This document shows positions 1 through 50,805 of a stretch of DNA of 50,805 nucleotides, piece by piece. A program made the position numbers and the translations under genes. Source of the DNA: Candidatus Kaiserbacteria bacterium (GTDB lineage Bacteria > Patescibacteriota > Minisyncoccia > Phycocordibacterales > UBA2100); NCBI GenBank assembly GCA_019247335.1, contig JAFAPB010000070.1, forward strand, positions 1-50,805, given 5' to 3'. The notes under the pieces are model-generated. The model was not told where the DNA came from. It did no database searches and worked only from the letters and a program-made list of their open reading frames with translations. How positions within the stretch are numbered: the first letter of the stretch is position 1; each line of letters opens with the position of its first letter.

Positions 1-472
1 GGACAGGTGATGCATGGCTGTCGTCAGTTCGTGGTTTGAATCGTTCCCTTCAGTGGGGTAACGAACGCAACCCTCGTTGCCAGTTACAAGTGTCTGGCGA
101 GACTGCCCCCTCACGGGGGAGGAAGGTGAGGATGACGCCAAGTCAGCATGTCCCTCTGATGTCCTGGGCTGCACACGCGCTACAATCGCCTTTACAAAGG
201 GACGCAATGCTGCGAAGCGGAGCAAATCCCCAAAAGAGGCGCCAGTTCGGATTGGAGTCTGCAACCCGACTCCATGAAGCCGGAATCGCTAGTAATCGCG
301 GGTCAGCCACACCGCGGTGAATACGTTCTCAAGCCTTGTACTCACCGCCCGTCAACTCAGGGAAGTTGGGAGTGCCCGAAGCACATCCTCGCGATGTACC
401 AAGGCAAACTCAATGACAAAGAGTAAGTCGTAACAAGGCACGGGTAGCGGAAGCTGCTCGTGGATTCATTCA
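1..472 (+). rRNA. rrs: 16S rRNA, 3'-terminal ~470 nt (gene begins upstream of the window; roughly E. coli 1040-1542 equivalent)
   Basis: Universal 16S blocks are readable: GCATGGCTGTCGTCAG, AACGAACGCAACCC, GGAAGGTGAGGATGACG, GCTACAATCG, GGATTGGAGTCTGCAACCCGACTCCATGAAGCCGGAATCGCTAGTAATCG, GGTGAATACGTTC, CACCGCCCGTCA, AAGTCGTAACAAGG. These are followed by a perfect 10-bp helix 45 (CACGGGTAGC-GGAA-GCTGCTCGTG, 441..464). Compensatory substitutions (e.g. the 1409/1491-equivalent pair is A-U) suggest a functional but very divergent rRNA. The exact 3' end is uncertain by a few nt. Confidence 0.9.
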
Positions 473-647
473 AAATTGAGAAGGTTCTGCCCATCGGGTA
501 ACTGATGGAATCGGAACTTGATCGTCGATTCGTGTGTCTCGATCGAGCACGCGACGGGAAATTGTATTCATCCCTAACTGATACATGACGCATCGGGAAA
601 GACCGATGGTTTGGACGGAACAAAAGAGTGTAAATCTGTGTGTAAGC

Positions 648-682
648 AAAAAGCGCCGACCCTTATGGGCACGGCGCTTTTT
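648..682. terminator. Bidirectional intrinsic terminator between the 16S and the convergent HEPN gene
   Basis: AAAAAGCGCCG - 13-nt loop - CGGCGCTTTTT. The GC stem is flanked by an A-run on one side and a T-run on the other, so it can terminate transcription from either strand. Confidence 0.7.
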
Positions 683-714
683 GCTTTAACGCGTTTAACC
701 CGTTTGTCGTGAAG

Positions 715-1176
715 CTAGAATTCCCAGTTATCTTGACTGTTAGGAAATCCAAATGCTTTCACAACGAAGTTCACGTCAGTAAGAAATTCTGCAACAGTCC
801 TAGCGTTCAAGACTATCTCCTTCGTATAATCCACTCTGTGAAGAACAATTTCCTCCTTATTCTTTTTTATCTCGTAGTAACTCCAATGAGCGACTGCGTT
901 TCTAAATCGTTGGATCGAACGTAATGCTTGCTTAATCTTTGCGTAGTGCTTTAGTCGTTTGAAGTACCCGATATTTTCAAATAGTGAAATCTTCTTGTCA
1001 AAGCCGAAGGACTGAGAGTCTAAAATCAAAGCGTGAAAAGCCGACGCGCGGTGATTTGTTTTAGGGAAGAAATATAATCTTATTGTCCAGTCCAAGGCTA
1101 TTTCTACGGCAATAGCATCGGAAATAATATTTGCCCGACACTTTAATAATTTTTCTAGTGCTTTTTCTTTGTTCAT
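715..1176 (-). CDS. HEPN-motif protein (Rx4H: R92-NAVA-H97), Abi/DUF4145-like putative RNase; no partner gene
   Basis: 153-aa ORF in a visibly AT-richer segment. It carries ...LRSIQRFRNAVAHWSYY..., matching the HEPN RNxxxH catalytic motif. It is bracketed by hairpin terminators at 648..682 and 1257..1286. The family assignment rests on this motif alone. Confidence 0.55.
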   Translation of the reverse strand: MNKEKALEKLLKCRANIISDAIAVEIALDWTIRLYFFPKTNHRASAFHALILDSQSFGFDKKISLFENIGYFKRLKHYAKIKQALRSIQRFRNAVAHWSYYEIKKNKEEIVLHRVDYTKEIVLNARTVAEFLTDVNFVVKAFGFPNSQDNWEF

Positions 1177-1256
1177 AACTATGTCTCAATATTAGCCTCG
1201 CCGCACGGCAGCGACCCAAGTAGTGGACTCTACGAGTGCTAAGCAGCTCGAATTTT

Positions 1257-1286
1257 CGCCCGGCCATGAGTGCCGGGCGCTTTTTT
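1257..1286 (+). terminator. Orphan plus-strand intrinsic terminator
   Basis: CGCCCGGC-CATGAGT-GCCGGGCG followed by TTTTTT. There is no plus-strand gene upstream of it. Confidence 0.5.
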
Positions 1287-1314
1287 GGAATTATCTGATT
1301 GGTATACTTGATGC

Positions 1315-1794
1315 ATGAATATACCTAAAAATACGATTTGTTTGTGGTACGAGAAGGATGCGCAAGCGGCAGCGGAGTTTTATGCGGCGACTTTCCCGGA
1401 TAGCAAGGTGGGAGATATTTTCCGCGCGCCCACCGATTTCCCGGGCGGCAAGGCAGGCGATGTGCTGACGGTCGAATTCACGGTGGTCGGGATCTCGTGC
1501 GTCGGTCTCAACGGCGGGTCGTTCTTCAAACAGAGCGAGGCGTTCTCTTTTATGATTGCGACCGAAGACCAGGCGGAGACCGACAAATACTGGGACGCGA
1601 TCGTCGGCAACGGCGGCAAAGAAAGTGATTGCGGCTGGTGCAAAGACAAATGGGGAGTCTCGTGGCAGATCACGCCCCGCACATTGCTGGAATCCCAGAA
1701 AGCGGGCGGCGACGAGGCGAAGCGCGCGTTCGAGGCGATGCTCACGATGAAGAAGATAGACGTCGCCGCTATTGATAAAGCGCGGAAGGGATAA
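1315..1794 (+). CDS. VOC/glyoxalase-superfamily protein, PhnB-like / '3-demethylubiquinone-9 3-methyltransferase' domain type
   Basis: 159 aa. Family-typical sequence: ...CLWYEKDAQAAAEFYAATFPDS...LTVEFTVVGISCVGLNGG...CGWCKDKWGVSWQI... A TGgTATACT box ends 6 nt before the ATG. Confidence 0.8.
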   Translation: MNIPKNTICLWYEKDAQAAAEFYAATFPDSKVGDIFRAPTDFPGGKAGDVLTVEFTVVGISCVGLNGGSFFKQSEAFSFMIATEDQAETDKYWDAIVGNGGKESDCGWCKDKWGVSWQITPRTLLESQKAGGDEAKRAFEAMLTMKKIDVAAIDKARKG

Positions 1795-1795
1795 T

Positions 1796-2227
1796 ATGGC
1801 CACGATAAATCCGTGGATCAATTTCAACGGCAATGCCGAAGAGGCGTTTACATTCTATAAATCGGTATTCGGCGGTGAATTTGGAGAACTCATCCGCATG
1901 AAGGATCTCAAATGGGACGGCTACCACGTGCAGGCAGAAGATGCCGAGAAAGTCTGGCGGATCACGTTGCCCATCGGCAAAAATATATTGATAGGCAACG
2001 ACGTGCCGACAATGCTCGGGCGAGTAAGCGAAGAGGAAAACAGATCAAAAATTGCGGTGAGCGCGGAAAGCCGTGAGGAAGCAGAGAGCCTCTTCAACGG
2101 CCTTTCCGTGGGCGCGACGGTGGAAATGCCCATGGCAGAGAGTCCATGGGGTACATGGTTCGCGATGTTTCGAGACAAATACGGCATCGAGTGGACGGTG
2201 GAATTTGACCCGAACACAAAGAAATAA
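1796..2227 (+). CDS. VOC/glyoxalase-superfamily protein (PhnB-like)
   Basis: The ATG at 1796 lies 1 nt after the upstream stop. Sequence MATINPWINFNGNAEEAFTFYKSVFGG...SPWGTWFAMFRDKYGIEWTV is typical of PhnB-like proteins. Confidence 0.8.
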   Translation: MATINPWINFNGNAEEAFTFYKSVFGGEFGELIRMKDLKWDGYHVQAEDAEKVWRITLPIGKNILIGNDVPTMLGRVSEEENRSKIAVSAESREEAESLFNGLSVGATVEMPMAESPWGTWFAMFRDKYGIEWTVEFDPNTKK

Positions 2228-2278
2228 AAGGCGCGAGCTCCGGTGAGTCGCGCCAGTTTTATGGATGGGGCGTTGTCG

Positions 2279-2599
2279 TCAGACGAATTCCTCCAGTGGA
2301 ATCAGTCGAGGGTTCGCGGCGATGGCACGGGCGCCATACTCAAGTCCGAACCGTCGTCCTTTGTCCGTCAGTTTGTAGAAATGGCACGGTCCTCCGCCTA
2401 CTCCTTTCGAAGACGCGGCGTATCCGGCATCTTCGAAGAACCCGACTTCGACCAGCTTCTTGAGCAGCCCGTAGTAATATCCGCTTCTCTTCTCCTTCGG
2501 GTCGAATTGAAGCGGGTAGACCTTGTTGTCCTCGGCCGTCATCGCCGTGCCGATAACCATCAGAACGTGATACGGCGACCATGAGTTTTTTCCGCTCAT
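2279..2599 (-). CDS. Hypothetical small protein, possibly winged-helix DNA-binding
   Basis: I chose the internal ATG at 2599 (106 aa). The longer ORF would run across the divergent promoter region of the 2691 gene. GAGGA sits 5 nt upstream. Function is not established. Confidence 0.45.
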   Translation of the reverse strand: MSGKNSWSPYHVLMVIGTAMTAEDNKVYPLQFDPKEKRSGYYYGLLKKLVEVGFFEDAGYAASSKGVGGGPCHFYKLTDKGRRFGLEYGARAIAANPRLIPLEEFV

Positions 2600-2690
2600 T
2601 TCGATCCTCGCTTTGCACGGCAATTTCAGCCGGATTAGCAATATGTCTCTGGTGGCCTGAAAACGCAAGTATTTTGATAGACTAGCCCTC

Positions 2691-3260
2691 ATGCAGAAAG
2701 GGGACGTTTTGACGTGCGAAAGTCAAAAAGAATTTGAGAAATGGCTTGCGAAGCATCATGCCACCTCGAAAGGCGTGTGGCTCCGATTCTTCAAAAAGCA
2801 TTCCGGCAAAAGGAGCTTCACGTATGGTGAGGCGCTCGACATAGCGCTCTGCTACGGCTGGATCGACAGTCTGGTGAATAAATACGATGCGGATTCCTAC
2901 ATTCAGAAGTTCTCTCCGCGCGGGCCTAAAAGCGTGTGGTCCAAGAGGAATCGAGAACACGTCGCACGCCTGATCAAGGCGAAGCGGATGAAGGCGGAAG
3001 GACTTGGGCAGGTAAAGGCTGCCAAAAAGGATGGTCGCTGGGACGGAGCTTATGACTCTCCGGCCAATATGAAAATACCGGCCGACTTTACGGCGGCGCT
3101 CCGCAAAGATAAAAAAGCGAAAGCGTTTTTCGACACGCTCAACCGCGCGAATCTCTATGCGATTGGCTGGCGTCTCCAGACGGCCAAAAAGCCCGAGACG
3201 AGAGCGAAGCGCATGGCCGCGATCCTCGCGCAATTAAAAGCGGGCAAGAAATTCCATTAG
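2691..3260 (+). CDS. YdeI/OmpD-associated family protein (DUF1801-related)
   Basis: 189 aa. Family-typical sequence: ...WLRFFKKHSGKRSFTYGEALDIALCYGWIDS...RANLYAIGWRLQTAKKPETRAKRMAAIL... Confidence 0.8.
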   Translation: MQKGDVLTCESQKEFEKWLAKHHATSKGVWLRFFKKHSGKRSFTYGEALDIALCYGWIDSLVNKYDADSYIQKFSPRGPKSVWSKRNREHVARLIKAKRMKAEGLGQVKAAKKDGRWDGAYDSPANMKIPADFTAALRKDKKAKAFFDTLNRANLYAIGWRLQTAKKPETRAKRMAAILAQLKAGKKFH

Positions 3261-3263
3261 AAT

Positions 3264-3665
3264 ATGATTATGGGAAAGAAAAGATCAGAGATCGTTCCCG
3301 GCGGCGTTGCGGAATATATCGCGAAGTGCCCCAAGGCGGTGCAGCCCACATTGAAGCAAATTCGCGCTGCCATCCGAGCGGCCGCCCCGAAAGCAACGGA
3401 GACAGTGAGCTACTTTCAATTTCCCGGCTATCACTATCCCGGTGAATACGCATACAACGGCATGGCCGCATGGTTTAGCTACAAAAAACCGTTCGTGCGG
3501 CTGCACATCTGGCCGGTAGTTATCAAGGCGCACAAAAAAGAACTCGCGATGTACAAGACCTCGGTCGGGGCGATCTATTTTCCCGAAGATAAGAAAATCC
3601 CGTCCGCGCTCATAAAAAAGCTCGTGAAAGAAAGCGTCAAGGTGACAAAAGCGAGCGCAAAATAA
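3264..3665 (+). CDS. DUF1801 (YdhG-like) domain protein
   Basis: 133 aa: ...VAEYIAKCPKAVQPTLKQIRAAIRAAAPKATETVSYFQFPGY... The second ATG at 3270 sits exactly 6 nt after a TAGAAT box and may be the real start. Confidence 0.75.
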   Translation: MIMGKKRSEIVPGGVAEYIAKCPKAVQPTLKQIRAAIRAAAPKATETVSYFQFPGYHYPGEYAYNGMAAWFSYKKPFVRLHIWPVVIKAHKKELAMYKTSVGAIYFPEDKKIPSALIKKLVKESVKVTKASAK

Positions 3666-3670
3666 ACTCG

Positions 3671-4936
3671 CTATTTCGCGGTCGAGAGAAGCGCGGCGGC
3701 GCTCCAGGCCTGGATGCGGCACGCGCCGCCGGAGCCGTTCTCATGCTTGTACTCGCGAAATCTCCCGCGCGTGAATCCAAAAAGCTCGATCGGCGTCGCA
3801 TAGTGCTGATAGGCGCGCCGAAGTGCTTCGCGCAGGCGCTCTCCATCGGCGGCGTATCCGAAATTATCCAGTCCCGCCGCGACGATCGCAGTGTCGTGCG
3901 GCCAGATCGAGCCGTTGTGATAACTGACGGGATCGAAGCGCGACGAGCGCGAGGAGAGCGTACGGATGCCCGCGTGCGGCACGAAAAGGTCGCGCGCCAT
4001 GAGGCGCTCAGCGATCACGGGAATATACTTCTCGTCGAGCACGCTCTCATGCTTGCCGCCCGCGCCGCGCCAGGTCGCCCACAAGACGTGGCCCATCGAA
4101 GAGCGCGGTGAGACGAGCGGCTTTCCCTCGCCATCGATCGCGAAGGCGAGCGAGGGGCCCTTGCCGCGCTTCACGACGAAACGGCTGTTGAAGACATCCT
4201 TGATTGCGAAAGCCCGCTCGGCAAGGGTAGAGGCGAGCATGTGATCCCGCGGCGCGAAGTAATCGCTCCATGCGCGAAGCGCGGCAAAGGCGTACGCTTG
4301 CGCTTCAAGCGGCGCGATCGGGTAAAGAGGTCGCACATCGCTTTCCTCGAAGAAAACAGATTCCACGCTATCCATCCAGCTCTGCGTCTTGAGGCCCCCG
4401 TGCTTTCGGTCGGGGTGGAAGGTGTAATCGATAAGCCCGTCGCCATTGGCGTCGCCGCGGTCGAGAATCCATTGCAGCGCCGCATAGATGGAGGGCATAA
4501 GCGACTCAATGACCTCGTCCTTGCCGCTTGCACGCCAGTATTCGTAGACGGTCAAGAGGTAGAGCGGCGTCGCGTCGACCGTATCGTAATTGCGCATCAC
4601 ATTGTCGGGGTAGAGGTACCAGGGCGTATGCGAGAGGGCAGTCAGGTGCTCGTGACCGCTCGGCCGCCACTCATGAATCATTTTGCCGGGCTCTTCGCCG
4701 CTTTCGATGTTGATCTCTTTGCCCTGCAGCAGCGCGAGGTTCCGGAGGATCTTCTCTACTAAATAAAGAAAGTAGGGATCGGAGCGTCGTTCATGAACGC
4801 GCAGGAGAAGAAGGCTCGTGATCAGAGAATCGCGGCCGAAGATGCAGCCATAAATTTCCTGCCGCGATGACGCGAGGATGCCGTGCTCCGTTTCGAGTTC
4901 CTTGATGCTCTTCAGTCCCAATTCCCAGAAATCCAT
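3671..4936 (-). CDS. Amylo-alpha-1,6-glucosidase / glycogen-debranching-enzyme C-terminal-domain (GDE_C) family protein
   Basis: 421 aa. Family-like segments: GILASSRQEIYGCIFGRDSLIT, DATPLYLLTVYEYW, EAQAYAFAALRAW, YHNGSIWPHDTAIVAAGL. Confidence 0.8.
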   Translation of the reverse strand: MDFWELGLKSIKELETEHGILASSRQEIYGCIFGRDSLITSLLLLRVHERRSDPYFLYLVEKILRNLALLQGKEINIESGEEPGKMIHEWRPSGHEHLTALSHTPWYLYPDNVMRNYDTVDATPLYLLTVYEYWRASGKDEVIESLMPSIYAALQWILDRGDANGDGLIDYTFHPDRKHGGLKTQSWMDSVESVFFEESDVRPLYPIAPLEAQAYAFAALRAWSDYFAPRDHMLASTLAERAFAIKDVFNSRFVVKRGKGPSLAFAIDGEGKPLVSPRSSMGHVLWATWRGAGGKHESVLDEKYIPVIAERLMARDLFVPHAGIRTLSSRSSRFDPVSYHNGSIWPHDTAIVAAGLDNFGYAADGERLREALRRAYQHYATPIELFGFTRGRFREYKHENGSGGACRIQAWSAAALLSTAK

Positions 4937-4961
4937 ACTACGTTAGACGTAGTATAGGCGA

Positions 4962-5999
4962 TTATTTTTCTTCGACTACTTGCGCAAATATTTTTTCGTA
5001 GCCATCTGCCATCTGCGCAACGCTGAAGCGCGAGAGTACGTGCGTGCGACAAGCGGCGCGCGAGATCTCGCCGATGCGCTCGACCGCCTCGATCATCTCT
5101 TCTGTGTCCGAGACGACGAATCCGGTCGTGCCATCAATGATGAGTTCGGGGATCGAGCCCAGATTGATCGCAACGACGGGGCAGCCACACGCCATCGCTT
5201 CAATGATCGCGAGCCCGAAGGGCTCGCGCCAGGTCACCGGGTGGAGAAAGCAGCGGGCGCGGCTCATAAGCTCGTTGCGTTCTTCGTCACCGACCTCGCC
5301 GATGAGCCTGATCTTTTCGGAAAGGTGCGGCTCCACGTACTCTTTAAAATACGGACGATCCTGCGCGTCGACCTTGCCGGCCAGAATGAGCGGCATATCC
5401 AATTCCTGCGCGACCTGTATCGCGATATGCGTGCCTTTTTGCATCGAGATGCGCGCGACGAAGAGGAGATACTCTTCCGCTGTTTCATGGAAAGGCGAGC
5501 CTTCGAGCGGGAGGCCGTGATAGACAGTGCCGATGTGGTTGAGATCGCCGAATCCGTGCACCTGCGCCTTGGAGATCGAGACGATGTGCGGCTTCCGCAT
5601 CGCCTGAAAGAGTCGCTTGTTCACCGTATTGAATGCGCCGTGCATCGTCATGACGACCGGCGTCTCCGCGAGATTCGCCGCGGGCAAGCTCAAGGGCGCG
5701 AGATGGTCGTGGATTATGTCAAACTCCTTCTGCCTGCTATACGCCTCGCCGAGGTGGAGCAGCGTGTATTCATTGGAGCCGTAGAGATCGCGCACTTTTC
5801 CTTCGCGTAGTCCGCGTGGATACACAGATGAGAGCCGGGCGCTCGTCTGCGAATCGCCGGTCGCAAAAAGCGTGACCTCGTGGCCGCGACGGACGAGCTC
5901 GTCGGTGAGCGCGTGCACGACGCGCTCGGTCCCGCCGTACATCTTGGGCGGGACGCGCTCCACGATGGGCGCGAGTTGGGCAATACGGAGCGGGCGCAT
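4962..5999 (-). CDS. Glycosyltransferase family 4 (GT-B, group 1)
   Basis: 345 aa: MRPLRIAQLAPIVERVPPKMYGGTERVVHALTDELVRRGHEVTLFATGDS... and C-terminal EPFGLAIIEAMACGCPVVA. Confidence 0.85.
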   Translation of the reverse strand: MRPLRIAQLAPIVERVPPKMYGGTERVVHALTDELVRRGHEVTLFATGDSQTSARLSSVYPRGLREGKVRDLYGSNEYTLLHLGEAYSRQKEFDIIHDHLAPLSLPAANLAETPVVMTMHGAFNTVNKRLFQAMRKPHIVSISKAQVHGFGDLNHIGTVYHGLPLEGSPFHETAEEYLLFVARISMQKGTHIAIQVAQELDMPLILAGKVDAQDRPYFKEYVEPHLSEKIRLIGEVGDEERNELMSRARCFLHPVTWREPFGLAIIEAMACGCPVVAINLGSIPELIIDGTTGFVVSDTEEMIEAVERIGEISRAACRTHVLSRFSVAQMADGYEKIFAQVVEEK

Positions 6000-6173
6000 A
6001 GCGGCACAGTATGCGCCTCCTTTCTGAAGATTAGAGGAAGGCCGTAAAGTGGCATGAAATCTTCATTTTTGTTACTATCGCACCTACTCGCGCTTGTAGC
6101 TCCGGTGGATGATACATCTGCAAGAGTAGATACTAGTGCACAATAGAGTTACGTAGTACGGTAGTTTCGCGAC

Positions 6174-6248
6174 GCGCTTGTAGTTCAGTGGTAGAACGCT
6201 GTCCTGATAAGACAGAGGTCGTAGGTTCGATTCCTACCAGGCGCACCA
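6174..6248 (+). tRNA. tRNA-Ile (anticodon GAU), CCA encoded
   Basis: Manual cloverleaf: acceptor GCGCTTG/CAGGCGC, D stem GTTC/GAAC, anticodon stem CTGTC/GACAG with loop CTGATAA, T arm GTAGG-TTCGATT-CCTAC, then discriminator A and CCA. Confidence 0.9.
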
Positions 6249-6284
6249 TTTCCGTTTTTAGGTGAAGTCTGTCATCATTCCTCA

Positions 6285-7601
6285 ATGAACTACAGGGTCG
6301 TCGGCGGCAGGAAGCTCTCGGGTACGGTCGAGACCAACATCTCCAAGAACGCGGCGGTCGCGCTTCTCGCGGCGTCGCTTCTCAACCGTGGGAAAACTAT
6401 TTTGAAGAAAATGCCCCGCATCGAAGAGGTGAAGCGCCTCCTCGAGACCATGCAATCGATGGGTGTTGAGACAGAGTGGCAAGAGAACGGCGATATCCAT
6501 ATCACGCCTCCCGAGCGGCTCGATCTTTCCAATATCAATCGTGCCGCAGCCGAGCGCACGCGCTCGATCGCGCTTTTCATCGCACCTCTCGCACACCTCA
6601 TCGACTCATTTGAATTGCCCGCGCCCAAGGGCTGCAATCTGGGGAAGCGAAGCCTCGGCTCGCATATCGACGCGCTCGCGCGCCTCGGCATAAAGATTGA
6701 GGGCAACGAAGAGGCGCATACGTATCACGTAGAGACCGACATCTCCAAAGGCGCGGCGCGCTCGACCGAGGTCATCATGTACGAAGCCTCCGACACCGGC
6801 GTCGAGAACGTGCTCATGGCGGCGGCGAAGATCCCGGGGCTAACGACGATCAAATTCGCCTCAGCCAATTACATGGTGCAGGACCTGTGCGTCTTTCTGC
6901 AGGCATGCGGCGTGCAGATCGACGGCATCGGCACCTCGACGCTCATCGTGCATGGCGTGAAAGATATCAATATCGAAGTCATCGGCTACGCATCGGAGGA
7001 TCCTATCGAATCAATGTTTTTCATTTCGCTCGCCGCGACGACGCAATCCGAGATCTCGATCTCGCGCTGCCCGTACGATTTCATTGAGCTCGAGCTCTTT
7101 ACGCTCGGACACATGGGGCTTGATTACAGCGCATCCGAGCCGTACCGCGCGGAGAACGGTCACACCATCCTGCGCGACATCATTTTGAAGCCCTCAGAGC
7201 TGCGCTCCGCGCCGGAAAAAATTTCGCCGCGTCCGTATCCGGGCATCAACATCGACAACCTGCCGTTTTTTGTGCCGGTCGCCACGCAGGCGAAGGGGAC
7301 GACGCTTATCCACGACTGGGTCTACGACGGTCGCGCACATTGGTATCTCGAAATGAACCATCTGGGCGCGAATGTCGACTTGCTTGATCAGCATCGCGTC
7401 GCGATCAAAGGACCGACGCCGCTTTTTGCGTGCGATATTACGGCACCGCCCGCGCTGCGCCCGGCGACTCTGCTGCTTATCGGCATGATGGCTGCGGAAG
7501 GGGAATCCACGCTTTTTGATGTGTATCCCATCAACCGCGGATACGAGAATTTGCACGAGCGACTCTCCAAACTCGGCGCCTCCGTCGAGGCCGTGGAATA
7601 G
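6285..7601 (+). CDS. murA: UDP-N-acetylglucosamine 1-carboxyvinyltransferase
   Basis: 438 aa with an EPSP-synthase-fold signature: G..LSGTVETNISKNAAVALLAASLL...; a Cys-containing loop PKGCNLGKRSLGSHIDAL; C-terminal DRGYENLHERLSKLGA. Confidence 0.85.
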   Translation: MNYRVVGGRKLSGTVETNISKNAAVALLAASLLNRGKTILKKMPRIEEVKRLLETMQSMGVETEWQENGDIHITPPERLDLSNINRAAAERTRSIALFIAPLAHLIDSFELPAPKGCNLGKRSLGSHIDALARLGIKIEGNEEAHTYHVETDISKGAARSTEVIMYEASDTGVENVLMAAAKIPGLTTIKFASANYMVQDLCVFLQACGVQIDGIGTSTLIVHGVKDINIEVIGYASEDPIESMFFISLAATTQSEISISRCPYDFIELELFTLGHMGLDYSASEPYRAENGHTILRDIILKPSELRSAPEKISPRPYPGINIDNLPFFVPVATQAKGTTLIHDWVYDGRAHWYLEMNHLGANVDLLDQHRVAIKGPTPLFACDITAPPALRPATLLLIGMMAAEGESTLFDVYPINRGYENLHERLSKLGASVEAVE

Positions 7602-7603
7602 CC

Positions 7604-7632
7604 TTGCAACAGTACGGTATTTGTTGTACCGT
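7604..7632 (+). promoter_or_regulatory. Putative sigma70-type promoter of the csp gene (TTGCAA-17 nt-TACCGT)
   Basis: The hexamers and spacer were read directly. The spacer also forms an ACGGTA/TACCGT hairpin. This promoter implies a ~30-nt leader containing GAGGGAA. Confidence 0.4.
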
Positions 7633-7670
7633 GCGGCACCCAACTGGGCAACCTGAGGAGCTTGAGGGAA

Positions 7671-7880
7671 ATGGCGACAGGAAGTGTGAAGTTCTTCAAT
7701 GGCGAACGCGGTTACGGTTTCATCAAGCCGGACGACGGCGGGCGCGATATCTTCGTGCACATCACCGCCGTGGAGCGGGCGGGCATGAAGTCGCTGTACG
7801 ACGGACAGCGTTTGTCCTTCGACACCGAACCCGACAAGAAGGGCAAGGGACCGAAGGCCGTGCGTCTCGAGTCGATCTGA
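7671..7880 (+). CDS. Cold-shock protein, CspA family
   Basis: MATGSVKFFNGERGYGFIKPDDGGRDIFVHITAV carries the RNP1/RNP2 motifs. The ATG at 7671 is preceded by GAGGGAA. Confidence 0.9.
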   Translation: MATGSVKFFNGERGYGFIKPDDGGRDIFVHITAVERAGMKSLYDGQRLSFDTEPDKKGKGPKAVRLESI

Positions 7881-7904
7881 TCCGATCGACCAGGGGCGAA
7901 GGCG

Positions 7905-7937
7905 CGAGGCGGACGCATGTGCCGCCTCGTCTTTTTT
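7905..7937 (+). terminator. Intrinsic terminator after csp
   Basis: CGAGGCGG-ACGCATGT-CCGCCTCG followed by TCTTTTTT. Confidence 0.7.
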
Positions 7938-7962
7938 ATTGCTCGCATATACAATTGCCGCG

Positions 7963-8589
7963 ATGGAGCCGAAGGAGATCATTGATATTTCAATGCCGCT
8001 TCGCGAGGGCATGCCGACGTACCCCGGTACGATCGCGCTTACGATCGAAACGAAAAAAAGTGCAACGACCGGCTCGCAAATGTCAGAAATTTCTATTGGC
8101 TCGCACGCGGGCACGCATATTGATGCGCCGCTGCACGCATTTCCGAATGGCGCATCGATCGATTCGATCCCGCTGCTTTCATTCATCGGTGTCTGCCGAG
8201 TCGTCGATTGCACTGCGAGCGTTGGAAGCGTAAGCAAAACGGATCTCGAAGCAAAAGATATTCAAGAAGGCGAGCGAATCCTGATAAAGACCAGCAATTC
8301 GATCCGCGGATTCAGTGAATTCTATCCCGATTTCGTATTTGTCTCATCAGAGGCGTCGCAGTACCTCGCAGAAAAAGGTGTCGTGCTCGTTGGCATCGAT
8401 TCGCTCTCGATCAAACAGAAAGGCTCGCCAGATAATACGCCGCATACGCATTTGCTTGAGAAACAAATTCCCATCCTTGAAGGAATCGATCTTTCTAAAG
8501 CAGAGGAAGGCGAGTATACATTGATCGCATTCCCGCTCGCGTACATCGGTATCGATGGTGCGCCAGCACGCGCGGTGCTTCTGCGCTGA
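7963..8589 (+). CDS. Cyclase-family protein (kynurenine/aryl-formamidase-like)
   Basis: The HxGTHxDxPxH motif is present as GSHAGTHIDAPLH. I set the start at ATG 7963, which is 7 nt after TACAAT and downstream of the csp terminator. Confidence 0.75.
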   Translation: MEPKEIIDISMPLREGMPTYPGTIALTIETKKSATTGSQMSEISIGSHAGTHIDAPLHAFPNGASIDSIPLLSFIGVCRVVDCTASVGSVSKTDLEAKDIQEGERILIKTSNSIRGFSEFYPDFVFVSSEASQYLAEKGVVLVGIDSLSIKQKGSPDNTPHTHLLEKQIPILEGIDLSKAEEGEYTLIAFPLAYIGIDGAPARAVLLR

Positions 8590-8590
8590 T

Positions 8591-9247
8591 ATGTCGCGCC
8601 CGCGCATTATCGTTTTTGCCTCCGGCAGCAAGGATGGTGGCGGCAGCGGATTTGAGAATCTGGTCAAAAGCGCGGATCTCGATGCAGCTATTGTCGCGGT
8701 TGTTTCAAATCACGAACATGGCGGTGTGCGCGCCCGCGCGGAGAAACTCGACGTACCGTTCATTTATATGCCGGCGCCATACGATGCGGCTGCCTATCAA
8801 AAAATTGTTGCAGGTACCGGTGCCGAATGGGTCGCGCTCTCCGGCTGGCTCAAATTTGTGCATGGCCTCGATCCTGCAAAGGCGTTTAACATCCATCCCG
8901 CATTGCTATCATTTCAAAACGGCAGATTCGGCGGCCCCGGCCTTTATGGCCACCATGTCCACGAAGCGGTAAAAGAGGCATTCGATGCGGGAGACGTTTC
9001 TGAATCCGGCTTCACGATGCATTTCGTCACTGGAGAATATGATCGCGGGCCGATATTTTTTGAATACCGCGTGCCGCTTATCGCAGGCATGAGTGCGGAT
9101 GATATAGCCAAAACAGTAAATGCGGAGGAACATCGATGGCAGCCGAAGATCACGAATATGGTCGTGCACGGCGACATATTGTGGGATGGCAAAGACCCCG
9201 CGAGCCTTCACGCGCCCGCAGGCTACGGCTATTTCCCAAAGCCATAA
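8591..9247 (+). CDS. purN: Phosphoribosylglycinamide formyltransferase-like (PurN-type formyltransferase)
   Basis: MSRPRIIVFASGS...SGWLKFV...NIHPALL...GLYGHHVHEAV...SGFTMHFVTGEYDRGPI. The ATG lies 1 nt after the cyclase stop. Confidence 0.7.
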   Translation: MSRPRIIVFASGSKDGGGSGFENLVKSADLDAAIVAVVSNHEHGGVRARAEKLDVPFIYMPAPYDAAAYQKIVAGTGAEWVALSGWLKFVHGLDPAKAFNIHPALLSFQNGRFGGPGLYGHHVHEAVKEAFDAGDVSESGFTMHFVTGEYDRGPIFFEYRVPLIAGMSADDIAKTVNAEEHRWQPKITNMVVHGDILWDGKDPASLHAPAGYGYFPKP

Positions 9248-9315
9248 TCTCAACTAGAATGCGCGCACCGGGCATGCGTCGGAATTGGCCTGAACGATGA
9301 CGTTCAAATTATTGT

Positions 9316-9397
9316 GGGCGTGTGGCGGAATTGGTATACGCGTACGTCTCAGAAGCGTATCCCGCAAGGGTTGGGAGTTCGAGTCTCCCCACGCCCA
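9316..9397 (+). tRNA. tRNA-Leu (anticodon CAG), type II with long variable arm, no encoded CCA
   Basis: Acceptor GGGCGTG/CACGCCC, 3-bp D stem GCG/CGC, anticodon stem TACGT/GCGTA with loop CTCAGAA, variable arm TCCCGCAAGGGTT, T arm GGGAG-TTCGAGT-CTCCC. Confidence 0.9.
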
Positions 9398-9413
9398 CAA
9401 TGCTTTGAACTGG

Positions 9414-9471
9414 GCGTACGTCTCAGAAGTGTATCCAGCAAGGGTTGGGAGTTCGAGTCTCCCCATGCCCA
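9414..9471 (+). pseudogene. Truncated tandem copy of the 3' ~58 nt of tRNA-Leu(CAG), lacking the 5' acceptor strand and D arm
   Basis: 9414..9471 aligns without gaps to 9340..9397 with 3 mismatches. It runs from the D-stem 3' strand through the anticodon, variable and T arms to the discriminator base. Confidence 0.7.
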
Positions 9472-9493
9472 CTGTTTGAGCGATAATACACAT

Positions 9494-10546
9494 ATGATCA
9501 AGAGAGAGGTTTCGCTCGTCCTTGCCGCATCGGTACTCTTCGCGATGCTTATTGTCTGCGTCGCGCTCATCTCGTCGGCATTTCGCGATCTCTCTGCAGA
9601 ATCCGCTGCACCGCCCGAAGCCGGAACAGTCGCGGTCTATTTGAACAATCAGGAATACGCGCGCGAGAGCGACACGCTCGCGCGGCTCGTCAACGATCAG
9701 GGCGCTACGGCGGCGCTCGAGCGGCTTAAAAAGGACATGAGCGATCCGAAAGTTGCTGCATCGTGCCATTCGCTCGCGCACGGCATCGGTCACGCGGCGT
9801 TCGAGAAGTACAAAGATTTCGGTACCGCGATGCAGTATCAGGACGACGTCTGCGGCGCCGGCTATTTGCATGGTGTGATCGAGCGGGTCTTTAAGAGTTC
9901 GACCGATATCGACAGAGACATGGATACGATCTGCAAGCCGTATACGTCGGAAGTATTTCTGCAGAAGTGCTACCACGGCGTCGGCCACGGTCTTATGTAT
10001 TACACCGACAACGACGTGACTAAGTCGATCAGCATGTGTGGGGAATATAAGAGCAATGAATTCAAGATCGCGTGTTCAGAAGGCGTATTTATGGAAAATT
10101 TCGGCACCGATGAGAATGATCACGAGTCTGCATTTTTGAATGCCGACAATCCGTCGTTTCCGTGTACCCAGCAAAATACTTTTTACAAAGGCAGCTGCTA
10201 TTTCTACGCGCCGATCTATTACTTGCGGCTGCACGAGAATAATTATCGATCCGCCTTGAACTGGTGCGCGACGATCGAGACGCCGTTCAAACTCCGCTGC
10301 ATGACCGGCGTCGGCAGCCGGATCATGAAACAATATCTCGATAATGCGCGGGTTCCCGAAAATATGTGCGTCCGCCAGGATCGCGCTGAAACGGCTGCAT
10401 GCATCGATGGCATGATGAGCTACTACCTTCTGCAGAATAATTCTGTCGATGCGGCACTCCGTATATGCGACGATTTCTCCGGCCCGAGCCACGACGATTG
10501 CGTCTCATCCGTCGAATCGCGCCGCGCGCTTTATGAAGATCAATAA
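9494..10546 (+). CDS. Membrane-anchored Cys/His-rich repeat protein, function unknown
   Basis: I set the start at ATG 9494, 6 nt after GATAAT, because the longer ORF would read through both tRNA sequences. There is an N-terminal TM helix followed by about 7 units of ~33-40 aa, each opening with Cys (CHSLAHGIGH, CGAGYLHGV, CYHGVGHGL, CSEGVFME, CYFYAPIY, CMTGVGSR, CIDGMMSY). Confidence 0.65.
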   Translation: MIKREVSLVLAASVLFAMLIVCVALISSAFRDLSAESAAPPEAGTVAVYLNNQEYARESDTLARLVNDQGATAALERLKKDMSDPKVAASCHSLAHGIGHAAFEKYKDFGTAMQYQDDVCGAGYLHGVIERVFKSSTDIDRDMDTICKPYTSEVFLQKCYHGVGHGLMYYTDNDVTKSISMCGEYKSNEFKIACSEGVFMENFGTDENDHESAFLNADNPSFPCTQQNTFYKGSCYFYAPIYYLRLHENNYRSALNWCATIETPFKLRCMTGVGSRIMKQYLDNARVPENMCVRQDRAETAACIDGMMSYYLLQNNSVDAALRICDDFSGPSHDDCVSSVESRRALYEDQ

Positions 10547-10586
10547 AGATTGTACTGGGCAATAAACCTGCTATCCTCACGGGCAC

Positions 10587-11297
10587 ATGGACTTGAAGGG
10601 GTCATCGGCGGTGATAACGGGCGGAGCACGCGGGCTCGGTGCCTCGCTCGCGCGTGAGCTTGTCGAGAACGGTGGCAATGTGCTCATTTCGGACATCGAC
10701 GGGGGTGATCTGCGCTCGCTCGCCAAAGAGCTCGATATGCCGTCGTTGCACTGCAACGTGACGGATCGCGAGCAGGTGGAGGCGCTCGGTCGCTACGCGA
10801 TGGAGCGCTTCGGCCAGATCGATCTCTGGATCAACAACGCGGGCATCTGGATGCCGTACATGCCCGCGCTCGAGATCGATTTCAATAAGGCGCGTCAGCT
10901 GATCGACGTGAATTATTTCGGCACCGCCTACGGTATGCTCGAAGCGGTAAAGCATATGCAGCCGCGCGGTGCGGGCACTATTTTAAATATCCTCTCGGTG
11001 CGCTCCTTGAAAGGCAAAGCGCTCGGCGCGGCATACTCGGCAAGCAAATTCGCAGCCGAAGGATTCACGCAAGCGGTGCGCGACGAGCTCAAGGATACGG
11101 GCATTTCCGTCCTCGGCGTCTATCCGTATCGCATGAAGACGGGACTCTTCGGCGAGCACAAGCACAAGGATTACGCGCAGTCGATGGAGCCGGACGATGT
11201 CGCGAAAATAATCACCGACAATCTCATCCATCAGCGCCCCGCAGAGCACCTCGAGATCTGGAGCGCGACCGACGTACGCAAGTCATACATCGTATGA
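10587..11297 (+). CDS. Short-chain dehydrogenase/reductase (SDR) family oxidoreductase
   Basis: TGGARGLG cofactor motif, NNAG, and the catalytic YSASK motif. Confidence 0.9.
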   Translation: MDLKGSSAVITGGARGLGASLARELVENGGNVLISDIDGGDLRSLAKELDMPSLHCNVTDREQVEALGRYAMERFGQIDLWINNAGIWMPYMPALEIDFNKARQLIDVNYFGTAYGMLEAVKHMQPRGAGTILNILSVRSLKGKALGAAYSASKFAAEGFTQAVRDELKDTGISVLGVYPYRMKTGLFGEHKHKDYAQSMEPDDVAKIITDNLIHQRPAEHLEIWSATDVRKSYIV

Positions 11298-11983
11298 ACG
11301 TGATGGCGGTTCGCACCGCTCTTTTCAAAGAAGGAAATGACCTAGCCGCTTTTATCATTCGTCACATACCAAAAGTAAAAAACGGTTTCGTGATCGTCGT
11401 CTCGTCGAAGATCGCGGCGCTTGCAGAAGGCCGTACCGCTGGTGCGCACGACAAAGAGCGGCTGATCAAAAAAGAGAGTTCATGGCGCAAGAGAATATTG
11501 CCGAAATGGTGGCTCACGGTACGCGATGGCGTCGCGATCGTAAATGCCGGCATCGATGATTCGAATGCGGAAGGGAAACTCGTACTTTTGCCGAAAGACT
11601 GTTTCAAAACGGCTGCCGCGCTTCGCGCGAAGCTCAAAAGGCACTACCGCATTCGTAATCTCGGTGTGATTTTGACCGACAGTCGCGTCGCGCCGCTGCG
11701 CGCAGGCGTGACCGGCGTTGCGCTCGGTTACGCAGGATTCAAGGGTGTCCGTGATTATCGCGGCACAAAAGATTTATTCGGTCGCCGGCTTGAAGTCACG
11801 CAGACCAACGTCGCGGATTCGCTCGCGACTGCAGCCACATTACTCATGGGCGAGGAAAGCGAGCGTCAGCCGCTTGCTGTCATCGAAGATGCACCCGTCG
11901 AATTCGCGGAGCGCGTGAACCGGAAGGAAACATTGATATCGCTCAAAGACGATATCTATCGCGACCTGTTTAAGCGACGGTAG
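11294..11983 (+). CDS. Coenzyme F420-0:L-glutamate ligase (CofE)-like protein
   Basis: VVSSKIAALAEGR, NAGIDDSNAEG, and LTDSRVAPLRAGVTGVALGYAGFKGVRDYRG...VADSLATAATLLMGE match the CofE/F420-ligase family layout. Its start overlaps the SDR stop (ATGA). Confidence 0.7.
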   Translation: MNVMAVRTALFKEGNDLAAFIIRHIPKVKNGFVIVVSSKIAALAEGRTAGAHDKERLIKKESSWRKRILPKWWLTVRDGVAIVNAGIDDSNAEGKLVLLPKDCFKTAAALRAKLKRHYRIRNLGVILTDSRVAPLRAGVTGVALGYAGFKGVRDYRGTKDLFGRRLEVTQTNVADSLATAATLLMGEESERQPLAVIEDAPVEFAERVNRKETLISLKDDIYRDLFKRR

Positions 11984-12566
11984 AAACGGCGCTCGACACC
12001 CGATCGCGCACTGCCGAGCGCGCTAATTCGTAGCTGCCGAAAAGTACGCTCGTGTAGAAGAGATCGCCGAAGAGCGTGCCTTGGAGAAACGGCAAGCCTG
12101 CGACATAGCTCTGCCAGAGACCGAGGAGCGAACGGTCGTATTCGCCGAGCATCCAGACGGCGGCGTTGGTGATGAGGAAGAACTGCAGGCTGCAGAAAAT
12201 GCTCGCGAGCACGACCGTAAGCGGGCTCTTGTGATGCTTGAGCCAGAGGCCCACGAGCGCGGAGATCGCGAAGCTGACGTAGACCGCCACGATCGCGCTA
12301 TGCAGGAGCGCGAGCGGTCCGTAGAGATGGCTGAAGTCGAAGTACTGCGCGCTGAACGGATGCACATAGAGCAATAGATAATCGGAGATGAGCATTGCGG
12401 CGAGCGGGACGATAAAGGCGTAGCGCTTGTTCAGATAGACGCCGCCGAAGAGCGCCATCGCTGTGATCGGCGCGAAATTCGGCATATGCGGCACGAGGCG
12501 CATGAGTGCGAGGAGCGCGATCACGCCAAACGGAGCGGCTGCGGCAAGAAGTTTCTGCATAGGCAA
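11970..12566 (-). CDS. Small polytopic membrane protein (~6 TM; MPNFAPI motif; DUF6580-like), last gene of the B12-riboswitch operon
   Basis: 198 aa and hydrophobic throughout. Its start directly abuts the upstream stop (12567/12566). The family name is from memory of the PNFxPI motif and was not searched. Confidence 0.6.
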   Translation of the reverse strand: MPMQKLLAAAAPFGVIALLALMRLVPHMPNFAPITAMALFGGVYLNKRYAFIVPLAAMLISDYLLLYVHPFSAQYFDFSHLYGPLALLHSAIVAVYVSFAISALVGLWLKHHKSPLTVVLASIFCSLQFFLITNAAVWMLGEYDRSLLGLWQSYVAGLPFLQGTLFGDLFYTSVLFGSYELARSAVRDRVSSAVSTVA

Positions 12567-14597
12567 TTATCCTATCACGTTGATAAGCCAGCTAAAGAAG
12601 GACCTTATGAGGCCGAAGAGACCCCCGCTTCCGGCTGCCGCCGATGCTGTTTGAGTCGTTGAGGTAGCGATCGGATCGGTGTGCGGTGGCGTCTCTTTTG
12701 GCGTCTTTGGTGTGGGCTTCGGAACGAGGGGTTTGATGCTGTGCGGTTTCGGCGCCGGTGCCGTGGTCGTCGGGACTATCGTGATCACTTCTACGGGTGT
12801 TGATGTCGCGGTCGGCGGCGTTGACGTGGCGAGAACAGGCGTTGATGTCGCGACGATCGGCGTCGTCGTTGCGATCGTGATCGTGCTCGCTGCGGTCGAG
12901 CTGGCTTCGGCATAGGTCGTACTATTCGGCGCAGAATTTCCGCCGGCCGGCTGCGTGAAGGACGCGAGGAGCGAATCCCACGTCCTGCCCAACGCGCCCG
13001 GTACCGCGTATTCCGTGGCCCACACGCGGGTCGCTTGTGCACCAGAAGTATTTTCCATGCCGCCATCACTTTGCTGTCCGGCCGCAAGCGCGTCCCCGGT
13101 GCCATTGCCATTCACGTTCCAATTGCCGTCCCCGAGCGCAGCGATCGCTTGCGCTGCCCAGCTTGTCGAGAAGCTCGTCCCGTCGACGCTGAAACCGCCG
13201 TCGCTTTTTTGCTGGTTGTGCAGATAGGTCGACGCCTTATTCAGCGCGTCGCTCACTCCCGGCTGCGATCGCACCAATGAGAGCGCCTGAATGCCGGCGG
13301 AGGTCGTATCCGGATCCATCCACGAGCCGTTCGCGGCCTGCTGCGCGACGATGTATGCCGTCAGCTTTTGAATGACGGCGTCGTTTGCACTGTATCCCGC
13401 ATGCATGAGCGGGAAGAGCGCAAAGATGTCGCCGTTGACCGGCGCGCCGTTTATTTTCGTCCCGTCGAACGCGGCGACTATCGGCGCGATGTAATCTTTG
13501 TCCCCGCCGGTGTATGGGTTGATCCCGAGCGCTTCGAGCGCCATGGCGTGGCGTTCGAAGTCGGTGGGGCTCGAGAGCGCCGGAGAAGCCGATGCTATGT
13601 AGCTGTGCAGTTTCGTCTTTGCGGCTCCAGGATCGCCCGCGGCAAAAGTAAGCGCTGCCCAATCGGTGAGCCGATCATCCGCAAAGGAGCCGTCCGCATT
13701 CTGCGCGGAGGCAAGGAATTGCAGCGCTGCAGCAACGTTGAAGACCGGCTTGAAAATCCCGCCACCGCTGCCGGAACTCGCGCCGACCGGCGTCGATGAT
13801 GCGGTCGAGGTCGCGACCGATGCGTGATCGGTCACGGTGAGCGGCGTATTCGGGAAATAAAAATCTTCTTTGATGCCGACCTGGTAGGTCCCCGTCGCAT
13901 TGACCGTGAGGATGGTCTCGCCGTTCTGATCAGCGACGCCGGTTGCGAGTTCCGTGAAGGAAAAATCCGGATTCGAGGTGCCGACGCCGAGCGTGACGCC
14001 TGGAAGCGGCACGTAATTACCAGATGCGAGATCGTACGATTCTGCCGTTACAGTAAAGGGCGTGCCGGATTCGACCGTGGAGCTCGCGAGCACCGCTTTG
14101 CGCTGCGGACCGAAGAACACATAGATCACGTCGCCGTTGTTGAGCGTGGTGTGATCTGCGCCGACCTGTGGGAACGCGCCGTTCACCGCATACGTCCAGT
14201 CGAAGCAATCGGGCGTCGCGCCGGAGGGCACCGCGATGCAGTTGATAAGAAATGAGTTGAACGAGCTGAAGTAACTGAGATCCGTAATGTCGAATGCGGA
14301 ACTGCTGCTGTCGAGCGAGGAGAGGACTGCAAGGAGGCTCCGCGCCGGCACTGACACCGCGCTGCCGCCGGAGGTCGGCGTGATCGAGGCATCTGCGGAC
14401 GTCGTCGCGGGGAGATCCGCCGTGCCGCTAAAAGCAGTGTTCGAGCCGTCGCGGATCGTGAGCGTCACGGTATCCGGTGCTATCGGCGTCGATGTCGCTG
14501 CATCAGGCGTACTCGTCGCGTCATCCGCAAACGCAACGCCTGTTAAAAGGAAACAAAGAACGAGAGAACCTAGACTTACGCGCACGCCGTATTTCAT
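12567..14597 (-). CDS. Exported multidomain protein: DUF4430 (transcobalamin beta-domain-like) + beta-rich segment + prenyltransferase/terpene-cyclase-like alpha/alpha-toroid repeats + Thr/Pro-rich stalk + C-terminal hydrophobic anchor
   Basis: Signal peptide MKYGVRVSLGSLVLCFLLTGVAFA. DUF4430-type ...CFDWTYAVNGAFPQVGADHTTLNNGDVIYVFFG. Toroid-type repeats ...QNADGSF..., ...QAANGSW..., ...QKSDGGF..., ...QQSDGGM... Tail PKPHSIKPLVPKPTPKTPKETPP...LFGLIRSFFSWLINVIG. Confidence 0.7.
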   Translation of the reverse strand: MKYGVRVSLGSLVLCFLLTGVAFADDATSTPDAATSTPIAPDTVTLTIRDGSNTAFSGTADLPATTSADASITPTSGGSAVSVPARSLLAVLSSLDSSSSAFDITDLSYFSSFNSFLINCIAVPSGATPDCFDWTYAVNGAFPQVGADHTTLNNGDVIYVFFGPQRKAVLASSTVESGTPFTVTAESYDLASGNYVPLPGVTLGVGTSNPDFSFTELATGVADQNGETILTVNATGTYQVGIKEDFYFPNTPLTVTDHASVATSTASSTPVGASSGSGGGIFKPVFNVAAALQFLASAQNADGSFADDRLTDWAALTFAAGDPGAAKTKLHSYIASASPALSSPTDFERHAMALEALGINPYTGGDKDYIAPIVAAFDGTKINGAPVNGDIFALFPLMHAGYSANDAVIQKLTAYIVAQQAANGSWMDPDTTSAGIQALSLVRSQPGVSDALNKASTYLHNQQKSDGGFSVDGTSFSTSWAAQAIAALGDGNWNVNGNGTGDALAAGQQSDGGMENTSGAQATRVWATEYAVPGALGRTWDSLLASFTQPAGGNSAPNSTTYAEASSTAASTITIATTTPIVATSTPVLATSTPPTATSTPVEVITIVPTTTAPAPKPHSIKPLVPKPTPKTPKETPPHTDPIATSTTQTASAAAGSGGLFGLIRSFFSWLINVIG

Positions 14598-14612
14598 AGA
14601 ATCGCGATTACA

Positions 14613-15143
14613 TTAATAAGCTGACTCATAACGCCACTCGACGGTATCGCCCGCGCGGACCTGCGCATCCGATGCGCCGACCGTCGCGGATTTACCGTTC
14701 ACGTAGAGGAACCAATACTTGTTGCCGGTGTTCGCGAGGCCGTTGATCGACTCGACGAATGCGCCGAGACCGGCGTATTGCGATTCCGTATACGATAGGG
14801 TGCCGTTCGCTTTCAACTGCCGCATGAGATCGATGACCGTGCCCTCATGCGATGCGGTAAAACGTACGTCCGTCGATGCCGATTGAGTTGCCGCAGGAGC
14901 TTTTGCCGGTGCGGAAGGAGTGGATGACGTCGAAGCAGCGATATTCGTATGTGCCGCCTGTTGGGAAGCCTTTTTTGCGGGTACCGACGTGCGCATCGAT
15001 GTCGTGGCGGGCGCTGCGCCACTCGCGGTCTTTGATGTCGCGATGCTGACGGAAGTCGGTGCGGTGTGCGGACGCGCGAGAAAAAGCCCGCCGAACACGA
15101 CGATGATGACGAGCAGTGCTACGGGGATTAATTTTTTTGTCAT
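14613..15143 (-). CDS. Membrane-anchored DUF4430-domain protein (transcobalamin beta-domain-like), first gene after the riboswitch
   Basis: I set the start at ATG 15143 (MTKKLIPVALLVIIVVFGG...); the longer ORF covers the riboswitch. The C-terminal domain is ...GAFVESINGLANTGNKYWFLYVNGKSATVGASDAQVRAGDTVEWRY. Confidence 0.75.
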   Translation of the reverse strand: MTKKLIPVALLVIIVVFGGLFLARPHTAPTSVSIATSKTASGAAPATTSMRTSVPAKKASQQAAHTNIAASTSSTPSAPAKAPAATQSASTDVRFTASHEGTVIDLMRQLKANGTLSYTESQYAGLGAFVESINGLANTGNKYWFLYVNGKSATVGASDAQVRAGDTVEWRYESAY

Positions 15144-15147
15144 AAAA

Positions 15148-15345
15148 CGCGAAAACTCTGCCCGAAGCAGAGTTTTGACGACTATGTGTCTTACGACACG
15201 CTCTCCTGCTCGGGATAACGAATGTCGAAGACCGGACTCGTCCCCGGTTTCCCGAGGCATTACCGTTGCGGCACAGTGGGGGGATTGCACCCCAGCTTCC
15301 AATCCGCTTTTTTCTGACTTGCGGACCCGGCCCGAGGGCCGGCAA
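15148..15345 (-). promoter_or_regulatory. Cobalamin (B12) riboswitch with terminator expression platform
   Basis: The minus-strand RNA contains GGAAGCUGGGGUGCAAUCCCCCCACUGUGCCGCAACGGUAA, which matches the conserved aptamer core pattern GGGAA..GGUG.AA.CC...CCGCAAC.GUAA. Downstream are GGGAAACCGGGG, GAGUCCGG (B12-box-like), and the terminator AAAACUCUGC-UUCG-GGCAGAGUUUU-CGCGUUUU immediately before the ATG. Confidence 0.7.
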
Positions 15346-15360
15346 CAATCGTGAAAGTCG

Positions 15361-15388
15361 ATTGTACGCCGGCTGCTTTTCCATGCAA
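15361..15388 (-). promoter_or_regulatory. Putative promoter of the riboswitch operon (TTGCAT-16 nt-TACAAT on the minus strand)
   Basis: The hexamers were read on the reverse complement (plus-strand ATGCAA 15383..15388 and ATTGTA 15361..15366). Confidence 0.5.
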
Positions 15389-15467
15389 TGTGCACAGCAC
15401 GACACAAAACGATCCGGCGCTGCGGTCAATATGCACGCCCGTCCATGCGCTCATCGGATATGACATA

Positions 15468-16985
15468 ATGCAGGCGTTTATGCCGCTCCCCGAAAACAAC
15501 GTCCCGACGATCATGGCAGCCTTCGGCGCAACAGGCGACCTCATGCGTGTGAAAGTCATCCCCGCGCTCTTCCATCTCCATACGAAAGGCCAGCTGCCGA
15601 CGATGTTCCGCGTCGTCGGATTCTCGCGCCGCCCGTGGAGCGACGATGAATTTCGCGCACACGTGAAAGGCGTCGTCGATATACACACCAAAGGGCTTTT
15701 CGACGCGACGAAGATCGATTCGTTTCTCGATATATTCAGTTTCCAACGCGGCGATTTCGACGAGAAGGACAGCTACGAAGCGCTGAAAAAGACATTTGAC
15801 CGGCTCGATACCGAATGGGGCGTGTGCGCGAACAAGCTCTTTTATCTCGCGGTCGCGCCGGAATTTTATACGACTATAGCCACGCACGTCGCGCAGTCGA
15901 AGCTCTCCGAGCCATGCGCGCCCGGCGGCGGATGGACCCGCATCGTCGTCGAGAAGCCTTTCGGCGAAGATACGAAATCAGCTCGGAAGATCGACGAGCA
16001 CCTTGCGACGATATTCGACGAAAAGCAGATCTACCGCATCGATCATTATCTCGGCAAGGAAATGCTTCGCAACATTTTGATATTCCGATTCTCTAACAAT
16101 CTTTTCGAGATACCGTGGGGCAAGGAACTTATCGAGAAGATCAATATTCGTGTCGCGGAGTCGATCGGCGTCGAAAAGCGCGGACCTTTCTATGACGCGA
16201 CGGGCACCTTGCGCGACGTCGGGCAGAATCACTTGCTCCAAATAATCGCGCTTCTCACCATGGAGCGCCCGCGTACCTTCACCGATACGGCGATACGCGA
16301 GGAGCGCCGGAAAGCGCTTGAGCATATTAAAAAGCCGACGCTGCAACATATACAACGATATAGTTTCCGCGCACAGTACGAAGGATTTCGCGAAATTCCC
16401 GGTGTCGCAAAAGCGTCGAATACGGAAACATATTTTAAAGTGCGCGTTGATATCGATGCGCCGCGGTGGAAGGGCGTTCCGATCTATATGGAATGGGGGA
16501 AGCGTCTCGGCGAGGCGCAAAAGGAAATCGTGATCACCTTCAAGCATCCGCGGCCGTGCCTCTGCCCCCCGGGGAAGCATCATAAGAACGAGGTGATCAT
16601 CCGGCTCGAACCGAAGGAAGAAATTCTCATCGAATTCTGGTCGAAGAAACCCGGCTATACGCTTGAGACCGAAGCGCGCATGTTCCATTTCCTCTTTCGT
16701 GAGCGCGGCAGCACGGCGCAGTACACCGAAGAATATGAAAAAATGCTGCTCGATTGCATCGCCGGCGATCAGACGCTCTTTATTTCCACCGAAGAGATCC
16801 GTGCTATGTGGCGCTACATCGACCCGATCGTCGCGGCGTGGAAGAAAAATGCGACGCCGCTTCATTTCTATAAGCCGGATGACAAAAAAATAGTGGAGGA
16901 GGCGCGGGTCATCGAGAGCGGTGTACAAACGAGCGCGCGCGGCTATACTTCGGCCAGTCGGAAAAGGACTACAACACATGACTAA
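15468..16985 (+). CDS. zwf: Glucose-6-phosphate 1-dehydrogenase
   Basis: GATGDLMRVKVIPAL, EKPFGED, and the active-site motif RIDHYLGKE. The start is placed at ATG 15468; 15480 is also possible. The longer ORF overlaps the divergent riboswitch promoter. Confidence 0.9.
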   Translation: MQAFMPLPENNVPTIMAAFGATGDLMRVKVIPALFHLHTKGQLPTMFRVVGFSRRPWSDDEFRAHVKGVVDIHTKGLFDATKIDSFLDIFSFQRGDFDEKDSYEALKKTFDRLDTEWGVCANKLFYLAVAPEFYTTIATHVAQSKLSEPCAPGGGWTRIVVEKPFGEDTKSARKIDEHLATIFDEKQIYRIDHYLGKEMLRNILIFRFSNNLFEIPWGKELIEKINIRVAESIGVEKRGPFYDATGTLRDVGQNHLLQIIALLTMERPRTFTDTAIREERRKALEHIKKPTLQHIQRYSFRAQYEGFREIPGVAKASNTETYFKVRVDIDAPRWKGVPIYMEWGKRLGEAQKEIVITFKHPRPCLCPPGKHHKNEVIIRLEPKEEILIEFWSKKPGYTLETEARMFHFLFRERGSTAQYTEEYEKMLLDCIAGDQTLFISTEEIRAMWRYIDPIVAAWKKNATPLHFYKPDDKKIVEEARVIESGVQTSARGYTSASRKRTTTHD

Positions 16986-17883
16986 AAGCATCACACTCGT
17001 AGGTTTGGGAAAGATGGGTATCGGTATGGCGCAGCGGCTGCTTGAGAGCGGCTGGACCGTGCGCGGGTACGACCGGAATCCGGAAATAGCTAAGCAGCTC
17101 GAAAGCGCGGGCATGATAGCGCTCGAAAGTCTGGAGGAGATCCGCGAGGTGCCAACGCCGCGGCTTACTTGGATCATGGTCCCGGCGGGAAAGCCCGTAG
17201 ACGACGTGCTCGCCGAGCTTTCGAATGTGCTTGAAAAGGGCGACATCGTGATCGACGGGGGGAATTCTTTCTTCGAAGATTCCATCGCACGAGGAGAACG
17301 TCTCGCGGCGCAGGGCCTGCGCTTCATCGACGTCGGGTTCTCCGGTGGACCGCGCGGCGGGCGCGAAGGCGGATGCCTGATGGTGGGCGGCGACGAGAGC
17401 GCATTCAAAGAGCTTGAGCCGCTCTTCCAGGATCTCGCGCAAGATCGCACCGCATACGCGTTCTTTCCGGGCGCGGGCGCCGGGCACTTCGTGAAAATGG
17501 TCCACAACGGCATCGAATACGCCATGATGCAAGGCATCGCCGAAGGCTTCGCCGTCCTTAAGAAGGGACCGTTCAACATCGATCTGTTGCAAGCGGCGCA
17601 GATCTACAAGCAGGGAAGCGTCGTCACGTCCCGCCTCATCGACTGGACCGCTGAAGGCCTCAAGAAATACGGAGCCGATCTCGAAGAGATCTCCGGTTCG
17701 GTCGGTCACAGCGGGGAAGGTAAGTGGACAATCGAGACTGCGAGGAAATTCGGCATCCCCGTACCAGCCATCGAAGCGGCGTTCGAATTCCGCGTGCAGT
17801 CCGCGCAGCATCCGAATTTCATCGGACAGATGGTCTCGATGATGCGCAACATGTTCGGCGGACACGACGTGAGCAAGAAATAG
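16978..17883 (+). CDS. gnd: 6-phosphogluconate dehydrogenase (decarboxylating), short ~300-aa form
   Basis: MTKSITLVGLGKMGIGMAQRLL...GGNSFF...GFSGGPRGGREGGCLMVGG...HFVKMVHNGIEYAMMQ. It overlaps the zwf stop by 8 nt. Confidence 0.9.
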   Translation: MTKSITLVGLGKMGIGMAQRLLESGWTVRGYDRNPEIAKQLESAGMIALESLEEIREVPTPRLTWIMVPAGKPVDDVLAELSNVLEKGDIVIDGGNSFFEDSIARGERLAAQGLRFIDVGFSGGPRGGREGGCLMVGGDESAFKELEPLFQDLAQDRTAYAFFPGAGAGHFVKMVHNGIEYAMMQGIAEGFAVLKKGPFNIDLLQAAQIYKQGSVVTSRLIDWTAEGLKKYGADLEEISGSVGHSGEGKWTIETARKFGIPVPAIEAAFEFRVQSAQHPNFIGQMVSMMRNMFGGHDVSKK

Positions 17884-17903
17884 CGCATCAGAAGCAAAAA
17901 ATG

Positions 17904-17928
17904 ATCCCGGGTCGTCATGACCCGGGAT
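17904..17928. terminator. Bidirectional terminator hairpin between gnd and the convergent hypothetical gene
   Basis: ATCCCGGGTC-GTCAT-GACCCGGGAT (10-bp stem), with an A-run upstream and TTCCTCTTT downstream. Confidence 0.7.
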
Positions 17929-17951
17929 TTCCTCTTTCATATTCGCGCCGA

Positions 17952-18470
17952 TCAGGCCGCGAGCGTGCGCATTGCGATGAAATCTTCTTGTGGCGAATAG
18001 GTGCGGTCCGCAAGCCGGACATCGAGGCGGCGCTGGTTGTTGCCGTGATTCACGTCAAGAATGAATCGCGCGCCGGCGAACGGTTCGATCGGCCGCATGG
18101 CGACCGGCAGCTTTTCTCGCGGCGGTTGATCGCGATACTCGGCGCGGAATGCGAGGGCGGCGTCGACCGTGCAGTCCTCGAATTGTGCCGCACGAAAGCG
18201 TTCGAATAATACCTCGTCTTTGAGCGGCTCCTCAACGCCGACCGCCCATCCGCAGATGCGATAGATATCGACGCGGACTTTCGAGGCCGCGAAACTCGAC
18301 TCTGCCGCTCGGAGCACGGCCTCGACATGATCCGTATTCAATACGCATCCGGACCGTTTGAGCAGCTTCTTGTATTCATCGACGGTACGGTGCAGACCGA
18401 TCGTAACGGTTGCAAGGCGTAGGGGGCGTACCACCTGTGGACCAGTCGATTCACCTGTTGTCGCAAGCAT
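17952..18470 (-). CDS. Hypothetical protein (172 aa)
   Basis: GC3-rich ORF. I chose ATG 18470 so that it does not overlap the divergent gene and its promoter. I recognised no motif. Confidence 0.45.
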   Translation of the reverse strand: MLATTGESTGPQVVRPLRLATVTIGLHRTVDEYKKLLKRSGCVLNTDHVEAVLRAAESSFAASKVRVDIYRICGWAVGVEEPLKDEVLFERFRAAQFEDCTVDAALAFRAEYRDQPPREKLPVAMRPIEPFAGARFILDVNHGNNQRRLDVRLADRTYSPQEDFIAMRTLAA

Positions 18471-18651
18471 GATCTCTCTCGCTGTTGCCGAAGGATCAGA
18501 AGACCTTTTTACCCATGTATATCTAATCCGATAAGGGTTTGCTGCCGTCTTTATGGCATGTGTCGTGATTTTCGCAACGGCGGTCGATTTTGACAATGGA
18601 TGGAAAAAATGTTCTATGGCAACAGCTGCTGTCAGATTGGGAGGACGAGAA

Positions 18652-19122
18652 ATGAACGCAGATGCGGCAAAATCGGCAACGCCTGCCGAAAACCGAAGGG
18701 AGCGCAAACGGCCCCAGCGCGCTGCCACTCGCGAGGTCGTCTGGAAAGGCAACGGCCTCTTCGCCGTTGCGGTCCCAGAAAAATGCCCGATACACGCGGG
18801 CGAATATATCGGTCACCGCTATGCCCAGCTTCGCAACGAATTCGTGGTGTCAGGTCTCGGCCAATATGTACAGACCTACCTGCACGAGTCGCCGGCTGCC
18901 TCGATCGCCGATGCGCTCGGCAAGACGGTTCCGTGCCGTCTGGAGATCGTGCGGCTGACGTATCCGGACAAACGCGTTCGCTACGATCTGAATTTCTTTA
19001 CGGCGATCGGCAGGTACGACAGGACCGTTTCCGTCGAGCGGAAAGCGCCGATCGGCGTTGCCGAGGTCGCCCGCGTGAAGCTTCCGAAGGACGCAGGCGT
19101 GATCTTCATCGGCAAAAAGTGA
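18652..19122 (+). CDS. Hypothetical protein (156 aa)
   Basis: ATG 18652 is preceded by GGGAGGA, and TTGACA lies ~55 nt upstream. A basic N-terminus (RRERKRPQR) is followed by a region I could not recognise. Confidence 0.5.
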   Translation: MNADAAKSATPAENRRERKRPQRAATREVVWKGNGLFAVAVPEKCPIHAGEYIGHRYAQLRNEFVVSGLGQYVQTYLHESPAASIADALGKTVPCRLEIVRLTYPDKRVRYDLNFFTAIGRYDRTVSVERKAPIGVAEVARVKLPKDAGVIFIGKK

Positions 19123-19141
19123 TCGCGAGCGGAGATACGAG

Positions 19142-19175
19142 GAGGCTGCGGTAATGACCGCAGCCTCGAACTTTT
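19142..19175 (+). terminator. Intrinsic terminator
   Basis: GAGGCTGCGG-TAATGA-CCGCAGCCTC followed by GAACTTTT. Confidence 0.7.
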
Positions 19176-19189
19176 GATACAGTGGTGCC

Positions 19190-20470
19190 ATGCCATTGCC
19201 GGGGAATATTTATATGGTCGGGATCGGGGGGATTGGGATGTCAGCGCTCGCGCAACTGCTTCTCGCGCGCGGCAAAACCGTGAGCGGCTCCGACAGGGAA
19301 GAGTCGCCGACCGTCGTGCTCCTCCTTGAAAAGGGGGTGCACGTGTGGGTCGGGCACGATCAGTGCAACATACCGGCCGACACGCAGCTGCTCATCTATA
19401 GCGATGCGGTGCCATCCTCCAATCGCGAGCGTGAACGGGCAAAGGAGATGAATATCCCCGAGATGTCATATTTCACGGCGCTCGGTGAGATCTCGAAACA
19501 AATGCGCACCATCGCGGTCGCCGGCACGCACGGCAAGACGACGACGACGGGGATGCTTGCGAAAATCTTGGAATATAGCGAAAAAGAGCCGACCGCGATC
19601 GTGGGATCCATCGTGCGCGATTTCGGATCGAATTTTCTCGAGGGACGTGAAGATCTGCTCGTCGTCGAAGCATGCGAATACCGCGATCATCTGCTCGAGC
19701 TCAATCCGGAGATCCTTGTGATCACTAATATCGAACTCGACCACACGGATTATTTCCCAAACCTTGAGGCGCTGCAGGCGACCTTCCGCAAAGCCGCGGC
19801 GAAGGTGCCCGCGCACGGCTGCATCGTGACGAATCCGTACGATCCCGTCATTGCCGCCGCGCTTTCCGAGGCCACCGCGCCGATACTCGATTATACGACG
19901 CAGACGGTGCCGGAACTGCATCAGATAGGGGAATTCAATCGCATGAATGCGCGCGCCGCGAAGGCTGCGGCGCGCGCCGCCTTCCCGCATCTACAGGAAG
20001 AATATACCGATCGCGCGCTCCTCGAATTCCAGGGCTCGTGGCGCCGCTTCGAATACAAAGGAGAGACGCCGCAGGGCGCGCTCGTCTACGACGATTATGC
20101 GCACCATCCGACCGCGATTCAGAAAACCGTTGAGGCGGCGCGCGAGCATTTTCCCGGCTGGCGAATCGTCGTTGCGTTTCATCCGCATACGTATTCGCGC
20201 ACGCGAAGTTTGATGAAAGAATTCGCGGTCGCGCTCTCCTTGCCGGATGTGTCGATCATCGCGCCGATCTATGCCGCTCGCGAAGCCGCCGATCCGGCCG
20301 TCTCGAACCACTCGCTCGCCGATGCGGTGAAGCAGAATGCCGGCGTCGCGCTCGCGCTCGACTCATTCGACGCGATCCGCGAGCGTTTGCTCGAAGAAAA
20401 AGAGAACACGCTCATCATCACGATGGGTGCAGGCGATATTTATAAAGTCGCGGAGCAGATCGCCGACTAG
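19190..20470 (+). CDS. murC: UDP-N-acetylmuramate--L-alanine ligase
   Basis: IYMVGIGGIGMSALAQLLLARGKTVSGSD, the P-loop GTHGKTTTTGMLA, and a Mur-ligase C-terminal domain. Confidence 0.9.
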   Translation: MPLPGNIYMVGIGGIGMSALAQLLLARGKTVSGSDREESPTVVLLLEKGVHVWVGHDQCNIPADTQLLIYSDAVPSSNRERERAKEMNIPEMSYFTALGEISKQMRTIAVAGTHGKTTTTGMLAKILEYSEKEPTAIVGSIVRDFGSNFLEGREDLLVVEACEYRDHLLELNPEILVITNIELDHTDYFPNLEALQATFRKAAAKVPAHGCIVTNPYDPVIAAALSEATAPILDYTTQTVPELHQIGEFNRMNARAAKAAARAAFPHLQEEYTDRALLEFQGSWRRFEYKGETPQGALVYDDYAHHPTAIQKTVEAAREHFPGWRIVVAFHPHTYSRTRSLMKEFAVALSLPDVSIIAPIYAAREAADPAVSNHSLADAVKQNAGVALALDSFDAIRERLLEEKENTLIITMGAGDIYKVAEQIAD

Positions 20471-20507
20471 ACTCGCCCGCGGCGGCGATTAGTGATAGCG
20501 TCACCGC

Positions 20508-21203
20508 ATGAGCGATGAGTCATATGAAAAAGAGCCGGGACGGCTATCCGTCGTCGCGACGCCCATCGGGAACATGGGCGATCTGACCTTCCGCGGCCTC
20601 TGGAATCTCAAAGAGGCGAATGTGATCTATGCGGAAGACACACGCGTCATTTCAAAGCTGCTCGCGCATTACGGGCTTCGCACGAGCGTGCAGCGGCTCG
20701 ATGCGGCGACAGAGAGCAAAAAAATGAAAGAAGTCGCCGAGCGACTCCGTGCGGGCGAACGCGTCGTGCTTGTCTCCGACGCCGGCACGCCCGCGATCTC
20801 CGATCCCGGCGCGCGCCTGGTCGCATACATCCGCGAAAATGCGCCGGAAGCGATCATCGATGCTATCCCGGGGCCTTCGTCCATTACCGCTGCGCTTTCG
20901 ATCGCCGGGCTCGAAGGCGATGGCTTTACCTTTATCGGCTTTTTGCCGCATAAAAAAGGTCGGCAGACCGCAATTCAAAAAATAGCGAAAAGCGAGTATC
21001 CGGTCGTCCTTTTCGAATCGCCGCACCGCATCGTGAAATTACTCGGCGAATTCGCGAAAGCCGGTATTAAAAAAGTGTCGCTCGCGCGCGAGCTCACCAA
21101 ACTGCACGAAGAATTAATTTCCGGCGAGCCTGCGGCGCTCGCAAAAGATCTCCAGAAACGCGGCGCCGCGCGCGGCGAATTCGTCGTGATAGCCCTTCCG
21201 TAG
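20508..21203 (+). CDS. rsmI: 16S rRNA (cytidine1402-2'-O)-methyltransferase
   Basis: Tetrapyrrole-methylase-fold signature: LSVVATPIGNMGDLTFRGL...AEDTR...LVSDAGTPAISDPG...ESPHR. Confidence 0.85.
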   Translation: MSDESYEKEPGRLSVVATPIGNMGDLTFRGLWNLKEANVIYAEDTRVISKLLAHYGLRTSVQRLDAATESKKMKEVAERLRAGERVVLVSDAGTPAISDPGARLVAYIRENAPEAIIDAIPGPSSITAALSIAGLEGDGFTFIGFLPHKKGRQTAIQKIAKSEYPVVLFESPHRIVKLLGEFAKAGIKKVSLARELTKLHEELISGEPAALAKDLQKRGAARGEFVVIALP

Positions 21204-21219
21204 CTGCTATCATTCATTT

Positions 21220-22248
21220 ATGCGGGGCTTTGAAAGCTTCAAACGATCCGACGCACTAGGCGGACGCACTAGGACCGGTAACTTCGCCGAACAAGCGGAG
21301 AAAGAGATGAACGAAGACATGCTTCAGGAGCATGCTGCCTGTGTAGAAAAGTACACAGAAACCGCCGCGACGATCTTAAATTGGCTAAAAGCTTTAGACC
21401 TAAAGGAAGTTGGCAATATTTTTTCCGAATATCTCACGAAATCCGGCATTCCCGTCGAACACTGGAATGTTGCGGAGAAATTCTATTTATATGAGGGCGT
21501 CGGTGATAACGAGATGGCATACAATTCCGCGTCAAATGCAATACGAATCAACGTTAAATATTATGACGAATTATTATTGAGATATGACGAGGACGAAGTC
21601 TTCGTGAGATTCATGCACGCGCTCTTCCACGAAACAGCGCATTCCACGAGCTACAACAAAATAGAATGGGACGTGGAATTTGGCGAAACTAATATGCGGG
21701 CGGATTTAAAACAGCAAACCGGCTTTGACGCCAATGTGGCGTCGAAGCGCATTGACAACGGACGGAAGAGCGATGAGCAAATGCGCGTTTTCGAGCTGTT
21801 CAATGAAGGTATTACCGAGCAAATTGCGCACGAAGTAGTGCTTGAGTATGTGAGGCGGCGGCCCACGAGTATTGAACCTTCAAAATTTAAGCGCACTACT
21901 ACAAATTACTTAGAAAGTGAAATATTCGAGGGCACAAACGATTACGATGCGGCGCGCCAAATGATTACAGCCATTGTCCTCAGTATTTCTGAGCAGACCA
22001 ACGTGCCGGAGAAAGTCGTATGGCGCGGATTCGTCCGTCAGTATTACACCGGAGAAATGACCCCCGGCGATGTGGTAGAGCTTCTCAACGAAACATTCGG
22101 AAGCAACTTCGGGGAGCGCATAGCTGAAGCAAAAGATGGTACTGATTTGCGCGAATTAGCCTTGTCTTTGCGCTCGTTAAGCACGCATTACCCGGATGTC
22201 GCGCAGAAATGGCTTGACCATCTTCATGTAACCCGCGGCGCACAGTAA
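21220..22248 (+). CDS. HExxH-motif protein (putative zinc metallopeptidase), in a lower-GC segment
   Basis: FMHALFHETAHS contains HExxH. ATG 21220 lies 6 nt after TGcTATCAT. An alternative start at ATG 21307 is preceded by GGAGAAAGAG. A 13-nt tandem duplication lies between the two candidate starts. Confidence 0.55.
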   Translation: MRGFESFKRSDALGGRTRTGNFAEQAEKEMNEDMLQEHAACVEKYTETAATILNWLKALDLKEVGNIFSEYLTKSGIPVEHWNVAEKFYLYEGVGDNEMAYNSASNAIRINVKYYDELLLRYDEDEVFVRFMHALFHETAHSTSYNKIEWDVEFGETNMRADLKQQTGFDANVASKRIDNGRKSDEQMRVFELFNEGITEQIAHEVVLEYVRRRPTSIEPSKFKRTTTNYLESEIFEGTNDYDAARQMITAIVLSISEQTNVPEKVVWRGFVRQYYTGEMTPGDVVELLNETFGSNFGERIAEAKDGTDLRELALSLRSLSTHYPDVAQKWLDHLHVTRGAQ

Positions 22249-22289
22249 GTTGAAAATAAGCGTGCGGACGACGGTGCTATACTCGAGTT

Positions 22290-22478
22290 ATGACACTCGA
22301 CACCCTCATTATTCTCGCCGGCGTGCTCACCGCTACCCTGCCTTTCCTTGGATTTCCCCATAGTTGGGACACGGTGTTCTTCTTTTTGCTCGGCGTGTTC
22401 GTGATCGCGCTCGGCATCGTCGTGCGCCGCCGCAGAAAAGATCTCTCGCCTCGTCGCGACCCGCTTCTCGAAGAATAG
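22290..22478 (+). CDS. Small two-TM membrane protein (62 aa)
   Basis: ATG lies 6 nt after TGcTATACT. There are two hydrophobic helices followed by RRRRKD. Its stop is 5 nt before the next ATG. Confidence 0.45.
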   Translation: MTLDTLIILAGVLTATLPFLGFPHSWDTVFFFLLGVFVIALGIVVRRRRKDLSPRRDPLLEE

Positions 22479-22483
22479 TGACC

Positions 22484-23644
22484 ATGCCGGGAGTAAACAG
22501 AATGCATGCGGCGTTGGAATTCTCCCGACCCGCCCTCTGGGGGATCGCATTCGGCCTCGCGGTCGTCGCTGTCGTGTATATATACGAGGCCGCGAATATC
22601 GGCGGGCTCGGCTATACGCGCGACGCAGCAGCAGCGGTCGTCGCGACATCAACGCAGGTGCAGACGCCGCCTCCGCCGAAATATCCGCCGCTCGATAAAG
22701 CTGCTTACGACAAAAAGATGTGGCAACTCGCCAACGCGACGACGGCCGACCCCGTCATTCTCGTCGTCGCGACATCAAGCGCCTCTTCCACGAGCGCGAC
22801 ATCGACGCCTAAGAAAAAACCGCTCTGGCCGGTCACAGCCGCGCCGTATCCGAAAGACGGCGCGCTCCTGCCGTTCAATCGCATCGTCGCGTACTACGGC
22901 AATTTTTATTCAAAAGGCATGGGTGTCCTTGGTCAGTACCCGACGGATGTGATGCTGCAGAAACTCGCGTCGACGACGGAGGCGTGGCGCAAAGCCGATC
23001 CCGCGACGCCGGTCATTCCCGCGATCCACTACATCGTCGAGACGGCGCAGGGCAGCGCACAGGCAGACGGCACGTATCGCCTGCAGATGCCGGATAGCCA
23101 GATCGATCACGCGCTCGATCTAGCTACGCAGATCCACGGCATCGTCTTTCTCGATTTCCAGGTAGGGAAGAGCACGCTGCAGAAAGACCTGCCGGTCTAT
23201 GAGAAATATTTGAAAATGCCGAATGTGCACCTGGGCATCGATCCAGAGTTCTCGATGAAAGACGGCGTGCCGCCCGGAAGAGAGATCGGCACCTTCGACG
23301 CGAGTGACGTGAATTTCGCGGCGCAGTATCTCGCAAAACTCGTGGATGAGTATGACCTGCCGCCGAAAATCCTTATCGTGCATCGCTTCACTGAAGATAT
23401 GGTTACACATGCGAAACAGATCAAGCCGCTCCCCGAAGTGCAGATCGTGATGGATATGGACGGGTGGGGATCGAAGGCGAAAAAGACGGGCACGTACAAT
23501 CAGGTGATCTACCCCGAGCCCGTGCAGTTCACCGGATTCAAGCTCTTTTACAAAAATGACATTCTGCCGCCCTCGACCGGCATGTTTACGCCCAAGGAGC
23601 TGCTGCTTTTCAAGCCGCAGCCGATCTACATCCAATATCAGTAG
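22484..23644 (+). CDS. Membrane-anchored hypothetical protein (386 aa), possibly cell-envelope related
   Basis: N-terminal TM (ALWGIAFGLAVVAVVYIY), a Pro/Ser/Thr linker, then a globular domain (..VAYYGNFYSKGMGVLGQYP..VHLGIDPEF..IVHRF..). I could not assign a family. Confidence 0.55.
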   Translation: MPGVNRMHAALEFSRPALWGIAFGLAVVAVVYIYEAANIGGLGYTRDAAAAVVATSTQVQTPPPPKYPPLDKAAYDKKMWQLANATTADPVILVVATSSASSTSATSTPKKKPLWPVTAAPYPKDGALLPFNRIVAYYGNFYSKGMGVLGQYPTDVMLQKLASTTEAWRKADPATPVIPAIHYIVETAQGSAQADGTYRLQMPDSQIDHALDLATQIHGIVFLDFQVGKSTLQKDLPVYEKYLKMPNVHLGIDPEFSMKDGVPPGREIGTFDASDVNFAAQYLAKLVDEYDLPPKILIVHRFTEDMVTHAKQIKPLPEVQIVMDMDGWGSKAKKTGTYNQVIYPEPVQFTGFKLFYKNDILPPSTGMFTPKELLLFKPQPIYIQYQ

Positions 23645-23669
23645 CCGCAGGATGATAAAATTTCGGTAA

Positions 23670-25301
23670 ATGGCCCGAACGGATGATCCAAAACCTTTGG
23701 CTGATCGCTTGCGCGCGATCGGCATGCCGAGCGATATCATCGTGAATCGGCTCGTGCTCGAAGGCTGGAGCGAGGATGCGGCGCGCGCCGCGCTCGGCAC
23801 CGCGGGCGCGCCGGCGCCGCTGGCACCGCAAATCGCGACGCCAAGCTCCGCAGAATCGCCTGCACCGATCACCGCAGCCCCCACAGCGGAAGTATCAGCG
23901 TCCCCCATAGCTGCAAATGTCCGTACCGCGCCCATGGCGACCGGTCGCGGCGTCTCCTACCGCACGTTGAGCGGGATATTGCTCGTCCTCGTCGCGCTCG
24001 GCGTGTCTGCGTATTTCTATATCGCGCCACCGCGTGTGTATTCGATCTCAATTCCCGGAATGGAGGCCAGTTCGACGCTGCCTCTGCAGTACGGCGCGCT
24101 TCCGGCGCTCTCGGACCCTGATTATTACGCGAGCGTCAAAGCGAACATGATCAAAAGCGCGGCATCGTTCATCGATGCGAATCTCGAGACCATGCAGCTG
24201 AATGTATATGTGAATGGCACGTCGACCCTCACGGTCCCGATCCTCGCGAAGGGCAAAGTCGGATCGTGGTGGGAGACCCCAGCGGGCATTTATTCCATCC
24301 AGACCAAAGAGACGAATCATCTCTCCTCGATCGGCGATGTGTATATGCCGTACAGCATGGATTTTCAAGGCAACTTTTTCATCCATGGCTGGCCATATTA
24401 TCCGGACGGGACGCCCGTCTCGACCTCGTATTCCGGCGGCTGCATCAGACTTTCGACGGACGACGCGAAAAAAGTGTTCGATATAGCGAAAGTCGGGATG
24501 CCGGTCGTCGTTTACAACAGCGCGGCCGTCGGCGATGATTTTGACTATCAGCTCAAGGCGCCGTCGATCTCGGCGCAGGATTATCTCGTCGCCGACCTCG
24601 CGAACGGCACCGTCCTCGTAAGCCAGAATGCCTCGTCGACGGCGCCGATCGCGTCGGTCACGAAGCTCATCACCGCGCTCGTCGCGACCGAGTACATCAA
24701 TCTCGACAAAGAGATCACCGTACCGTCATCCGCGATCGTGTATACCTCGGTGCCGCGATTGCGCGCCGGAAGCTTGGTCAAAGCGTACGACCTCCTCTTT
24801 TTGCTCTTGCAGGAGTCATCCAACGAAGCCGCGGAGACGCTCGCGGCGGAAAAGGGCCGCGCGCAGTTCGTCAGCTACATGAATCAAAAGGCGAAGGCGA
24901 TCGGGCTTACGAATACCGTGTTCACCGATCCGTCGGGCGCGAAAGCCGATGTCTCCACGCCGGAGGATCTCTTCAAGCTGCTCAAATATATCTATGCGAA
25001 CCGCCGCTTCGTCTTCGGTATCACGACGGGGGAGATTACCGATTCCGCGTACGGCGCGCCGTCGTTCAAGAACATCCAGAATTTCAACCAGATCAAGGGT
25101 GCAAGCGCGAAACTTATCGGCGGCAAGGTGGGGCAGACGACCGAAGCGGGCGAGACGTATGCGGGCATTTTCCAGGTTGATGTCGGCGGCGTGCCGCGCG
25201 ATATCGCGGTTATCGTGCTCGGCTCGCATGATTCGCCGTCGGACGTCGCGAAGCTGCTGAACTTCGTCCATAGCCAGTACGCGCCCGCGCAGAGTCCGTA
25301 A
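23670..25301 (+). CDS. Fusion protein: YkuD-type L,D-transpeptidase domain + serine-type D-Ala-D-Ala carboxypeptidase (S11/PBP5-like) domain
   Basis: YkuD motif: HGWPYYPDGTPVSTSYSGGCIRLS. S11 motifs: SVTK (SxxK), SSN (SxN), GGKVGQT (KTG-like). N-terminal cytoplasmic segment plus a TM helix. Confidence 0.75.
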   Translation: MARTDDPKPLADRLRAIGMPSDIIVNRLVLEGWSEDAARAALGTAGAPAPLAPQIATPSSAESPAPITAAPTAEVSASPIAANVRTAPMATGRGVSYRTLSGILLVLVALGVSAYFYIAPPRVYSISIPGMEASSTLPLQYGALPALSDPDYYASVKANMIKSAASFIDANLETMQLNVYVNGTSTLTVPILAKGKVGSWWETPAGIYSIQTKETNHLSSIGDVYMPYSMDFQGNFFIHGWPYYPDGTPVSTSYSGGCIRLSTDDAKKVFDIAKVGMPVVVYNSAAVGDDFDYQLKAPSISAQDYLVADLANGTVLVSQNASSTAPIASVTKLITALVATEYINLDKEITVPSSAIVYTSVPRLRAGSLVKAYDLLFLLLQESSNEAAETLAAEKGRAQFVSYMNQKAKAIGLTNTVFTDPSGAKADVSTPEDLFKLLKYIYANRRFVFGITTGEITDSAYGAPSFKNIQNFNQIKGASAKLIGGKVGQTTEAGETYAGIFQVDVGGVPRDIAVIVLGSHDSPSDVAKLLNFVHSQYAPAQSP

Positions 25302-25333
25302 ATAAAAAGGGCGACCTTTGCTATACTTCGAGT

Positions 25334-27250
25334 ATGTCAGATCACGCCCATCACGAAGGACATCACGGAGGGAAGATCCATCCCGATCATCACGACGACG
25401 ATCGACGCATCACCTATTTCGCGACGACCCACACGCGCGGGAAGCGCGAGATGTTCGGCATCCGCGCCATCGATCGCGGCAAACACGTCTACGTGATCGG
25501 CAAGACCGGTATGGGTAAATCGACCATGCTCGAGAACATGGCGATCCAGGATATCCAGAACGGCGAAGGCATCGCATTCATCGATCCGCACGGATCGACG
25601 GCGGAGAAGCTGCTCGATTTCATCCCGCAGAGCCGCATCAAAGACGTCGTCTACTTCGCGCCGTTCGACACTGACTTTCCGCTCGGCTTCAACGTCATGG
25701 AGGATGTGGGCTATGACAAGCGGCACCTCGTCGTCTCGGGCCTCATGGGCGCCTTAAAACGCATCTGGGTCGACGCGTGGTCAGCGCGTATGGAATACAT
25801 TCTGCAGAACACGCTCCTCGCCTTGCTCGAGTACCCGGATTCCACGCTTCTCGACGTCAACCGCATGCTCACCAACAAGACCTTCAGGAACGCGGTCATC
25901 GAGAAAATCACCGACCCGATCGTGAAAGCGTTTTGGGTGGAAGAGTTCGCGGGCTTCACCGATACGTACACGAGAGAGGCGACGCCGGCGATCCAAAACA
26001 AGATCGGCCAATTCACCGCGAATCCGTTGATCCGCAACATCGTGGGGCAGGCGCATTCGTCATTCGATCTGCGCAAGATCATGGACGAAAAGAAGATTTT
26101 CATCGTCAATCTCTCCAAGGGCCGGATGGGCGAGACCAATGCGAGCCTGCTCGGCTCCATGCTCACGGTGAAGATCTACCTCGCCGCTATGTCGCGCGCC
26201 GACGAGCCTGCGGCGCGCATCGCGCGGCTGCCGCGCTTCTACTTCTACGTCGACGAATTCCAGTCGATGATGAACGAGGCGTTTGCCGATATTCTCTCTG
26301 AATCGCGCAAATACAAGCTCGCGCTCACGCTCGCGAACCAATACATCGAGCAGATGGAAGAAGAGGTCCGCGATGCGGTTTTCGGCAACGTCGGCACGCT
26401 CATCGTCTTCCGCGTCGGTCCTTTTGATGCCGAAGTTCTCGAGACGGTTTTCAAGCCGACATTTTTGCCGGAGGACCTTGTCGGCTTGGGCTTGGGACAG
26501 ATCTATCTCACGCTCATGATCGACGGGGTCGGATCCGCGCCGTTTTCCGCTGAAACTATCCCTCCGATCGAAGCGCCCGCGATCTCATACCGCGACGACG
26601 TGGTCGAATCCTCACGCGCGCAGTATGGCCGCATCCGCGCCGAAGTCGAATCAGCGATCAATAGCAAGCAACTCGAATTCGTGCCGCCGCCTAAGGAGAA
26701 AAAAGAGCGGCGCGACGGGCCGCGCGGCGGTGTGCGCGATCAGGGAACGGAGCCGCGCTCGCTCCTCGCCGGCATCGTGAAGCGCGAAGAGCCGCGCCCG
26801 GCAGCACCACCCGTGCGCGAGCCGCAGCCGCAATCGCAACAGCATGCGGCCCCTCGCCGGCAGGAAGCGCCGCGCCCGAACGAAGCCGTCGCACGCAATT
26901 CGCTCAAAGAGGCGATCGAGCGAGCGCGCGCCGAGAGCGCCGGGTCTGCAGCTCCAGCCGCGCCATCAAAATCCCCGTTGGAAGTACTCCGCGATCGCCG
27001 CGAGCAAAAAGAAGCGCGCGCGGGAGGGGAGAAGCCCAACCAGAACCGAGAGCCGCGCCGGGAGGAGCCGCGCCAAGCGCAGCCGAAGCGGGAAGAATCG
27101 CGTAAAGAAGAGCCGAAGCGCGAGGAGCGCAAGGAAGAACCCCGTCCGCAGTTGAAGGAAATCCAGCAGGATCACGCGCACGCCGAGGTCTCTCACCGCA
27201 CGCTTCAAGAAGTGCTCAACGGCCACAAGCGCGACTACGACGACCTATAG
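25334..27250 (+). CDS. TraD/VirD4/HerA-like P-loop ATPase (type IV coupling-protein-like) with His-rich N-terminus and long charged C-terminal tail
   Basis: Walker A VIGKTGMGKST. FYVDEF (Walker B-like). ...LTLANQY... The N-terminus is MSDHAHHEGHHGGKIHPDHHDDD. The C-terminal ~190 aa are Arg/Glu/Lys/Pro-rich low complexity. Confidence 0.7.
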   Translation: MSDHAHHEGHHGGKIHPDHHDDDRRITYFATTHTRGKREMFGIRAIDRGKHVYVIGKTGMGKSTMLENMAIQDIQNGEGIAFIDPHGSTAEKLLDFIPQSRIKDVVYFAPFDTDFPLGFNVMEDVGYDKRHLVVSGLMGALKRIWVDAWSARMEYILQNTLLALLEYPDSTLLDVNRMLTNKTFRNAVIEKITDPIVKAFWVEEFAGFTDTYTREATPAIQNKIGQFTANPLIRNIVGQAHSSFDLRKIMDEKKIFIVNLSKGRMGETNASLLGSMLTVKIYLAAMSRADEPAARIARLPRFYFYVDEFQSMMNEAFADILSESRKYKLALTLANQYIEQMEEEVRDAVFGNVGTLIVFRVGPFDAEVLETVFKPTFLPEDLVGLGLGQIYLTLMIDGVGSAPFSAETIPPIEAPAISYRDDVVESSRAQYGRIRAEVESAINSKQLEFVPPPKEKKERRDGPRGGVRDQGTEPRSLLAGIVKREEPRPAAPPVREPQPQSQQHAAPRRQEAPRPNEAVARNSLKEAIERARAESAGSAAPAAPSKSPLEVLRDRREQKEARAGGEKPNQNREPRREEPRQAQPKREESRKEEPKREERKEEPRPQLKEIQQDHAHAEVSHRTLQEVLNGHKRDYDDL

Positions 27251-27667
27251 TTATCCACATCGCTGGTCGCTGGGCTTTCTGCCCAAATATGCATAATGAA
27301 AAGACCTGCCATTTCACGATGATAGGATTAGTCGCTAGCCTCGCATTCTATGCTAGGAGGGTGGCTTCGATCTGCCTTGAATCGCTAGGACAAGACTAGC
27401 CCTAGATACCGTAGGCGATCATTCGTAAGGCGGTACGGTGACCCGAAGTTGAGTACGGGATTGCGGGAAAATCAAACCGATAGTCCCTATCTTTCAAAAG
27501 GAGATTAGTCATCAAGTGGAGGAAGGTTGTAACGAAGCATTCGGTTCTTAACGCCCCAAAAGGAGACCCCTGCAGCGATGCAGGGGTTTCTCCATTCACG
27601 ATGACTATGTTCGAACTCCATAATTATAAGAGAGCTTTATGACATCGAGATTAATTAATGTGGATAA
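27251..27667. repeat. Inverted 10-bp repeat TTATCCACAT (27251..27260) / ATGTGGATAA (27658..27667), each containing a perfect consensus DnaA-box 9-mer and bracketing an AT-rich non-coding segment
   Basis: Exact strings were read from the sequence. Inside the segment are the direct repeat CCATTTCACGATGA (27309..27322) / CCATTCACGATGA (27592..27604), two copies of GATTAGTC, and a 12-13-bp GNRA-loop hairpin at 27563..27590. Confidence 0.5.
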
Positions 27668-27670
27668 TAC

Positions 27671-28851
27671 GGCTCGGTGAGCGCTCGCTGTCGCCTTTTG
27701 TAATTAGATGCGAATTCTATCGGGGAACATTATGCTCAATGCCGCCATGATCTCACCCCAATTATGAATCGGATGAATCCATTTCTCGGTAATTGCAACT
27801 TGAGCTAGCCACAATAACTTAAGTACGGCTTCGTCATGCGGGAATACGATCGTAGTTTTCGTTACTCTTCGAAATTGTCGGTTGAGATTCTCAATTGCAT
27901 TTGTGCTGTAGATCAATTTTCGTATCGCGCTGGGGTATTCGAAGAACGTGTTCAGTTCTTGCCAGCGATCCTCCCAACTCTTCAGGTAAGGTCGATACTG
28001 TGGCCATTTCCGTATCACTTCATTGAGTGCTTCGATGCCTGACTCTTCAGTTGGCGCCGCGTAAATTTCTCTCAAATCCTCACAAAACTCCTTGCGATGT
28101 TTTGTCGGAACAAACATCATAGTGTGTCGAATTTGATGAATAATACAGACTTGAATCTGAGCCAATGGGTAGATGTTCTTAATCGCTTCAGGGAATCCTT
28201 TTAGCCCATCAACGCAAACTATTAACGCGTCTTCAGTGCCACGATTCTTAATCTCATTTAGCACGCCCATCCAGAACTTAGAACTTTCCGAATCGCTAAC
28301 CCAAAAGCCGAGCAGTTCTTTTTGTCCGGTTATTGTCACGCCCATTGCCACATAAGCGACCCTGGCTGCGACTCTTCCTGCTTCCCGCACGTTGAAGCGC
28401 AAACCATCTAAGAAGATTATTGCGTACGTTGTCGGTAAGACTCGCGACTGCCACTCTTTTATTAACGGAAAGACCTTATCCGTTATTGACGATACAGACG
28501 ACGGGGAAACCTCAACGCTACGCTGTGAGCGCATGTGGTTTGAGATTTCACGGGTTGAGAGGCCTTTGGCATACAGATCAATGATAATCGCCTCATTATC
28601 ATTTGTGACAATGTCTTGCCACGCTCTTGGTAATACAATCGGCTTTTCAGCGGTCTCGGTTTTCGATGCCTCTTCCTCTTCGAGATTCTGAACAGCTACT
28701 CTCTCGCCCGCCTCTCTTTCTGCTAACGCTCGCTCTGCAGCTTCGCGGGCTTTCAGTTGACCAATAAAGTCCATATCCTCCCATCCTCTAGATATCCCAT
28801 TAGTTTTCATATGCTTATTTTGTTAATGCAACATTCGAAGCGCTCCCGGCC
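27671..28851 (-). mobile_element. IS256-family insertion sequence (boundaries approximate)
   Basis: The transposase ORF is flanked by imperfect inverted repeats: GGCTCGGTGAGCGCTCG... (27671..) versus the reverse complement GGCCGGGAGCGCTTCG... (..28851). The segment is visibly lower in GC than its flanks. I found no clear target-site duplication. Confidence 0.65.
27704..28810 (-). CDS. IS256-family (Mutator-like) DDE transposase
   Basis: 368 aa with family-typical segments: ...VCVDGLKGFPEAIKNIYPLAQIQVCIIHQIRH..., ...YSTNAIENLNRQFRRVTKT... Confidence 0.9.
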   Translation of the reverse strand: MKTNGISRGWEDMDFIGQLKAREAAERALAEREAGERVAVQNLEEEEASKTETAEKPIVLPRAWQDIVTNDNEAIIIDLYAKGLSTREISNHMRSQRSVEVSPSSVSSITDKVFPLIKEWQSRVLPTTYAIIFLDGLRFNVREAGRVAARVAYVAMGVTITGQKELLGFWVSDSESSKFWMGVLNEIKNRGTEDALIVCVDGLKGFPEAIKNIYPLAQIQVCIIHQIRHTMMFVPTKHRKEFCEDLREIYAAPTEESGIEALNEVIRKWPQYRPYLKSWEDRWQELNTFFEYPSAIRKLIYSTNAIENLNRQFRRVTKTTIVFPHDEAVLKLLWLAQVAITEKWIHPIHNWGEIMAALSIMFPDRIRI

Positions 28852-28930
28852 GCGCGCTTAAGCATTTCAAAGACGAATGAAAATCCGTTGAGGACTCGCT
28901 TCACGCCAAAGTAAGATGTAAGGTAGTGTC

Positions 28931-29800
28931 ATGGCAAAGGAAACGGTGATCGTGACCGGAGGAGCGGGATTGATCGGTTCGCATTTGATCGAGCTTCTCC
29001 TTGAGAAATATCGCGTCATCTCGCTCGACAACTACTTCATCGGCAAAGAGTCGAGCCACATCGAGGGCGCGGAATATATCGAGGGGCATACGAAAGATAT
29101 CGAGCAACTTTTGGGAAATGAGAAGCCGGTCATTATTTTCCATCTCGGTGAATACTCGCGTGTCGAGCAGAGTTTTAACGATGTCGAGCTCATCTGGGAT
29201 TTGAATGTGCACGGCACCTTCCGCGTGCTCGAGTACTGGCGAAAACGCGGCTGCAGGCTCGTCTACGCGGGATCCTCGACCAAGTTCGCCGACGACGGCC
29301 TCGGGCGCGATCAGTCGCCCTACGCATGGATGAAGGCGACCAACACCGAGCTCGTGCAGAATTACGGGACCTGGTTCTCGCTGCCGTATGCGATCACGTA
29401 TTTCTATAACAATTACGGACCGCGCGAACTTTCCGAAGGGCCGTACGCGTCCGTCATCGGCCGCTTCAAGGAGCAGTACCGCAAAGGAGAGCCGATTACG
29501 GTAACTTCGCCTGGATCGCAGGAGCGCATGTTTACGTATGTGAAAGACACCGCGCGGGCACTGCTTATGGTCGGCGAGAAAGGGCAGGGTGACGGCTATG
29601 CGATCGGGAGCGGCGAGAAAATCTCCATCCTCGAGCTCGCGAAGCTCTTCAGCGACAACATCACGATGCTTCCCGAGCGCAAAGGCAACCGCATGCTCTC
29701 GGCGATCGACACGTCGAAGATCGAAAAAGAGTTCGGCTGGAAGCCGGAAATGAATGTCCGCAAATACGTCGAGATGCTCAAGAGTTGCAAAACGCAGTGA
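28931..29800 (+). CDS. NAD-dependent epimerase/dehydratase (extended SDR; UDP-sugar 4-epimerase/decarboxylase-like)
   Basis: VIVTGGAGLIGSHLIELLL...; the YxxxK region SPYAWMKAT; 289 aa. Confidence 0.85.
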   Translation: MAKETVIVTGGAGLIGSHLIELLLEKYRVISLDNYFIGKESSHIEGAEYIEGHTKDIEQLLGNEKPVIIFHLGEYSRVEQSFNDVELIWDLNVHGTFRVLEYWRKRGCRLVYAGSSTKFADDGLGRDQSPYAWMKATNTELVQNYGTWFSLPYAITYFYNNYGPRELSEGPYASVIGRFKEQYRKGEPITVTSPGSQERMFTYVKDTARALLMVGEKGQGDGYAIGSGEKISILELAKLFSDNITMLPERKGNRMLSAIDTSKIEKEFGWKPEMNVRKYVEMLKSCKTQ

Positions 29801-29828
29801 TTGCTTTTCTATAAGAATGTGTTATAAT
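29801..29828 (+). promoter_or_regulatory. Sigma70-type promoter with extended -10 (TTGCTT-16 nt-TGtTATAAT)
   Basis: Read directly from the sequence. It lies ~35 nt upstream of the 29864 ATG. Confidence 0.55.
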
Positions 29829-29863
29829 CAGGATAGTGCAATCAACGGACGAGGGGGCCGATA

Positions 29864-30550
29864 ATGGCTATTCTCACTGCTGTTCATGTCAGCGGCTATT
29901 CGCTCGCTGAACTCCGGGCATTCGCGCCCAAAGTGAAAGACAAATCGGGAGCACCGAAGCAGGCGCTCTACGACGACTGGCAGCGCGTTATGTGGGGCGG
30001 TGTCAACCTGCCCGGCCGTATCCCGATGGGCATCTACATGGCGCACCATACGGGCGCTCGCAAACTGATCTGGTCGACCGGCGCAAGCTGGGTCGACGGC
30101 ATGAGCGAGGCCGAGTACACCATGTTCGAAGCGATCGGCGCATACGAGCTGCTCCGCAAAAATTTCCCGGCATTCTTCGGCGCGGGTTTCTTCAAGACGG
30201 ACGGCGACTACAGGATGTGGATCCAGGGCATCTCCGTCGCCGAGCAGGAAAGCCGCAATACCGCGGAGTCGTTCCAGTACGCGGTGCCGATCATCGACGA
30301 ACTCGTCGGCGAACGCCTCGGCGAGCTCATCGTGGTCACTTCGGAAAACCACATCGAGCGGACGATGCGTGACGCGATTAGCGTCATGCGCCACGGGAAG
30401 CTGCCGCGCTCACCGACGGTCTTCGACGAGGTGCCGGCCGCGAAGAGCAAGCAGCTGATCATCTCCGGTACGGGCAGCTTTACAGGCTATGCGGGGCTCA
30501 CGGCGTCGGAAACGTACGTGCGCGATCTCGGTCAGCCGACGATGATCTGA
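29864..30550 (+). CDS. DUF218/YdcF (ElyC/SanA)-like protein
   Basis: IVVTSENHIERTMRDA resembles the DUF218 VTSxxHxxR motif. The assignment rests on this motif and the protein's size only. Confidence 0.5.
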   Translation: MAILTAVHVSGYSLAELRAFAPKVKDKSGAPKQALYDDWQRVMWGGVNLPGRIPMGIYMAHHTGARKLIWSTGASWVDGMSEAEYTMFEAIGAYELLRKNFPAFFGAGFFKTDGDYRMWIQGISVAEQESRNTAESFQYAVPIIDELVGERLGELIVVTSENHIERTMRDAISVMRHGKLPRSPTVFDEVPAAKSKQLIISGTGSFTGYAGLTASETYVRDLGQPTMI

Positions 30551-30574
30551 TCGGTCGTTCCGATCCTTGTGAAG

Positions 30575-30610
30575 TGCCGCGGGCCTTGCGCTCGCGGCGC
30601 TTTTATTTTT
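30575..30610 (+). terminator. Intrinsic terminator
   Basis: GTGCCGCG - loop - CGCGGCGC followed by TTTTATTTTT. Confidence 0.75.
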
Positions 30611-30637
30611 GACGCACTTCGTGCGTCGCGTTAGGGT
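30609..30637 (+). promoter_or_regulatory. Putative promoter TTGACG-17 nt-TAGGGT, with a perfect palindrome GACGCAC-TTC-GTGCGTC (30611..30627) in the spacer (possible operator)
   Basis: Read directly. The downstream gene has GGAGG 6 nt before its ATG. Confidence 0.4.
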
Positions 30638-30666
30638 AATCGGAGCAACGGATCGAGGAGGTCCGC

Positions 30667-31119
30667 ATGGAAGCAATCCTGTATACGATCGGGCTGATCG
30701 CATGCGCCGGCGGCGCCTGTTGGCTACTCCACTATGTTCGTGAAGTACGACCGATCAAAAGAAAATGCCTGCATCTCGAAGAAATGTGCGTCAACAAGAT
30801 CATCAGCCGTATCACCTGGATCACCGGCGACATCTCACGAAACTGCCCGGACATGATTCTCGTCGAGGGCGGACAATGGCTCTTCGAGCCGTTCATTGAT
30901 CCGTCCGTATCGCAGACGCACGGTGAAGTCCCGCCGGTCGTTCAGAAATTCTTTGCGGAGATGATGCCGCACAAGGATAAGGCGCTGAAGGTACTTGAAA
31001 TGTACCGCAAGCGCGCTACCGGCATCATGCTGACGCGAGTCGATGTTGGCGGGTCGACATCGTTCGTGGGCTACCCGGTCAGCGCCCGCTCGCTCGCACC
31101 GACGAACCAGTCGCGGTGA
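30667..31119 (+). CDS. Hypothetical membrane-anchored protein (150 aa)
   Basis: N-terminal TM AILYTIGLIACAGGACWLL. GC3-rich frame. GGAGG upstream of the ATG. Confidence 0.5.
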   Translation: MEAILYTIGLIACAGGACWLLHYVREVRPIKRKCLHLEEMCVNKIISRITWITGDISRNCPDMILVEGGQWLFEPFIDPSVSQTHGEVPPVVQKFFAEMMPHKDKALKVLEMYRKRATGIMLTRVDVGGSTSFVGYPVSARSLAPTNQSR

Positions 31120-31190
31120 TCGATGGAAGTTCTTCTGCGGCGCGCGCCCTTCGGTCGCGCGCCCGCAATCTTTTATATATGATTCCTCGC

Positions 31191-32414
31191 ATGAAGCGCG
31201 TCCTTATATTCTCTCTCACGTATTTCCCGTACGTCGGCGGTGCGGAGGTCGCGATCAAAGAGATCACCGACCGCCTCGATCCACAGGAGTACTCGTTCGA
31301 TATGGTCACCTTGCGCTTTGATAAGGCGCTGCCGAAAGTCGAGAAGATCGGCAATGTTACGGTTTACCGCATCGGCCCCTCGATCGCCAACGCGAAGGTC
31401 TCGGATCGCGCGCTCCCGCTGCGGCTTCGCTTCGCGAAAATGCTTTTCCCGCTCTCCGGTTTTTTCAAAGCGTGGCGGCTTGATCTTAGGAACGTGTACG
31501 ACCTTTCGTGGGCGATGATGGCGAATCAGGCCGGATTCGCGGCACTTTTATTCGCTTGGACGCATCGAAAGACGCCGTACCTCCTGGAACTGCAGGATGG
31601 CCGACCGTTTGCTGAATTAAAGGACCGTCGTGCCGCACTGCGCCTTTTTTGGCCGCTCTATAAACGCGTCTACCTGCGCGCAAATATGATCAAAGCCATT
31701 TCGAATTTCATCGCGAGTGAAGCGCGATCGCTCGGTTATCAAAAGCCGGTCGAGGTCATCCCGAATGCGGTCGATGTCGCGCAATTCTCGATGCCGGTCG
31801 CGCAGGATAAGTTGATCGAGCTCAAGCAGCGGCTCGGCAAGAAAATGGGCGACGTATTCCTCTTTACGGCGTCGCGGCTCGTCCTCTCGCGCGGCGTCGA
31901 AGACGTAATTCGCGCGCTCGCATTGCTCCCGGAGAACGTGAAGTTGCTCATCGCCGGAAGCGGAGAGGATGAGACGAAGCTGCAGCGTATCGCGCACGAC
32001 GCCAATGTCGCGGAGCGCGTCATATTCGCGGGGCACATCGGACGCGAGGAGCTGCCGGCCTTCTATCAGGTCTCCGATATTTTTGTGCGGCCCTCGATCA
32101 TCGAAGGCTTCGGCATCTCGTTCGTCGAAGCGTTCGCCGCCGGGATTCCGGTCATTGCAACGCCTGTCGGCGGCATACCCGATTTCCTTTTTGACCCGGT
32201 AAAAAATACCGATAAAGAGCCGACGGGGCTTTTCTGCAATGTGCATGATTCGGAATCGATCGCGCGGGCAGTGACGCGCTATATGAATGATCCGGCGCTC
32301 GTCGCGCGGATGGTTTCAAATGCGAAGAAGCTGGTCGCGGAGAAGTATGACTGGAATATCGTCGCCGCGAACATGCGTACGCGCATCTTTGAACCGCTTA
32401 CGAGGAGGGGATAA
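31191..32414 (+). CDS. Glycosyltransferase family 4
   Basis: MKRVLIFSLTYFPYVGGAEVAIKEI... and C-terminal EGFGISFVEAFAAGIPVIATPVGGIPD. ATG lies 7 nt after TATGAT. Confidence 0.85.
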   Translation: MKRVLIFSLTYFPYVGGAEVAIKEITDRLDPQEYSFDMVTLRFDKALPKVEKIGNVTVYRIGPSIANAKVSDRALPLRLRFAKMLFPLSGFFKAWRLDLRNVYDLSWAMMANQAGFAALLFAWTHRKTPYLLELQDGRPFAELKDRRAALRLFWPLYKRVYLRANMIKAISNFIASEARSLGYQKPVEVIPNAVDVAQFSMPVAQDKLIELKQRLGKKMGDVFLFTASRLVLSRGVEDVIRALALLPENVKLLIAGSGEDETKLQRIAHDANVAERVIFAGHIGREELPAFYQVSDIFVRPSIIEGFGISFVEAFAAGIPVIATPVGGIPDFLFDPVKNTDKEPTGLFCNVHDSESIARAVTRYMNDPALVARMVSNAKKLVAEKYDWNIVAANMRTRIFEPLTRRG

Positions 32415-32483
32415 CTCGATTAGGAGCTTTGCTCGCTCGGGTGTTTGCTTCAGAGAGCGAAATCACTGTGAGGGTCACAAGTC

Positions 32484-32723
32484 ATGCTGCGAACCGCACG
32501 AGCCGCTGCCCGTCATGCGGGGTTCCGCATCGCTGTCAGCAATCCGCCGAAGCCGCCTGAAGTCCGGGCGTTCAACGCGATGCTCGACTTCAGCGTCGAA
32601 ATCTCGCGCCCGTTCATGCCGATCGCCGAAGAGCTCTTCCAGAGCGCGCGCGGCCTCGGCACCTGGTCGATCGTTCCCGGCCTCGTCGTCATGGGACTCT
32701 TGTTCCCGGTCAGAACTGCCTGA
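32484..32723 (+). CDS. Possible small protein with C-terminal TM helix (79 aa)
   Basis: The plus frame has strongly G/C-biased third positions, like bona fide genes here. The antisense 84-aa ORF does not. I see no homology. Confidence 0.3.
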   Translation: MLRTARAAARHAGFRIAVSNPPKPPEVRAFNAMLDFSVEISRPFMPIAEELFQSARGLGTWSIVPGLVVMGLLFPVRTA

Positions 32724-32781
32724 CCTCAAATCTACGTCGGGGCGCCTCGCGCCCCCTCGTCATTTACTATACAGTTTCGAG

Positions 32782-33906
32782 ATGCGGATACTCATTGTCT
32801 CCGGTATTTTCGAGCCGGATATCGGCGGCCCGGCGACGTACGCGCCGCGCCTTGCGGCAAAGCTCACGGAGCTTGGACACGACGTGCAGCTGGTTACTTA
32901 TTCTGACAAACCGCAGTACGATGCGGATGCACGCTATCGCTTTAAGCTCGAGCGCGTCCTCCGGCGCGGCAAGATTGCGAACCGTATCAAAATGTTTTTT
33001 GCCGTTCGACGCGCCGCACGGCAGTGCGACATCGTCTATCTTCTTGACTGGTTTGCCGCAGGCTTTCCAGCGTCGCTTGCGGCAGATCTTGCGGGAAAGA
33101 AATATGTCGTCCGCATCGGCGGCGATTATTTGTGGGAGCGTTATCTTTCTTCCGGTGCGCCGCCACTGCCGCTTGCGGATTTTTATGCAAAAGGTCTCTA
33201 TAGAGCAGCGCAATACGGTCCGCACCGATATATGATCGGTCGCGTATTGCGCAAGGCTGCGCGGGTCATTTTCAACACGGAAAAACAGCGTGAGTTATAT
33301 GAGCGCTATATGGGCGTAGGCGGCGCGGCAGTGATCCGCAATCCAATACCGCGAACCGAAACGGCGGAAATTCATCGTAGTACTGCATCAAAAGAGTTCG
33401 TGTTCTGGGGTCGCATCGTGGCGATGAAAAATCTCTCGTCCCTTATCAAAGCATTCGCGACGGCGAAGATACCGCAAGATTTCACGCTCGCGATCATCGG
33501 CGACGGACCGAAAAAGGCTGGACTCGAACATCTTGCTCGCGAGCTCAACGTGAACGATCGTATGAACTTTTTTCCTGCGATGCCGCTCTCTGGAGTGCTT
33601 GAGCGGGTGAAAGACGCGCGCGCCTTCGTATTACCGAGCTGGACTGACATATCGCCCAACCAGGTCTATGAAGCGCTCGCTATCGGCCTTCCCGCGCTCG
33701 TCACGAGTGAGAATTATCTCTCCATTGGGTCGCGGCTTCCCGTTACGATCGATCCGCGTTCGGTCGGAGACATTGCGGCGAAGATCGAAATGCTCGCTGA
33801 CGACACACAGTATGCGTCTTTCGCGGAGCGCTTTGCCTCGATTAGAGAAAGCCGCGATTGGAAGGACGTGGCAGACGAGCATGTCAGAATATTCGAAACG
33901 CTATGA
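32782..33906 (+). CDS. Glycosyltransferase family 4
   Basis: MRILIVSGIFEPDIGGPATYAPRLAAKLTELGHDVQLVTYSD... The longer ORF upstream is a frame extension through the intergenic region. Confidence 0.85.
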   Translation: MRILIVSGIFEPDIGGPATYAPRLAAKLTELGHDVQLVTYSDKPQYDADARYRFKLERVLRRGKIANRIKMFFAVRRAARQCDIVYLLDWFAAGFPASLAADLAGKKYVVRIGGDYLWERYLSSGAPPLPLADFYAKGLYRAAQYGPHRYMIGRVLRKAARVIFNTEKQRELYERYMGVGGAAVIRNPIPRTETAEIHRSTASKEFVFWGRIVAMKNLSSLIKAFATAKIPQDFTLAIIGDGPKKAGLEHLARELNVNDRMNFFPAMPLSGVLERVKDARAFVLPSWTDISPNQVYEALAIGLPALVTSENYLSIGSRLPVTIDPRSVGDIAAKIEMLADDTQYASFAERFASIRESRDWKDVADEHVRIFETL

Positions 33907-34967
33907 GAGTCCTGCAGATCGGTGCCGACAGGTCGAAGCGGGGAATACTCTTTCCCGGCTCGCCCGCATACATGCGCCAAAAAGCGTATGCGGAGAATTT
34001 CGGCGCACTCGACATCATCGGCTGTTCGCTCAAAAAGGACGGCGCTGCGCCGTCGCGCTCAGGAAATCTCGCTGTGTATCCCACGAATGCCCCGTTCAAG
34101 CTTTTCTATGGCACGTACGCGCTTATGATCGCGCGTACGCTTGAGAAGCCGGACGTCGTCTCCGCGCAGGATCCGCATTCGTGCGGATTGCTCGCGCTCT
34201 GGATCGCGCGGTGGCGCGGCGTGCCGCTGCATATCCAAGTCCACACCGATATCTTTGCGATCTCCTACGGACTTCACTCCGTTGCGAATTCTTTAAAGCT
34301 CCATATTGCGTTCTATGTTTTGAAAAAAGCCGACGGCATTCGCGTCGTCTCCGAGCGCGTGAAAGAGCACATCGAGGCGCGCCTTACGCCGAAGCGGCCG
34401 ATCAAAGTACTTCCGATATTTACCGATATCGAGCGTCTTCGTTCGCAATCTGCTGACCCTACGTTTGCGAATCGCTTCAGCTCGTTTACGATTAAGTTGC
34501 TTTTTGTAGGCCGCCTTGAGCCCGAGAAAAATTGTGCCGCCGCGATACGCGCCTTTGCCGAGGCTGCGCCCCGTGACGCGTGCCTTATCGTCGTCGGTAC
34601 AGGACACGATCGAGAGGCGCTCGAAGCGCTGGCCCGAGAAAAGGACGTCGCGGATCGCGTATTCTTCGAGGGGGAGAAGGATGCAGCGCCCTATTACGCG
34701 CTCATCGATCTTTTGCTCGTTACCTCGGTATACGAGGGCTACGGGATGGCGATCGTCGAGGCGCTCGGGGCCCGCAAACCGGTGCTCTCGACTGACGTCG
34801 GCATTGCGCGTGAGGCCGGAGCGATCATCGCGGAAGGCGATTTTGCCGAGGCGCTCGGCGCGTGGTTCAAAAGCGGTCCGCGGCACGCGGCGCTCGCTTC
34901 CTATCCGTATAAAACCTTCGATGAGTACGTAGCGGCGTATTGCGACGACATTCGCGGCATAGTATAG
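33903..34967 (+). CDS. Glycosyltransferase family 4
   Basis: ATGA start/stop overlap with the upstream gene. MRVLQIGADRS...; C-terminal YEGYGMAIVEALGARKPVLSTDVG. Confidence 0.8.
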   Translation: MRVLQIGADRSKRGILFPGSPAYMRQKAYAENFGALDIIGCSLKKDGAAPSRSGNLAVYPTNAPFKLFYGTYALMIARTLEKPDVVSAQDPHSCGLLALWIARWRGVPLHIQVHTDIFAISYGLHSVANSLKLHIAFYVLKKADGIRVVSERVKEHIEARLTPKRPIKVLPIFTDIERLRSQSADPTFANRFSSFTIKLLFVGRLEPEKNCAAAIRAFAEAAPRDACLIVVGTGHDREALEALAREKDVADRVFFEGEKDAAPYYALIDLLLVTSVYEGYGMAIVEALGARKPVLSTDVGIAREAGAIIAEGDFAEALGAWFKSGPRHAALASYPYKTFDEYVAAYCDDIRGIV

Positions 34968-34975
34968 TCGCGCCC

Positions 34976-35863
34976 ATGGCATATAAGAAAAAGCCGCTCA
35001 TCGGCTTCGTCGGGCAGGGATACGTCGGGAAAAATTACGCGGATGATTTCGAAAAACGCGGCTACGAAGTGATACGGTACTCACTCGAGGAACCGTACAT
35101 AAAGAACAAATCGAAGATCAAAAACTGCGACGTCGTCATCGTCGCGGTGCCGACGCCCTCGACGCCGCAGGGCTTCGACGGTTCGATCGTTAGAGCCGCG
35201 CTCTCGCTCGTCGGCAAAGGCAAGATCGCGCTCATCAAATCAACGATCGTGCCTGGAATGACGCGCGAATTGCAGAAGAAGTACCCGCAAATCACGGTGC
35301 TTTTCTGCCCGGAATTCTTGAGCGTCGCCACAGCGGCGTACGATGTCGCGAATCCGATCATGAACGTCGTAGGTGTCGCCTCGGAGGACGCGCAGAAGCA
35401 GAAGGACGCCCATTACGCGCTCTCGCTCTTCAAGCGCGCGCCGCTCAATCAGGTCTGCACGAGCGAAGAGGCAGAGCTCATCAAATATGCTCATAACATC
35501 AGCGGCTATATGCAGATCCTTACGTTCAACACGGTCTACGACATCGCGGAAAAACTCGGCGCCTCGTGGAGTCCGATCCAGCGCGCGATCGAAACGGATC
35601 CTTTGATCTCGAACCGCTATTCGAATCCGGTACATAAGGGCGGCCGCGGCGCGGGCGGCTTCTGTTTCATCAAAGACATGGCCGCGTTCACGCGCCATTA
35701 CGAGAAGGTCGTGAAAGAGCCGCTTGGTACGGCGATGCTGCGGGCCGCGCAGAAAAAGAATATCGCCCTTCTGCTTGCATCCGACAAAGATCTCGACCTC
35801 CTGACAGGCGTCTATGGCCCGTCCGTCGTGAAAAGCGCGAAGAAGCGCGCCGCAAAGAAATAA
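34976..35863 (+). CDS. UDP-glucose/GDP-mannose dehydrogenase-family protein, short form (no C-terminal nucleotide-sugar-binding domain)
   Basis: GFVGQGYVGKNYA (Rossmann fold), VAVPTP, CPEFLSVATAAYD, and GGRGAGGFCFIKD (catalytic Cys region). Only 295 aa. Confidence 0.65.
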   Translation: MAYKKKPLIGFVGQGYVGKNYADDFEKRGYEVIRYSLEEPYIKNKSKIKNCDVVIVAVPTPSTPQGFDGSIVRAALSLVGKGKIALIKSTIVPGMTRELQKKYPQITVLFCPEFLSVATAAYDVANPIMNVVGVASEDAQKQKDAHYALSLFKRAPLNQVCTSEEAELIKYAHNISGYMQILTFNTVYDIAEKLGASWSPIQRAIETDPLISNRYSNPVHKGGRGAGGFCFIKDMAAFTRHYEKVVKEPLGTAMLRAAQKKNIALLLASDKDLDLLTGVYGPSVVKSAKKRAAKK

Positions 35864-35878
35864 CGGTACAATGCCCGC

Positions 35879-36910
35879 ATGCGGCTTCTTATCCTGACGC
35901 AGGCGGTCGACGTCGAGGATCTCTACCTCGGGTTTTTCCACCGATGGCTGCTCGAATTTTCGAAGCATTTTGAAACGATCGAGGTGATCTGCCTCAAGGA
36001 AGGGAAGCATGCGCTGCCCTCGAACGTGCGCGTGTATTCGCTCGGTAAAGAGCGGGCGCCGTCGCGCCTTCGATACATCCGGCTCTTTTATACATATCTC
36101 TGGAAGCTGCGCGGTGAGTACGACGCGGTTCTTGTGCATCAAAATCAGGAATACATCCTCCTTGGCGGGCTTTTGTGGCGACTCTTAGGGAAACGAGTAT
36201 ACCTCTGGCGCAATCATTACGCGGGCACGTTCCTGACCGGTATCGCTGCCGGGTTGTCGAAGAAAGTATTTTGCACATCGAGATTTTCCTATACGGCGCG
36301 CTATCGCAATAACGTCTTGATGCCCGTCGGCATCGACACCGCGTTTTTTGCGGCGCAATCAGGGGTCGCTCGGATATCGCGTTCGATCCTCTTTTATGCG
36401 CGTCTCGCGCCGTCGAAAAAGCCGGATGTCTTTATCGCGGCACTTGCCTTGCTCAAAGGACGCGGCCGAGATTTCTCCGCAGTCGTTCGCGGTACGCCGC
36501 TCCCGGAATTCGCGCTGTACCTGGAGGAGCTCACGGCCCGCGTGCGCGAGAAGGGCCTCGATAGCATGATTCGGTTCGAGCCGGGGGCTCCGAATGACGA
36601 AGGCCCGCGCATCTTCAGCACAGCCGACATCTTTGTGAATCTCGGCGGCAGCGGCATGTATGACAAGATGATCTTCGAAGCGGCCGCGTGCGGCGCGATA
36701 CCGCTTGCGATGAGCAAGGATTTCGCGGCGATCGCGGACGCTCGCCTCGCTTTTGATGGCACTGCTGAATCGCTTGCGGCGCGTCTTGAAACGATCCTCG
36801 CGCTTTCGGAGAGCGAAAAGGAGTCGCTTCGCGCGCACGCTCGATCGCTCGCCGAAGATCAATCGCTTGCGCGTCTTTCGGCTCGGCTTGTCGAAGAACT
36901 CTCGGTATGA
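35879..36910 (+). CDS. Glycosyltransferase (GT-B fold, group 1-like)
   Basis: MRLLILTQAVDVEDLYLGFFHRWLLEF... and the C-terminal half ...MYDKMIFEAAACGAIPLA. ATG lies 6 nt after TACAAT. Confidence 0.7.
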   Translation: MRLLILTQAVDVEDLYLGFFHRWLLEFSKHFETIEVICLKEGKHALPSNVRVYSLGKERAPSRLRYIRLFYTYLWKLRGEYDAVLVHQNQEYILLGGLLWRLLGKRVYLWRNHYAGTFLTGIAAGLSKKVFCTSRFSYTARYRNNVLMPVGIDTAFFAAQSGVARISRSILFYARLAPSKKPDVFIAALALLKGRGRDFSAVVRGTPLPEFALYLEELTARVREKGLDSMIRFEPGAPNDEGPRIFSTADIFVNLGGSGMYDKMIFEAAACGAIPLAMSKDFAAIADARLAFDGTAESLAARLETILALSESEKESLRAHARSLAEDQSLARLSARLVEELSV

Positions 36911-37530
36911 TCTATGCCACCAAACGCGCGCTCATCGAGCGCCTCATTCAGCCCGGAGATGTCGTCCTCGACGTCGGTTTCCGCGGACAGGGGATCAAGA
37001 AAGACAGCGGCGAGTGGCCGCACGCGCTGCTCAAGGCCCGCGCCGCAGACGTCTATGGGCTCGATCTCGCGCTCGACCCTGAATATGAGAACAATGATCA
37101 CTATCGTGCTGCAAATGCCGAGGAGTTCGAATTCCCAATCTCTTTTGACGTCATATTCGCCGGCGATCTCATCGAGCACCTCTCGAATCCTGGCCGCTTT
37201 CTTGAACGCTGCAGAACATCTCTGAAGTCCGGCGGCAGGCTCATCCTTACGACACCGAATACCTTCAATCTGTTCAATATGACGGAGAAACTTACCAAAC
37301 GAGAGCCGACGGTAAATCCCGACCATACGATGTATCTCAACGAAAAAACGCTGCGGCAGCTCCTTTCAAAGAACGGTATGCAGGTCGCTGATGTGGGGTT
37401 CCTCTACACGCTCGGCTACGAACACAGGGAGAGCTGGAAGAAAAAGATGCTGAACATTCTCTACGCTTTCCTCGCGCGCTTCACCGATAAATTCGTGGAG
37501 ACCTTAGTCGTCGTCGCGAAAGCAGCGTAG
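36907..37530 (+). CDS. Class I SAM-dependent methyltransferase
   Basis: VVLDVGFRGQG (motif I-like), VIFAGDLIEHLSNP, GGRLILTTPN. ATGA overlap with the upstream GT gene. Confidence 0.8.
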   Translation: MIYATKRALIERLIQPGDVVLDVGFRGQGIKKDSGEWPHALLKARAADVYGLDLALDPEYENNDHYRAANAEEFEFPISFDVIFAGDLIEHLSNPGRFLERCRTSLKSGGRLILTTPNTFNLFNMTEKLTKREPTVNPDHTMYLNEKTLRQLLSKNGMQVADVGFLYTLGYEHRESWKKKMLNILYAFLARFTDKFVETLVVVAKAA

Positions 37531-37532
37531 CT

Positions 37533-38633
37533 ATGCGGATCCTTTATGTCGCAGCAGTCCGCATGCCGACCGAGAAGGCGCACGGGCTCCAGATAATGAA
37601 AATGTGCGAAGCTTATACGCGCCTCGGGCACGAGGTCACGCTCGTCGTGCCTGACCGAGAGAACGTTATCCGCGAAGACCCGTTCGCGTATTACGCGATC
37701 AAAACACGGTTTGGGATCGAGAAATTGCGCGCGCCGGAATTTATTCCGTACGACATGATCACCTATTGGTGGCACCGGCTCGTTTTCGCTTTTGCGGCTT
37801 GGCGATTCACGCGGCAAGCCCGATGTGATGTGATCCACACGCGCGACGAGCTGATCGCGTTGTTTTTGAGCTTCGGGGGGACGCCGTACATCTTCGAGGT
37901 GCACGAAGGCAGATGGAACATGTTGATGCGGCGCGCTGCGCGGAAGGCGCGATCGATGCCGGTACTTACGCACGGGCTCGCCGCTTATTTTGCCGCGCAC
38001 GGCGTCGCGCCGCACAAACTCATGGTCTCGCCGGATGCGGTCGACCTCGGCGACTTCGCACATCCGGAGAGCCGAGAGTCATCGCGCGCGCGGCTCAATC
38101 TGCCGAAGGAGAAAAAGATCGCGCTCTATATCGGACTTATCGATGCATGGAAAGGCACCGACACCTTCTTCGCGGCGTCAGCCCACGTGCCCGACGACAT
38201 TCTGCTCGCGGTGATCGGCGGCAAAGACGATCAGATCGCGCCGCTTAAGACGAAATACCCGAAGGTCCTGTTCCTCGGGTCGCGGCCGTATCGTGAGCTC
38301 GCGAACAATCAGTCGGCGGCGGATGTGCTCGTGCTTCCCAATTCAGGGAAGCACGCGATCTCAAGCCGCGACACCTCGCCCTTGAAACTCTTTACCTATA
38401 TGGCATCGGGGCGGGCGATCGTTGCATCGGATCTGCCGAGCCTGCGCGAAGTGCTTGACGAGCGCACGGCGGAATTCTTCACGCCTGATGACGCCGATTC
38501 GCTCGCGCGCGCGATCGCGCGCGTGCTCGAAAACGCGGCGCATGCCGACTCGCTCGCCCGTGCGGCGCGGGAGAAAGTAACAGCCTACACCTGGGAGGCG
38601 CGTGCGGAGCATATTATCGAGGCGATTTTATAG
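37533..38633 (+). CDS. Glycosyltransferase family 4
   Basis: MRILYVAAVRMPTEKAHGLQIMKMCEAYTRLGHEVTLVVPDR...; C-terminal ..SPLKLFTYMASGRAIVASD. Confidence 0.85.
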   Translation: MRILYVAAVRMPTEKAHGLQIMKMCEAYTRLGHEVTLVVPDRENVIREDPFAYYAIKTRFGIEKLRAPEFIPYDMITYWWHRLVFAFAAWRFTRQARCDVIHTRDELIALFLSFGGTPYIFEVHEGRWNMLMRRAARKARSMPVLTHGLAAYFAAHGVAPHKLMVSPDAVDLGDFAHPESRESSRARLNLPKEKKIALYIGLIDAWKGTDTFFAASAHVPDDILLAVIGGKDDQIAPLKTKYPKVLFLGSRPYRELANNQSAADVLVLPNSGKHAISSRDTSPLKLFTYMASGRAIVASDLPSLREVLDERTAEFFTPDDADSLARAIARVLENAAHADSLARAAREKVTAYTWEARAEHIIEAIL

Positions 38634-39761
38634 TGCTCGCGCTTTCGCGAAGCGTTCGAGATCGTCAAGAAAGTCGCGCGCGACGTTCGCGACATCGAAA
38701 ACGCGCGCGCGTTCGATCGCGGCGCGGGCGAGTGCCGCGTGCCGATCGCTCCCGAGCGCTTCTTTGATTTTTGCTGCAAGATCCGCCGCGTCGTTTTTCT
38801 TCATCGTGAGGCCGCCCTCGCCTGCGACCCAGGCCGAGCCGGTGTTTTCCGTGGCGATCACAGGGCAGCCACATGCCATCGCTTCCGCCACGGTGCGGCC
38901 GAAGGGCTCCGGCCACCGGACGGGTTGGAGAAAGACATTCGCGTGCGCATAGAACGAAAGCAATTCCGAGCCGCTTTTCCATCCGTGGAAATGCACGCGA
39001 CCGGGCATGTGCGCCGCTTTTTGCCGCAATGCGCTCTCTTCCGCGCCCGCTCCGACAATATGCGCGTGAATATCTTCAGGAACTTGTACGAGCGCGTCGA
39101 GAATGAGGTCCGCGCCCTTGCCGTGTTCGAGACGACCGACGTAGAGAATGTTGCGCAAACCTGATTCGTACGGATTCGGCAGCGCGGCGCTCGATCGCAG
39201 TATCGACGTCAGATCCATGAATTCCGGCGTGACGACCGAATCGTGCGTCTTGTAGCCCGCGCGTGCGTAGAGCGCCTGCAAGACCGGTGAGTCGAAATAC
39301 ATGCGGTCGATGCCGCGTGCTAAATAGAGCCCGAGCGTGTGTTCCCAGAGCCACCAGCGCGCGATATGGAGGCGGTTTTTGAGCACGTTGGTTTGCGTCT
39401 TGAAATAACCCATGCCGATCGTGAACGTGTTGATATAAGCAAGGACGAGCGCTCGGCGGTTTTTTCTGCCAAAGATGCCTGCGGCCCAGATCAGGGTCGG
39501 CGATGCGATCAGGTGTATATCGCTTTCACTATCTTTTGCCATGAGCCGTGCGACATGGAATTGCAGCGGCAGAAAGCCGCGCGTGAAAATCTCCTGCTCG
39601 AGCTTCATCGGCATATCGATCTCATCGCTGCCGGAGAGAAAGGTCGAAAGCGTCACGTCGTAGCCGCGCGCGAGCATCGCGCGGATCATCAGATCGAGCG
39701 TGCGGTGCGCGCCGCCGCCTGTTTTCGGCTTGAAGCGGAGCGCATAGATATGGATCTTCAT
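38628..39761 (-). CDS. Glycosyltransferase family 4
   Basis: ...EPFGRTVAEAMACGCPVIATENTGS... Its stop overlaps the convergent GT4 stop (TTATAG). Confidence 0.85.
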   Translation of the reverse strand: MKIHIYALRFKPKTGGGAHRTLDLMIRAMLARGYDVTLSTFLSGSDEIDMPMKLEQEIFTRGFLPLQFHVARLMAKDSESDIHLIASPTLIWAAGIFGRKNRRALVLAYINTFTIGMGYFKTQTNVLKNRLHIARWWLWEHTLGLYLARGIDRMYFDSPVLQALYARAGYKTHDSVVTPEFMDLTSILRSSAALPNPYESGLRNILYVGRLEHGKGADLILDALVQVPEDIHAHIVGAGAEESALRQKAAHMPGRVHFHGWKSGSELLSFYAHANVFLQPVRWPEPFGRTVAEAMACGCPVIATENTGSAWVAGEGGLTMKKNDAADLAAKIKEALGSDRHAALARAAIERARVFDVANVARDFLDDLERFAKARAL

Positions 39762-41275
39762 ACCGGGCGGACGGCGCGCACCACCGAGCGCGCAAGAAGC
39801 AGCAATGTATCATAGGGACCTTTTTTGAAGAGAATTCCTGCGAGCACGATAATGCCGGCGTAGATCAAGCCGGAGAGCGCGACGAGAAGGATGTACCCGC
39901 TCGTCGCGTTAAAGAACGGATGCGAAAGCAGCGAAAGCGCGAGCGGCACGGGCGCTGCGGAGGCGATCGCGACGACGAGCGCCGTCGAAAGAATGCGCCG
40001 CACGTTGATACCGACTTCCATAATGAGGTAGTAGCCCGTGACGCAGGTAGCGGAGAGGACCGCGGAGAGGAGGGCGTATGCGGCACCGCGTGCGCCGTAT
40101 GGCGGAATAAGCAGCACATACCCGGCGATCGCGACCACGGTGTACACGCTCGTCACGAGCGACTGTATCTTAGGCTTTCCGATTCCGTTGAAAACGGCCG
40201 TCGCGAGCGTGACGGCAAGCGCATTAAAGGTCGCCATGACGACGAGTATCTTCAGGTACGGCGCAAGCGCGATCCAGCCAGGGCCGAGTACGACGAGTAC
40301 GATGCGGGTCCCTGTGAGCCAGATCGCAACGATGTACGGAATCGAGACGAAGCTCAAGATATCGAATGTCTTGTTGATGCCCTCGATGATGTGCGGGCGC
40401 GAATCGCGCACATGGATGTAGGACGTAAAGCTGACCTTATTGATCGCGCTCACCATCGCGGAGGAGGGCGCCTGCGCGAGCGATTTTGCCTTGGTGAACA
40501 CGCCGAGCTCGGCAGCGGAGGCGAAACGGCCGATCAACGCGTCGCCCACGCTCCGCTCGATCTGCTGCAAGACGTCCTGCGCGTAGAGCCACTGCCCGAA
40601 GTGGCGCAGGTCGTCGAGCATGCGGAAGCGGAAATCGAATCGCGGCCGATACGAATGCAGAAAATAGGTCGAGAACGCCATGCACGCGGTCGAAAGAATG
40701 TTGCCGAGAAAAAGCGCCCAGTACGAGTGATAGATGAGCGCGAGCGCGATAGAGAATATCGCGTATGTCGCTTTCGTTATCGTGTCGCGCAGGAAGATCC
40801 GTCGGAAGTCGAAATGCAGGAAAAAATAATTCTGCCCGATGTTGACGAGTCCCTGCATAAGAACGACCGCACCGGCGAAGTAGAGCGCGGTCTGCGCCTC
40901 TTCGATCTTGAAGTAGCGCGCGAGAAACGGAGCGAGCGCGAGCGTGAGTACAAAGATCGAAACTACGCGCAGAATGTTGAAGGTCCAGAGCACATTCAGA
41001 TAGCGGCCCATCGCCTCCTTTTTTTGCAGCGCGCTCGTATCGAGATTGAAGGTCGTGATGCCGTCGATGAACGTCGGGACCAGCAAAATGAGTGACGCGA
41101 TGCCGAATTCTCGCGGCGGAAGGATGCGGGCGAGCGCGAGGAAGGTGCCGAGCACAAAAAGCTGCTGGACGATCGTATTGGTGAGCTGCCAGCGGCCCGC
41201 GGCGATCGAGAGATCGAGTATGCCGCGGCCTTCCAGCTCGTCGTTCATGACCGGCGCATCATCTGCGTTTCTCAT
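39758..41275 (-). CDS. wzx: Wzx-type oligosaccharide/polysaccharide flippase (MOP superfamily)
   Basis: 505 aa with ~12-14 predicted TM segments. Its position within a glycan locus and ATGA-type overlaps on both sides support the call. Confidence 0.75.
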   Translation of the reverse strand: MRNADDAPVMNDELEGRGILDLSIAAGRWQLTNTIVQQLFVLGTFLALARILPPREFGIASLILLVPTFIDGITTFNLDTSALQKKEAMGRYLNVLWTFNILRVVSIFVLTLALAPFLARYFKIEEAQTALYFAGAVVLMQGLVNIGQNYFFLHFDFRRIFLRDTITKATYAIFSIALALIYHSYWALFLGNILSTACMAFSTYFLHSYRPRFDFRFRMLDDLRHFGQWLYAQDVLQQIERSVGDALIGRFASAAELGVFTKAKSLAQAPSSAMVSAINKVSFTSYIHVRDSRPHIIEGINKTFDILSFVSIPYIVAIWLTGTRIVLVVLGPGWIALAPYLKILVVMATFNALAVTLATAVFNGIGKPKIQSLVTSVYTVVAIAGYVLLIPPYGARGAAYALLSAVLSATCVTGYYLIMEVGINVRRILSTALVVAIASAAPVPLALSLLSHPFFNATSGYILLVALSGLIYAGIIVLAGILFKKGPYDTLLLLARSVVRAVRPV

Positions 41276-42777
41276 GCGGTAAGGCCGATCTTCTCGGCGA
41301 GTTTGCGCGAGAGGGCGCGCATGCCGCTGTCTTCGTACGCTTCTTTAAATGGCGCGGAACGATTCCAGAGCGCGCTGAAATCAACGACGACGGAATCTTC
41401 CAAAAGCGCGCTCACGTAATCGACGAGCGTCGCTTCGTCATGCCGCCATTCGGTGAGCTGCTTTTTGACGAGGTAGGGGAATTCTTCAAAGTTGCGGCAG
41501 CGCTCGACGCCCGGCACGTCGTTGAAGAAGACCTCCCCGAAAGTAATGACAGGCTTTTTGAAGAGGATGCTCTCCCACGCGTTCGTGCTCGTGATCGTCA
41601 CCGTGAGGGAGGCCCCGCGCGCAAGATCAAGCCCCGAGACGCTTGGATCGATGAGGCGCACGTTCGGCACCTTGAGCATTTCTTTGTAGTAGCGGCGCGT
41701 GCGGAAGCCGACCATGCCCGGGTGCTCTTTCACATAGAGCAGCATGCCGACGGGAAGCGAGCGCGCCGTCGCGCGGATGAGCTCGAGCTGATTGGTGTAA
41801 TAGGGAGCGAGAAGCAGGGTCGCGATCTCGGGCTCGATGTGAAGAGGATAGTAGGCGAACGGCGTTTTCCAATCGACGGGCGAGAAGAGATCGCTGTAGC
41901 CGTAGAGGCCGCGCACTTTGCGCTTCAATTTATCCCACACCTCCCACCAGATGAAAATATCAGTGTAATCAGCTTGTTTGCGGCGCTTCCAATGATTGAA
42001 GAACGTGCGGATGTGCCATGGTATGCTCCACGCGAGATTTTTGAGCGAAAGAAATCGCAGATTCGCGCCGCGCCCGGTGCGCGAGTAGAAGCCCGGCACG
42101 GCGCTCTCATCGTAGTGCGCGGGCGCGGCGCGAAACGTCGCAAGGAATGTCTCCGCCTCGCTCTTCATCGGTGATGGGCGCCCGCCCCGGATCTCGTCGA
42201 AAAGCTTCTTCACCCAGGTGAACGTCATGTAATTTTCCGAGAACGCGATCCGGTTGCCGATGCGCGCGAATTCCGCGTGGATCGTTTTGATGCCCTTTTT
42301 CTTCGCGAGGTAATAGAGGAGCATGCTCGGTGTCGAACCGATGACCGAGGTTACCAGCACATCCGGCTTCTCCGTATCGAGGAACGCGTCGATCGCTTTG
42401 GCGCAGACCTGCAGTTTGCGCAGCATGTCTTCATAGGAGAGGAGCGCCTCGTCGTGCGGGTACTCGCGGCGCAACTGTCCGCTCATGATGACGCGGTCGA
42501 TATAGAGATACGGCCAGAGATTCGGAATGCCATATTTCTTTTCAAATTCGCGCAAATACTCGAGATCGACCTTTTCATTCCAGAGCGTGTTATGAATGTC
42601 CTCGTCGAGAAGCAGTCCCGTGTAGCGAATGTCGGTCTGCGACTTCAGAAATTCATAGCTCGGTCGCTGGCCGACGAACGCGCAAAACTCGGTTTCCGGC
42701 GCGATTTCCTTGAGGTGACACGCCATAGCGTGGCCGAGCGGTGTAAACCGGCGATGGAGGAAGATACACACCTTCAT
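41272..42777 (-). CDS. Capsule-polysaccharide-biosynthesis (KpsC/KpsS-like, Capsule_synth) family protein
   Basis: ...LLYVKEHPGMVGF...LTVTITSTNAWESILFKKPVITFGEVFF... resembles the KpsS/KpsC C-terminal pattern. Assigned from memory of family motifs. Confidence 0.5.
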   Translation of the reverse strand: MKVCIFLHRRFTPLGHAMACHLKEIAPETEFCAFVGQRPSYEFLKSQTDIRYTGLLLDEDIHNTLWNEKVDLEYLREFEKKYGIPNLWPYLYIDRVIMSGQLRREYPHDEALLSYEDMLRKLQVCAKAIDAFLDTEKPDVLVTSVIGSTPSMLLYYLAKKKGIKTIHAEFARIGNRIAFSENYMTFTWVKKLFDEIRGGRPSPMKSEAETFLATFRAAPAHYDESAVPGFYSRTGRGANLRFLSLKNLAWSIPWHIRTFFNHWKRRKQADYTDIFIWWEVWDKLKRKVRGLYGYSDLFSPVDWKTPFAYYPLHIEPEIATLLLAPYYTNQLELIRATARSLPVGMLLYVKEHPGMVGFRTRRYYKEMLKVPNVRLIDPSVSGLDLARGASLTVTITSTNAWESILFKKPVITFGEVFFNDVPGVERCRNFEEFPYLVKKQLTEWRHDEATLVDYVSALLEDSVVVDFSALWNRSAPFKEAYEDSGMRALSRKLAEKIGLTA

Positions 42778-42856
42778 CGCGTCATACTAGCGTAGCCGTG
42801 CGGCGGCGTAAATTGGCTCTGTACAAGCTTGGAGCGGTCGGGAGTATACTGGCGCC

Positions 42857-43402
42857 ATGAAAGCCGATGTACTCCTCACGGGCGAGCGGATCGACCTCCG
42901 GCCGCTTTCCATAGCGGAGATCGACGGCCCGTACCTTGGCTGGCTGAACGACAGCGAAGTGTGCCGCTATAACTCCCACGGCGAAGTCGAATATACGAAA
43001 GAAATGGCACGGGAGTACGTCGAACGCGTCACCGATTCTCCCGAATATCTCGTCCTCGCGATTCTGACGAAAGCGGGAAAACATATCGGCAATATTTCGC
43101 TGCAGGAGATCAATGCGCGCAATCGTGCCGCTGAATTTGCCATTCTGCTCGGTGATAAAGACTATTGGGGCAAAGGATTCGCCAAAGAGGCGTCGCTCCT
43201 TATCATCCGATACGGATTCGAGCGCCTCGATCTGCATCGCATCTATTGCGGTACCTCGATCGAAAACGCGGCGATGCAGAAGCTCGCGCATTCACTCGGC
43301 TTTCAGGAAGAAGGACGGCGACGCGAGGCGTTTTTCAAGCGCGGCGCATTCACCGACGTCGTCGAATACGGACTCCTTAAAAGCGAATTCCGCGCCGCAT
43401 AA
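42857..43402 (+). CDS. GNAT-family N-acetyltransferase (RimJ/RimL/PseH-like)
   Basis: ERIDLRPLSIAEIDGPYLGWLNDSEV...GNISLQEINARNRAAEFAILLGDKDYWGKGFAKEA... Confidence 0.85.
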   Translation: MKADVLLTGERIDLRPLSIAEIDGPYLGWLNDSEVCRYNSHGEVEYTKEMAREYVERVTDSPEYLVLAILTKAGKHIGNISLQEINARNRAAEFAILLGDKDYWGKGFAKEASLLIIRYGFERLDLHRIYCGTSIENAAMQKLAHSLGFQEEGRRREAFFKRGAFTDVVEYGLLKSEFRAA

Positions 43403-43422
43403 GGTGCGCGTATACTGCGTCT

Positions 43423-44628
43423 ATGACATCGGGGCCGCTTTTTCCGCACCTCACATACTGCACGCGCTGCTGCATTCCCGAGACGCAAGAAGGCGTCGCC
43501 TTTGACGAGCTCGGCATTTGCCGCGCGTGCCAATCTTCCGAGCAGAAGATCCACATCAACTGGGTCGAACGCGAGGCCGCGCTCCGCAAAATTCTCGACG
43601 ACGCGAAGTCGCGCGCGGGCAACAATTACGACTGCATCATCCCGATTTCCGGCGGGAAGGACAGCACGTATCAGCTGCATGTGCTGACGAAGATCTACGG
43701 CATGAAGCCGCTCGCGGTCACGTTCAGCCACAATTGGTGGTCGGAGAGCGGCTGGTACAACCTCCAGAACTCGCTCGAGACGTTCAACGTCGACCACATG
43801 GTCTTTACGCCGAATCGCGCGCTCATCAACCGGCTCGCAAAAAATTCGGTCGAGAAGATCGGCGACGTCAGCTGGCACGATCATGGCGGCGTGGGATCCT
43901 ACCCCTTGCAGGTCGCGGTGAAATTTAAGATTCCGCTCCTCATCTGGGGCGAATCGCTCGCGGAGAATTCCGGCCGCGCGTCATACCTCGATCCCGTGCA
44001 TAAATTCGACCGTGAGTATTTCATCAGGCAGTCCGCGAAAGTGACGGCGGGCGAGATGGCGTACGACGGCGTGACGGAACGCGACATGTTCCCGTTCACC
44101 GTGCCCTCGCAGGAAGAGATCGATGCGGCGAACGTGTGGGGTATTCACCTCGGCGATTATCTTTTCTGGGACGACGAGCGGCAGACCGAATTTTTGCGCG
44201 ACACGTACGGCTGGAAGGAGACGCAGATGGAGGGCACGTACAAGCGTTACAAGAGCGTCGAGGACGTGATGTCGGGCATGCACGATTTCACCTGCTATTT
44301 GAAGCGCGGCTATGGACGCGCGACCGAGCAGGCGAGTCTCGACGTGCGCAACGGACTCCTGACGCGCGACGAGGCGTTCGCGCTCATCGCCGAGCACGAT
44401 CCGGAAAAGCCGGAAGCGCTCGATTACTATCTCGCGATCACCGGGCAGAGCGAACAGGAATTCTATGCGACGATGGAGAAGATCCGCGTTCCCCAGATGC
44501 GCGGCATTGATATCCCCGTCAAAGAAAAGCATGCAAAAAATGAGGAACGCATCCTCCCGTTTCCGGAGCAGCTCATTCAGAAGTTCAACAAGACCGATTC
44601 GAAGCGTTCCTATTTGAATGATCTATGA
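43423..44628 (+). CDS. N-acetyl-sugar amidotransferase (PP-loop ATPase; WbpG/WbuX/PseA-like)
   Basis: N-terminal Zn-ribbon CTRCCIPETQ...GICRACQ, the PP-loop IIPISGGKDSTYQ, and 401 aa. Confidence 0.8.
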   Translation: MTSGPLFPHLTYCTRCCIPETQEGVAFDELGICRACQSSEQKIHINWVEREAALRKILDDAKSRAGNNYDCIIPISGGKDSTYQLHVLTKIYGMKPLAVTFSHNWWSESGWYNLQNSLETFNVDHMVFTPNRALINRLAKNSVEKIGDVSWHDHGGVGSYPLQVAVKFKIPLLIWGESLAENSGRASYLDPVHKFDREYFIRQSAKVTAGEMAYDGVTERDMFPFTVPSQEEIDAANVWGIHLGDYLFWDDERQTEFLRDTYGWKETQMEGTYKRYKSVEDVMSGMHDFTCYLKRGYGRATEQASLDVRNGLLTRDEAFALIAEHDPEKPEALDYYLAITGQSEQEFYATMEKIRVPQMRGIDIPVKEKHAKNEERILPFPEQLIQKFNKTDSKRSYLNDL

Positions 44629-45968
44629 ATCGCATCTTTCTCGATCACCCGATCGGCGAGCTCGTCGCGAAGATCCAGGCGCAAGAATTATCGCCAGACG
44701 ATCTCATGCGCGCCGCGATCGACAATATCGCCGAGATGGACGGGCAATTCCACGCGTGGACGGCGTATCGCGATACGGGCTGGCAGGCGCGAACCACGCC
44801 GATGGACGGCTACGCCGTGCCGGAGAAACTTCTGGACGGAATACCGGTGGGCGTCAAAGACATCTACAACACCGTCGATTTCGCGACCGAAATGGGCTCG
44901 CCGATCTGGAAAGGATTCACGCCCGGGAACGACGCACGCGCCGTCTATCATCTGAAGCGGCAGGGTGCGCAGGTCGCGGGGAAGACCGTCACCGCCGAAT
45001 TCGCGGTGCATGCGCTCGATAAGACGCTCAATCCCTGGGACGTGACGAAGACCCCTGGTACCTCGTCGAGCGGCTCGGCCGTCGCGATCGCGCTCGGGCA
45101 GGTGCCGCTTGCGACCGGCTCGCAGACCGCCGGCTCGATCGTGCGTCCGGCCAGTTTCTGCGGCGTCTACGGTATGAAGCCCTCATTCGGCACGATCCCG
45201 CGCACCGGTACGCTTAAAACGACCGACAGTCTCGACACGCTCGGCTTTTTCACGATTCACGAGGCGGATCTGCGGCGCGGCTTCGATGCCGTGCGCATAC
45301 GCGGACTCGATTACCCGATAAGCAATTCCGCGCTTGCCGATGAATCGCGGCAGAAAAAGCCTACGGATCGCCCGTGGCGCGTCGCGCTCGCAAAAGCGCA
45401 TACATGGCAATACGCGTCCGACTATGCACAGAAAGCGCTCGAAGGGTTTGCAGAGAAGCTGACGAAAAACGGCATCGAGATCACTGAAGCACAATTACCG
45501 AGCGCGCTTGAGCGCAGCCACGAGATTCACGAGACGATCTATAACAAAGCGCTGTCGTATTACTTCAAAGGCGAATACAAGCAGTCGGATTTCGTTTCTC
45601 CGATCATGAACGAACTCATTGCGAAGGGGAACATGATCTCGTCCGAAATCTACAAGCAAGTGCTGCAGGATCAGCTCGACCTCATCCGTGCGATGGATAC
45701 GTTCTTTGCTGATTGCGACGTACTGATATCGCTCTCGACCGCGGGGGAGGCGCCGCCGCGCGAGATCACGGAATCGCCCGACCCCTCGCTCATCTGGACG
45801 CTCGCTCATCTGCCGGTCGTTTCGGTACCGCAATTCAGCTCGCCCGCAAAACTGCCGTTCGGCTTCCAGGCGGCGGCGCGCAAATACAACGATTACTTGC
45901 TCCTCGATTTTCTCGACGAGCTGCGCGAGAAGGGTATGATCCCATCACGCGGCGGTTTATATGAGTGA
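44625..45968 (+). CDS. Amidase-signature (GatA-like) amidase
   Basis: GVKDIYNTVDFATEMGSPIW...GKTVTAEFA...GTSSSGSAVAIALG...TGSQTAGSIVRPASFCG is the amidase signature. ATGA overlap with the amidotransferase gene. Confidence 0.85.
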   Translation: MNRIFLDHPIGELVAKIQAQELSPDDLMRAAIDNIAEMDGQFHAWTAYRDTGWQARTTPMDGYAVPEKLLDGIPVGVKDIYNTVDFATEMGSPIWKGFTPGNDARAVYHLKRQGAQVAGKTVTAEFAVHALDKTLNPWDVTKTPGTSSSGSAVAIALGQVPLATGSQTAGSIVRPASFCGVYGMKPSFGTIPRTGTLKTTDSLDTLGFFTIHEADLRRGFDAVRIRGLDYPISNSALADESRQKKPTDRPWRVALAKAHTWQYASDYAQKALEGFAEKLTKNGIEITEAQLPSALERSHEIHETIYNKALSYYFKGEYKQSDFVSPIMNELIAKGNMISSEIYKQVLQDQLDLIRAMDTFFADCDVLISLSTAGEAPPREITESPDPSLIWTLAHLPVVSVPQFSSPAKLPFGFQAAARKYNDYLLLDFLDELREKGMIPSRGGLYE

Positions 45969-46902
45969 CACATACACGGTCGGCATCGTGGGAGCGGGGC
46001 GCATGGGCTCGACCTTCGATGCGCCGGGTTCGCCACGCGTCCTCACGCACGCACACGCGTTTTCGAGAAATCCACGGACCCGGTTGATCGGGATCGCGGA
46101 TCTCGATGTGGCCAAGGCGGACCATGAAGCAAGAAAATGGGATACAAACGCGTACGGAGACTTTGCGCGGCTTCTCACGGCGAAGCCCGATATTGTCGTG
46201 ATCGCGACTCCGGATACGGAACATACCCGCATGATCAAAGAGGCCGCGAGCGTGGCGAAACTTATCATCTGCGAGAAGCCCGCTGCGGTGAATAATGCAG
46301 AAGCAGAAGCGTTGAAAGAGTACGAGGGCGCGCCCGTTGTCGTTAATTACCGGCGCCGCTTCGACGAGACGATGATCGCGCTTGCGCGAGAGATTGCCGC
46401 CGGCACGTACGGCACTGTCATCTCCGCATCAGCCATTTATTCCAAAGGACTTTTGCACAGCGGATCGCATATGATCGATCTCGCACGCATGCTCTTCGGC
46501 GAGATAACCAGTGCAAAGGCACTCGCCACGATCAACGATTGGGAAGGCGATGACACGATCGCAGGCTTCGCCGCATTCGAACGGTGCCCGCAGTTTTATC
46601 TCGAAACGGGCGACGAGCGCGCGTATTCCATCTTCGAAATTGATGTCAGGCTCGAGAAGCGCCGCATCAGACTGACGGATGAGGGCATCCGCATGAGCGT
46701 GCAGGAGATCGTGCCCGATCCCGTGTACGACGGCTTTGTCGTCTTGGGCGCTGAAGCAGTGACCGAGACGAAACTCTTGAGCGCAATGGAGAATCTCGCG
46801 CAGCATTCGGTCGATTTCCTCGACGGAAAGACGCCGCTCCGCTCGTCGCTCGCGGAAGCGCTCAAAACGTACGAGGCGTGCATGCGATTCCGTTTCGAGT
46901 AG
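45961..46902 (+). CDS. Gfo/Idh/MocA-family NAD(P)-dependent oxidoreductase
   Basis: VGIVGAGRMGS...VVIATPDTEHTRMI...ICEKP. Confidence 0.8.
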   Translation: MSDTYTVGIVGAGRMGSTFDAPGSPRVLTHAHAFSRNPRTRLIGIADLDVAKADHEARKWDTNAYGDFARLLTAKPDIVVIATPDTEHTRMIKEAASVAKLIICEKPAAVNNAEAEALKEYEGAPVVVNYRRRFDETMIALAREIAAGTYGTVISASAIYSKGLLHSGSHMIDLARMLFGEITSAKALATINDWEGDDTIAGFAAFERCPQFYLETGDERAYSIFEIDVRLEKRRIRLTDEGIRMSVQEIVPDPVYDGFVVLGAEAVTETKLLSAMENLAQHSVDFLDGKTPLRSSLAEALKTYEACMRFRFE

Positions 46903-46911
46903 AATTGCCCC

Positions 46912-48231
46912 ATGGCAAAGCTCGCGATAAACGGCGGTACTCCGGTCCGCGATCCGAAGGACCTTTTTCCCGCGTACAATCCGATCGGCAAGGAGGAAGA
47001 AGATGCGGCGGTACGTGTGATCCGTTCGGGCGCGCTCTCCAAATTCATCGGCGCATGGGACGAGAAAGACCCTGCATTTTTCGGCGGGCCCGAAGTGCGC
47101 GCGTTCGAGAGCGAGTGGGCGAAGAAATTCGGCGTGAAGCACGCCGTCTCGATGAACTCGGCGACCTCCGGGCTCGTCGCGGCGCTCGGCGCGATCGGGC
47201 TCGAGCCGGGCGATGAGGTCATCGTCACGCCGTATTCGATGTGCATTTCGGCGACCGCGCCGCTTTTTTACGGCGCCGTGCCGGTTTTTGCCGATGTGGA
47301 GCCTGAATATTTTTGCCTCGATCCGCAATCCGTCGAAGCCGCGGTGACCGAGCGCACCAAAGCGATCCTCGTCGTCGACCTCTTCGGTCAGTCGCACGAT
47401 GCCGATGCCATCAATGCGATCGCCAAAAAGCATAATCTGAAAGTCGTCGCGGATTCCGCGCAGATCCCGAGCGGTATGTACAAAGGCAGATACGCCGGCA
47501 CGCTCTCGGATATCGGCGTGTTTTCGCTCAATTTCCATAAACACATCCATACGGGCGAGGGCTCGGTCGTCGTGACGGACGACGATGCGCTCGCCGAGCG
47601 GCTGCAGCTCATCAGAAATCACGCAGAGGCCGTCGTCGAGGACAAGGGCGTCACGAATATCGTGAATATGGTCGGGCACAATTTCCGCTTTACGGAAGTC
47701 GCCGCCGCGATGGCGCGCGAGCAGCTGAAAAAACTCGACGGGCTCGTCGACGAGCGACTCAAGAACATCGCGTACATCAATGAGCGCTGCGCCGATATGC
47801 CGGGATTTCGTCCCGCAAACGCCCGGCCCGATACGAAGCACGTGTATTACATGCACGCTTTTTTGTACGACGAAGCGCAGACGGGCGTGCCGCGCGATAG
47901 GTTTTTCAAGGCGCTCATGGCGGAGCTCGCGCCCTCGAAGGGGCAGGAAGAAGAGGGGGTCCTCATGGGCCAGGGCTATGTGAAGCCCATCTACTGGCTT
48001 GCGATCTTCCAGCAGCAGATCGCGTTCGGCTCAAAAGGGTTTCCGTTCAAATCGGAATTTTACAAGGGCGTCGCACGCTATGAAAAAGGCATATGCCCGG
48101 TCGCTGAGCGGCTGCATGAGAAAGAAATGGTCACGCACGATATGATGCGGCCCGGCATGACAAAGAAAGATCTCGATGACGTTATTGGAGCGTTCCACAA
48201 GGTCTATGAGAACCGCGCGGAACTCGCGTAA
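46912..48231 (+). CDS. DegT/DnrJ/EryC1/StrS-family PLP-dependent sugar aminotransferase (PseC-like role)
   Basis: ...FESEWAKKFGVKHAVSMNSATSGL...SLNFHKHIHTGEGSVVVT... (Lys of the PLP site). ATG lies 6 nt after TAGAAT. Confidence 0.85.
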   Translation: MAKLAINGGTPVRDPKDLFPAYNPIGKEEEDAAVRVIRSGALSKFIGAWDEKDPAFFGGPEVRAFESEWAKKFGVKHAVSMNSATSGLVAALGAIGLEPGDEVIVTPYSMCISATAPLFYGAVPVFADVEPEYFCLDPQSVEAAVTERTKAILVVDLFGQSHDADAINAIAKKHNLKVVADSAQIPSGMYKGRYAGTLSDIGVFSLNFHKHIHTGEGSVVVTDDDALAERLQLIRNHAEAVVEDKGVTNIVNMVGHNFRFTEVAAAMAREQLKKLDGLVDERLKNIAYINERCADMPGFRPANARPDTKHVYYMHAFLYDEAQTGVPRDRFFKALMAELAPSKGQEEEGVLMGQGYVKPIYWLAIFQQQIAFGSKGFPFKSEFYKGVARYEKGICPVAERLHEKEMVTHDMMRPGMTKKDLDDVIGAFHKVYENRAELA

Positions 48232-49132
48232 GGCGCCGATCCCCGTCTTCGTTCACGACGCAGGCGGTGGGGAAGTGATCGGTGCGTACATAAAGAATGT
48301 ATTGCGCCGACGTGCGCGCGTCTACGGCGCCGGTCCGGCGCTGAAGATCTTCAAGCGCATTGGCGTGCCGATCACGCGCATCTCGCCGGCTCGCGCCTCG
48401 ATCAAAAAAATCGTCGCGCGCCATCTCGATGCCCCGTATGCGCTCATTGCCGCGCCGGGCTGGATGACGAAGCTTGAGATACATGCGCTCGAGGAGGCGA
48501 AGGCGGCAGGACTCAAGACGGTCGTCTATATGGATTCATGGATGGACGACCGCCGACGCTTCGGGTACCCGCACCCGGATTGGAAGAAACGCCTTCCTAA
48601 AGAGTTTTGGGCGGGGGATCGTTATGCGCTTCAAAACACACGGAAAGAATTCAAAGACATCCCCGCGCGCCTGGTGCCGAATCAATATTTCAAGAATGAG
48701 CGTGCGCGATTGCGCGGAATACGAAGCGGTAAGCGCTCCCACGAAACGATTCTTTTTGCGAGCACGATCGGGGAGCCGAGCGAGCGGCTCCTCAAGGCGC
48801 TCCTTACGAGTCTCGATTCGTGCGCAGCGAAAGTAACGCTTCGCATTCGATTCCATCCGGCCGATCGAACGGGCCGCTATGACGCGATCCTGCGTAGATC
48901 GCGGAAACTCCGTGTGCAGAAATCGCGGGAAGCCGATCTCGTACGCGACCTTGCGCGCGCAGCGATCGTTGTTGGCAGCGAAACGGCAGCGCTCGCGCTC
49001 GCTTCGTATTGCGGGCTTACGACAGTGAATTTCGTGCCGAATAAGAAGCGTCCCATGCTCCCGTTCAAGGAAATTGTCAACGCTGAAACGCCGGCTGACG
49101 CGGCGGCTTTTGTAGCCGAATTCGTCTCCTGA
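48206..49132 (+). CDS. Hypothetical protein, possibly GT-B-fold (PseG-like?)
   Basis: GC3-rich ORF. The start is uncertain (ATG 48176 or 48206; both overlap the aminotransferase 3' end). The call rests on weak resemblance to a GT-B C-terminal half and on locus position only. Confidence 0.4.
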   Translation: MRTARNSRKAPIPVFVHDAGGGEVIGAYIKNVLRRRARVYGAGPALKIFKRIGVPITRISPARASIKKIVARHLDAPYALIAAPGWMTKLEIHALEEAKAAGLKTVVYMDSWMDDRRRFGYPHPDWKKRLPKEFWAGDRYALQNTRKEFKDIPARLVPNQYFKNERARLRGIRSGKRSHETILFASTIGEPSERLLKALLTSLDSCAAKVTLRIRFHPADRTGRYDAILRRSRKLRVQKSREADLVRDLARAAIVVGSETAALALASYCGLTTVNFVPNKKRPMLPFKEIVNAETPADAAAFVAEFVS

Positions 49133-49176
49133 AACGACTGTCCAGCATAGGGGCTTCATGGTAAGGTGGGCGCCAT

Positions 49177-50172
49177 ATGTCGATCATCGACGGCAAGACC
49201 GTGCTGATAACGGGTGGTACGGGTTCCTTCGGAAAGGCATGCGTCCGGCAGATCCTGGTGAAGCACAAGCCAAAAGCAGTCCGCATTTTCAGCCGCGACG
49301 AGCTCAAGCAATGGGACATGCGGCGCGAATTCAACGACGATCCGCGGCTGCGCTTTTTGATCGGCGATGTGCGCGATGCGTCTCGCGTCCGCCGCGCGAC
49401 CGAAGGCGTCGATATCTTGATCCATGCGGCCGCGATGAAACAGGTGCCGGCCTGCGAATACAATCCGATGGAGGCAATTAAGACGAATGTCGACGGCGCG
49501 ATGAATGTGATCAATGCGGCGCTCGACAACAATATCCCCCGCGTGATCGCGCTCTCGACCGACAAGGCGGCGAGCCCGGTCAATCTCTACGGCGCGACCA
49601 AGCTCTGCTCCGACCGCCTTTTTATACAATCGAATGAATATCGCGGCCCGAAGCGCGACACCATGTTCAGCGTCGTGCGCTACGGCAACGTAATGGGCAG
49701 CCGCGGCTCGGTCATCCCACTCTTTCGCAAGCAAAAGGAAAAGGGCGAGCTCACGATCACGCACGAAGAGATGACGCGTTTCTGGATCACGCTGCCGCAG
49801 GCCGTCGACCTCGTGCTCTCCTCACTCGAGGTCATGCAGGGAGGCGAGCTCTTTGTGCCTAAGATCCCGACGATGAAGATCGTCGACCTCGCGAAGACGA
49901 TCGCGCCCGAAGCGACCTGCCGCGTCGTCGGCATTCGTCCGGGCGAGAAGATGCACGAATGCCTCATCACGCAGGAAGAAGGTCGTCTTGCGTACGAGCT
50001 CGCGGATCGCTACGTCGTCCTCTCACCGTCACTTTCGGATATGCCCGATATAAAGAAATACAAGAAGGCGAAGAAGCTGCCGGAGGGCTTTGAATATCAC
50101 AGCCACACCAACGACAAGACTCTTTCGCCGAAGGAGATGTCGAAACTCCTCGCCGAGATCGACGCGCACTGA
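49177..50172 (+). CDS. pseB: UDP-N-acetylglucosamine 4,6-dehydratase (inverting), PseB/FlaA1 type
   Basis: GKTVLITGGTGSFGKA...FSRDELKQWDM...RFLIGDVRD...HAAAMKQVPACEYNPMEAIKTNVDGA...STDKAASPVNLYGATKLCSD...VRYGNVMGSRGSVIPLF...MTRFWITL. Confidence 0.9.
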   Translation: MSIIDGKTVLITGGTGSFGKACVRQILVKHKPKAVRIFSRDELKQWDMRREFNDDPRLRFLIGDVRDASRVRRATEGVDILIHAAAMKQVPACEYNPMEAIKTNVDGAMNVINAALDNNIPRVIALSTDKAASPVNLYGATKLCSDRLFIQSNEYRGPKRDTMFSVVRYGNVMGSRGSVIPLFRKQKEKGELTITHEEMTRFWITLPQAVDLVLSSLEVMQGGELFVPKIPTMKIVDLAKTIAPEATCRVVGIRPGEKMHECLITQEEGRLAYELADRYVVLSPSLSDMPDIKKYKKAKKLPEGFEYHSHTNDKTLSPKEMSKLLAEIDAH

Positions 50173-50175
50173 TCT

Positions 50176-50805
50176 ATGGCTGCGAATCGTTTTTCCGGCA
50201 CGATCACGATCGGGAAGCGGAAGATCGGTCCCGGGCACCCGACGTATTTCATCGCGGAGATCGGCGCGAATTTCGACGGCGACCTCAAAAAAGCGAAGGA
50301 ATACGCGCGCATCGCGAAGGAATGCGGTGCGGACTGCGCGAAGATTCAGACCTTCAAGGCGAAGAAAATCGTTTCCCGCGAGGGGTTCGCATCGATGAAG
50401 CTCAAAGGAGTGCATGGTTCGTGGAAGCGGCCCGTCGATGAGGTCTTTGCGGAAGTGGAGTTCCCGCGCGAATGGCATCAGAAATTCTTCGATTACTGCC
50501 GCGAGATCGGCATCACGCCCTCGACCGCGCCGTACGATTATGAAGCGGTCGACCTTGTCGACAAGATCGGCATGGATTTCTATAAGATCGGCTCCGGGGA
50601 TATCACGTGGCTCGAAATGATCGAATACATCGCGTCCAAAGGAAAGCCCGTCATGCTCGCGACCGGCGCCTCGACGCTCGCCGAAGTCGACGAAGCGGTC
50701 CGCACGATCGAAAAGACGGGGAACCGCGATCTCGTCCTCATGCAGTGCATTACGAACTATCCGTCGAAATTCGAGAGCGCGAATGTGAACGTGCTCAATA
50801 CCTAC
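50176..50805 (+). CDS. pseI: NeuB-family nonulosonic acid synthase (pseudaminic acid synthase-like), 5' partial; runs off the window
   Basis: Not in the ORF track because there is no stop inside the window. ATG 50176 lies 3 nt after the pseB stop. Sequence: ...TYFIAEIGANFDGDLKKAKEYARIAKECGADCAKIQTF...KIGSGDITWLEMIEYIASKGKPVMLATGAS...LMQCITNYPS... Confidence 0.8.
   Translation, partial: MAANRFSGTITIGKRKIGPGHPTYFIAEIGANFDGDLKKAKEYARIAKECGADCAKIQTFKAKKIVSREGFASMKLKGVHGSWKRPVDEVFAEVEFPREWHQKFFDYCREIGITPSTAPYDYEAVDLVDKIGMDFYKIGSGDITWLEMIEYIASKGKPVMLATGASTLAEVDEAVRTIEKTGNRDLVLMQCITNYPSKFESANVNVLNTY

Follow-up and report, generated by a model that had tools for sequence, protein, structure and literature searches.

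Base pairing between the Shine-Dalgarno (SD) motif of an mRNA and the anti-SD core, CCUCC, at the 3′ end of 16S rRNA is the textbook start-site signal of bacteria. Genomes that lack the core have been described. The non-anti-SD state was recorded in 15 of 1,182 genomes by Lim, Furuta and Kobayashi (2012; PMC3457768), including those of some Flavobacteria, insect endosymbionts and haemotropic mycoplasmas. Another survey treats anti-SD loss as its category iv and ascribes the loss in Nanoarchaeia to leaderless mRNAs (PMC10783764). Within the candidate phyla radiation (CPR), the anti-SD motif was found in just 48% of Parcubacteria, with an overlap between anti-SD loss and lineages lacking uL1, and it was inferred that an SD helix does not form there (Tsurumaki et al. 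2022, RNA 28:1041; PMC9297842). The region has also been linked to 16S maturation, which in F. johnsoniae is slower once the anti-SD has been ablated, an effect that may involve Era (PMC13000453). Era itself recognises GAUCACCUCC, and most CPR and most Paceibacteria lack it (PMC10582724; PMC12641178). The core fact considered here, anti-SD loss in Parcubacteria, is thus already known, having been published in 2022. Leaderless starts and tail-trailer co-variation are small additions to it, and we found no paper in the open-access literature on leaderless-dominated starts in Parcubacteria or on such co-variation.

The window, by which we mean the whole stretch of 50,805 nucleotides that was analysed, begins inside a 16S rRNA gene. 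Positions given here are those of the window, and features lie on the forward strand unless marked otherwise. The Rfam model RF00177 matches 1..475 with 399.8 bits (E=1e-123; model positions 1032-1533), against a gathering score of 50 for membership of the bacterial SSU rRNA family. The match covers the 3′ third of the gene (about E. coli 1040-1542), which is incomplete solely at the 5′ edge of the window. Helix 45 is intact in the Rfam alignment (439..462; CACGGGUAGC-GGAA-GCUGCUCGUG), and six of its ten pairs covary across 40 relatives. The 3′ tail that follows, GGAUUCAUUCAAA(A) at 463..475, aligns without gaps to the Rfam consensus GGAUCACCUCCUUu and reads GGAUUCAUUCAAAA where the consensus counterpart is GGAUCACCUCCUU. 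At 468..472, AUUCA stands in place of the CCUCC core, through the changes C1535A, C1536U and C1539A, with U1537 and C1538 retained. An earlier note on this DNA had described the same ungapped replacement after an intact helix 45, and the alignment of 439..475 bears it out; its statement that no CCTCC lies between the tail and the terminator also stands, as a search of 463..700 returned no CCTCC, CCTC or CTCC. The anti-SD-lacking tail is real, not an artefact, and typical of its lineage.

That lineage is indicated by two kinds of evidence. Position 342, which we take to be A1396 in E. coli numbering, carries a rare U in place of A in the decoding-centre strand (GUACUCACCGCCCGUC). A 20-mer with this A1396U change, chosen to find close relatives, turned out to be a CPR-wide signature: it matched at least 120 genome contigs (one genome per species), nearly all from Patescibacteria/CPR, and its matches are no census. 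Among the matches listed, the 475 nt of the window are 92-97% identical to the 16S genes of metagenome-assembled genomes (MAGs) named Kaiserbacteria, Paceibacterota or Parcubacteria, the closest being L048 (96.8%), L084 (95.8%) and L080 (93.9%) ('Ca. Kaiserbacteria'); another dozen of the matches listed, bearing the same three names, lie at 88-94%. Together, the 92-97% identity and the A1396U signature place the fragment in the Parcubacteria/Paceibacteria, as the predicted 16S gene of a Kaiserbacteria-like member of the Patescibacteria.

Comparison of the 3′ tails of the closest relatives, which the earlier note had proposed, showed that L048, L084, L080 and the other close relatives listed all read GGAUUCAUUC[C/A]AAA after helix 45. 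Among the matches listed, the tail GAUUCAUUC[A/C] occurs in 19 loci and CCUCC is absent from 99 of the 108 tails recovered. A bigger set of Paceibacteria has the tail GGAUUAAUUCCAAUUGGA, and the intermediates GAUCACCACA, GAUCACUACA, GAUCAUAACA and GAUCAAUUAA were also seen. The canonical GGAUCACCUCCUU is kept, among the matches listed, by Berkelbacteria, Kuenenbacteria, one Gracilibacteria, Magasanikbacteria and one Chloroflexi genome. Four closed chromosomes (CP179887.1, OZ253947.1, OZ244961.1 and CP060229.1) each have one match among those listed, with a non-CCUCC tail. When 241 million metagenome records were scanned for the helix 45 of the lineage followed by GATCACCTCC, 29 contigs came back, all at most 81% identical to the window fragment and therefore from distant Parcubacteria lineages; above 81% identity to the window, these records yielded no 16S with a canonical tail. 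The one 16S that Rfam detects in the 50-kb window lacks CCUCC. These comparisons suggest that it is the ordinary 16S gene of its lineage and not a peculiar additional copy, and the source genome, of which 50 kb are visible, probably has one rrs copy.

The sequence downstream of the gene is shared with relatives as well. The pre-16S 3′ trailer occupies 476..643 (81-88% identity to the trailers of relatives), and the longer interval 476..687 is 81-88% identical to the DNA immediately 3′ of the 16S gene in independent relatives. Within it, UGGACGGAACAAAAGAGUGU at 612..631 is the predicted 3′ strand of a long-range leader-trailer processing helix; the motif pairs with the leader sequence AUUCUUUUGUUCCGUCCA in ten of ten full-length relatives, with duplex energies of -57 to -108 kcal/mol. 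The unit is closed by an intrinsic terminator at 644..690, whose hairpin (644..686) leads into a run of U; a consensus pattern scan overlooked this terminator, and folding established it (-36.8 kcal/mol, z = -6.9). Rfam finds no LSU rRNA in the window, and no 23S gene follows the 16S. Ten relatives, whose full-length 16S genes score 1287-1389 bits, also have no 23S within 3-6 kb downstream, so a 16S gene without an adjacent 23S is the norm in this clade. Genes for tRNA-Ile(GAU) and tRNA-Leu(CAG) lie at 6174 and 9316, and the order 16S, tRNA-Ile, MurA-family gene is common to the window and its relatives. No ribosomal-protein genes were detected in the window with Pfam, and a 50-kb fragment is uninformative on the genome-wide presence of uL1.

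We looked for SD signal at gene starts with one pipeline for every sequence, in which non-overlapping ORFs of at least 100 aa were taken, the first ATG was called the start (a crude rule) and in-frame internal ATGs served as background. The hybridisation scan proposed in the earlier note, run on the window, gave no signal with either the canonical tail (-3.14 kcal/mol at starts vs -3.04 at internal ATGs, p=0.69) or the tail of the window itself (-1.44 vs -1.15 kcal/mol, p=0.16), and a 50-kb E. coli control gave a clear one with the canonical tail (-5.08 vs -3.39 kcal/mol, p=2e-4). SD-core 5-mers precede 3/48 window starts and 12/254 internal ATGs (p=0.44), as compared with 8/40 and 6/329 in E. 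coli (p=2e-5). With E. coli as the positive control, the window thus has no SD-like excess upstream of its coding genes, the property used by Lim et al. (2012). Nor are the motifs TGAA, TGAAT, TTGAA and GAAT enriched at starts, and the same holds for GGAA in genomes with UUCC tails. The most telling genes on SD use are the coupled, operon-internal ones, which carry an SD 4-mer in 0/22 and 1/17 cases in two Parcubacteria clades vs 6/9 in E. coli.

Across Parcubacteria, the residual enrichment of SD-core 5-mers is graded by the pairing capacity of the tail. It is clearest in genomes with CCUCC (17% of starts vs 5% of internal ATGs, p=2e-4), smaller with UUCC (12% vs 6%, p=3e-4), and not significant with the window-like UUCA (8% vs 5%) or with more degenerate tails (8% vs 7%). 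With a G.U wobble, a UUCC tail is still able to pair with GGAG, and the UUCA of the window permits no such pairing. The 34 Parcubacteria loci that retain CCUCC are also SD-poor; these loci, a within-phylum control, and the E. coli region replaced a CCUCC-bearing CPR control of 25 genes that was too small for calibration. In the UUCC genomes, AGGAG or GGAGG at the correct spacing precedes 22 distinct genes. Spurious ORFs within rRNA genes were considered as a source of the AGGAG enrichment and rejected, as the 22 genes are distinct.

A different signal is prominent at the window starts. TAnnnT begins exactly at -12 in 25% of the 48 starts and between -14 and -11 in 35%; the corresponding share is 2% for internal ATGs and 3% for E. 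coli. A -10 box that finishes 6-7 nt ahead of the AUG is, judged by promoter geometry alone, the expected signature of a leaderless transcript. Among 46 Pfam-curated genes, 17 are of this leaderless type, 14 are coupled, overlapping or abutting the upstream gene with gaps of -4, -8 or +1 to +3, and 15 are classed as 'other', of which several have near-consensus boxes outside the pattern (GATAAT, CATCAT). Examples of the first class are TATACTtcgagtATG at 25334, where the TATACT box at 25322..25327 ends 6 nt ahead of the ATG, TACAATgcccgcATG at 35879 and TATACTggcgccATG at 42857. By the position of TAnnnT, the ATGs at 1315, 19190, 20508, 21220, 28931, 43423 and 46912, and on the reverse strand those at 5999 and 42777, belong to it too. 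On promoter geometry, initiation in the window appears to be dominated by leaderless-type starts, which lends plausibility to the link with leaderless mRNAs that the earlier note had drawn. The -10 signal occurs in every Parcubacteria group, at 18-30%, including the groups with CCUCC, so the leaderless regime appears to be older than the decay of the anti-SD.

Three window genes are clearly leadered, and all three have GAGG. In a cold-shock protein gene (7655..7880, CDS 7671..7880; Pfam CSD, 72.6 bits), GAGGAGCUUGAGGGAA lies ahead of the ATG. A DUF218 gene (29824..30550, CDS 29864..30550) has TATAAT at about -40 and GAGGGGG at -13..-7, and a hypothetical gene without a Pfam family (30635..31119, CDS 30667..31119) has GGTAAT at about -32 and GAGGAGG at -13..-7, all read from the upstream sequence. 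The leaders of the latter two resemble each other, and a relaxed Rfam search matched no family to them. These two genes adjoin an IS256-family transposase in a GC dip. Five starts had originally been credited with SD-like motifs; the three named here are real leadered genes with GAGG, and those at 18652 and 2599(-) are internal ATGs, with longer frames open for 39 and 41 codons upstream. In leadered genes of two Parcubacteria clades, an SD 4-mer occurs in 17% vs 10% of background (p=0.049) and in 21% vs 9% (p=0.006); the E. coli figures are 41% vs 3%. The suggestion that the purine motifs are fortuitous therefore fits the window as a whole (3/48 vs 12/254, p=0.44) but not the leadered genes, with GAGG in three of three, a count that is above chance for three genes chosen post hoc, and a weak, roughly two-fold excess in the clade. 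These two observations are not explained by the model proposed below. We regard the GAGG motifs as either horizontally acquired relics or purine elements that act independently of an anti-SD; on the strength of the 3/3 count and the clade excess, a minor role of this kind, anti-SD-independent or relic, is conceivable and may exist. The motifs do not rescue the SD mechanism.

The former anti-SD positions may still serve a function in the precursor. In the window they can form a small hairpin with the start of the trailer (469..480; U469.G480, U470-A479, C471-G478 and A472-U477, loop AAAU), which is weak, with three Watson-Crick pairs and one G.U. The same columns read UUCC/GGAA, UUUC/GAAA, CUCC(UU)/(AA)GGAG and UCCC/GGGA in other lineages, and in lineages without the canonical tail they form hairpins such as UUCC-AAUU-GGAA, UUUC-AAAC-GAAA and UCCC-...-GGGA. 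CPR genomes with a canonical tail read on as CCUCCUUUCUAAGGAG, and their anti-SD can pair with the SD-like stretch that starts the trailer. In 32 of 101 sequences, the trailer contains the exact complement of the 4-nt arm of the same sequence, vs 14.1±3.0 for permuted arms, a level that 0 of 5000 permutations reach, with phylogeny uncorrected. The register is also informative: 23 of 78 unique tails match at the correct register, 14 at a shift of +1 and 1-4 at shifts of 2 or more. MAFFT with RNAalifold on 40 tails recovered helix 45 and not the small hairpin, because the hairpin loop differs in length between sequences and sequences of equal length received no gaps from MAFFT; the evidence for the hairpin is the register-aware permutation test and not a covariance model. 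In the closest clade, sequence conservation ends directly after ...AUUC[C/A]AAA, where the mature 3′ end canonically lies, which fits a hairpin confined to the precursor. We consider the tail-trailer co-variation of the former anti-SD positions suggestive, not proven.

Taken together, these observations lead us to propose, with a probability of about 80%, that the window carries the ordinary and probably sole 16S gene of a Parcubacteria/Paceibacteria bacterium whose lineage has lost the anti-SD, initiates translation at leaderless and coupled starts, was permitted this loss by the absence of Era, and keeps its tail through a pre-rRNA hairpin. The core would have been lost by substitution, from CCUCC to AUUCC in the wider clade and then to AUUCA in the sub-clade of the window, so that the ribosome could no longer dock mRNAs by SD pairing. 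Translation would then begin mainly by two other routes: leaderless mRNAs, with the -10 box 6-7 nt ahead of the AUG, for the first genes of transcription units, and coupling or re-initiation for downstream genes, where stop and start codons overlap or closely abut one another. Two circumstances would explain why the loss was tolerated: Parcubacteria were SD-poor and leaderless-rich beforehand, and most Paceibacteria have no Era, the assembly GTPase and reader of GAUCACCUCC. Once low SD usage, leaderless and coupled initiation and the loss of Era had lifted both known constraints, CCUCC could decay stepwise, and the nucleotides of the former anti-SD would stay under constraint through their pairing with the first trailer nucleotides in the precursor rRNA. 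This history of low SD usage and Era loss leading to CCUCC decay is coherent but inferred, and we likewise infer where transcription starts, where the 3′ end of the mature 16S lies, that this genome has a single rrs copy, and that Era loss was a cause.

A more speculative extension, which we offer tentatively and would sooner doubt than accept, holds that the equivalents of E. coli 1536-1539 are selected as a hairpin with the SD-like start of the trailer and not for mRNA binding. The ancestral form would be a 'self-SD' of pre-16S rRNA (CCUCCUUUCUAAGGAG), present in canonical CPR and many other bacteria. Its arms would have drifted jointly (UUCC/GGAA, UUUC/GAAA, UUCA/UGAG) after Era and SD pairing were lost, with a few leadered mRNAs keeping a GAGG that acts without an anti-SD.

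Several rival explanations bear on the same evidence. SD-like purines might work on leadered mRNAs through another receptor (a ribosomal protein, another rRNA segment or an unstructured purine tract), as GAGG at -7..-13 in all three clearly leadered window genes, the 17-21% of leadered clade genes with an SD 4-mer against about 10% of background, and the well-spaced AGGAG/GGAGG of the 22 UUCC-genome genes would allow. The effect is small next to that in E. coli (41-67% vs 3%), however, it is absent overall from the groups with window-like or more degenerate tails, the leadered class is itself a noisy assignment, and two of the three window cases, which lie in a GC dip next to the IS256 transposase, may be relics of horizontal transfer; we judge this reading unlikely. 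A re-tuned pairing, in which the new tail (UUCAUUCAAAA) is an altered but functional anti-SD and mRNAs have co-evolved UGAAU or UUGAA, seems very improbable. The retention of U1537 and C1538, the conservation of the tail within the sub-clade, and the capacity of the sister UUCC clades to pair with GGAG/GGAA, where weak SD-core enrichment remains, speak for it; yet the sequences ahead of window starts hybridise with the window's own tail no more strongly than those at internal ATGs, the matching motifs are unenriched, as is GGAA in UUCC genomes, and coupled genes are essentially without a purine motif.

Less probable still is the idea, raised in the earlier note, that the genome also has a canonical rrs (GGAUCACCUCC) and that this unlinked copy builds specialised ribosomes for leaderless mRNAs. 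CPR genomes usually have one rRNA gene set. The idea draws on a 16S gene set apart from the 23S with its own terminator, on the abundance of leaderless-type starts and on a genome of which 50 kb can be inspected, and comparison with relatives speaks against it: every close relative listed has the same type of tail, an unlinked 16S is the clade norm, each closed chromosome has a single match among those listed, and the metagenome records hold no canonical-tailed 16S above 81% identity. We give least credence of all to an artefact or to decay, whether the locus be a pseudogene, its 16S 3′ end a chimera of the assembly, or the true anti-SD concealed by an intervening sequence. The window edge does cut the gene and leaves its 5′ two-thirds out of view, but the covariance-model score is high, helix 45 is intact, the full-length 16S genes of relatives score well, and no CCUCC precedes the terminator. 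A pseudogene, chimera or hidden anti-SD is rejected because the tail, the unlinked 16S, the trailer, the strand of the processing helix and the downstream synteny are conserved in independent MAGs, and the note's own view that this is no decaying pseudogene is upheld.

If the lineage has indeed lost its anti-SD, as we propose, then in Parcubacteria, a large and abundant radiation, SD pairing would be dispensable where initiation is predominantly leaderless and coupled. In such genomes, mis-called starts can be expected from gene finders that give weight to SD motifs, and the design of primers and probes is affected by the A1396U change as well as by the 3′ end of the 16S. The lineage also offers a natural experiment that ties together anti-SD decay, Era loss and maturation of the 16S 3′ end.

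Eukaryotic 18S and mitochondrial 12S rRNA provide a distant comparison: the 18S 3′ end, which we take to be ...GGAUCAUUA, likewise lacks CCUCC, and its resemblance to the window tail is presumably convergent. Mycobacterium and Deinococcus (PMC4633059) share a -10 box with a short, fixed spacing to the AUG, but they keep a canonical anti-SD and use both modes of initiation. The Bacteroidia (PMC13000453) resemble the window in SD-independent initiation for nearly all genes and in an anti-SD region tied to 16S maturation. They differ in that their CCUCC persists, occluded by bS21/bS18/bS6 and serving for rpsU, whereas in the window CCUCC is gone, which does not match sequestration. Like the anti-SD-loss category of the broader survey (PMC10783764), which leaves CPR/Patescibacteria unmentioned, the window has neither a CCUCC core nor a sign of tail-mRNA binding. 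The genomes of Lim et al. (PMC3457768) are similar in their C-to-U/A changes within CCUCC, which there affect all rrs copies, their reduced size and their lack of upstream SD enrichment; they belong to other phyla, and the Flavobacteria among them have an A-rich upstream tract in contrast to the -10 box at -12 found here. The nearest described system is the Parcubacteria subgroup of Tsurumaki et al. (PMC9297842), which matches the window in its taxonomic group and in the absence of CCUCCU from the 16S 3′ end. That work gives the subgroup one paragraph and no mechanism, and to it the present analysis adds the tail family GAUUAAUUCC, GAUUCAUUCC and GAUUCAUUCA, the tail-trailer co-variation, the absence of SD motifs at starts and the putative leaderless and coupled architecture.

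Parcubacteria that keep the canonical CCUCC anti-Shine-Dalgarno (anti-SD) core (16S loci L122-L150, together with other CPR loci bearing the core) are likewise poor in SD motifs, with SD-core 5-mers upstream of 17% of predicted starts versus 5% of internal ATGs. The leaderless-type signal, a -10 box starting at -12, stands at 18% versus 3% in the same loci. Because CCUCC-bearing genomes already combine scarce SD motifs with this signal, leaderless initiation seems, from these start-region sequences, to be older than anti-SD loss in Parcubacteria. In genomes with the anti-SD-less UUCC tail (L012, L020, L038, L055, L094, L119 and others), a minority of genes are preceded, at the distance expected of an SD, by a strong AGGAG or GGAGG motif, and their products often carry signal-peptide-like N-termini (e.g. 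MKKIICLGVVSVSALLVGLS). These genes may be a class that has remained leadered.

Very few genes in the window are leadered. One of them encodes a 69-aa cold-shock protein (7655..7880), which a 100-aa ORF cutoff overlooks, and its leader has two GAGG motifs. Two others, the GAGG-bearing genes at 29864 and 30667, lie directly downstream of an IS256/Mutator-family transposase gene (27704..28810, minus strand; Pfam, 287 bits), which adjoins a dip in GC content (0.51 at 28000..30000, versus ~0.57). Their leaders are alike, each with a -10-like box followed by CAACGGA(U)CGAGG(G/A)GG, and an Rfam search of the two returned no match.

Elsewhere in the window, genes for G6PD and 6PGDH (15351..17883) and an F420-0:gamma-glutamyl ligase-like gene (11294..11983) are encoded. 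A type IV secretion coupling-protein-like gene with TrwB/TraG domains (25334..27250) is followed by a ~21-kb surface polysaccharide synthesis cluster (28931..50172), composed mostly of GT4 glycosyltransferase genes, with flippase, DegT, CapD and epimerase genes.

The 16S gene also departs from consensus outside its tail. Within GUACUCACCGCCCGUC (338..353), a highly conserved strand of the decoding centre, position 342, which we take to be A1396 in E. coli numbering, is U, creating a mismatch against 1392R-type universal primers. The 20-mer with this substitution matched at least 120 genome contigs; among the matches listed, nearly all are Patescibacteria, the others being a few Anaerolineae and Methylomirabilis. 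As a separate matter of record naming, 16S contigs of CPR type occur in MAGs whose titles name Fodinibius, Acidimicrobiales, Azotimanducaceae or Bacteroidales, and Paceibacteria-like 16S genes in many titled 'uncultured Candidatus Saccharibacteria'; the loci concerned are L104, L112, L090 and L108 and many 'binchicken' loci (e.g. L048). Such disagreement suggests that bins are contaminated or that public records are loosely named.

Between the 16S terminator and tRNA-Ile(GAU), ~5.5 kb (715..5999) encodes a hypothetical protein, two VOC/glyoxalase-family proteins, OmdA/YdeI, DUF1801, a glycoside hydrolase and a GT4 protein. This interval looks like a lineage-specific insertion, since the relatives L080 and L084 hold only ~1 kb there. 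In the helix 34/35 region (44..67), the window reads GUUCCCUUCAGUGGGGUAACGAAC versus the bacterial consensus GUcgGGUUAAGUCCcgcAACGAGC; the GGG and CCC arms are exchanged relative to that consensus, a predicted compensatory rewrite of a segment that is usually near-invariant.

Follow-up and report, generated by a model that had tools for sequence, protein, structure and literature searches.

Most mRNAs are leaderless in mammalian mitochondria and in haloarchaea, and the mitochondrial small-subunit rRNA has no anti-Shine-Dalgarno (anti-SD) sequence. The promoters of these systems are of other kinds, with an archaeal TATA at about -26 and mitochondrial transcripts that are processed polycistrons, and other initiation factors are used. 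Among bacteria, a -10 box 6-8 nt before the start codon is the textbook mark of leaderless-rich species. Mycobacterium tuberculosis, Streptomyces and Deinococcus deserti, which GeneMarkS-2 places in its group C, keep the anti-SD, and so do the Bacteroidota (group B). In the passages of the GeneMarkS-2 work cited here, group C has a Pribnow (-10) box 6-8 nt upstream of operon-first start codons, a signature found in bacteria for which dRNA-seq has confirmed leaderless transcripts and predicted at 25-50% of operons (PMC6028130). Leadered and internal genes of these organisms have Shine-Dalgarno (SD) sites, and among 262 D. deserti genes with a mapped start, 167 are leaderless; group B is described in the same passages as having a non-SD motif upstream of all genes, internal ones included, on leadered mRNAs (PMC6028130). 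Within the Parcubacteria, only 48% of 16S genes were found to carry the CCUCCU motif, anti-SD loss overlaps lineages that lack uL1, and bS21 loss is frequent (Tsurumaki et al. 2022, RNA 28:1041, PMC9297842). The word 'leaderless' occurs 0 times in that paper, which does not state the mode of initiation, and our literature search found no paper connecting anti-SD loss in Parcubacteria to leaderless expression.

The window, the whole stretch of 50,805 nucleotides analysed here (contig JAFAPB010000070.1), is part of a Candidatus Paceibacterota (Parcubacteria, CPR) genome. It matches both the signature and the fraction given for group C in the cited passages of PMC6028130. It differs from group C in having no anti-SD, near-zero SD enrichment, internal genes on overlapping stop/start junctions and candidate promoters mostly of the extended -10 type; CPR is, moreover, absent from the groups named in those passages. 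Like the Bacteroidota, the window appears to use little or no SD pairing in initiation, but its motif has the character of a promoter element, its coupled internal genes are without the motif, contrary to the pattern of group B, and the anti-SD is gone. Mitochondria and haloarchaea resemble it in the leaderless mode predicted here, but belong to different domains or are organelles. With the anti-SD-lacking Parcubacteria subgroup, the window and 16 relatives share the clade-level loss of CCUCC; that loss was reported without leaderless mRNAs, and the window data add a candidate answer (PMC9297842).

Phasing of TANNNT hexamers before start codons

An initial annotation had listed 21 starts preceded at 6-8 nt by a TANNNT-type hexamer and had argued that this phased placement is not chance. 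We took as start the first ATG of every ORF of at least 120 aa, ignoring the hexamer (the motif-blind rule). Of the 44 window genes so defined, 10 have TANNNT ending 6 nt from the ATG, where any other offset has about 0.8 (p = 6e-9), and 15 have it at gaps 6-8. Internal in-frame ATGs have it at gap 6 in 1 case of 245, with no peak. The phased -10-like hexamers before ATGs are thus confirmed as real and far beyond chance. The annotation had assumed one TANNNT per 64 positions; we counted 593 in 101,610, about 1 in 171, so that the enrichment is stronger than it had supposed.

Phasing of this kind might be spurious, produced by chance, by the A+T-rich composition of intergenic DNA, by in-frame stops (TAA or TAG followed by T) or by picking starts to fit. 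The initial annotation did select from several possible starts, an in-frame TAG or TAA opens five of the gap-6 hexamers, and TANNNT counts in distant A+T-rich relatives show a 3-nt periodicity. However, the motif-blind peak is sharp and lies at gap 6 only, and it stays when in-frame stop-containing hexamers are removed (7/44 at gap 6, 0-1 elsewhere). When any candidate start may be selected, a box is found at 16/46 genes and at 3-7/46 with control offsets. Tests free of gene calls are also significant: an ATG stands at gap 6 from TANNNT in 20 cases, whereas other gaps have about 9; no gap-6 peak is seen for GTG, TTG or CTG, so ATG alone is enriched; and TATACT has an ATG at exactly 6 nt in 5 of its 12 copies on either strand (p = 8e-7). 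Identically processed Firmicutes loci give TANNNT in 5/379 cases and no peak. The motif-blind peak, the stop exclusion, the offset controls and the Firmicutes controls led us to reject an artefact, to which we assign next to no probability.

The phased -10 signal is also present in about 45 related Paceibacterota loci. Gap-6 TANNNT precedes 18/75 starts in close relatives under the motif-blind rule; mid-distance relatives have 27, 18 and 22 of 197 at gaps 6, 7 and 8, a broad 6-9 nt spread, and far relatives have TANNNT in 47/225. The codon after the box is ATG in 16/16 window hits and in 26/29 and 72/81 hits of relatives. Orthologues of box-bearing genes have a box at 6-8 nt in 50/98 cases, against 20/98 at a control offset; murC upstream regions were likewise compared among orthologues.

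Box-bearing starts and their promoter features

All 21 listed start codons and hexamers were found where the initial annotation had placed them, although three hexamers as it wrote them do not match TANNNT: CATACT (5999), GATAAT (9494) and TATACA (32782). At two of these a true TANNNT occupies the 6-nt register, TACTGT for 5999 and TACAGT for 32782. Sites below are on the plus strand unless given as minus, and distances are from the hexamer to the ATG.

Extended boxes 6 nt from the ATG precede 1315 (TGgTATACT, 1300..1317; Pfam domain from residue 5), the Mur ligase start 19190 (TGaTACAGT, 19175..19192; box at 6-8 nt in 13/33 orthologues), 20508 (TGaTAGCGT, 20493..20510; kept in 13/24 orthologues), 21220 (TGcTATCAT, 21205..21222; 16-nt spacer to the upstream gene), 22290 (TGcTATACT, 22275..22292), which opens a 62-aa two-TM ORF at 22290-22478, and 25334 (TGcTATACT, 25319..25336), whose L004 orthologue has TATACT at 6 nt. 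Hexamer and TGn are also present at 2691 (TGaTAGACT, 7 nt, 2675..2693) and 23670 (TGaTAAAAT, 8 nt, 23653..23672).

Hexamers at 6 nt lie before 9494 (GATAAT, 9482..9496), where a longer ORF from 9314 would overlap tRNA-Leu, 28931 (TAAGGT, 28919..28933; box in 8/13 orthologues, Epimerase domain from residue 6), 35879 (TACAAT, 35867..35881), 43423 (TATACT, 43411..43425) and 42857 (TATACT, 42845..42859; GNAT domain from residue 11). The last is divergent, across a 79-nt spacer, from minus-strand 42777 (TAGTAT, 6 nt, 42775..42789). On the minus strand, 5999 has TACTGT at 6 nt, or CATACT at 8 nt (5997..6013). At 7 nt are TACAAT before 7963 (7950..7965; Cyclase domain from residue 7) and TATGAT before 31191 (31178..31193; GT4 domain from residue 15, box in 6/13 orthologues). 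ATG 32782 (TACAGT, 6 nt, 32770..32784) is internal to a 539-aa ORF and has the box in 6/6 orthologues; the GT4 domain begins at residue 179-180 of that ORF, which is residue 14-15 counted from this ATG. The proposed ATGs lie 5-15 residues ahead of the Pfam domains, also in ORFs that extend further upstream (32782, 7963, 31191 and 34976), and these boundaries support the predicted N-termini.

In four cases, with 6-9 nt spacers, the TA of the box is taken from the stop codon upstream. At 3270 (TAGAAT, 6 nt, 3258..3272) and 46912 (TAGAAT, 6 nt, 46900..46914) the TAG is that stop, at 34976 the box (TATAGT, 7 nt, 34963..34978) adjoins the stop TAG, and the fourth precedes minus-strand 12560 (TGaTAGGAT, 8 nt, 12558..12577; hexamer and TGn present). 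Reinitiation could explain these four starts equally well, and for 3270 own promoter and coupling are ambiguous. ATG 3264, 3 nt past the upstream stop, is an alternative to start 3270, and the initial annotation likewise weighed 21220 against 21307; the box-based choice is tentative at both.

Five sites were absent from the initial list. Besides 12560, these are the MurA-like gene at 6285, with a probable box (TGtCATCAT, 6 nt, 6270..6287) and TATAAT 6 nt before the ATG of its L003 orthologue; an IS256-type transposase at 28810 on the minus strand, a weak candidate (CAAAAT, 6 nt, 28808..28822); and two weaker, near-leaderless starts at 9 nt, 10587 (TGcTATCCT, 10569..10589), whose L024 orthologue has TATAAT 6 nt before the ATG, and 49177 (TGgTAAGGT, 49159..49179; hexamer and TGn present).

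The annotation's remark that an extended -10 TGn is often present was borne out. TGn precedes 47% of start-proximal boxes in the window, and 39% once close relatives are added, compared with 3% of the remaining TANNNT copies (odds ratio 18-26, p = 4e-12). This TG lies at -15/-14, one base 5' of the hexamer, as expected for sigma-70 extended -10 promoters, and the complete 9-mer TGnTANNNT is restricted to gaps 6-9, and in the window 11 of its 26 copies are followed after 6-9 nt by the ATG of an ORF that is 60 aa or longer. A weak -35 element is visible as TT with a 17-bp spacer (24% versus 7%, p = 8e-4). A generic -35/-10 consensus scan gave 12 sites, compared with 10.8 in shuffles, without enrichment, so the promoter argument rests on the -10 and the TGn. 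These features support the identification of the hexamers as putative sigma-70 -10 boxes, mostly of the extended -10 class, rather than ribosome-binding sites.

Such promoters could still produce very short or cryptic leaders, if +1 lay a few nucleotides off the A of the ATG or if the true start codon were downstream. Gaps do range from 6 to 9 nt, spreading broadly in the mid-distance relatives, 10587 and 49177 sit at gap 9, and boxes at 12-14 nt before starts 1176, 4936 and 14597 would give leaders of 5-7 nt. Against this, exactly 6 nt is the prevailing gap both in the window and in close relatives, matching the canonical -10-to-+1 distance, a start at the A fits the ATG-only enrichment and the pyrimidine found at -1 (80% versus 64%, p = 0.002), and the domain boundaries agree with the proposed ATGs. 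Leaders of 1-3 nt, furthermore, behave as leaderless in studied systems. We regard short leaders as unlikely; given how far the -10 box lies from the ATG and the pyrimidine at -1, transcription would start at the ATG.

The 16S rRNA tail and genes without a box

The initial annotation had reported the anti-SD missing from the adjacent 16S, and this holds beyond the window. By Rfam alignment the 3' tail of the 16S rRNA (462..475, plus strand) reads GGAUUCAUUCAAAA, against the bacterial consensus GGAUCACCUCCUUU; CCUCC is absent from it, helix 45 is intact by inspection, and CCUCC is absent from the 16S tails of 16/16 relatives. The window has no SD peak upstream of starts, in contrast to group C, whose remaining genes use SD sites; the Firmicutes control loci have a strong peak, with 75/382 at gap 7. 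In relatives there is a small residual SD-like peak (15 versus 5 and 29 versus 6; Firmicutes 298 versus 20), and SD-like GAGGAGG occurs in the leaders of a few genes (30667, 29864 and csp at 7671). Both are unexpected, being at odds with the absent anti-SD. CPR-like loci that retain the anti-SD show a faint -10 bump. No ribosomal protein genes were found within the window or the flanks fetched.

The distance of 6-8 nt is also that of a usual ribosome-binding site, and an altered 16S tail makes a new pairing conceivable, so that TAnnnT might be a non-SD translation signal on leadered mRNAs, as in Bacteroidota, read by the ribosome or S1 or by the altered tail. Yet no enrichment upstream of starts was seen for k-mers that could pair with one or other tail type (GAAUGA.. 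or GGAUAUG..), and tail sequences differ among sub-clades while the upstream motif stays TAnnnT. TGn and the -35 TT with its 17-bp spacer have no role in ribosome binding. The box is found in 0/8 orthologues of coupled genes, where a general ribosome-binding site would be expected too, judging by group B as described in the cited passages of PMC6028130. A translation signal is therefore highly improbable in our assessment.

Genes without a box mostly begin between -8 and +5 nt from the upstream stop, which suggests that they may be translationally coupled. ATGA stop/start overlaps are found on the plus strand at 11294..11297, where the gene lacks a -10 box and coupling is presumed, 33903..33906, 36907..36910 and 44625..44628, and on the minus strand at 39758..39761 and 41272..41275; they make up 21-22% of same-strand gene pairs, compared with 5% in Firmicutes. 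Genes at least 6 nt from the upstream gene tend to own a box, sometimes overlapping the upstream stop. Terminators would not fit into spacers of 9-40 nt, and leaderless RNAs are therefore probably accompanied by polycistronic read-through transcripts.

Probable leaderless expression in Paceibacterota

Boxes precede about 44-52% of all genes, or about 60% of those not coupled to an upstream stop, and about a quarter of genes lack both a box and a coupled start. The earlier description of transcripts as predominantly leaderless thus needs its adverb reduced to about half of genes; every testable sequence-level prediction of a leaderless reading holds and supports it. For this half, with a -10 box 6-8 nt before the ATG, the mRNA most likely begins at the start codon.

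We consider it very probable that extended -10 promoters at the ATG, leaderless SD-free mRNAs and coupling at close junctions account for these data. Most transcription units would be driven by sigma-70-type extended -10 promoters (TGnTAnnnT with a weak -35), with RNA polymerase beginning on the A of the ATG or no more than 1-2 nt from it. Transcripts of this kind would have neither a 5' UTR nor an SD element, which fits a 16S rRNA that has lost its CCUCC anti-SD, and their 5'-terminal AUG would itself be what the ribosome recognises, as with leaderless mRNAs elsewhere. Genes that begin between -8 and +5 nt from an upstream stop would be served by termination-reinitiation coupling. Leaderless expression and anti-SD loss are each already known; the lineage is apparently new for the leaderless mode.

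A broader reading is tentative, and we hold it slightly on the doubtful side of even: the Paceibacterota clade may have given up SD initiation altogether, with nearly every non-overlapping gene having its own extended -10 promoter firing at the AUG, even inside the last codons or stop of the preceding gene, and the rest served by ATGA-type termination-reinitiation. If so, a free-standing bacterial lineage would initiate translation essentially without SD, comparable to mitochondria, and this would explain how start codons are located by CPR ribosomes that have no anti-SD and that also tend to be missing uL1 and bS21. On this reading, the faint -10 bump in anti-SD-bearing CPR-like loci would point to leaderless expression as the earlier step, which then relaxed selection on the anti-SD.

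SD-trained gene callers will misplace starts in such genomes, as at 32782, 7963, 31191 and 34976 and in small genes such as 22290-22478, and in this uncultivated lineage the box at -12 to -7 offers a means of correcting start calls and of defining promoters. Tsurumaki et al. (2022) left initiation open, and the phased extended -10 boxes offer a testable answer in leaderless mRNAs together with coupling. This would be a bacterial case of SD/anti-SD loss accompanied by genome-wide promoter reorganisation, and it bears on proposals that leaderless initiation is the ancestral mode or is favoured where ribosomes are reduced.

Phased hexamers in the window and its relatives

The initial annotation listed 21 gene starts with a TANNNT-type −10 hexamer (box) ending 6–8 nt before the ATG, and read them as leaderless. 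All 21 start codons and their upstream hexamers lie at the places described. CATACT, GATAAT and TATACA do not themselves conform to TANNNT, although at two of these three sites a genuine TANNNT occupies the 6-nt register, and the expected frequency of one TANNNT per 64 positions was too high, the window containing one per 171. Placement beyond chance was confirmed, with a sharp excess at a gap of 6 nt between hexamer and ATG both for motif-blind starts and in counts free of gene calls.

The window has a G+C content of ~57% and ~50 callable protein genes. When gene calls are ignored, ATG follows TANNNT at gap 6 in 20 instances versus ~9 at other gaps, while GTG, TTG and CTG are flat across gaps. 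Five of the 12 copies of TATACT, counted on either strand, lead to an ATG at gap 6 (p = 8e-7), and 11/26 TGnTANNNT 9-mers are followed, 6–9 nt on, by the ATG of an ORF no shorter than 60 aa. We also applied a rule blind to the motif, in which every non-overlapped ORF with a minimum of 120 aa is given its first ATG as start; the box was found at gap 6 in 10/44 genes and at gaps 6–8 in 15/44, versus ~0.8 per other offset (p = 6e-9). In-frame internal ATGs carry a box in 1/245 cases. When any candidate start is permitted, 16/46 genes have a box, versus 3–7/46 at control offsets. Composition artefacts were tested and rejected. A stop-codon phase artefact was likewise rejected, because the gap-6 peak outlives the removal of hexamers containing an in-frame stop (7/44 versus 0–1 elsewhere).

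For comparison, related loci were fetched with the Mur-ligase gene at 19190, whose top relatives (66–75% identity) come from MAGs labelled Candidatus Paceibacterota, Patescibacteria, Kaiserbacteria or Parcubacteria; remoter matches are other Paceibacterota and then Firmicutes. These matches place the window in a CPR (candidate phyla radiation) bacterium of the Parcubacteria/Paceibacterota group. The sets comprised five close relatives, 18 mid-distance relatives, 22 more distant Paceibacterota and, as controls that use the Shine-Dalgarno (SD) sequence, 32 Firmicutes loci from the same search. A gap-6 box precedes 18/75 genes in the close relatives and 47/225 in the distant Paceibacterota, and in the mid-distance relatives boxes at gaps 6, 7 and 8 precede 27, 18 and 22 of 197 genes. 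In the Firmicutes loci the box is found in 5/379 genes, with a strong SD peak instead (75/382 at gap 7), and the gene-call-free test agrees with this contrast. Orthologues of box-bearing window genes have a box at 6–8 nt in 50/98 cases, versus 20/98 at a control offset; orthologues of genes presumed to be coupled have it in 0/8. Upstream of murC, many Paceibacterota show TGnTAnnnT, 6–8 nt and ATG, and Firmicutes show GGAGG.

Promoter features and the 16S rRNA tail

Start-proximal boxes were aligned on the hexamer, which exposes features not used in their selection. The alignment revealed T at −3 and G at −2 (G in 55–66%), the TGn of an extended −10 element, a T-rich −23/−22 corresponding to a −35 TT(G) with a 17-bp spacer, and an interior consensus of TATA(C/A)T. 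TGn accompanies 47% of start-proximal boxes in the window versus 3% of the remaining TANNNT occurrences there; with close relatives included the values are 39% and 3% (odds ratio 18, p = 4e-12). For the −35 TT the frequencies are 24% at start-proximal boxes and 7% at other TANNNT (p = 8e-4). A pyrimidine lies just 5′ of the ATG in 80% of gap-6 cases versus 64% of other genes (p = 0.002), in agreement with the preference for Y(−1)R(+1) known for RNA polymerase. A generic sigma-70 scan of 18000–37999 that needed both −35 and −10 returned 12 sites versus 10.8 ± 3.6 in shuffles, which is not an enrichment, and recovered only 2 listed sites; the lack of enrichment indicates that the promoters are −10/TGn-driven and that such a scan is uninformative here. 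Pairing of the hexamer or upstream sequence with altered 16S tails was rejected, no complementary 5-mer being enriched 5′ of starts. Judged by these sequence features, the TANNNT block is a promoter element and not a ribosome-binding site.

The window opens with 475 nt from the 3′ portion of a bacterial 16S rRNA, which is divergent in the helix 34/35 region. No 23S rRNA is present anywhere in the 50-kb window, so the rRNA genes are unlinked. In 16 related loci (L003, L005, L007, L008, L010, L011 and others), as in the window, the 3′ end of the 16S precedes the Mur-ligase gene by some kb. The annotation had taken the anti-SD to be missing from the adjacent 16S, and this is borne out: in the Rfam alignment the window tail reads GGAUUCAUUCAAAA in place of the consensus GGAUCACCUCCUUU, with helix 45 intact, and CCUCC is absent from 16/16 of the 16S 3′ ends upstream of murC in related loci, whose tails are GGAUUCAUUC, GGAACAUAUCC, GGAUUAAUUCC and similar. 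An earlier paper reports anti-SD loss in a subgroup of Parcubacteria, one that overlaps with the lineages lacking uL1 (PMC9297842), and makes no mention of leaderless mRNAs.

We found no SD enrichment in the window, and some of its genes have an SD-like GAGGAGG (30667; region 30647–30669). Relatives L002–L041 show a small residual enrichment of SD-like motifs (GGAGG, AGGAG, AAGGA) at gaps 4–10, though their 16S lacks the anti-SD (for example L005 ~18658 and L024 ~14682); counts in relatives were 15 versus 5, 29 versus 6 and 34 versus 17, and in Firmicutes 298 versus 20. A putative common 5′-UTR motif, AACGGAnCGAGGnGG, before 29864 and 30667 was rejected, its 4 matches with at most 2 mismatches comparing with 1.9 expected (not significant); it has no match in the fetched loci, and the 29864 copy differs by an indel. 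As a control within CPR that keeps the anti-SD, a metagenome scan for TAGCGGAAGCT-N6-GGATCACCTCC gave 120 loci of mixed, unlabelled taxa. Those of ‘GGTA-type’, likely non-CPR, show a peak for SD but none for the −10 box, with few genes from unlabelled taxa. Loci with a ‘GGCA-type’ helix 45 (L082–L201 scan), also few in genes and unlabelled in taxon, have no 23S downstream and are possibly other CPR; they show a weak SD peak and, in few genes, a faint TANNNT bump at gaps 6–9 (for example L108 5/11, L145 4/8). This bump gives a hint that CPR-like lineages with a retained anti-SD may also use leaderless transcripts.

Gene classes, start codons and neighbouring loci

In a curated table of window genes, 22 have a clear box at 6–8 nt. 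Weaker boxes precede 6285 (TGtCATCAT, gap 6), 28810 (CAAAAT, gap 6), and 10587 and 49177 (TGnTANNNT, gap 9). For twelve genes the distance from the upstream stop to the start is −8 to +5 nt, with ATGA overlaps in six, and about a dozen others have neither box nor coupled start. Same-strand spacers of at most 5 nt are without a box and most of those of at least 6 nt have one; in spacers of 6–16 nt the box overlaps the end or stop codon of the upstream gene (TAGAAT at 3258 and 46900). As spacers of 9–40 nt leave no room for a terminator, read-through transcripts probably coexist with leaderless ones. ATGA overlaps make up 21–22% of same-strand pairs in the window and mid-distance relatives, versus 5% in Firmicutes. 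Leadered-looking genes are 29864 (TGtTATAAT 35 nt upstream), 16978 (TATACT 30 nt upstream) and csp (7671). The ORF directly after the 16S gene (715–1176, minus strand) is A+T-rich, encodes 153 aa and matches nothing in Pfam; the TAATAT 12 nt ahead of its ATG would produce a transcript with a short leader and not a leaderless one.

Pfam domains start 5–15 residues past the proposed ATGs, which is informative for N-termini where the ORF runs further upstream (32782, 7963, 31191 and 34976). At 32782 the GT4 domain begins at residue 179–180 of the 539-aa ORF, or residue 14–15 counted from 32782, the same offset as in the paralogue 31191. Start 9494 lies downstream of tRNA-Leu, and a longer ORF there would overlap that tRNA. 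The ORF at 22290–22478 (plus strand; 62 aa, two membrane helices predicted) follows a perfect TGcTATACT at 6 nt from its ATG and is kept in four relatives; it falls under the usual ORF-length cut-offs. The next gene starts at ATG 22484, 5 nt past its stop, and not at TTG 22364 of the longest ORF.

Upstream of tRNA-Leu (9316; region 9300–9316), TATTGT abuts the mature 5′ end and CAAATT lies 5 nt before it; tRNA-Ile (6174; region 6070–6174) has TGtTACTAT ~95 nt and TAGAGT 24 nt upstream. A non-coding stretch of ~270 nt (27320–27600, plus strand) lies between a TraG/VirD4-like gene and an IS256-type transposase, with an extended −10 TGaTAGGAT (27320–27328) ahead and a strong hairpin (27562–27590) at its end. 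Its fold is more stable than those of shuffled sequences (z = −3.3), 27330–27600 matches no Rfam family and has no homologue in the fetched loci, and it is a candidate small RNA or IS end. The IS256/Mutator-family transposase (27704–28810, minus strand) adjoins a stretch of lower G+C (0.51; region 28000–30000), with the SD-like-leader genes 29864 and 30667 just downstream, and this neighbourhood may be recently acquired DNA. At 14613–15407 (minus strand) a 264-aa ORF, its sole Pfam match a C-terminal DUF4430, competes with a public 179-aa call in a different frame (14845–15384); G6PD on the opposite strand overlaps the 5′ end of the locus, which may represent a frameshift or two genes. The 22-kb cluster at 28931–50805 encodes GT4 glycosyltransferases, a flippase-like protein, a DegT-type aminotransferase, a Polysacc_synt_2 dehydratase and NeuB, a set suggestive of surface polysaccharide and nonulosonic-acid synthesis and worth noting for a CPR bacterium with a reduced genome.

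Probable leaderless expression in a CPR lineage

The motif, its phasing, the promoter features, their conservation and the missing anti-SD are direct observations, and from them we infer the transcription start position, ribosome recruitment and coupling. Extended −10 promoters would fire at the A of the AUG to yield leaderless mRNAs, ribosomes without an anti-SD would translate these directly, and overlapping junctions would serve the remaining genes by reinitiation. We hold this scheme as a whole to be very probable, and phasing, promoter features and conservation lend in silico support to the leaderless reading of the boxes. The GeneMarkS-2 paper describes, for its group C, a Pribnow box 6–8 nt from starts (PMC6028130), and by that description the window carries the textbook mark of leaderless-rich bacteria. 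Leaderless expression in CPR was not described in the literature searched, whose coverage was incomplete. On this reading a known mode of expression occurs in a lineage new for it. The case is unusual for its essential absence of SD use, and it offers an answer, open to testing, to a question that work on CPR ribosomes had not settled.

Follow-up and report, generated by a model that had tools for sequence, protein, structure and literature searches.

Does the minus-strand locus at 11,970 to 15,388 of a 50.8-kb stretch of DNA from the tiny genome of a Candidatus Kaiserbacteria cell (Patescibacteria), hereafter the window, encode a route for the uptake of vitamin B12? A sequence-only reading had placed here a promoter, a leader and three tightly packed genes, and we found all the features that it described on the minus strand at the coordinates given. 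The first gene, g1 (15143..14613, 176 aa), is followed after a 15-nt gap by g2 (14597..12567, 676 aa), and g3 (12566..11970) encodes 198 aa from a TTG or, in the NCBI call, 196 aa from the ATG at 12560. The central proposal of that reading, a cobalamin riboswitch in front of transcobalamin-like exported proteins and a small membrane protein as candidate permease, is supported by independent lines of evidence. We put the probability at about 0.68 that the operon is a B12-repressed system for corrinoid capture and import; biochemical evidence for binding or transport is lacking, no paper describing the operon or system was found, and both activities are inferred.

The promoter (15361..15388, minus strand), as read from the sequence, consists of a -35 element TTGCAT (15388..15383), a 16-nt spacer and a -10 element TACAAT (15366..15361). 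It is omitted by a generic promoter scan because only 8 of 12 positions match the consensus; TTGC-16 nt-TACAAT is kept in related leaders with the same spacing to the aptamer. The cobalamin-clan aptamer spans 15217..15353 on the minus strand and rests on a sub-gathering RF00174 match, the covariance model R1, a helix table and covariation. P1 pairs 15353..15342 with 15228..15217 in the helix table, and the segment from the junction to the core, GGAAG...CACUGUGCCGCAACGGUAA, occupies 15300..15260, with the GGAAG junction at 15300, then P4 (GGGG/CCCC) and the core CACUGUGCCGCAACGGUAA at 15278..15260. A P6 hairpin, CCUCGG-GAAA-CCGGGG, lies between the core and the B12 box (GAGUCCGG at 15239..15232, AGUCCGGUC at 15238..15230), and the B12-box-like element noticed earlier is present. 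The supposed second GGGAA element turned out, in the helix table, to be the GAAA tetraloop of this P6 hairpin and not a second junction.

Scanning the whole window with RF00174 at the gathering score gave no match. A local scan did recover the aptamer without the P6 extension, at 23.8 bits (E 3.8e-4), short of the gathering score of 31.5. R1, built from seven relatives with the window left out, gave a single match in the 50.8 kb, at 15314..15204 on the minus strand (72.1 bits, E 3.5e-21); its seeds were located with the 19-nt core from the window, so R1 retains some dependence on the window. Homology to nine related leaders runs through the entire leader, and 8 of 10 pairs in P1 showed compensatory changes (RNAalifold). 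Over 43 aligned matches, 94.7% of cells were paired versus 64.9% after shuffling, and the covariation score was 0.494 versus 0.112, a value reached by none of 500 shuffles, with slid controls at 0.05-0.09. The R1 match and the covariation uphold the aptamer that had been proposed and place the leader, with covariation support, in the cobalamin riboswitch clan. Compared with the members of CL00101 (RF00174 Cobalamin, RF01482 AdoCbl and RF01689 AdoCbl-II), it has the GGAAG junction, the P4 hairpin, the CUGUGCCGCAACGGUAA core and the B12 box AGUCCGG, is closed by P1 and includes a terminator platform; scores in relatives attain or come close to the gathering thresholds of all three families. In contrast, the window copy stays under all gathering thresholds, has no P6 extension and carries a 41-nt insert with two hairpins between P1 and the junction, which it shares with one relative (L109); an invariant block after P1, CCCGAGCAGGA, is particular to its clade.

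This block (15204..15214, minus strand) forms the 5' strand of a predicted antiterminator, is complementary to the 5' arm and loop of the terminator, and is unchanged across 9 leaders. Its duplex with the terminator 5' arm has an energy of -15.7 kcal/mol in the window and of -11.7 to -18.7 over all nine leaders, and no more than 6 of 200 shuffled blocks matched this. The intrinsic terminator (15144..15176, minus strand) comprises the hairpin AAAACUCUGC-UUCG-GGCAGAGUUUU (15176..15152; 11 pairs in the terminator scan) followed by CGCGUUUU up to the ATG of g1, which a second U run abuts. Its stem covaries in relatives (CUCUGC/GCAGAG, CUCCGC/GCGGAG and CUUUCC/GGAAAG). The sequence-only reading was right about an intrinsic terminator but not about its distance of 4 nt from the ATG, since the hairpin ends 8 nt before it. 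From these features we infer that, when B12 is scarce, CCCGAGCAGGA would form the antiterminator and the operon would be transcribed, while B12 on the aptamer would withhold CCCGAGCAGGA by a route that is unresolved, so that the terminator 8 nt before the start codon would switch expression off.

The g1 product (14613..15143, minus strand) has a membrane anchor at its N-terminus and a DUF4430 domain at its C-terminus (aa 104-176; PF14478, E 1.3e-17), the two joined by a ~70-aa linker rich in S/T/A/P, in agreement with its earlier description as a membrane-anchored DUF4430-type protein. The g1 family profile (A7) retrieved the beta domains of transcobalamin and haptocorrin, and its PDB matches included transcobalamin-1 (E 4.6e-6), the transcobalamin-2 beta domain (5no0, E 1.3e-5) and a bacterial DUF4430 protein (3u7z, E 1.6e-4), which bears out the supposed kinship of DUF4430 to the transcobalamin beta domain. 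In g2 (12567..14597, minus strand), the parts previously assigned were all recovered, and a second beta domain was added to them: the protein has a signal peptide, a DUF4430-type domain (PF14478, E 3.5e-7) with the second beta domain (aa 43-256), an alpha/alpha toroid (288-543), a disordered Thr/Pro stalk (553-659) and a C-terminal transmembrane anchor (661-675). The AF2 model of g2 has confident domains (pLDDT 79.8), and a pTM of 0.51 leaves their arrangement undefined. SQHop_cyclase_C was found in 34/34 members of the g2 family, DUF4430 in 32/34 and Cobalamin_bind (PF01122) in 15/34; a domain search did not detect PF01122 in the window g2 itself.

In Foldseek, g2 matched cyclase-like toroids at E 2e-7, intrinsic factor at 7e-6 and transcobalamin at 1e-5. 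The claim that g2 holds both transcobalamin halves in swapped order is therefore sustained only in part: terpene-cyclase and TED toroids are closest, with alpha-2-macroglobulin/complement TED proteins among the best matches, intrinsic factor and transcobalamin rank below them though still at significant values, and PF01122 goes undetected in the window protein. Transcobalamin, intrinsic factor and haptocorrin combine a PF01122 alpha domain with a DUF4430 beta domain, and the beta-domain fold family is present in g1 and, at the N-terminal end, in g2, to which the toroid adds its structural likeness. Unlike in these carriers, the order in g2 is reversed, the beta domain preceding the alpha domain and a further beta domain lying between them, and g1 and g2 are membrane-tethered rather than soluble. 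We propose that g2 is an outer corrinoid capture protein and g1 a membrane-proximal corrinoid binder; there are no binding data for either.

The g3 product (11970..12566, minus strand) belongs to DUF6580 (PF20221, E 7e-49), an unstudied Pfam family not named in the sequence-only reading. It is a six-helix membrane protein with an invariant HxPNFAP motif in outward loop L1, which fits the earlier description of about six transmembrane segments and a PNFAP-containing motif. The DUF6580 alignment contains invariant outward-loop residues R23, H27, N30 and P33 and no invariant Cys; helix 1 is poorly conserved, and therefore no conserved docking motif is visible. Foldseek with the AF2 model (pLDDT 91.8) returned BioY (probability 0.98) and BtuM (8ovv; probability 0.99, TM 0.59/0.65), then RibU, ThiT and FolT, with weak E-values of 0.2-0.3 despite these probabilities. 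BtuM, from Thiobacillus denitrificans, is a solitary vitamin B12 transporter that resembles an S-component (PDB 6FFV/8OVV; PMC6072759). No sequence or profile similarity of g3 to any solved S-component was found, and CbrT was not among its top 50 structural matches. As modelled, g3 adopts the fold of ECF S-components, its top two matches being BioY and BtuM, and we propose it as a corrinoid permease in the absence of transport data.

DUF6580 occurs chiefly in Patescibacteria, Chloroflexota, Bacteroidota and Ignavibacteriota. A same-strand upstream cobalamin-clan riboswitch was present at Rfam gathering in 22/36 scanned DUF6580 loci and by any method in 28/36, with the gathering-level riboswitch missing at 14/36; linkage of the gene set to the riboswitch is seen in relatives from several phyla. 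R1 matches lay on the DUF6580 strand in 37 of 38 cases, and a DUF4430 or toroid gene was located upstream at 51 of 71 loci. The order in Bacteroidota and Ignavibacteriota is riboswitch, TonB-dependent (BtuB-like) receptor and DUF6580; one locus (L049) inserts a BtuF-like Peripla_BP_2 gene before DUF6580 and has no BtuCD. In a Dehalococcoidia locus (L005) the riboswitch precedes the B12-independent class I ribonucleotide reductase NrdA/NrdB, DUF4430 and DUF6580. An ABC-ATPase-like ORF occurred within 6 kb at only 3/80 loci, and never next to DUF6580 or in a co-oriented operon with it; genes for an ABC ATPase or EcfT do not adjoin DUF6580 in the 80 loci, and none lies in the 50.8-kb window. These results collectively show that DUF6580 is a B12-regulon gene across phyla. 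The S-component fold, BtuM in the top two and BtuB-/BtuF-like neighbours without BtuCD in diderms strengthen the case for the small membrane protein as permease, and comparative genomics and the predicted fold make DUF6580 a likely new, widespread B12 importer.

The same fold would also suit a conventional S-component with the same regulon and substrate that docks on a shared EcfA/A'/T module elsewhere and is driven by ATP. Group II S-components are normally encoded apart from their ECF module, RibU, ThiT, FolT and BioY are among the g3 matches, and the absence of an ECF module from the window and the loci examined does not extend to the genome outside the 50.8 kb. We nevertheless consider this unlikely, given the lack of an adjoining ATPase or EcfT, the missing docking motif in helix 1, and the position of DUF6580 behind BtuB-like receptors, the context that defined module-independent BtuM (PMC6072759, which also summarises ECF transporter architecture). 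ECF-CbrT from Lactobacillus delbrueckii, an ECF-type ABC importer of vitamin B12 (cited in PMC10960864), resembles the proposed system in having a membrane substrate-binding subunit with the S-component fold and in importing cobalamin; it needs EcfA/A'/T and ATP, and such genes are missing near DUF6580 in the 80 loci and from the window.

As to the substrate, cobalamin riboswitches also control CbiMNQO, CbtAB and CblT. That these switches govern not only B12 importers but also transporters for cobalt and precursors (surveyed in PMC2667541), together with the fact that the DUF6580 substrate is not established, would allow a B12-related substrate other than an intact corrinoid, such as cobalt, DMB (the lower ligand) or a precursor. 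This is highly improbable: the domains that accompany DUF6580 are homologous to the beta domain of transcobalamin, the TonB-dependent receptors and BtuF-like protein of diderms serve large ligands such as corrinoids, and an operon shared with B12-independent NrdAB fits scavenging of the finished cofactor. Even less credence is given to non-transport roles, with g1 and g2 in corrinoid sequestration from host or competitors, adhesion, envelope enzymology or protease inhibition by the toroid, and g3 as a receptor or membrane enzyme whose fold is S-component-like. The S-component fold is known in sensor proteins (PMC11109136), and the g1-g2 pair lacks an adjoining DUF6580 gene in the closest g2 relatives (L101, L103, L105 and L107), so the trio is not obligatory. 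The terpene-cyclase and TED matches of the toroid point the same way, but the cyclase DxDD motif is not retained in the g2 family (SVDvTA aligned to SHC DVDDTA) and the toroid contains zero cysteine and therefore no thioester; moreover, g3 has no extra signalling domain within its 198 aa, and DUF6580 replaces the inner-membrane permease in BtuB/BtuF-type loci.

If the operon does capture and import corrinoids, g2 would bind them through its DUF4430 domain and toroid, held away from the membrane on the ~100-residue stalk, and the short-tethered transcobalamin-beta-like domain of g1 would take them over or bind them at the membrane. A pocket of the conserved outward loops L1, L3 and L5 of g3 would then receive the corrinoid, which would cross the membrane as g3 topples, a movement proposed for S-components, most likely without a dedicated ATPase, by facilitated diffusion and intracellular trapping as proposed for BtuM. 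The BtuB-BtuFCD route of Gram-negative bacteria shares riboswitch control and, in diderm relatives, the TonB-dependent receptor, joined in L049 by a BtuF-like protein; it differs in that DUF6580 stands in place of the BtuC permease and BtuD ATPase, and the binder of the window organism is DUF4430 rather than a class III periplasmic binding protein. BtuM and DUF6580 are alike as small (~20 kDa) six-helix membrane proteins of sequence-orphan families that occur beside btuB-type receptors in diderm B12 loci without an adjacent ATPase. However, no sequence or profile similarity between the two is detectable, the invariant cobalt-ligating cysteine of BtuM has no counterpart in DUF6580, and DUF6580 is usually partnered by a tethered DUF4430 binder that BtuM lacks; BtuM occurs in Proteobacteria, DUF6580 mainly in other phyla.

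The window is one contig from a metagenome-assembled genome of Candidatus Kaiserbacteria (Patescibacteria/CPR). Three tightly packed genes on the minus strand follow a promoter and a leader of about 215 nt, and the positions claimed for all of these parts in the sequence-only reading hold. The promoter (TTGCAT, 16 nt, TACAAT; 15388..15383 and 15366..15361, minus strand) was called from its sequence and because the arrangement is conserved in relatives, a generic promoter scan having returned nothing there. The first gene, g1 (15143..14613, minus strand), encodes a DUF4430 protein of 176 aa; g2 (14597..12567, minus strand) begins after a 15-nt gap and encodes a DUF4430 and toroid protein of 676 aa; and g3 (12566..11970, minus strand) encodes a DUF6580 membrane protein, which has 198 aa when counted from TTG (the NCBI start is the ATG at 12560) and is identical to NCBI entry JO019_03665. 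As had also been noted, the operon slightly overlaps a convergent CofE-like gene, with which g3 shares 14 nt. This F420_ligase gene (PF01996; 11294-11983, plus strand) adjoins the riboswitch operon here and lies beside or near it in six related genomes, where other neighbours vary (loci L101, L105, L107, L109, L111, L112 and L113). The lack of B12-importer genes beside the trio extends to the whole window, in which no ECF, ABC or B12-enzyme gene was found. On the opposite strand, the longest zwf ORF (15351-16985, plus strand, with GTG at 15351) would begin just downstream of the operon promoter and overlap the riboswitch leader. The conserved N-terminus of G6PD (MQAF...GATGDL) suggests, from sequence alone, that the true zwf start lies near 15468, some 117 nt into the ORF; the leader would then be free of coding sequence.

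Because a whole-window Rfam scan at the gathering threshold returned no cobalamin match, we turned to a local scan judged by E-value and to a custom model. The local scan placed RF00174 at 15345..15218 with 23.8 bits (gathering 31.5; E 3.8e-4), spanning the full model with its 66-position P6 extension reduced to 5 nt, so that Rfam alone leaves the identity of the leader inconclusive. The conserved core is complete at 15300..15230 and consists of the GGAA junction, the P4 hairpin, the CUG..GCCGCAAC..GUAA element and the B12 box AGYCMGG, all of them invariant in nine related leaders. These nine, obtained by way of their proteins, come from related genomes of Paceibacteria type and show homology with the window leader from promoter through terminator; they have in common with it the TTGC-16 nt-TACAAT promoter, GGAAG, the P4 hairpin and CACUGUGCCGCAACGGUAA, and further a variable P6 hairpin, AGUCCGGUCUUCG, the invariant block CCCGAGCAGGA, and a middle hairpin and a terminator that both covary. 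In the window and in locus L109, P1 is separated from the junction by a shared insert of 41 nt that forms two hairpins. RNAalifold on seven relatives, without the window, found compensatory changes in 8 of the 10 pairs of P1 and 2 of the 4 pairs of P4. Furthermore, R1, a covariance model of the aptamer built from seven relatives without the window, had the leader as its single match in the 50.8-kb window (72.1 bits, E 3.5e-21), with the caveat that a 19-nt core from the window had been used to find its seeds. P1, P4 and P6 are built from differing sequences in every leader, that of the window included. Across 43 model-aligned matches, 94.7% of cells were paired versus 64.9% in shuffles, the covariation score was 0.494 versus 0.112 when shuffled (0/500 shuffles as high; slid partners 0.05-0.09), and both sides had changed in 20 of 24 helix pairs; this alignment was fitted to the model, which favours the covariation result. 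Minimum-energy folding of the isolated leader said nothing useful about the aptamer (z -1.3), and in relatives the homologous leaders reached or approached the gathering score of RF01482, RF01689 or RF00174. Our conclusion, reached without ligand-binding data, is that the leader genuinely belongs to the cobalamin riboswitch clan (CL00101), as a divergent representative of a known class that is under-scored by the general Rfam model. The covariation-supported aptamer expected of the leader was found, with compensatory changes backing helices P1, P4, P5 and P6, and the gathering score for RF00174 was not met.

Downstream of the aptamer, a hairpin of 11 pairs (15176..15152) followed by U runs forms a terminator-like site, which corresponds to the intrinsic terminator proposed ahead of g1. 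The invariant block at 15214..15204 (CCCGAGCAGGA) is complementary to the 5' arm and loop of this terminator. Antiterminator duplexes of -11.7 to -18.7 kcal/mol could be formed in 9/9 leaders, with no more than 6 of 200 shuffled blocks as good; they are stronger than the terminator hairpins (-6 to -11), and the antiterminator is already present in the minimum-energy fold of two relatives. The leader platform is a classic transcriptional OFF design, in which ligand binding would sequester the CCCGAGCAGGA block; this coupling step is inferred and not shown, and a kissing-loop partner for the block, sought by eye, gave no convincing complementarity. No Shine-Dalgarno sequence precedes the ATG of g1, which fits with an apparent loss of the anti-Shine-Dalgarno. 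The 3' end of bacterial 16S rRNA is normally GAUCACCUCCUUU; the 16S rRNA of the window (1-475, a 3' part with shortened helices) ends in GGAUUCAUUCAAAA in its place, and CCUCC appears to be missing. Protein-coding ORFs run from about 715, and therefore no 23S rRNA gene is adjacent to the 16S rRNA.

In the product of g1, a membrane anchor at the N-terminus is joined by a low-complexity linker to a DUF4430 domain (PF14478; 64.5 bits versus a cut-off of 23.8, E 1.3e-17). TCN proteins end in a DUF4430 domain (PMC4350170). When A7, a g1 family profile made from 22 small DUF4430 proteins of DUF6580/riboswitch loci, was compared with the PDB, it matched transcobalamin-1 (4kki, E 4.6e-6), the isolated beta domain of transcobalamin-2 (5no0, E 1.3e-5), full transcobalamin-2 (2bb5, E 1.2e-4) and a bacterial DUF4430 structure (3u7z, E 1.6e-4). 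The DUF4430 assignment of g1 and its suggested link to the transcobalamin beta domain were recovered by Pfam and by this profile, respectively.

The larger protein, g2, has by sequence a signal peptide, a partial DUF4430 match (PF14478; 31.0 bits versus 23.8, E 3.5e-7) and weak squalene-cyclase repeats. Its AlphaFold model contains confident beta domains (43-256) and a toroid (288-543); beyond these come a disordered Thr/Pro stalk (553-659) and, at the C-terminus, a helix. In the g2 family (n=34), SQHop_cyclase_C was matched by 34/34, DUF4430 by 32/34, TED_complement by 15/34 and, weakly, Cobalamin_bind PF01122 by 15/34 (best 4.1e-6); this alpha domain had no match in the g2 of the window at E <= 0.1. 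As a single sequence g2 found nothing in the PDB. Foldseek returned single-domain cyclase-like toroids (E 2e-7) and then alpha-2-macroglobulin/complement, with intrinsic factor (3kq4, E 7.3e-6, rmsd 4.2 over 277 columns) at rank 24 and transcobalamin (2v3n, E 9.5e-6) at rank 29, behind cyclase/TED toroids. In g2 the DUF4430 domain (aa about 43-170) comes ahead of the toroid, whereas the order in transcobalamin, intrinsic factor and haptocorrin is alpha, linker, beta. Thus g2 has both domain kinds of transcobalamin in reversed order, and its toroid is not specifically transcobalamin-like. The idea that it carries both halves of a transcobalamin, swapped, survives for the order and for the DUF4430 and toroid assignments (recovered by Pfam, the family profile, the AlphaFold model and Foldseek) and is not supported for a specific alpha-domain identity. 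Membership of g2 in the transcobalamin family was rejected because the family profile, searched against the PDB at E <= 1, matched cyclases and not transcobalamin; 'transcobalamin-like in composition' was kept. A terpene cyclase (squalene-hopene cyclase) was ruled out because, of the catalytic DxDD motif, only the middle Asp is kept: where squalene-hopene cyclase has DVDDTA, the family consensus is SVDvTA and the window reads DPDTT. A thioester TED protein was dismissed because the toroid is without Cys.

The small membrane protein encoded by g3 was assigned by Pfam to DUF6580 (PF20221; 166.6 bits versus 27, E 7e-49, profile positions 9-158 of 162), which supplies the family that the sequence-only reading had lacked. 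NCBI names its relatives 'DUF6580 family putative transport protein', and no published study of DUF6580 was found in the literature searched. No relevant PDB match, and none to BtuM, was obtained with g3 by phmmer or with the g3 profile at E <= 10, and Pfam at E <= 5 gave no second family for DUF6580. The link between g3 and S-components rests on fold comparison only. The AF2 model (pLDDT 91.8) has a six-helix S-component fold, for which Foldseek returned BioY (prob 0.98) and BtuM with hydroxocobalamin (prob 0.99, TM 0.59/0.65), then RibU, ThiT and FolT; these five were the sole membrane-protein matches (TM 0.45-0.65, prob up to 0.99), at weak E-values of 0.2-3. Scanning metagenomes with g3 was of little use, since most of the contigs obtained were short. 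The invariant residues of DUF6580 (R23, H27, N30, P33; Y63, Y67, P70; W138, G141, Y143) lie in loops L1, L3 and L5, which face outward according to the positive-inside rule. S-components bind substrate on their outward side. BtuM has an invariant cobalt-ligating cysteine in loop L3 (PMC6072759). In contrast, this defining residue has no counterpart in DUF6580: the 28-sequence alignment contains no invariant Cys, and the only frequent one, C125, is variable and lies in a transmembrane helix. The two families have the S-component fold in common, but no sequence relationship was detected. For want of an invariant Cys and of sequence similarity, g3 was excluded from the BtuM family, and it was not taken for CbrT because the top structural matches do not include CbrT.

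DUF6580 forms 5,662 clusters at 50% identity (E <= 1e-3) and occurs in Patescibacteria, Chloroflexota, Bacteroidota and Ignavibacteriota. We collected 80 loci from species-representative genomes with DUF6580 presence as the sole selection criterion. Of the 71 loci with enough sequence, 51 had a DUF4430 or toroid gene upstream of DUF6580 in the same orientation; it was a DUF4430 ORF ending <=400 nt away in 35 and a toroid protein in 18. Of 36 loci scanned, 22 had a cobalamin-clan riboswitch at Rfam gathering score upstream of DUF6580 on its own strand, and three further loci came just below threshold; 37/38 R1 matches were on the DUF6580 strand. In the closest relatives of g2, the unit of riboswitch, g1 and g2 is retained with no DUF6580 next to it, and g1 is fused or dropped in some relatives. 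Riboswitch linkage in relatives was borne out for DUF6580 (22/36 loci) and not for a strict trio, against which the closest g2 relatives count. The order in Bacteroidota and Ignavibacteriota is riboswitch (80-110 bits), TonB-dependent receptor, DUF6580. Locus L073 (3581-7370) is a diderm version with these three parts; L052 (2243-7300) has a Por_Secre_tail surface protein between receptor and DUF6580; and L049 (1541-6450) contains riboswitch, TonB-dependent receptor, a PF01902 (Diphthami_syn_2) protein, a BtuF-like Peripla_BP_2 and DUF6580, without BtuCD. Like BtuM, which co-localises with btuB and B12 regulon genes, DUF6580 stands behind a riboswitch and a TonB-dependent receptor in L073, L052, L049 and L054. 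A HAD-family hydrolase follows DUF6580 in L052 and L073. In the Dehalococcoidia locus L005 (1606-6558), class I NrdA, NrdB, DUF4430 and DUF6580 follow, in this order, a single strong cobalamin riboswitch (99.9 bits), which puts a B12-independent reductase and a putative uptake pair in one B12-repressed unit.

Many bacteria need B12 yet make none, and the inner-membrane importer is unknown for many of them; Patescibacteria, with their minimal genomes, must scavenge cofactors. The proposed role of the riboswitch-driven operon in B12 uptake was kept: leader, folds and gene context are best explained by a B12-repressed corrinoid capture and import system, with binding and transport inferred from fold, conservation and gene context. 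In such a system g2 would be a stalked outer capture protein, g1 a membrane-proximal binder and DUF6580 a permease acting like a solitary S-component. Toppling with facilitated diffusion and intracellular trapping has been proposed for BtuM-type solitary S-component proteins (PMC6072759), and the best explanation is that DUF6580 works like BtuM, outside the BtuM family, transport being again an inference. The main rival, which is not excluded, is that DUF6580 docks onto an ECF module encoded elsewhere in the genome; of the source genome only the window was covered. However, no ABC ATPase is adjacent to DUF6580 in the 80 loci or in the window, and ABC-ATPase-like ORFs occur <=6 kb from DUF6580 in just 3 of the 80, never adjacent.

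DUF6580 is none of the known inner-membrane B12 importers, which are BtuCDF, ECF-CbrT, BtuM and BacA (PMC6072759, PMC10960864). A bolder reading, to which we give a probability of roughly 0.45, is that DUF6580 is an uncharacterised, widespread, ATPase-independent B12 importer family (at least 5,600 clusters at 50% identity) with an S-component fold and a cobalt/corrin site unlike that of BtuM, partnered in monoderm-type cells by membrane-tethered homologues of the human transcobalamin beta domain. The system resembles transcobalamin in domain content and is not a transcobalamin family member. As riboswitch-controlled B12 uptake with an S-component-fold permease, its new parts are the unstudied permease family and the bacterial transcobalamin-beta-like binders, whose transport and binding are inferred; no earlier description of such a system was found in the literature searched. 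If true, a bacterial transcobalamin-like capture module feeds a toppling-type permease, part of the known gap in B12 uptake would be filled, and a bacterial origin of the eukaryotic B12-carrier architecture would be suggested. The window locus and its relatives single out the large DUF6580 family as a strong candidate importer and give bacterial DUF4430 proteins a concrete, testable role.

In at least 13 DUF6580 loci, an extra B12-type riboswitch, usually situated just downstream of DUF6580, lies ahead of a protein of 436-560 aa. Members are found at L009:7305-8987, L037:4778-6124, L056:7194-8597, L060:7320-8744, L064:7229-8683, L068:7203-8570, L089:6191-7606, L038:1617-2993, L050:1535-2845, L090:1990-3591, L024:4657-5919 and L047:4975-6105. 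These proteins are mutually homologous and cytoplasmic-looking, with a C-terminal GCAGGG motif and then a CxxC...CxxC tail; they have no Pfam, NCBIfam or PDB match and no copy in the window, and may be an unknown B12-regulated enzyme or B12-handling protein. In L024, tandem B12-type aptamers (4141-4234 and 4281-4389) are followed by the member of this family (450 aa) and then DUF6580, and a third aptamer on the opposite strand (9145-9040) lies ahead of a DUF4430 gene. Elsewhere in the window, a Mutator-family transposase (PF00872, E 2e-85; 27704-28810, minus strand) adjoins a T4SS coupling-protein-like gene (25334-27250), which suggests insertion of a mobile element. The mechanical ORF 9314..10546 (plus strand) begins within a tRNA gene (9316..9397), which makes its N-terminal part spurious and places the true gene start further downstream.
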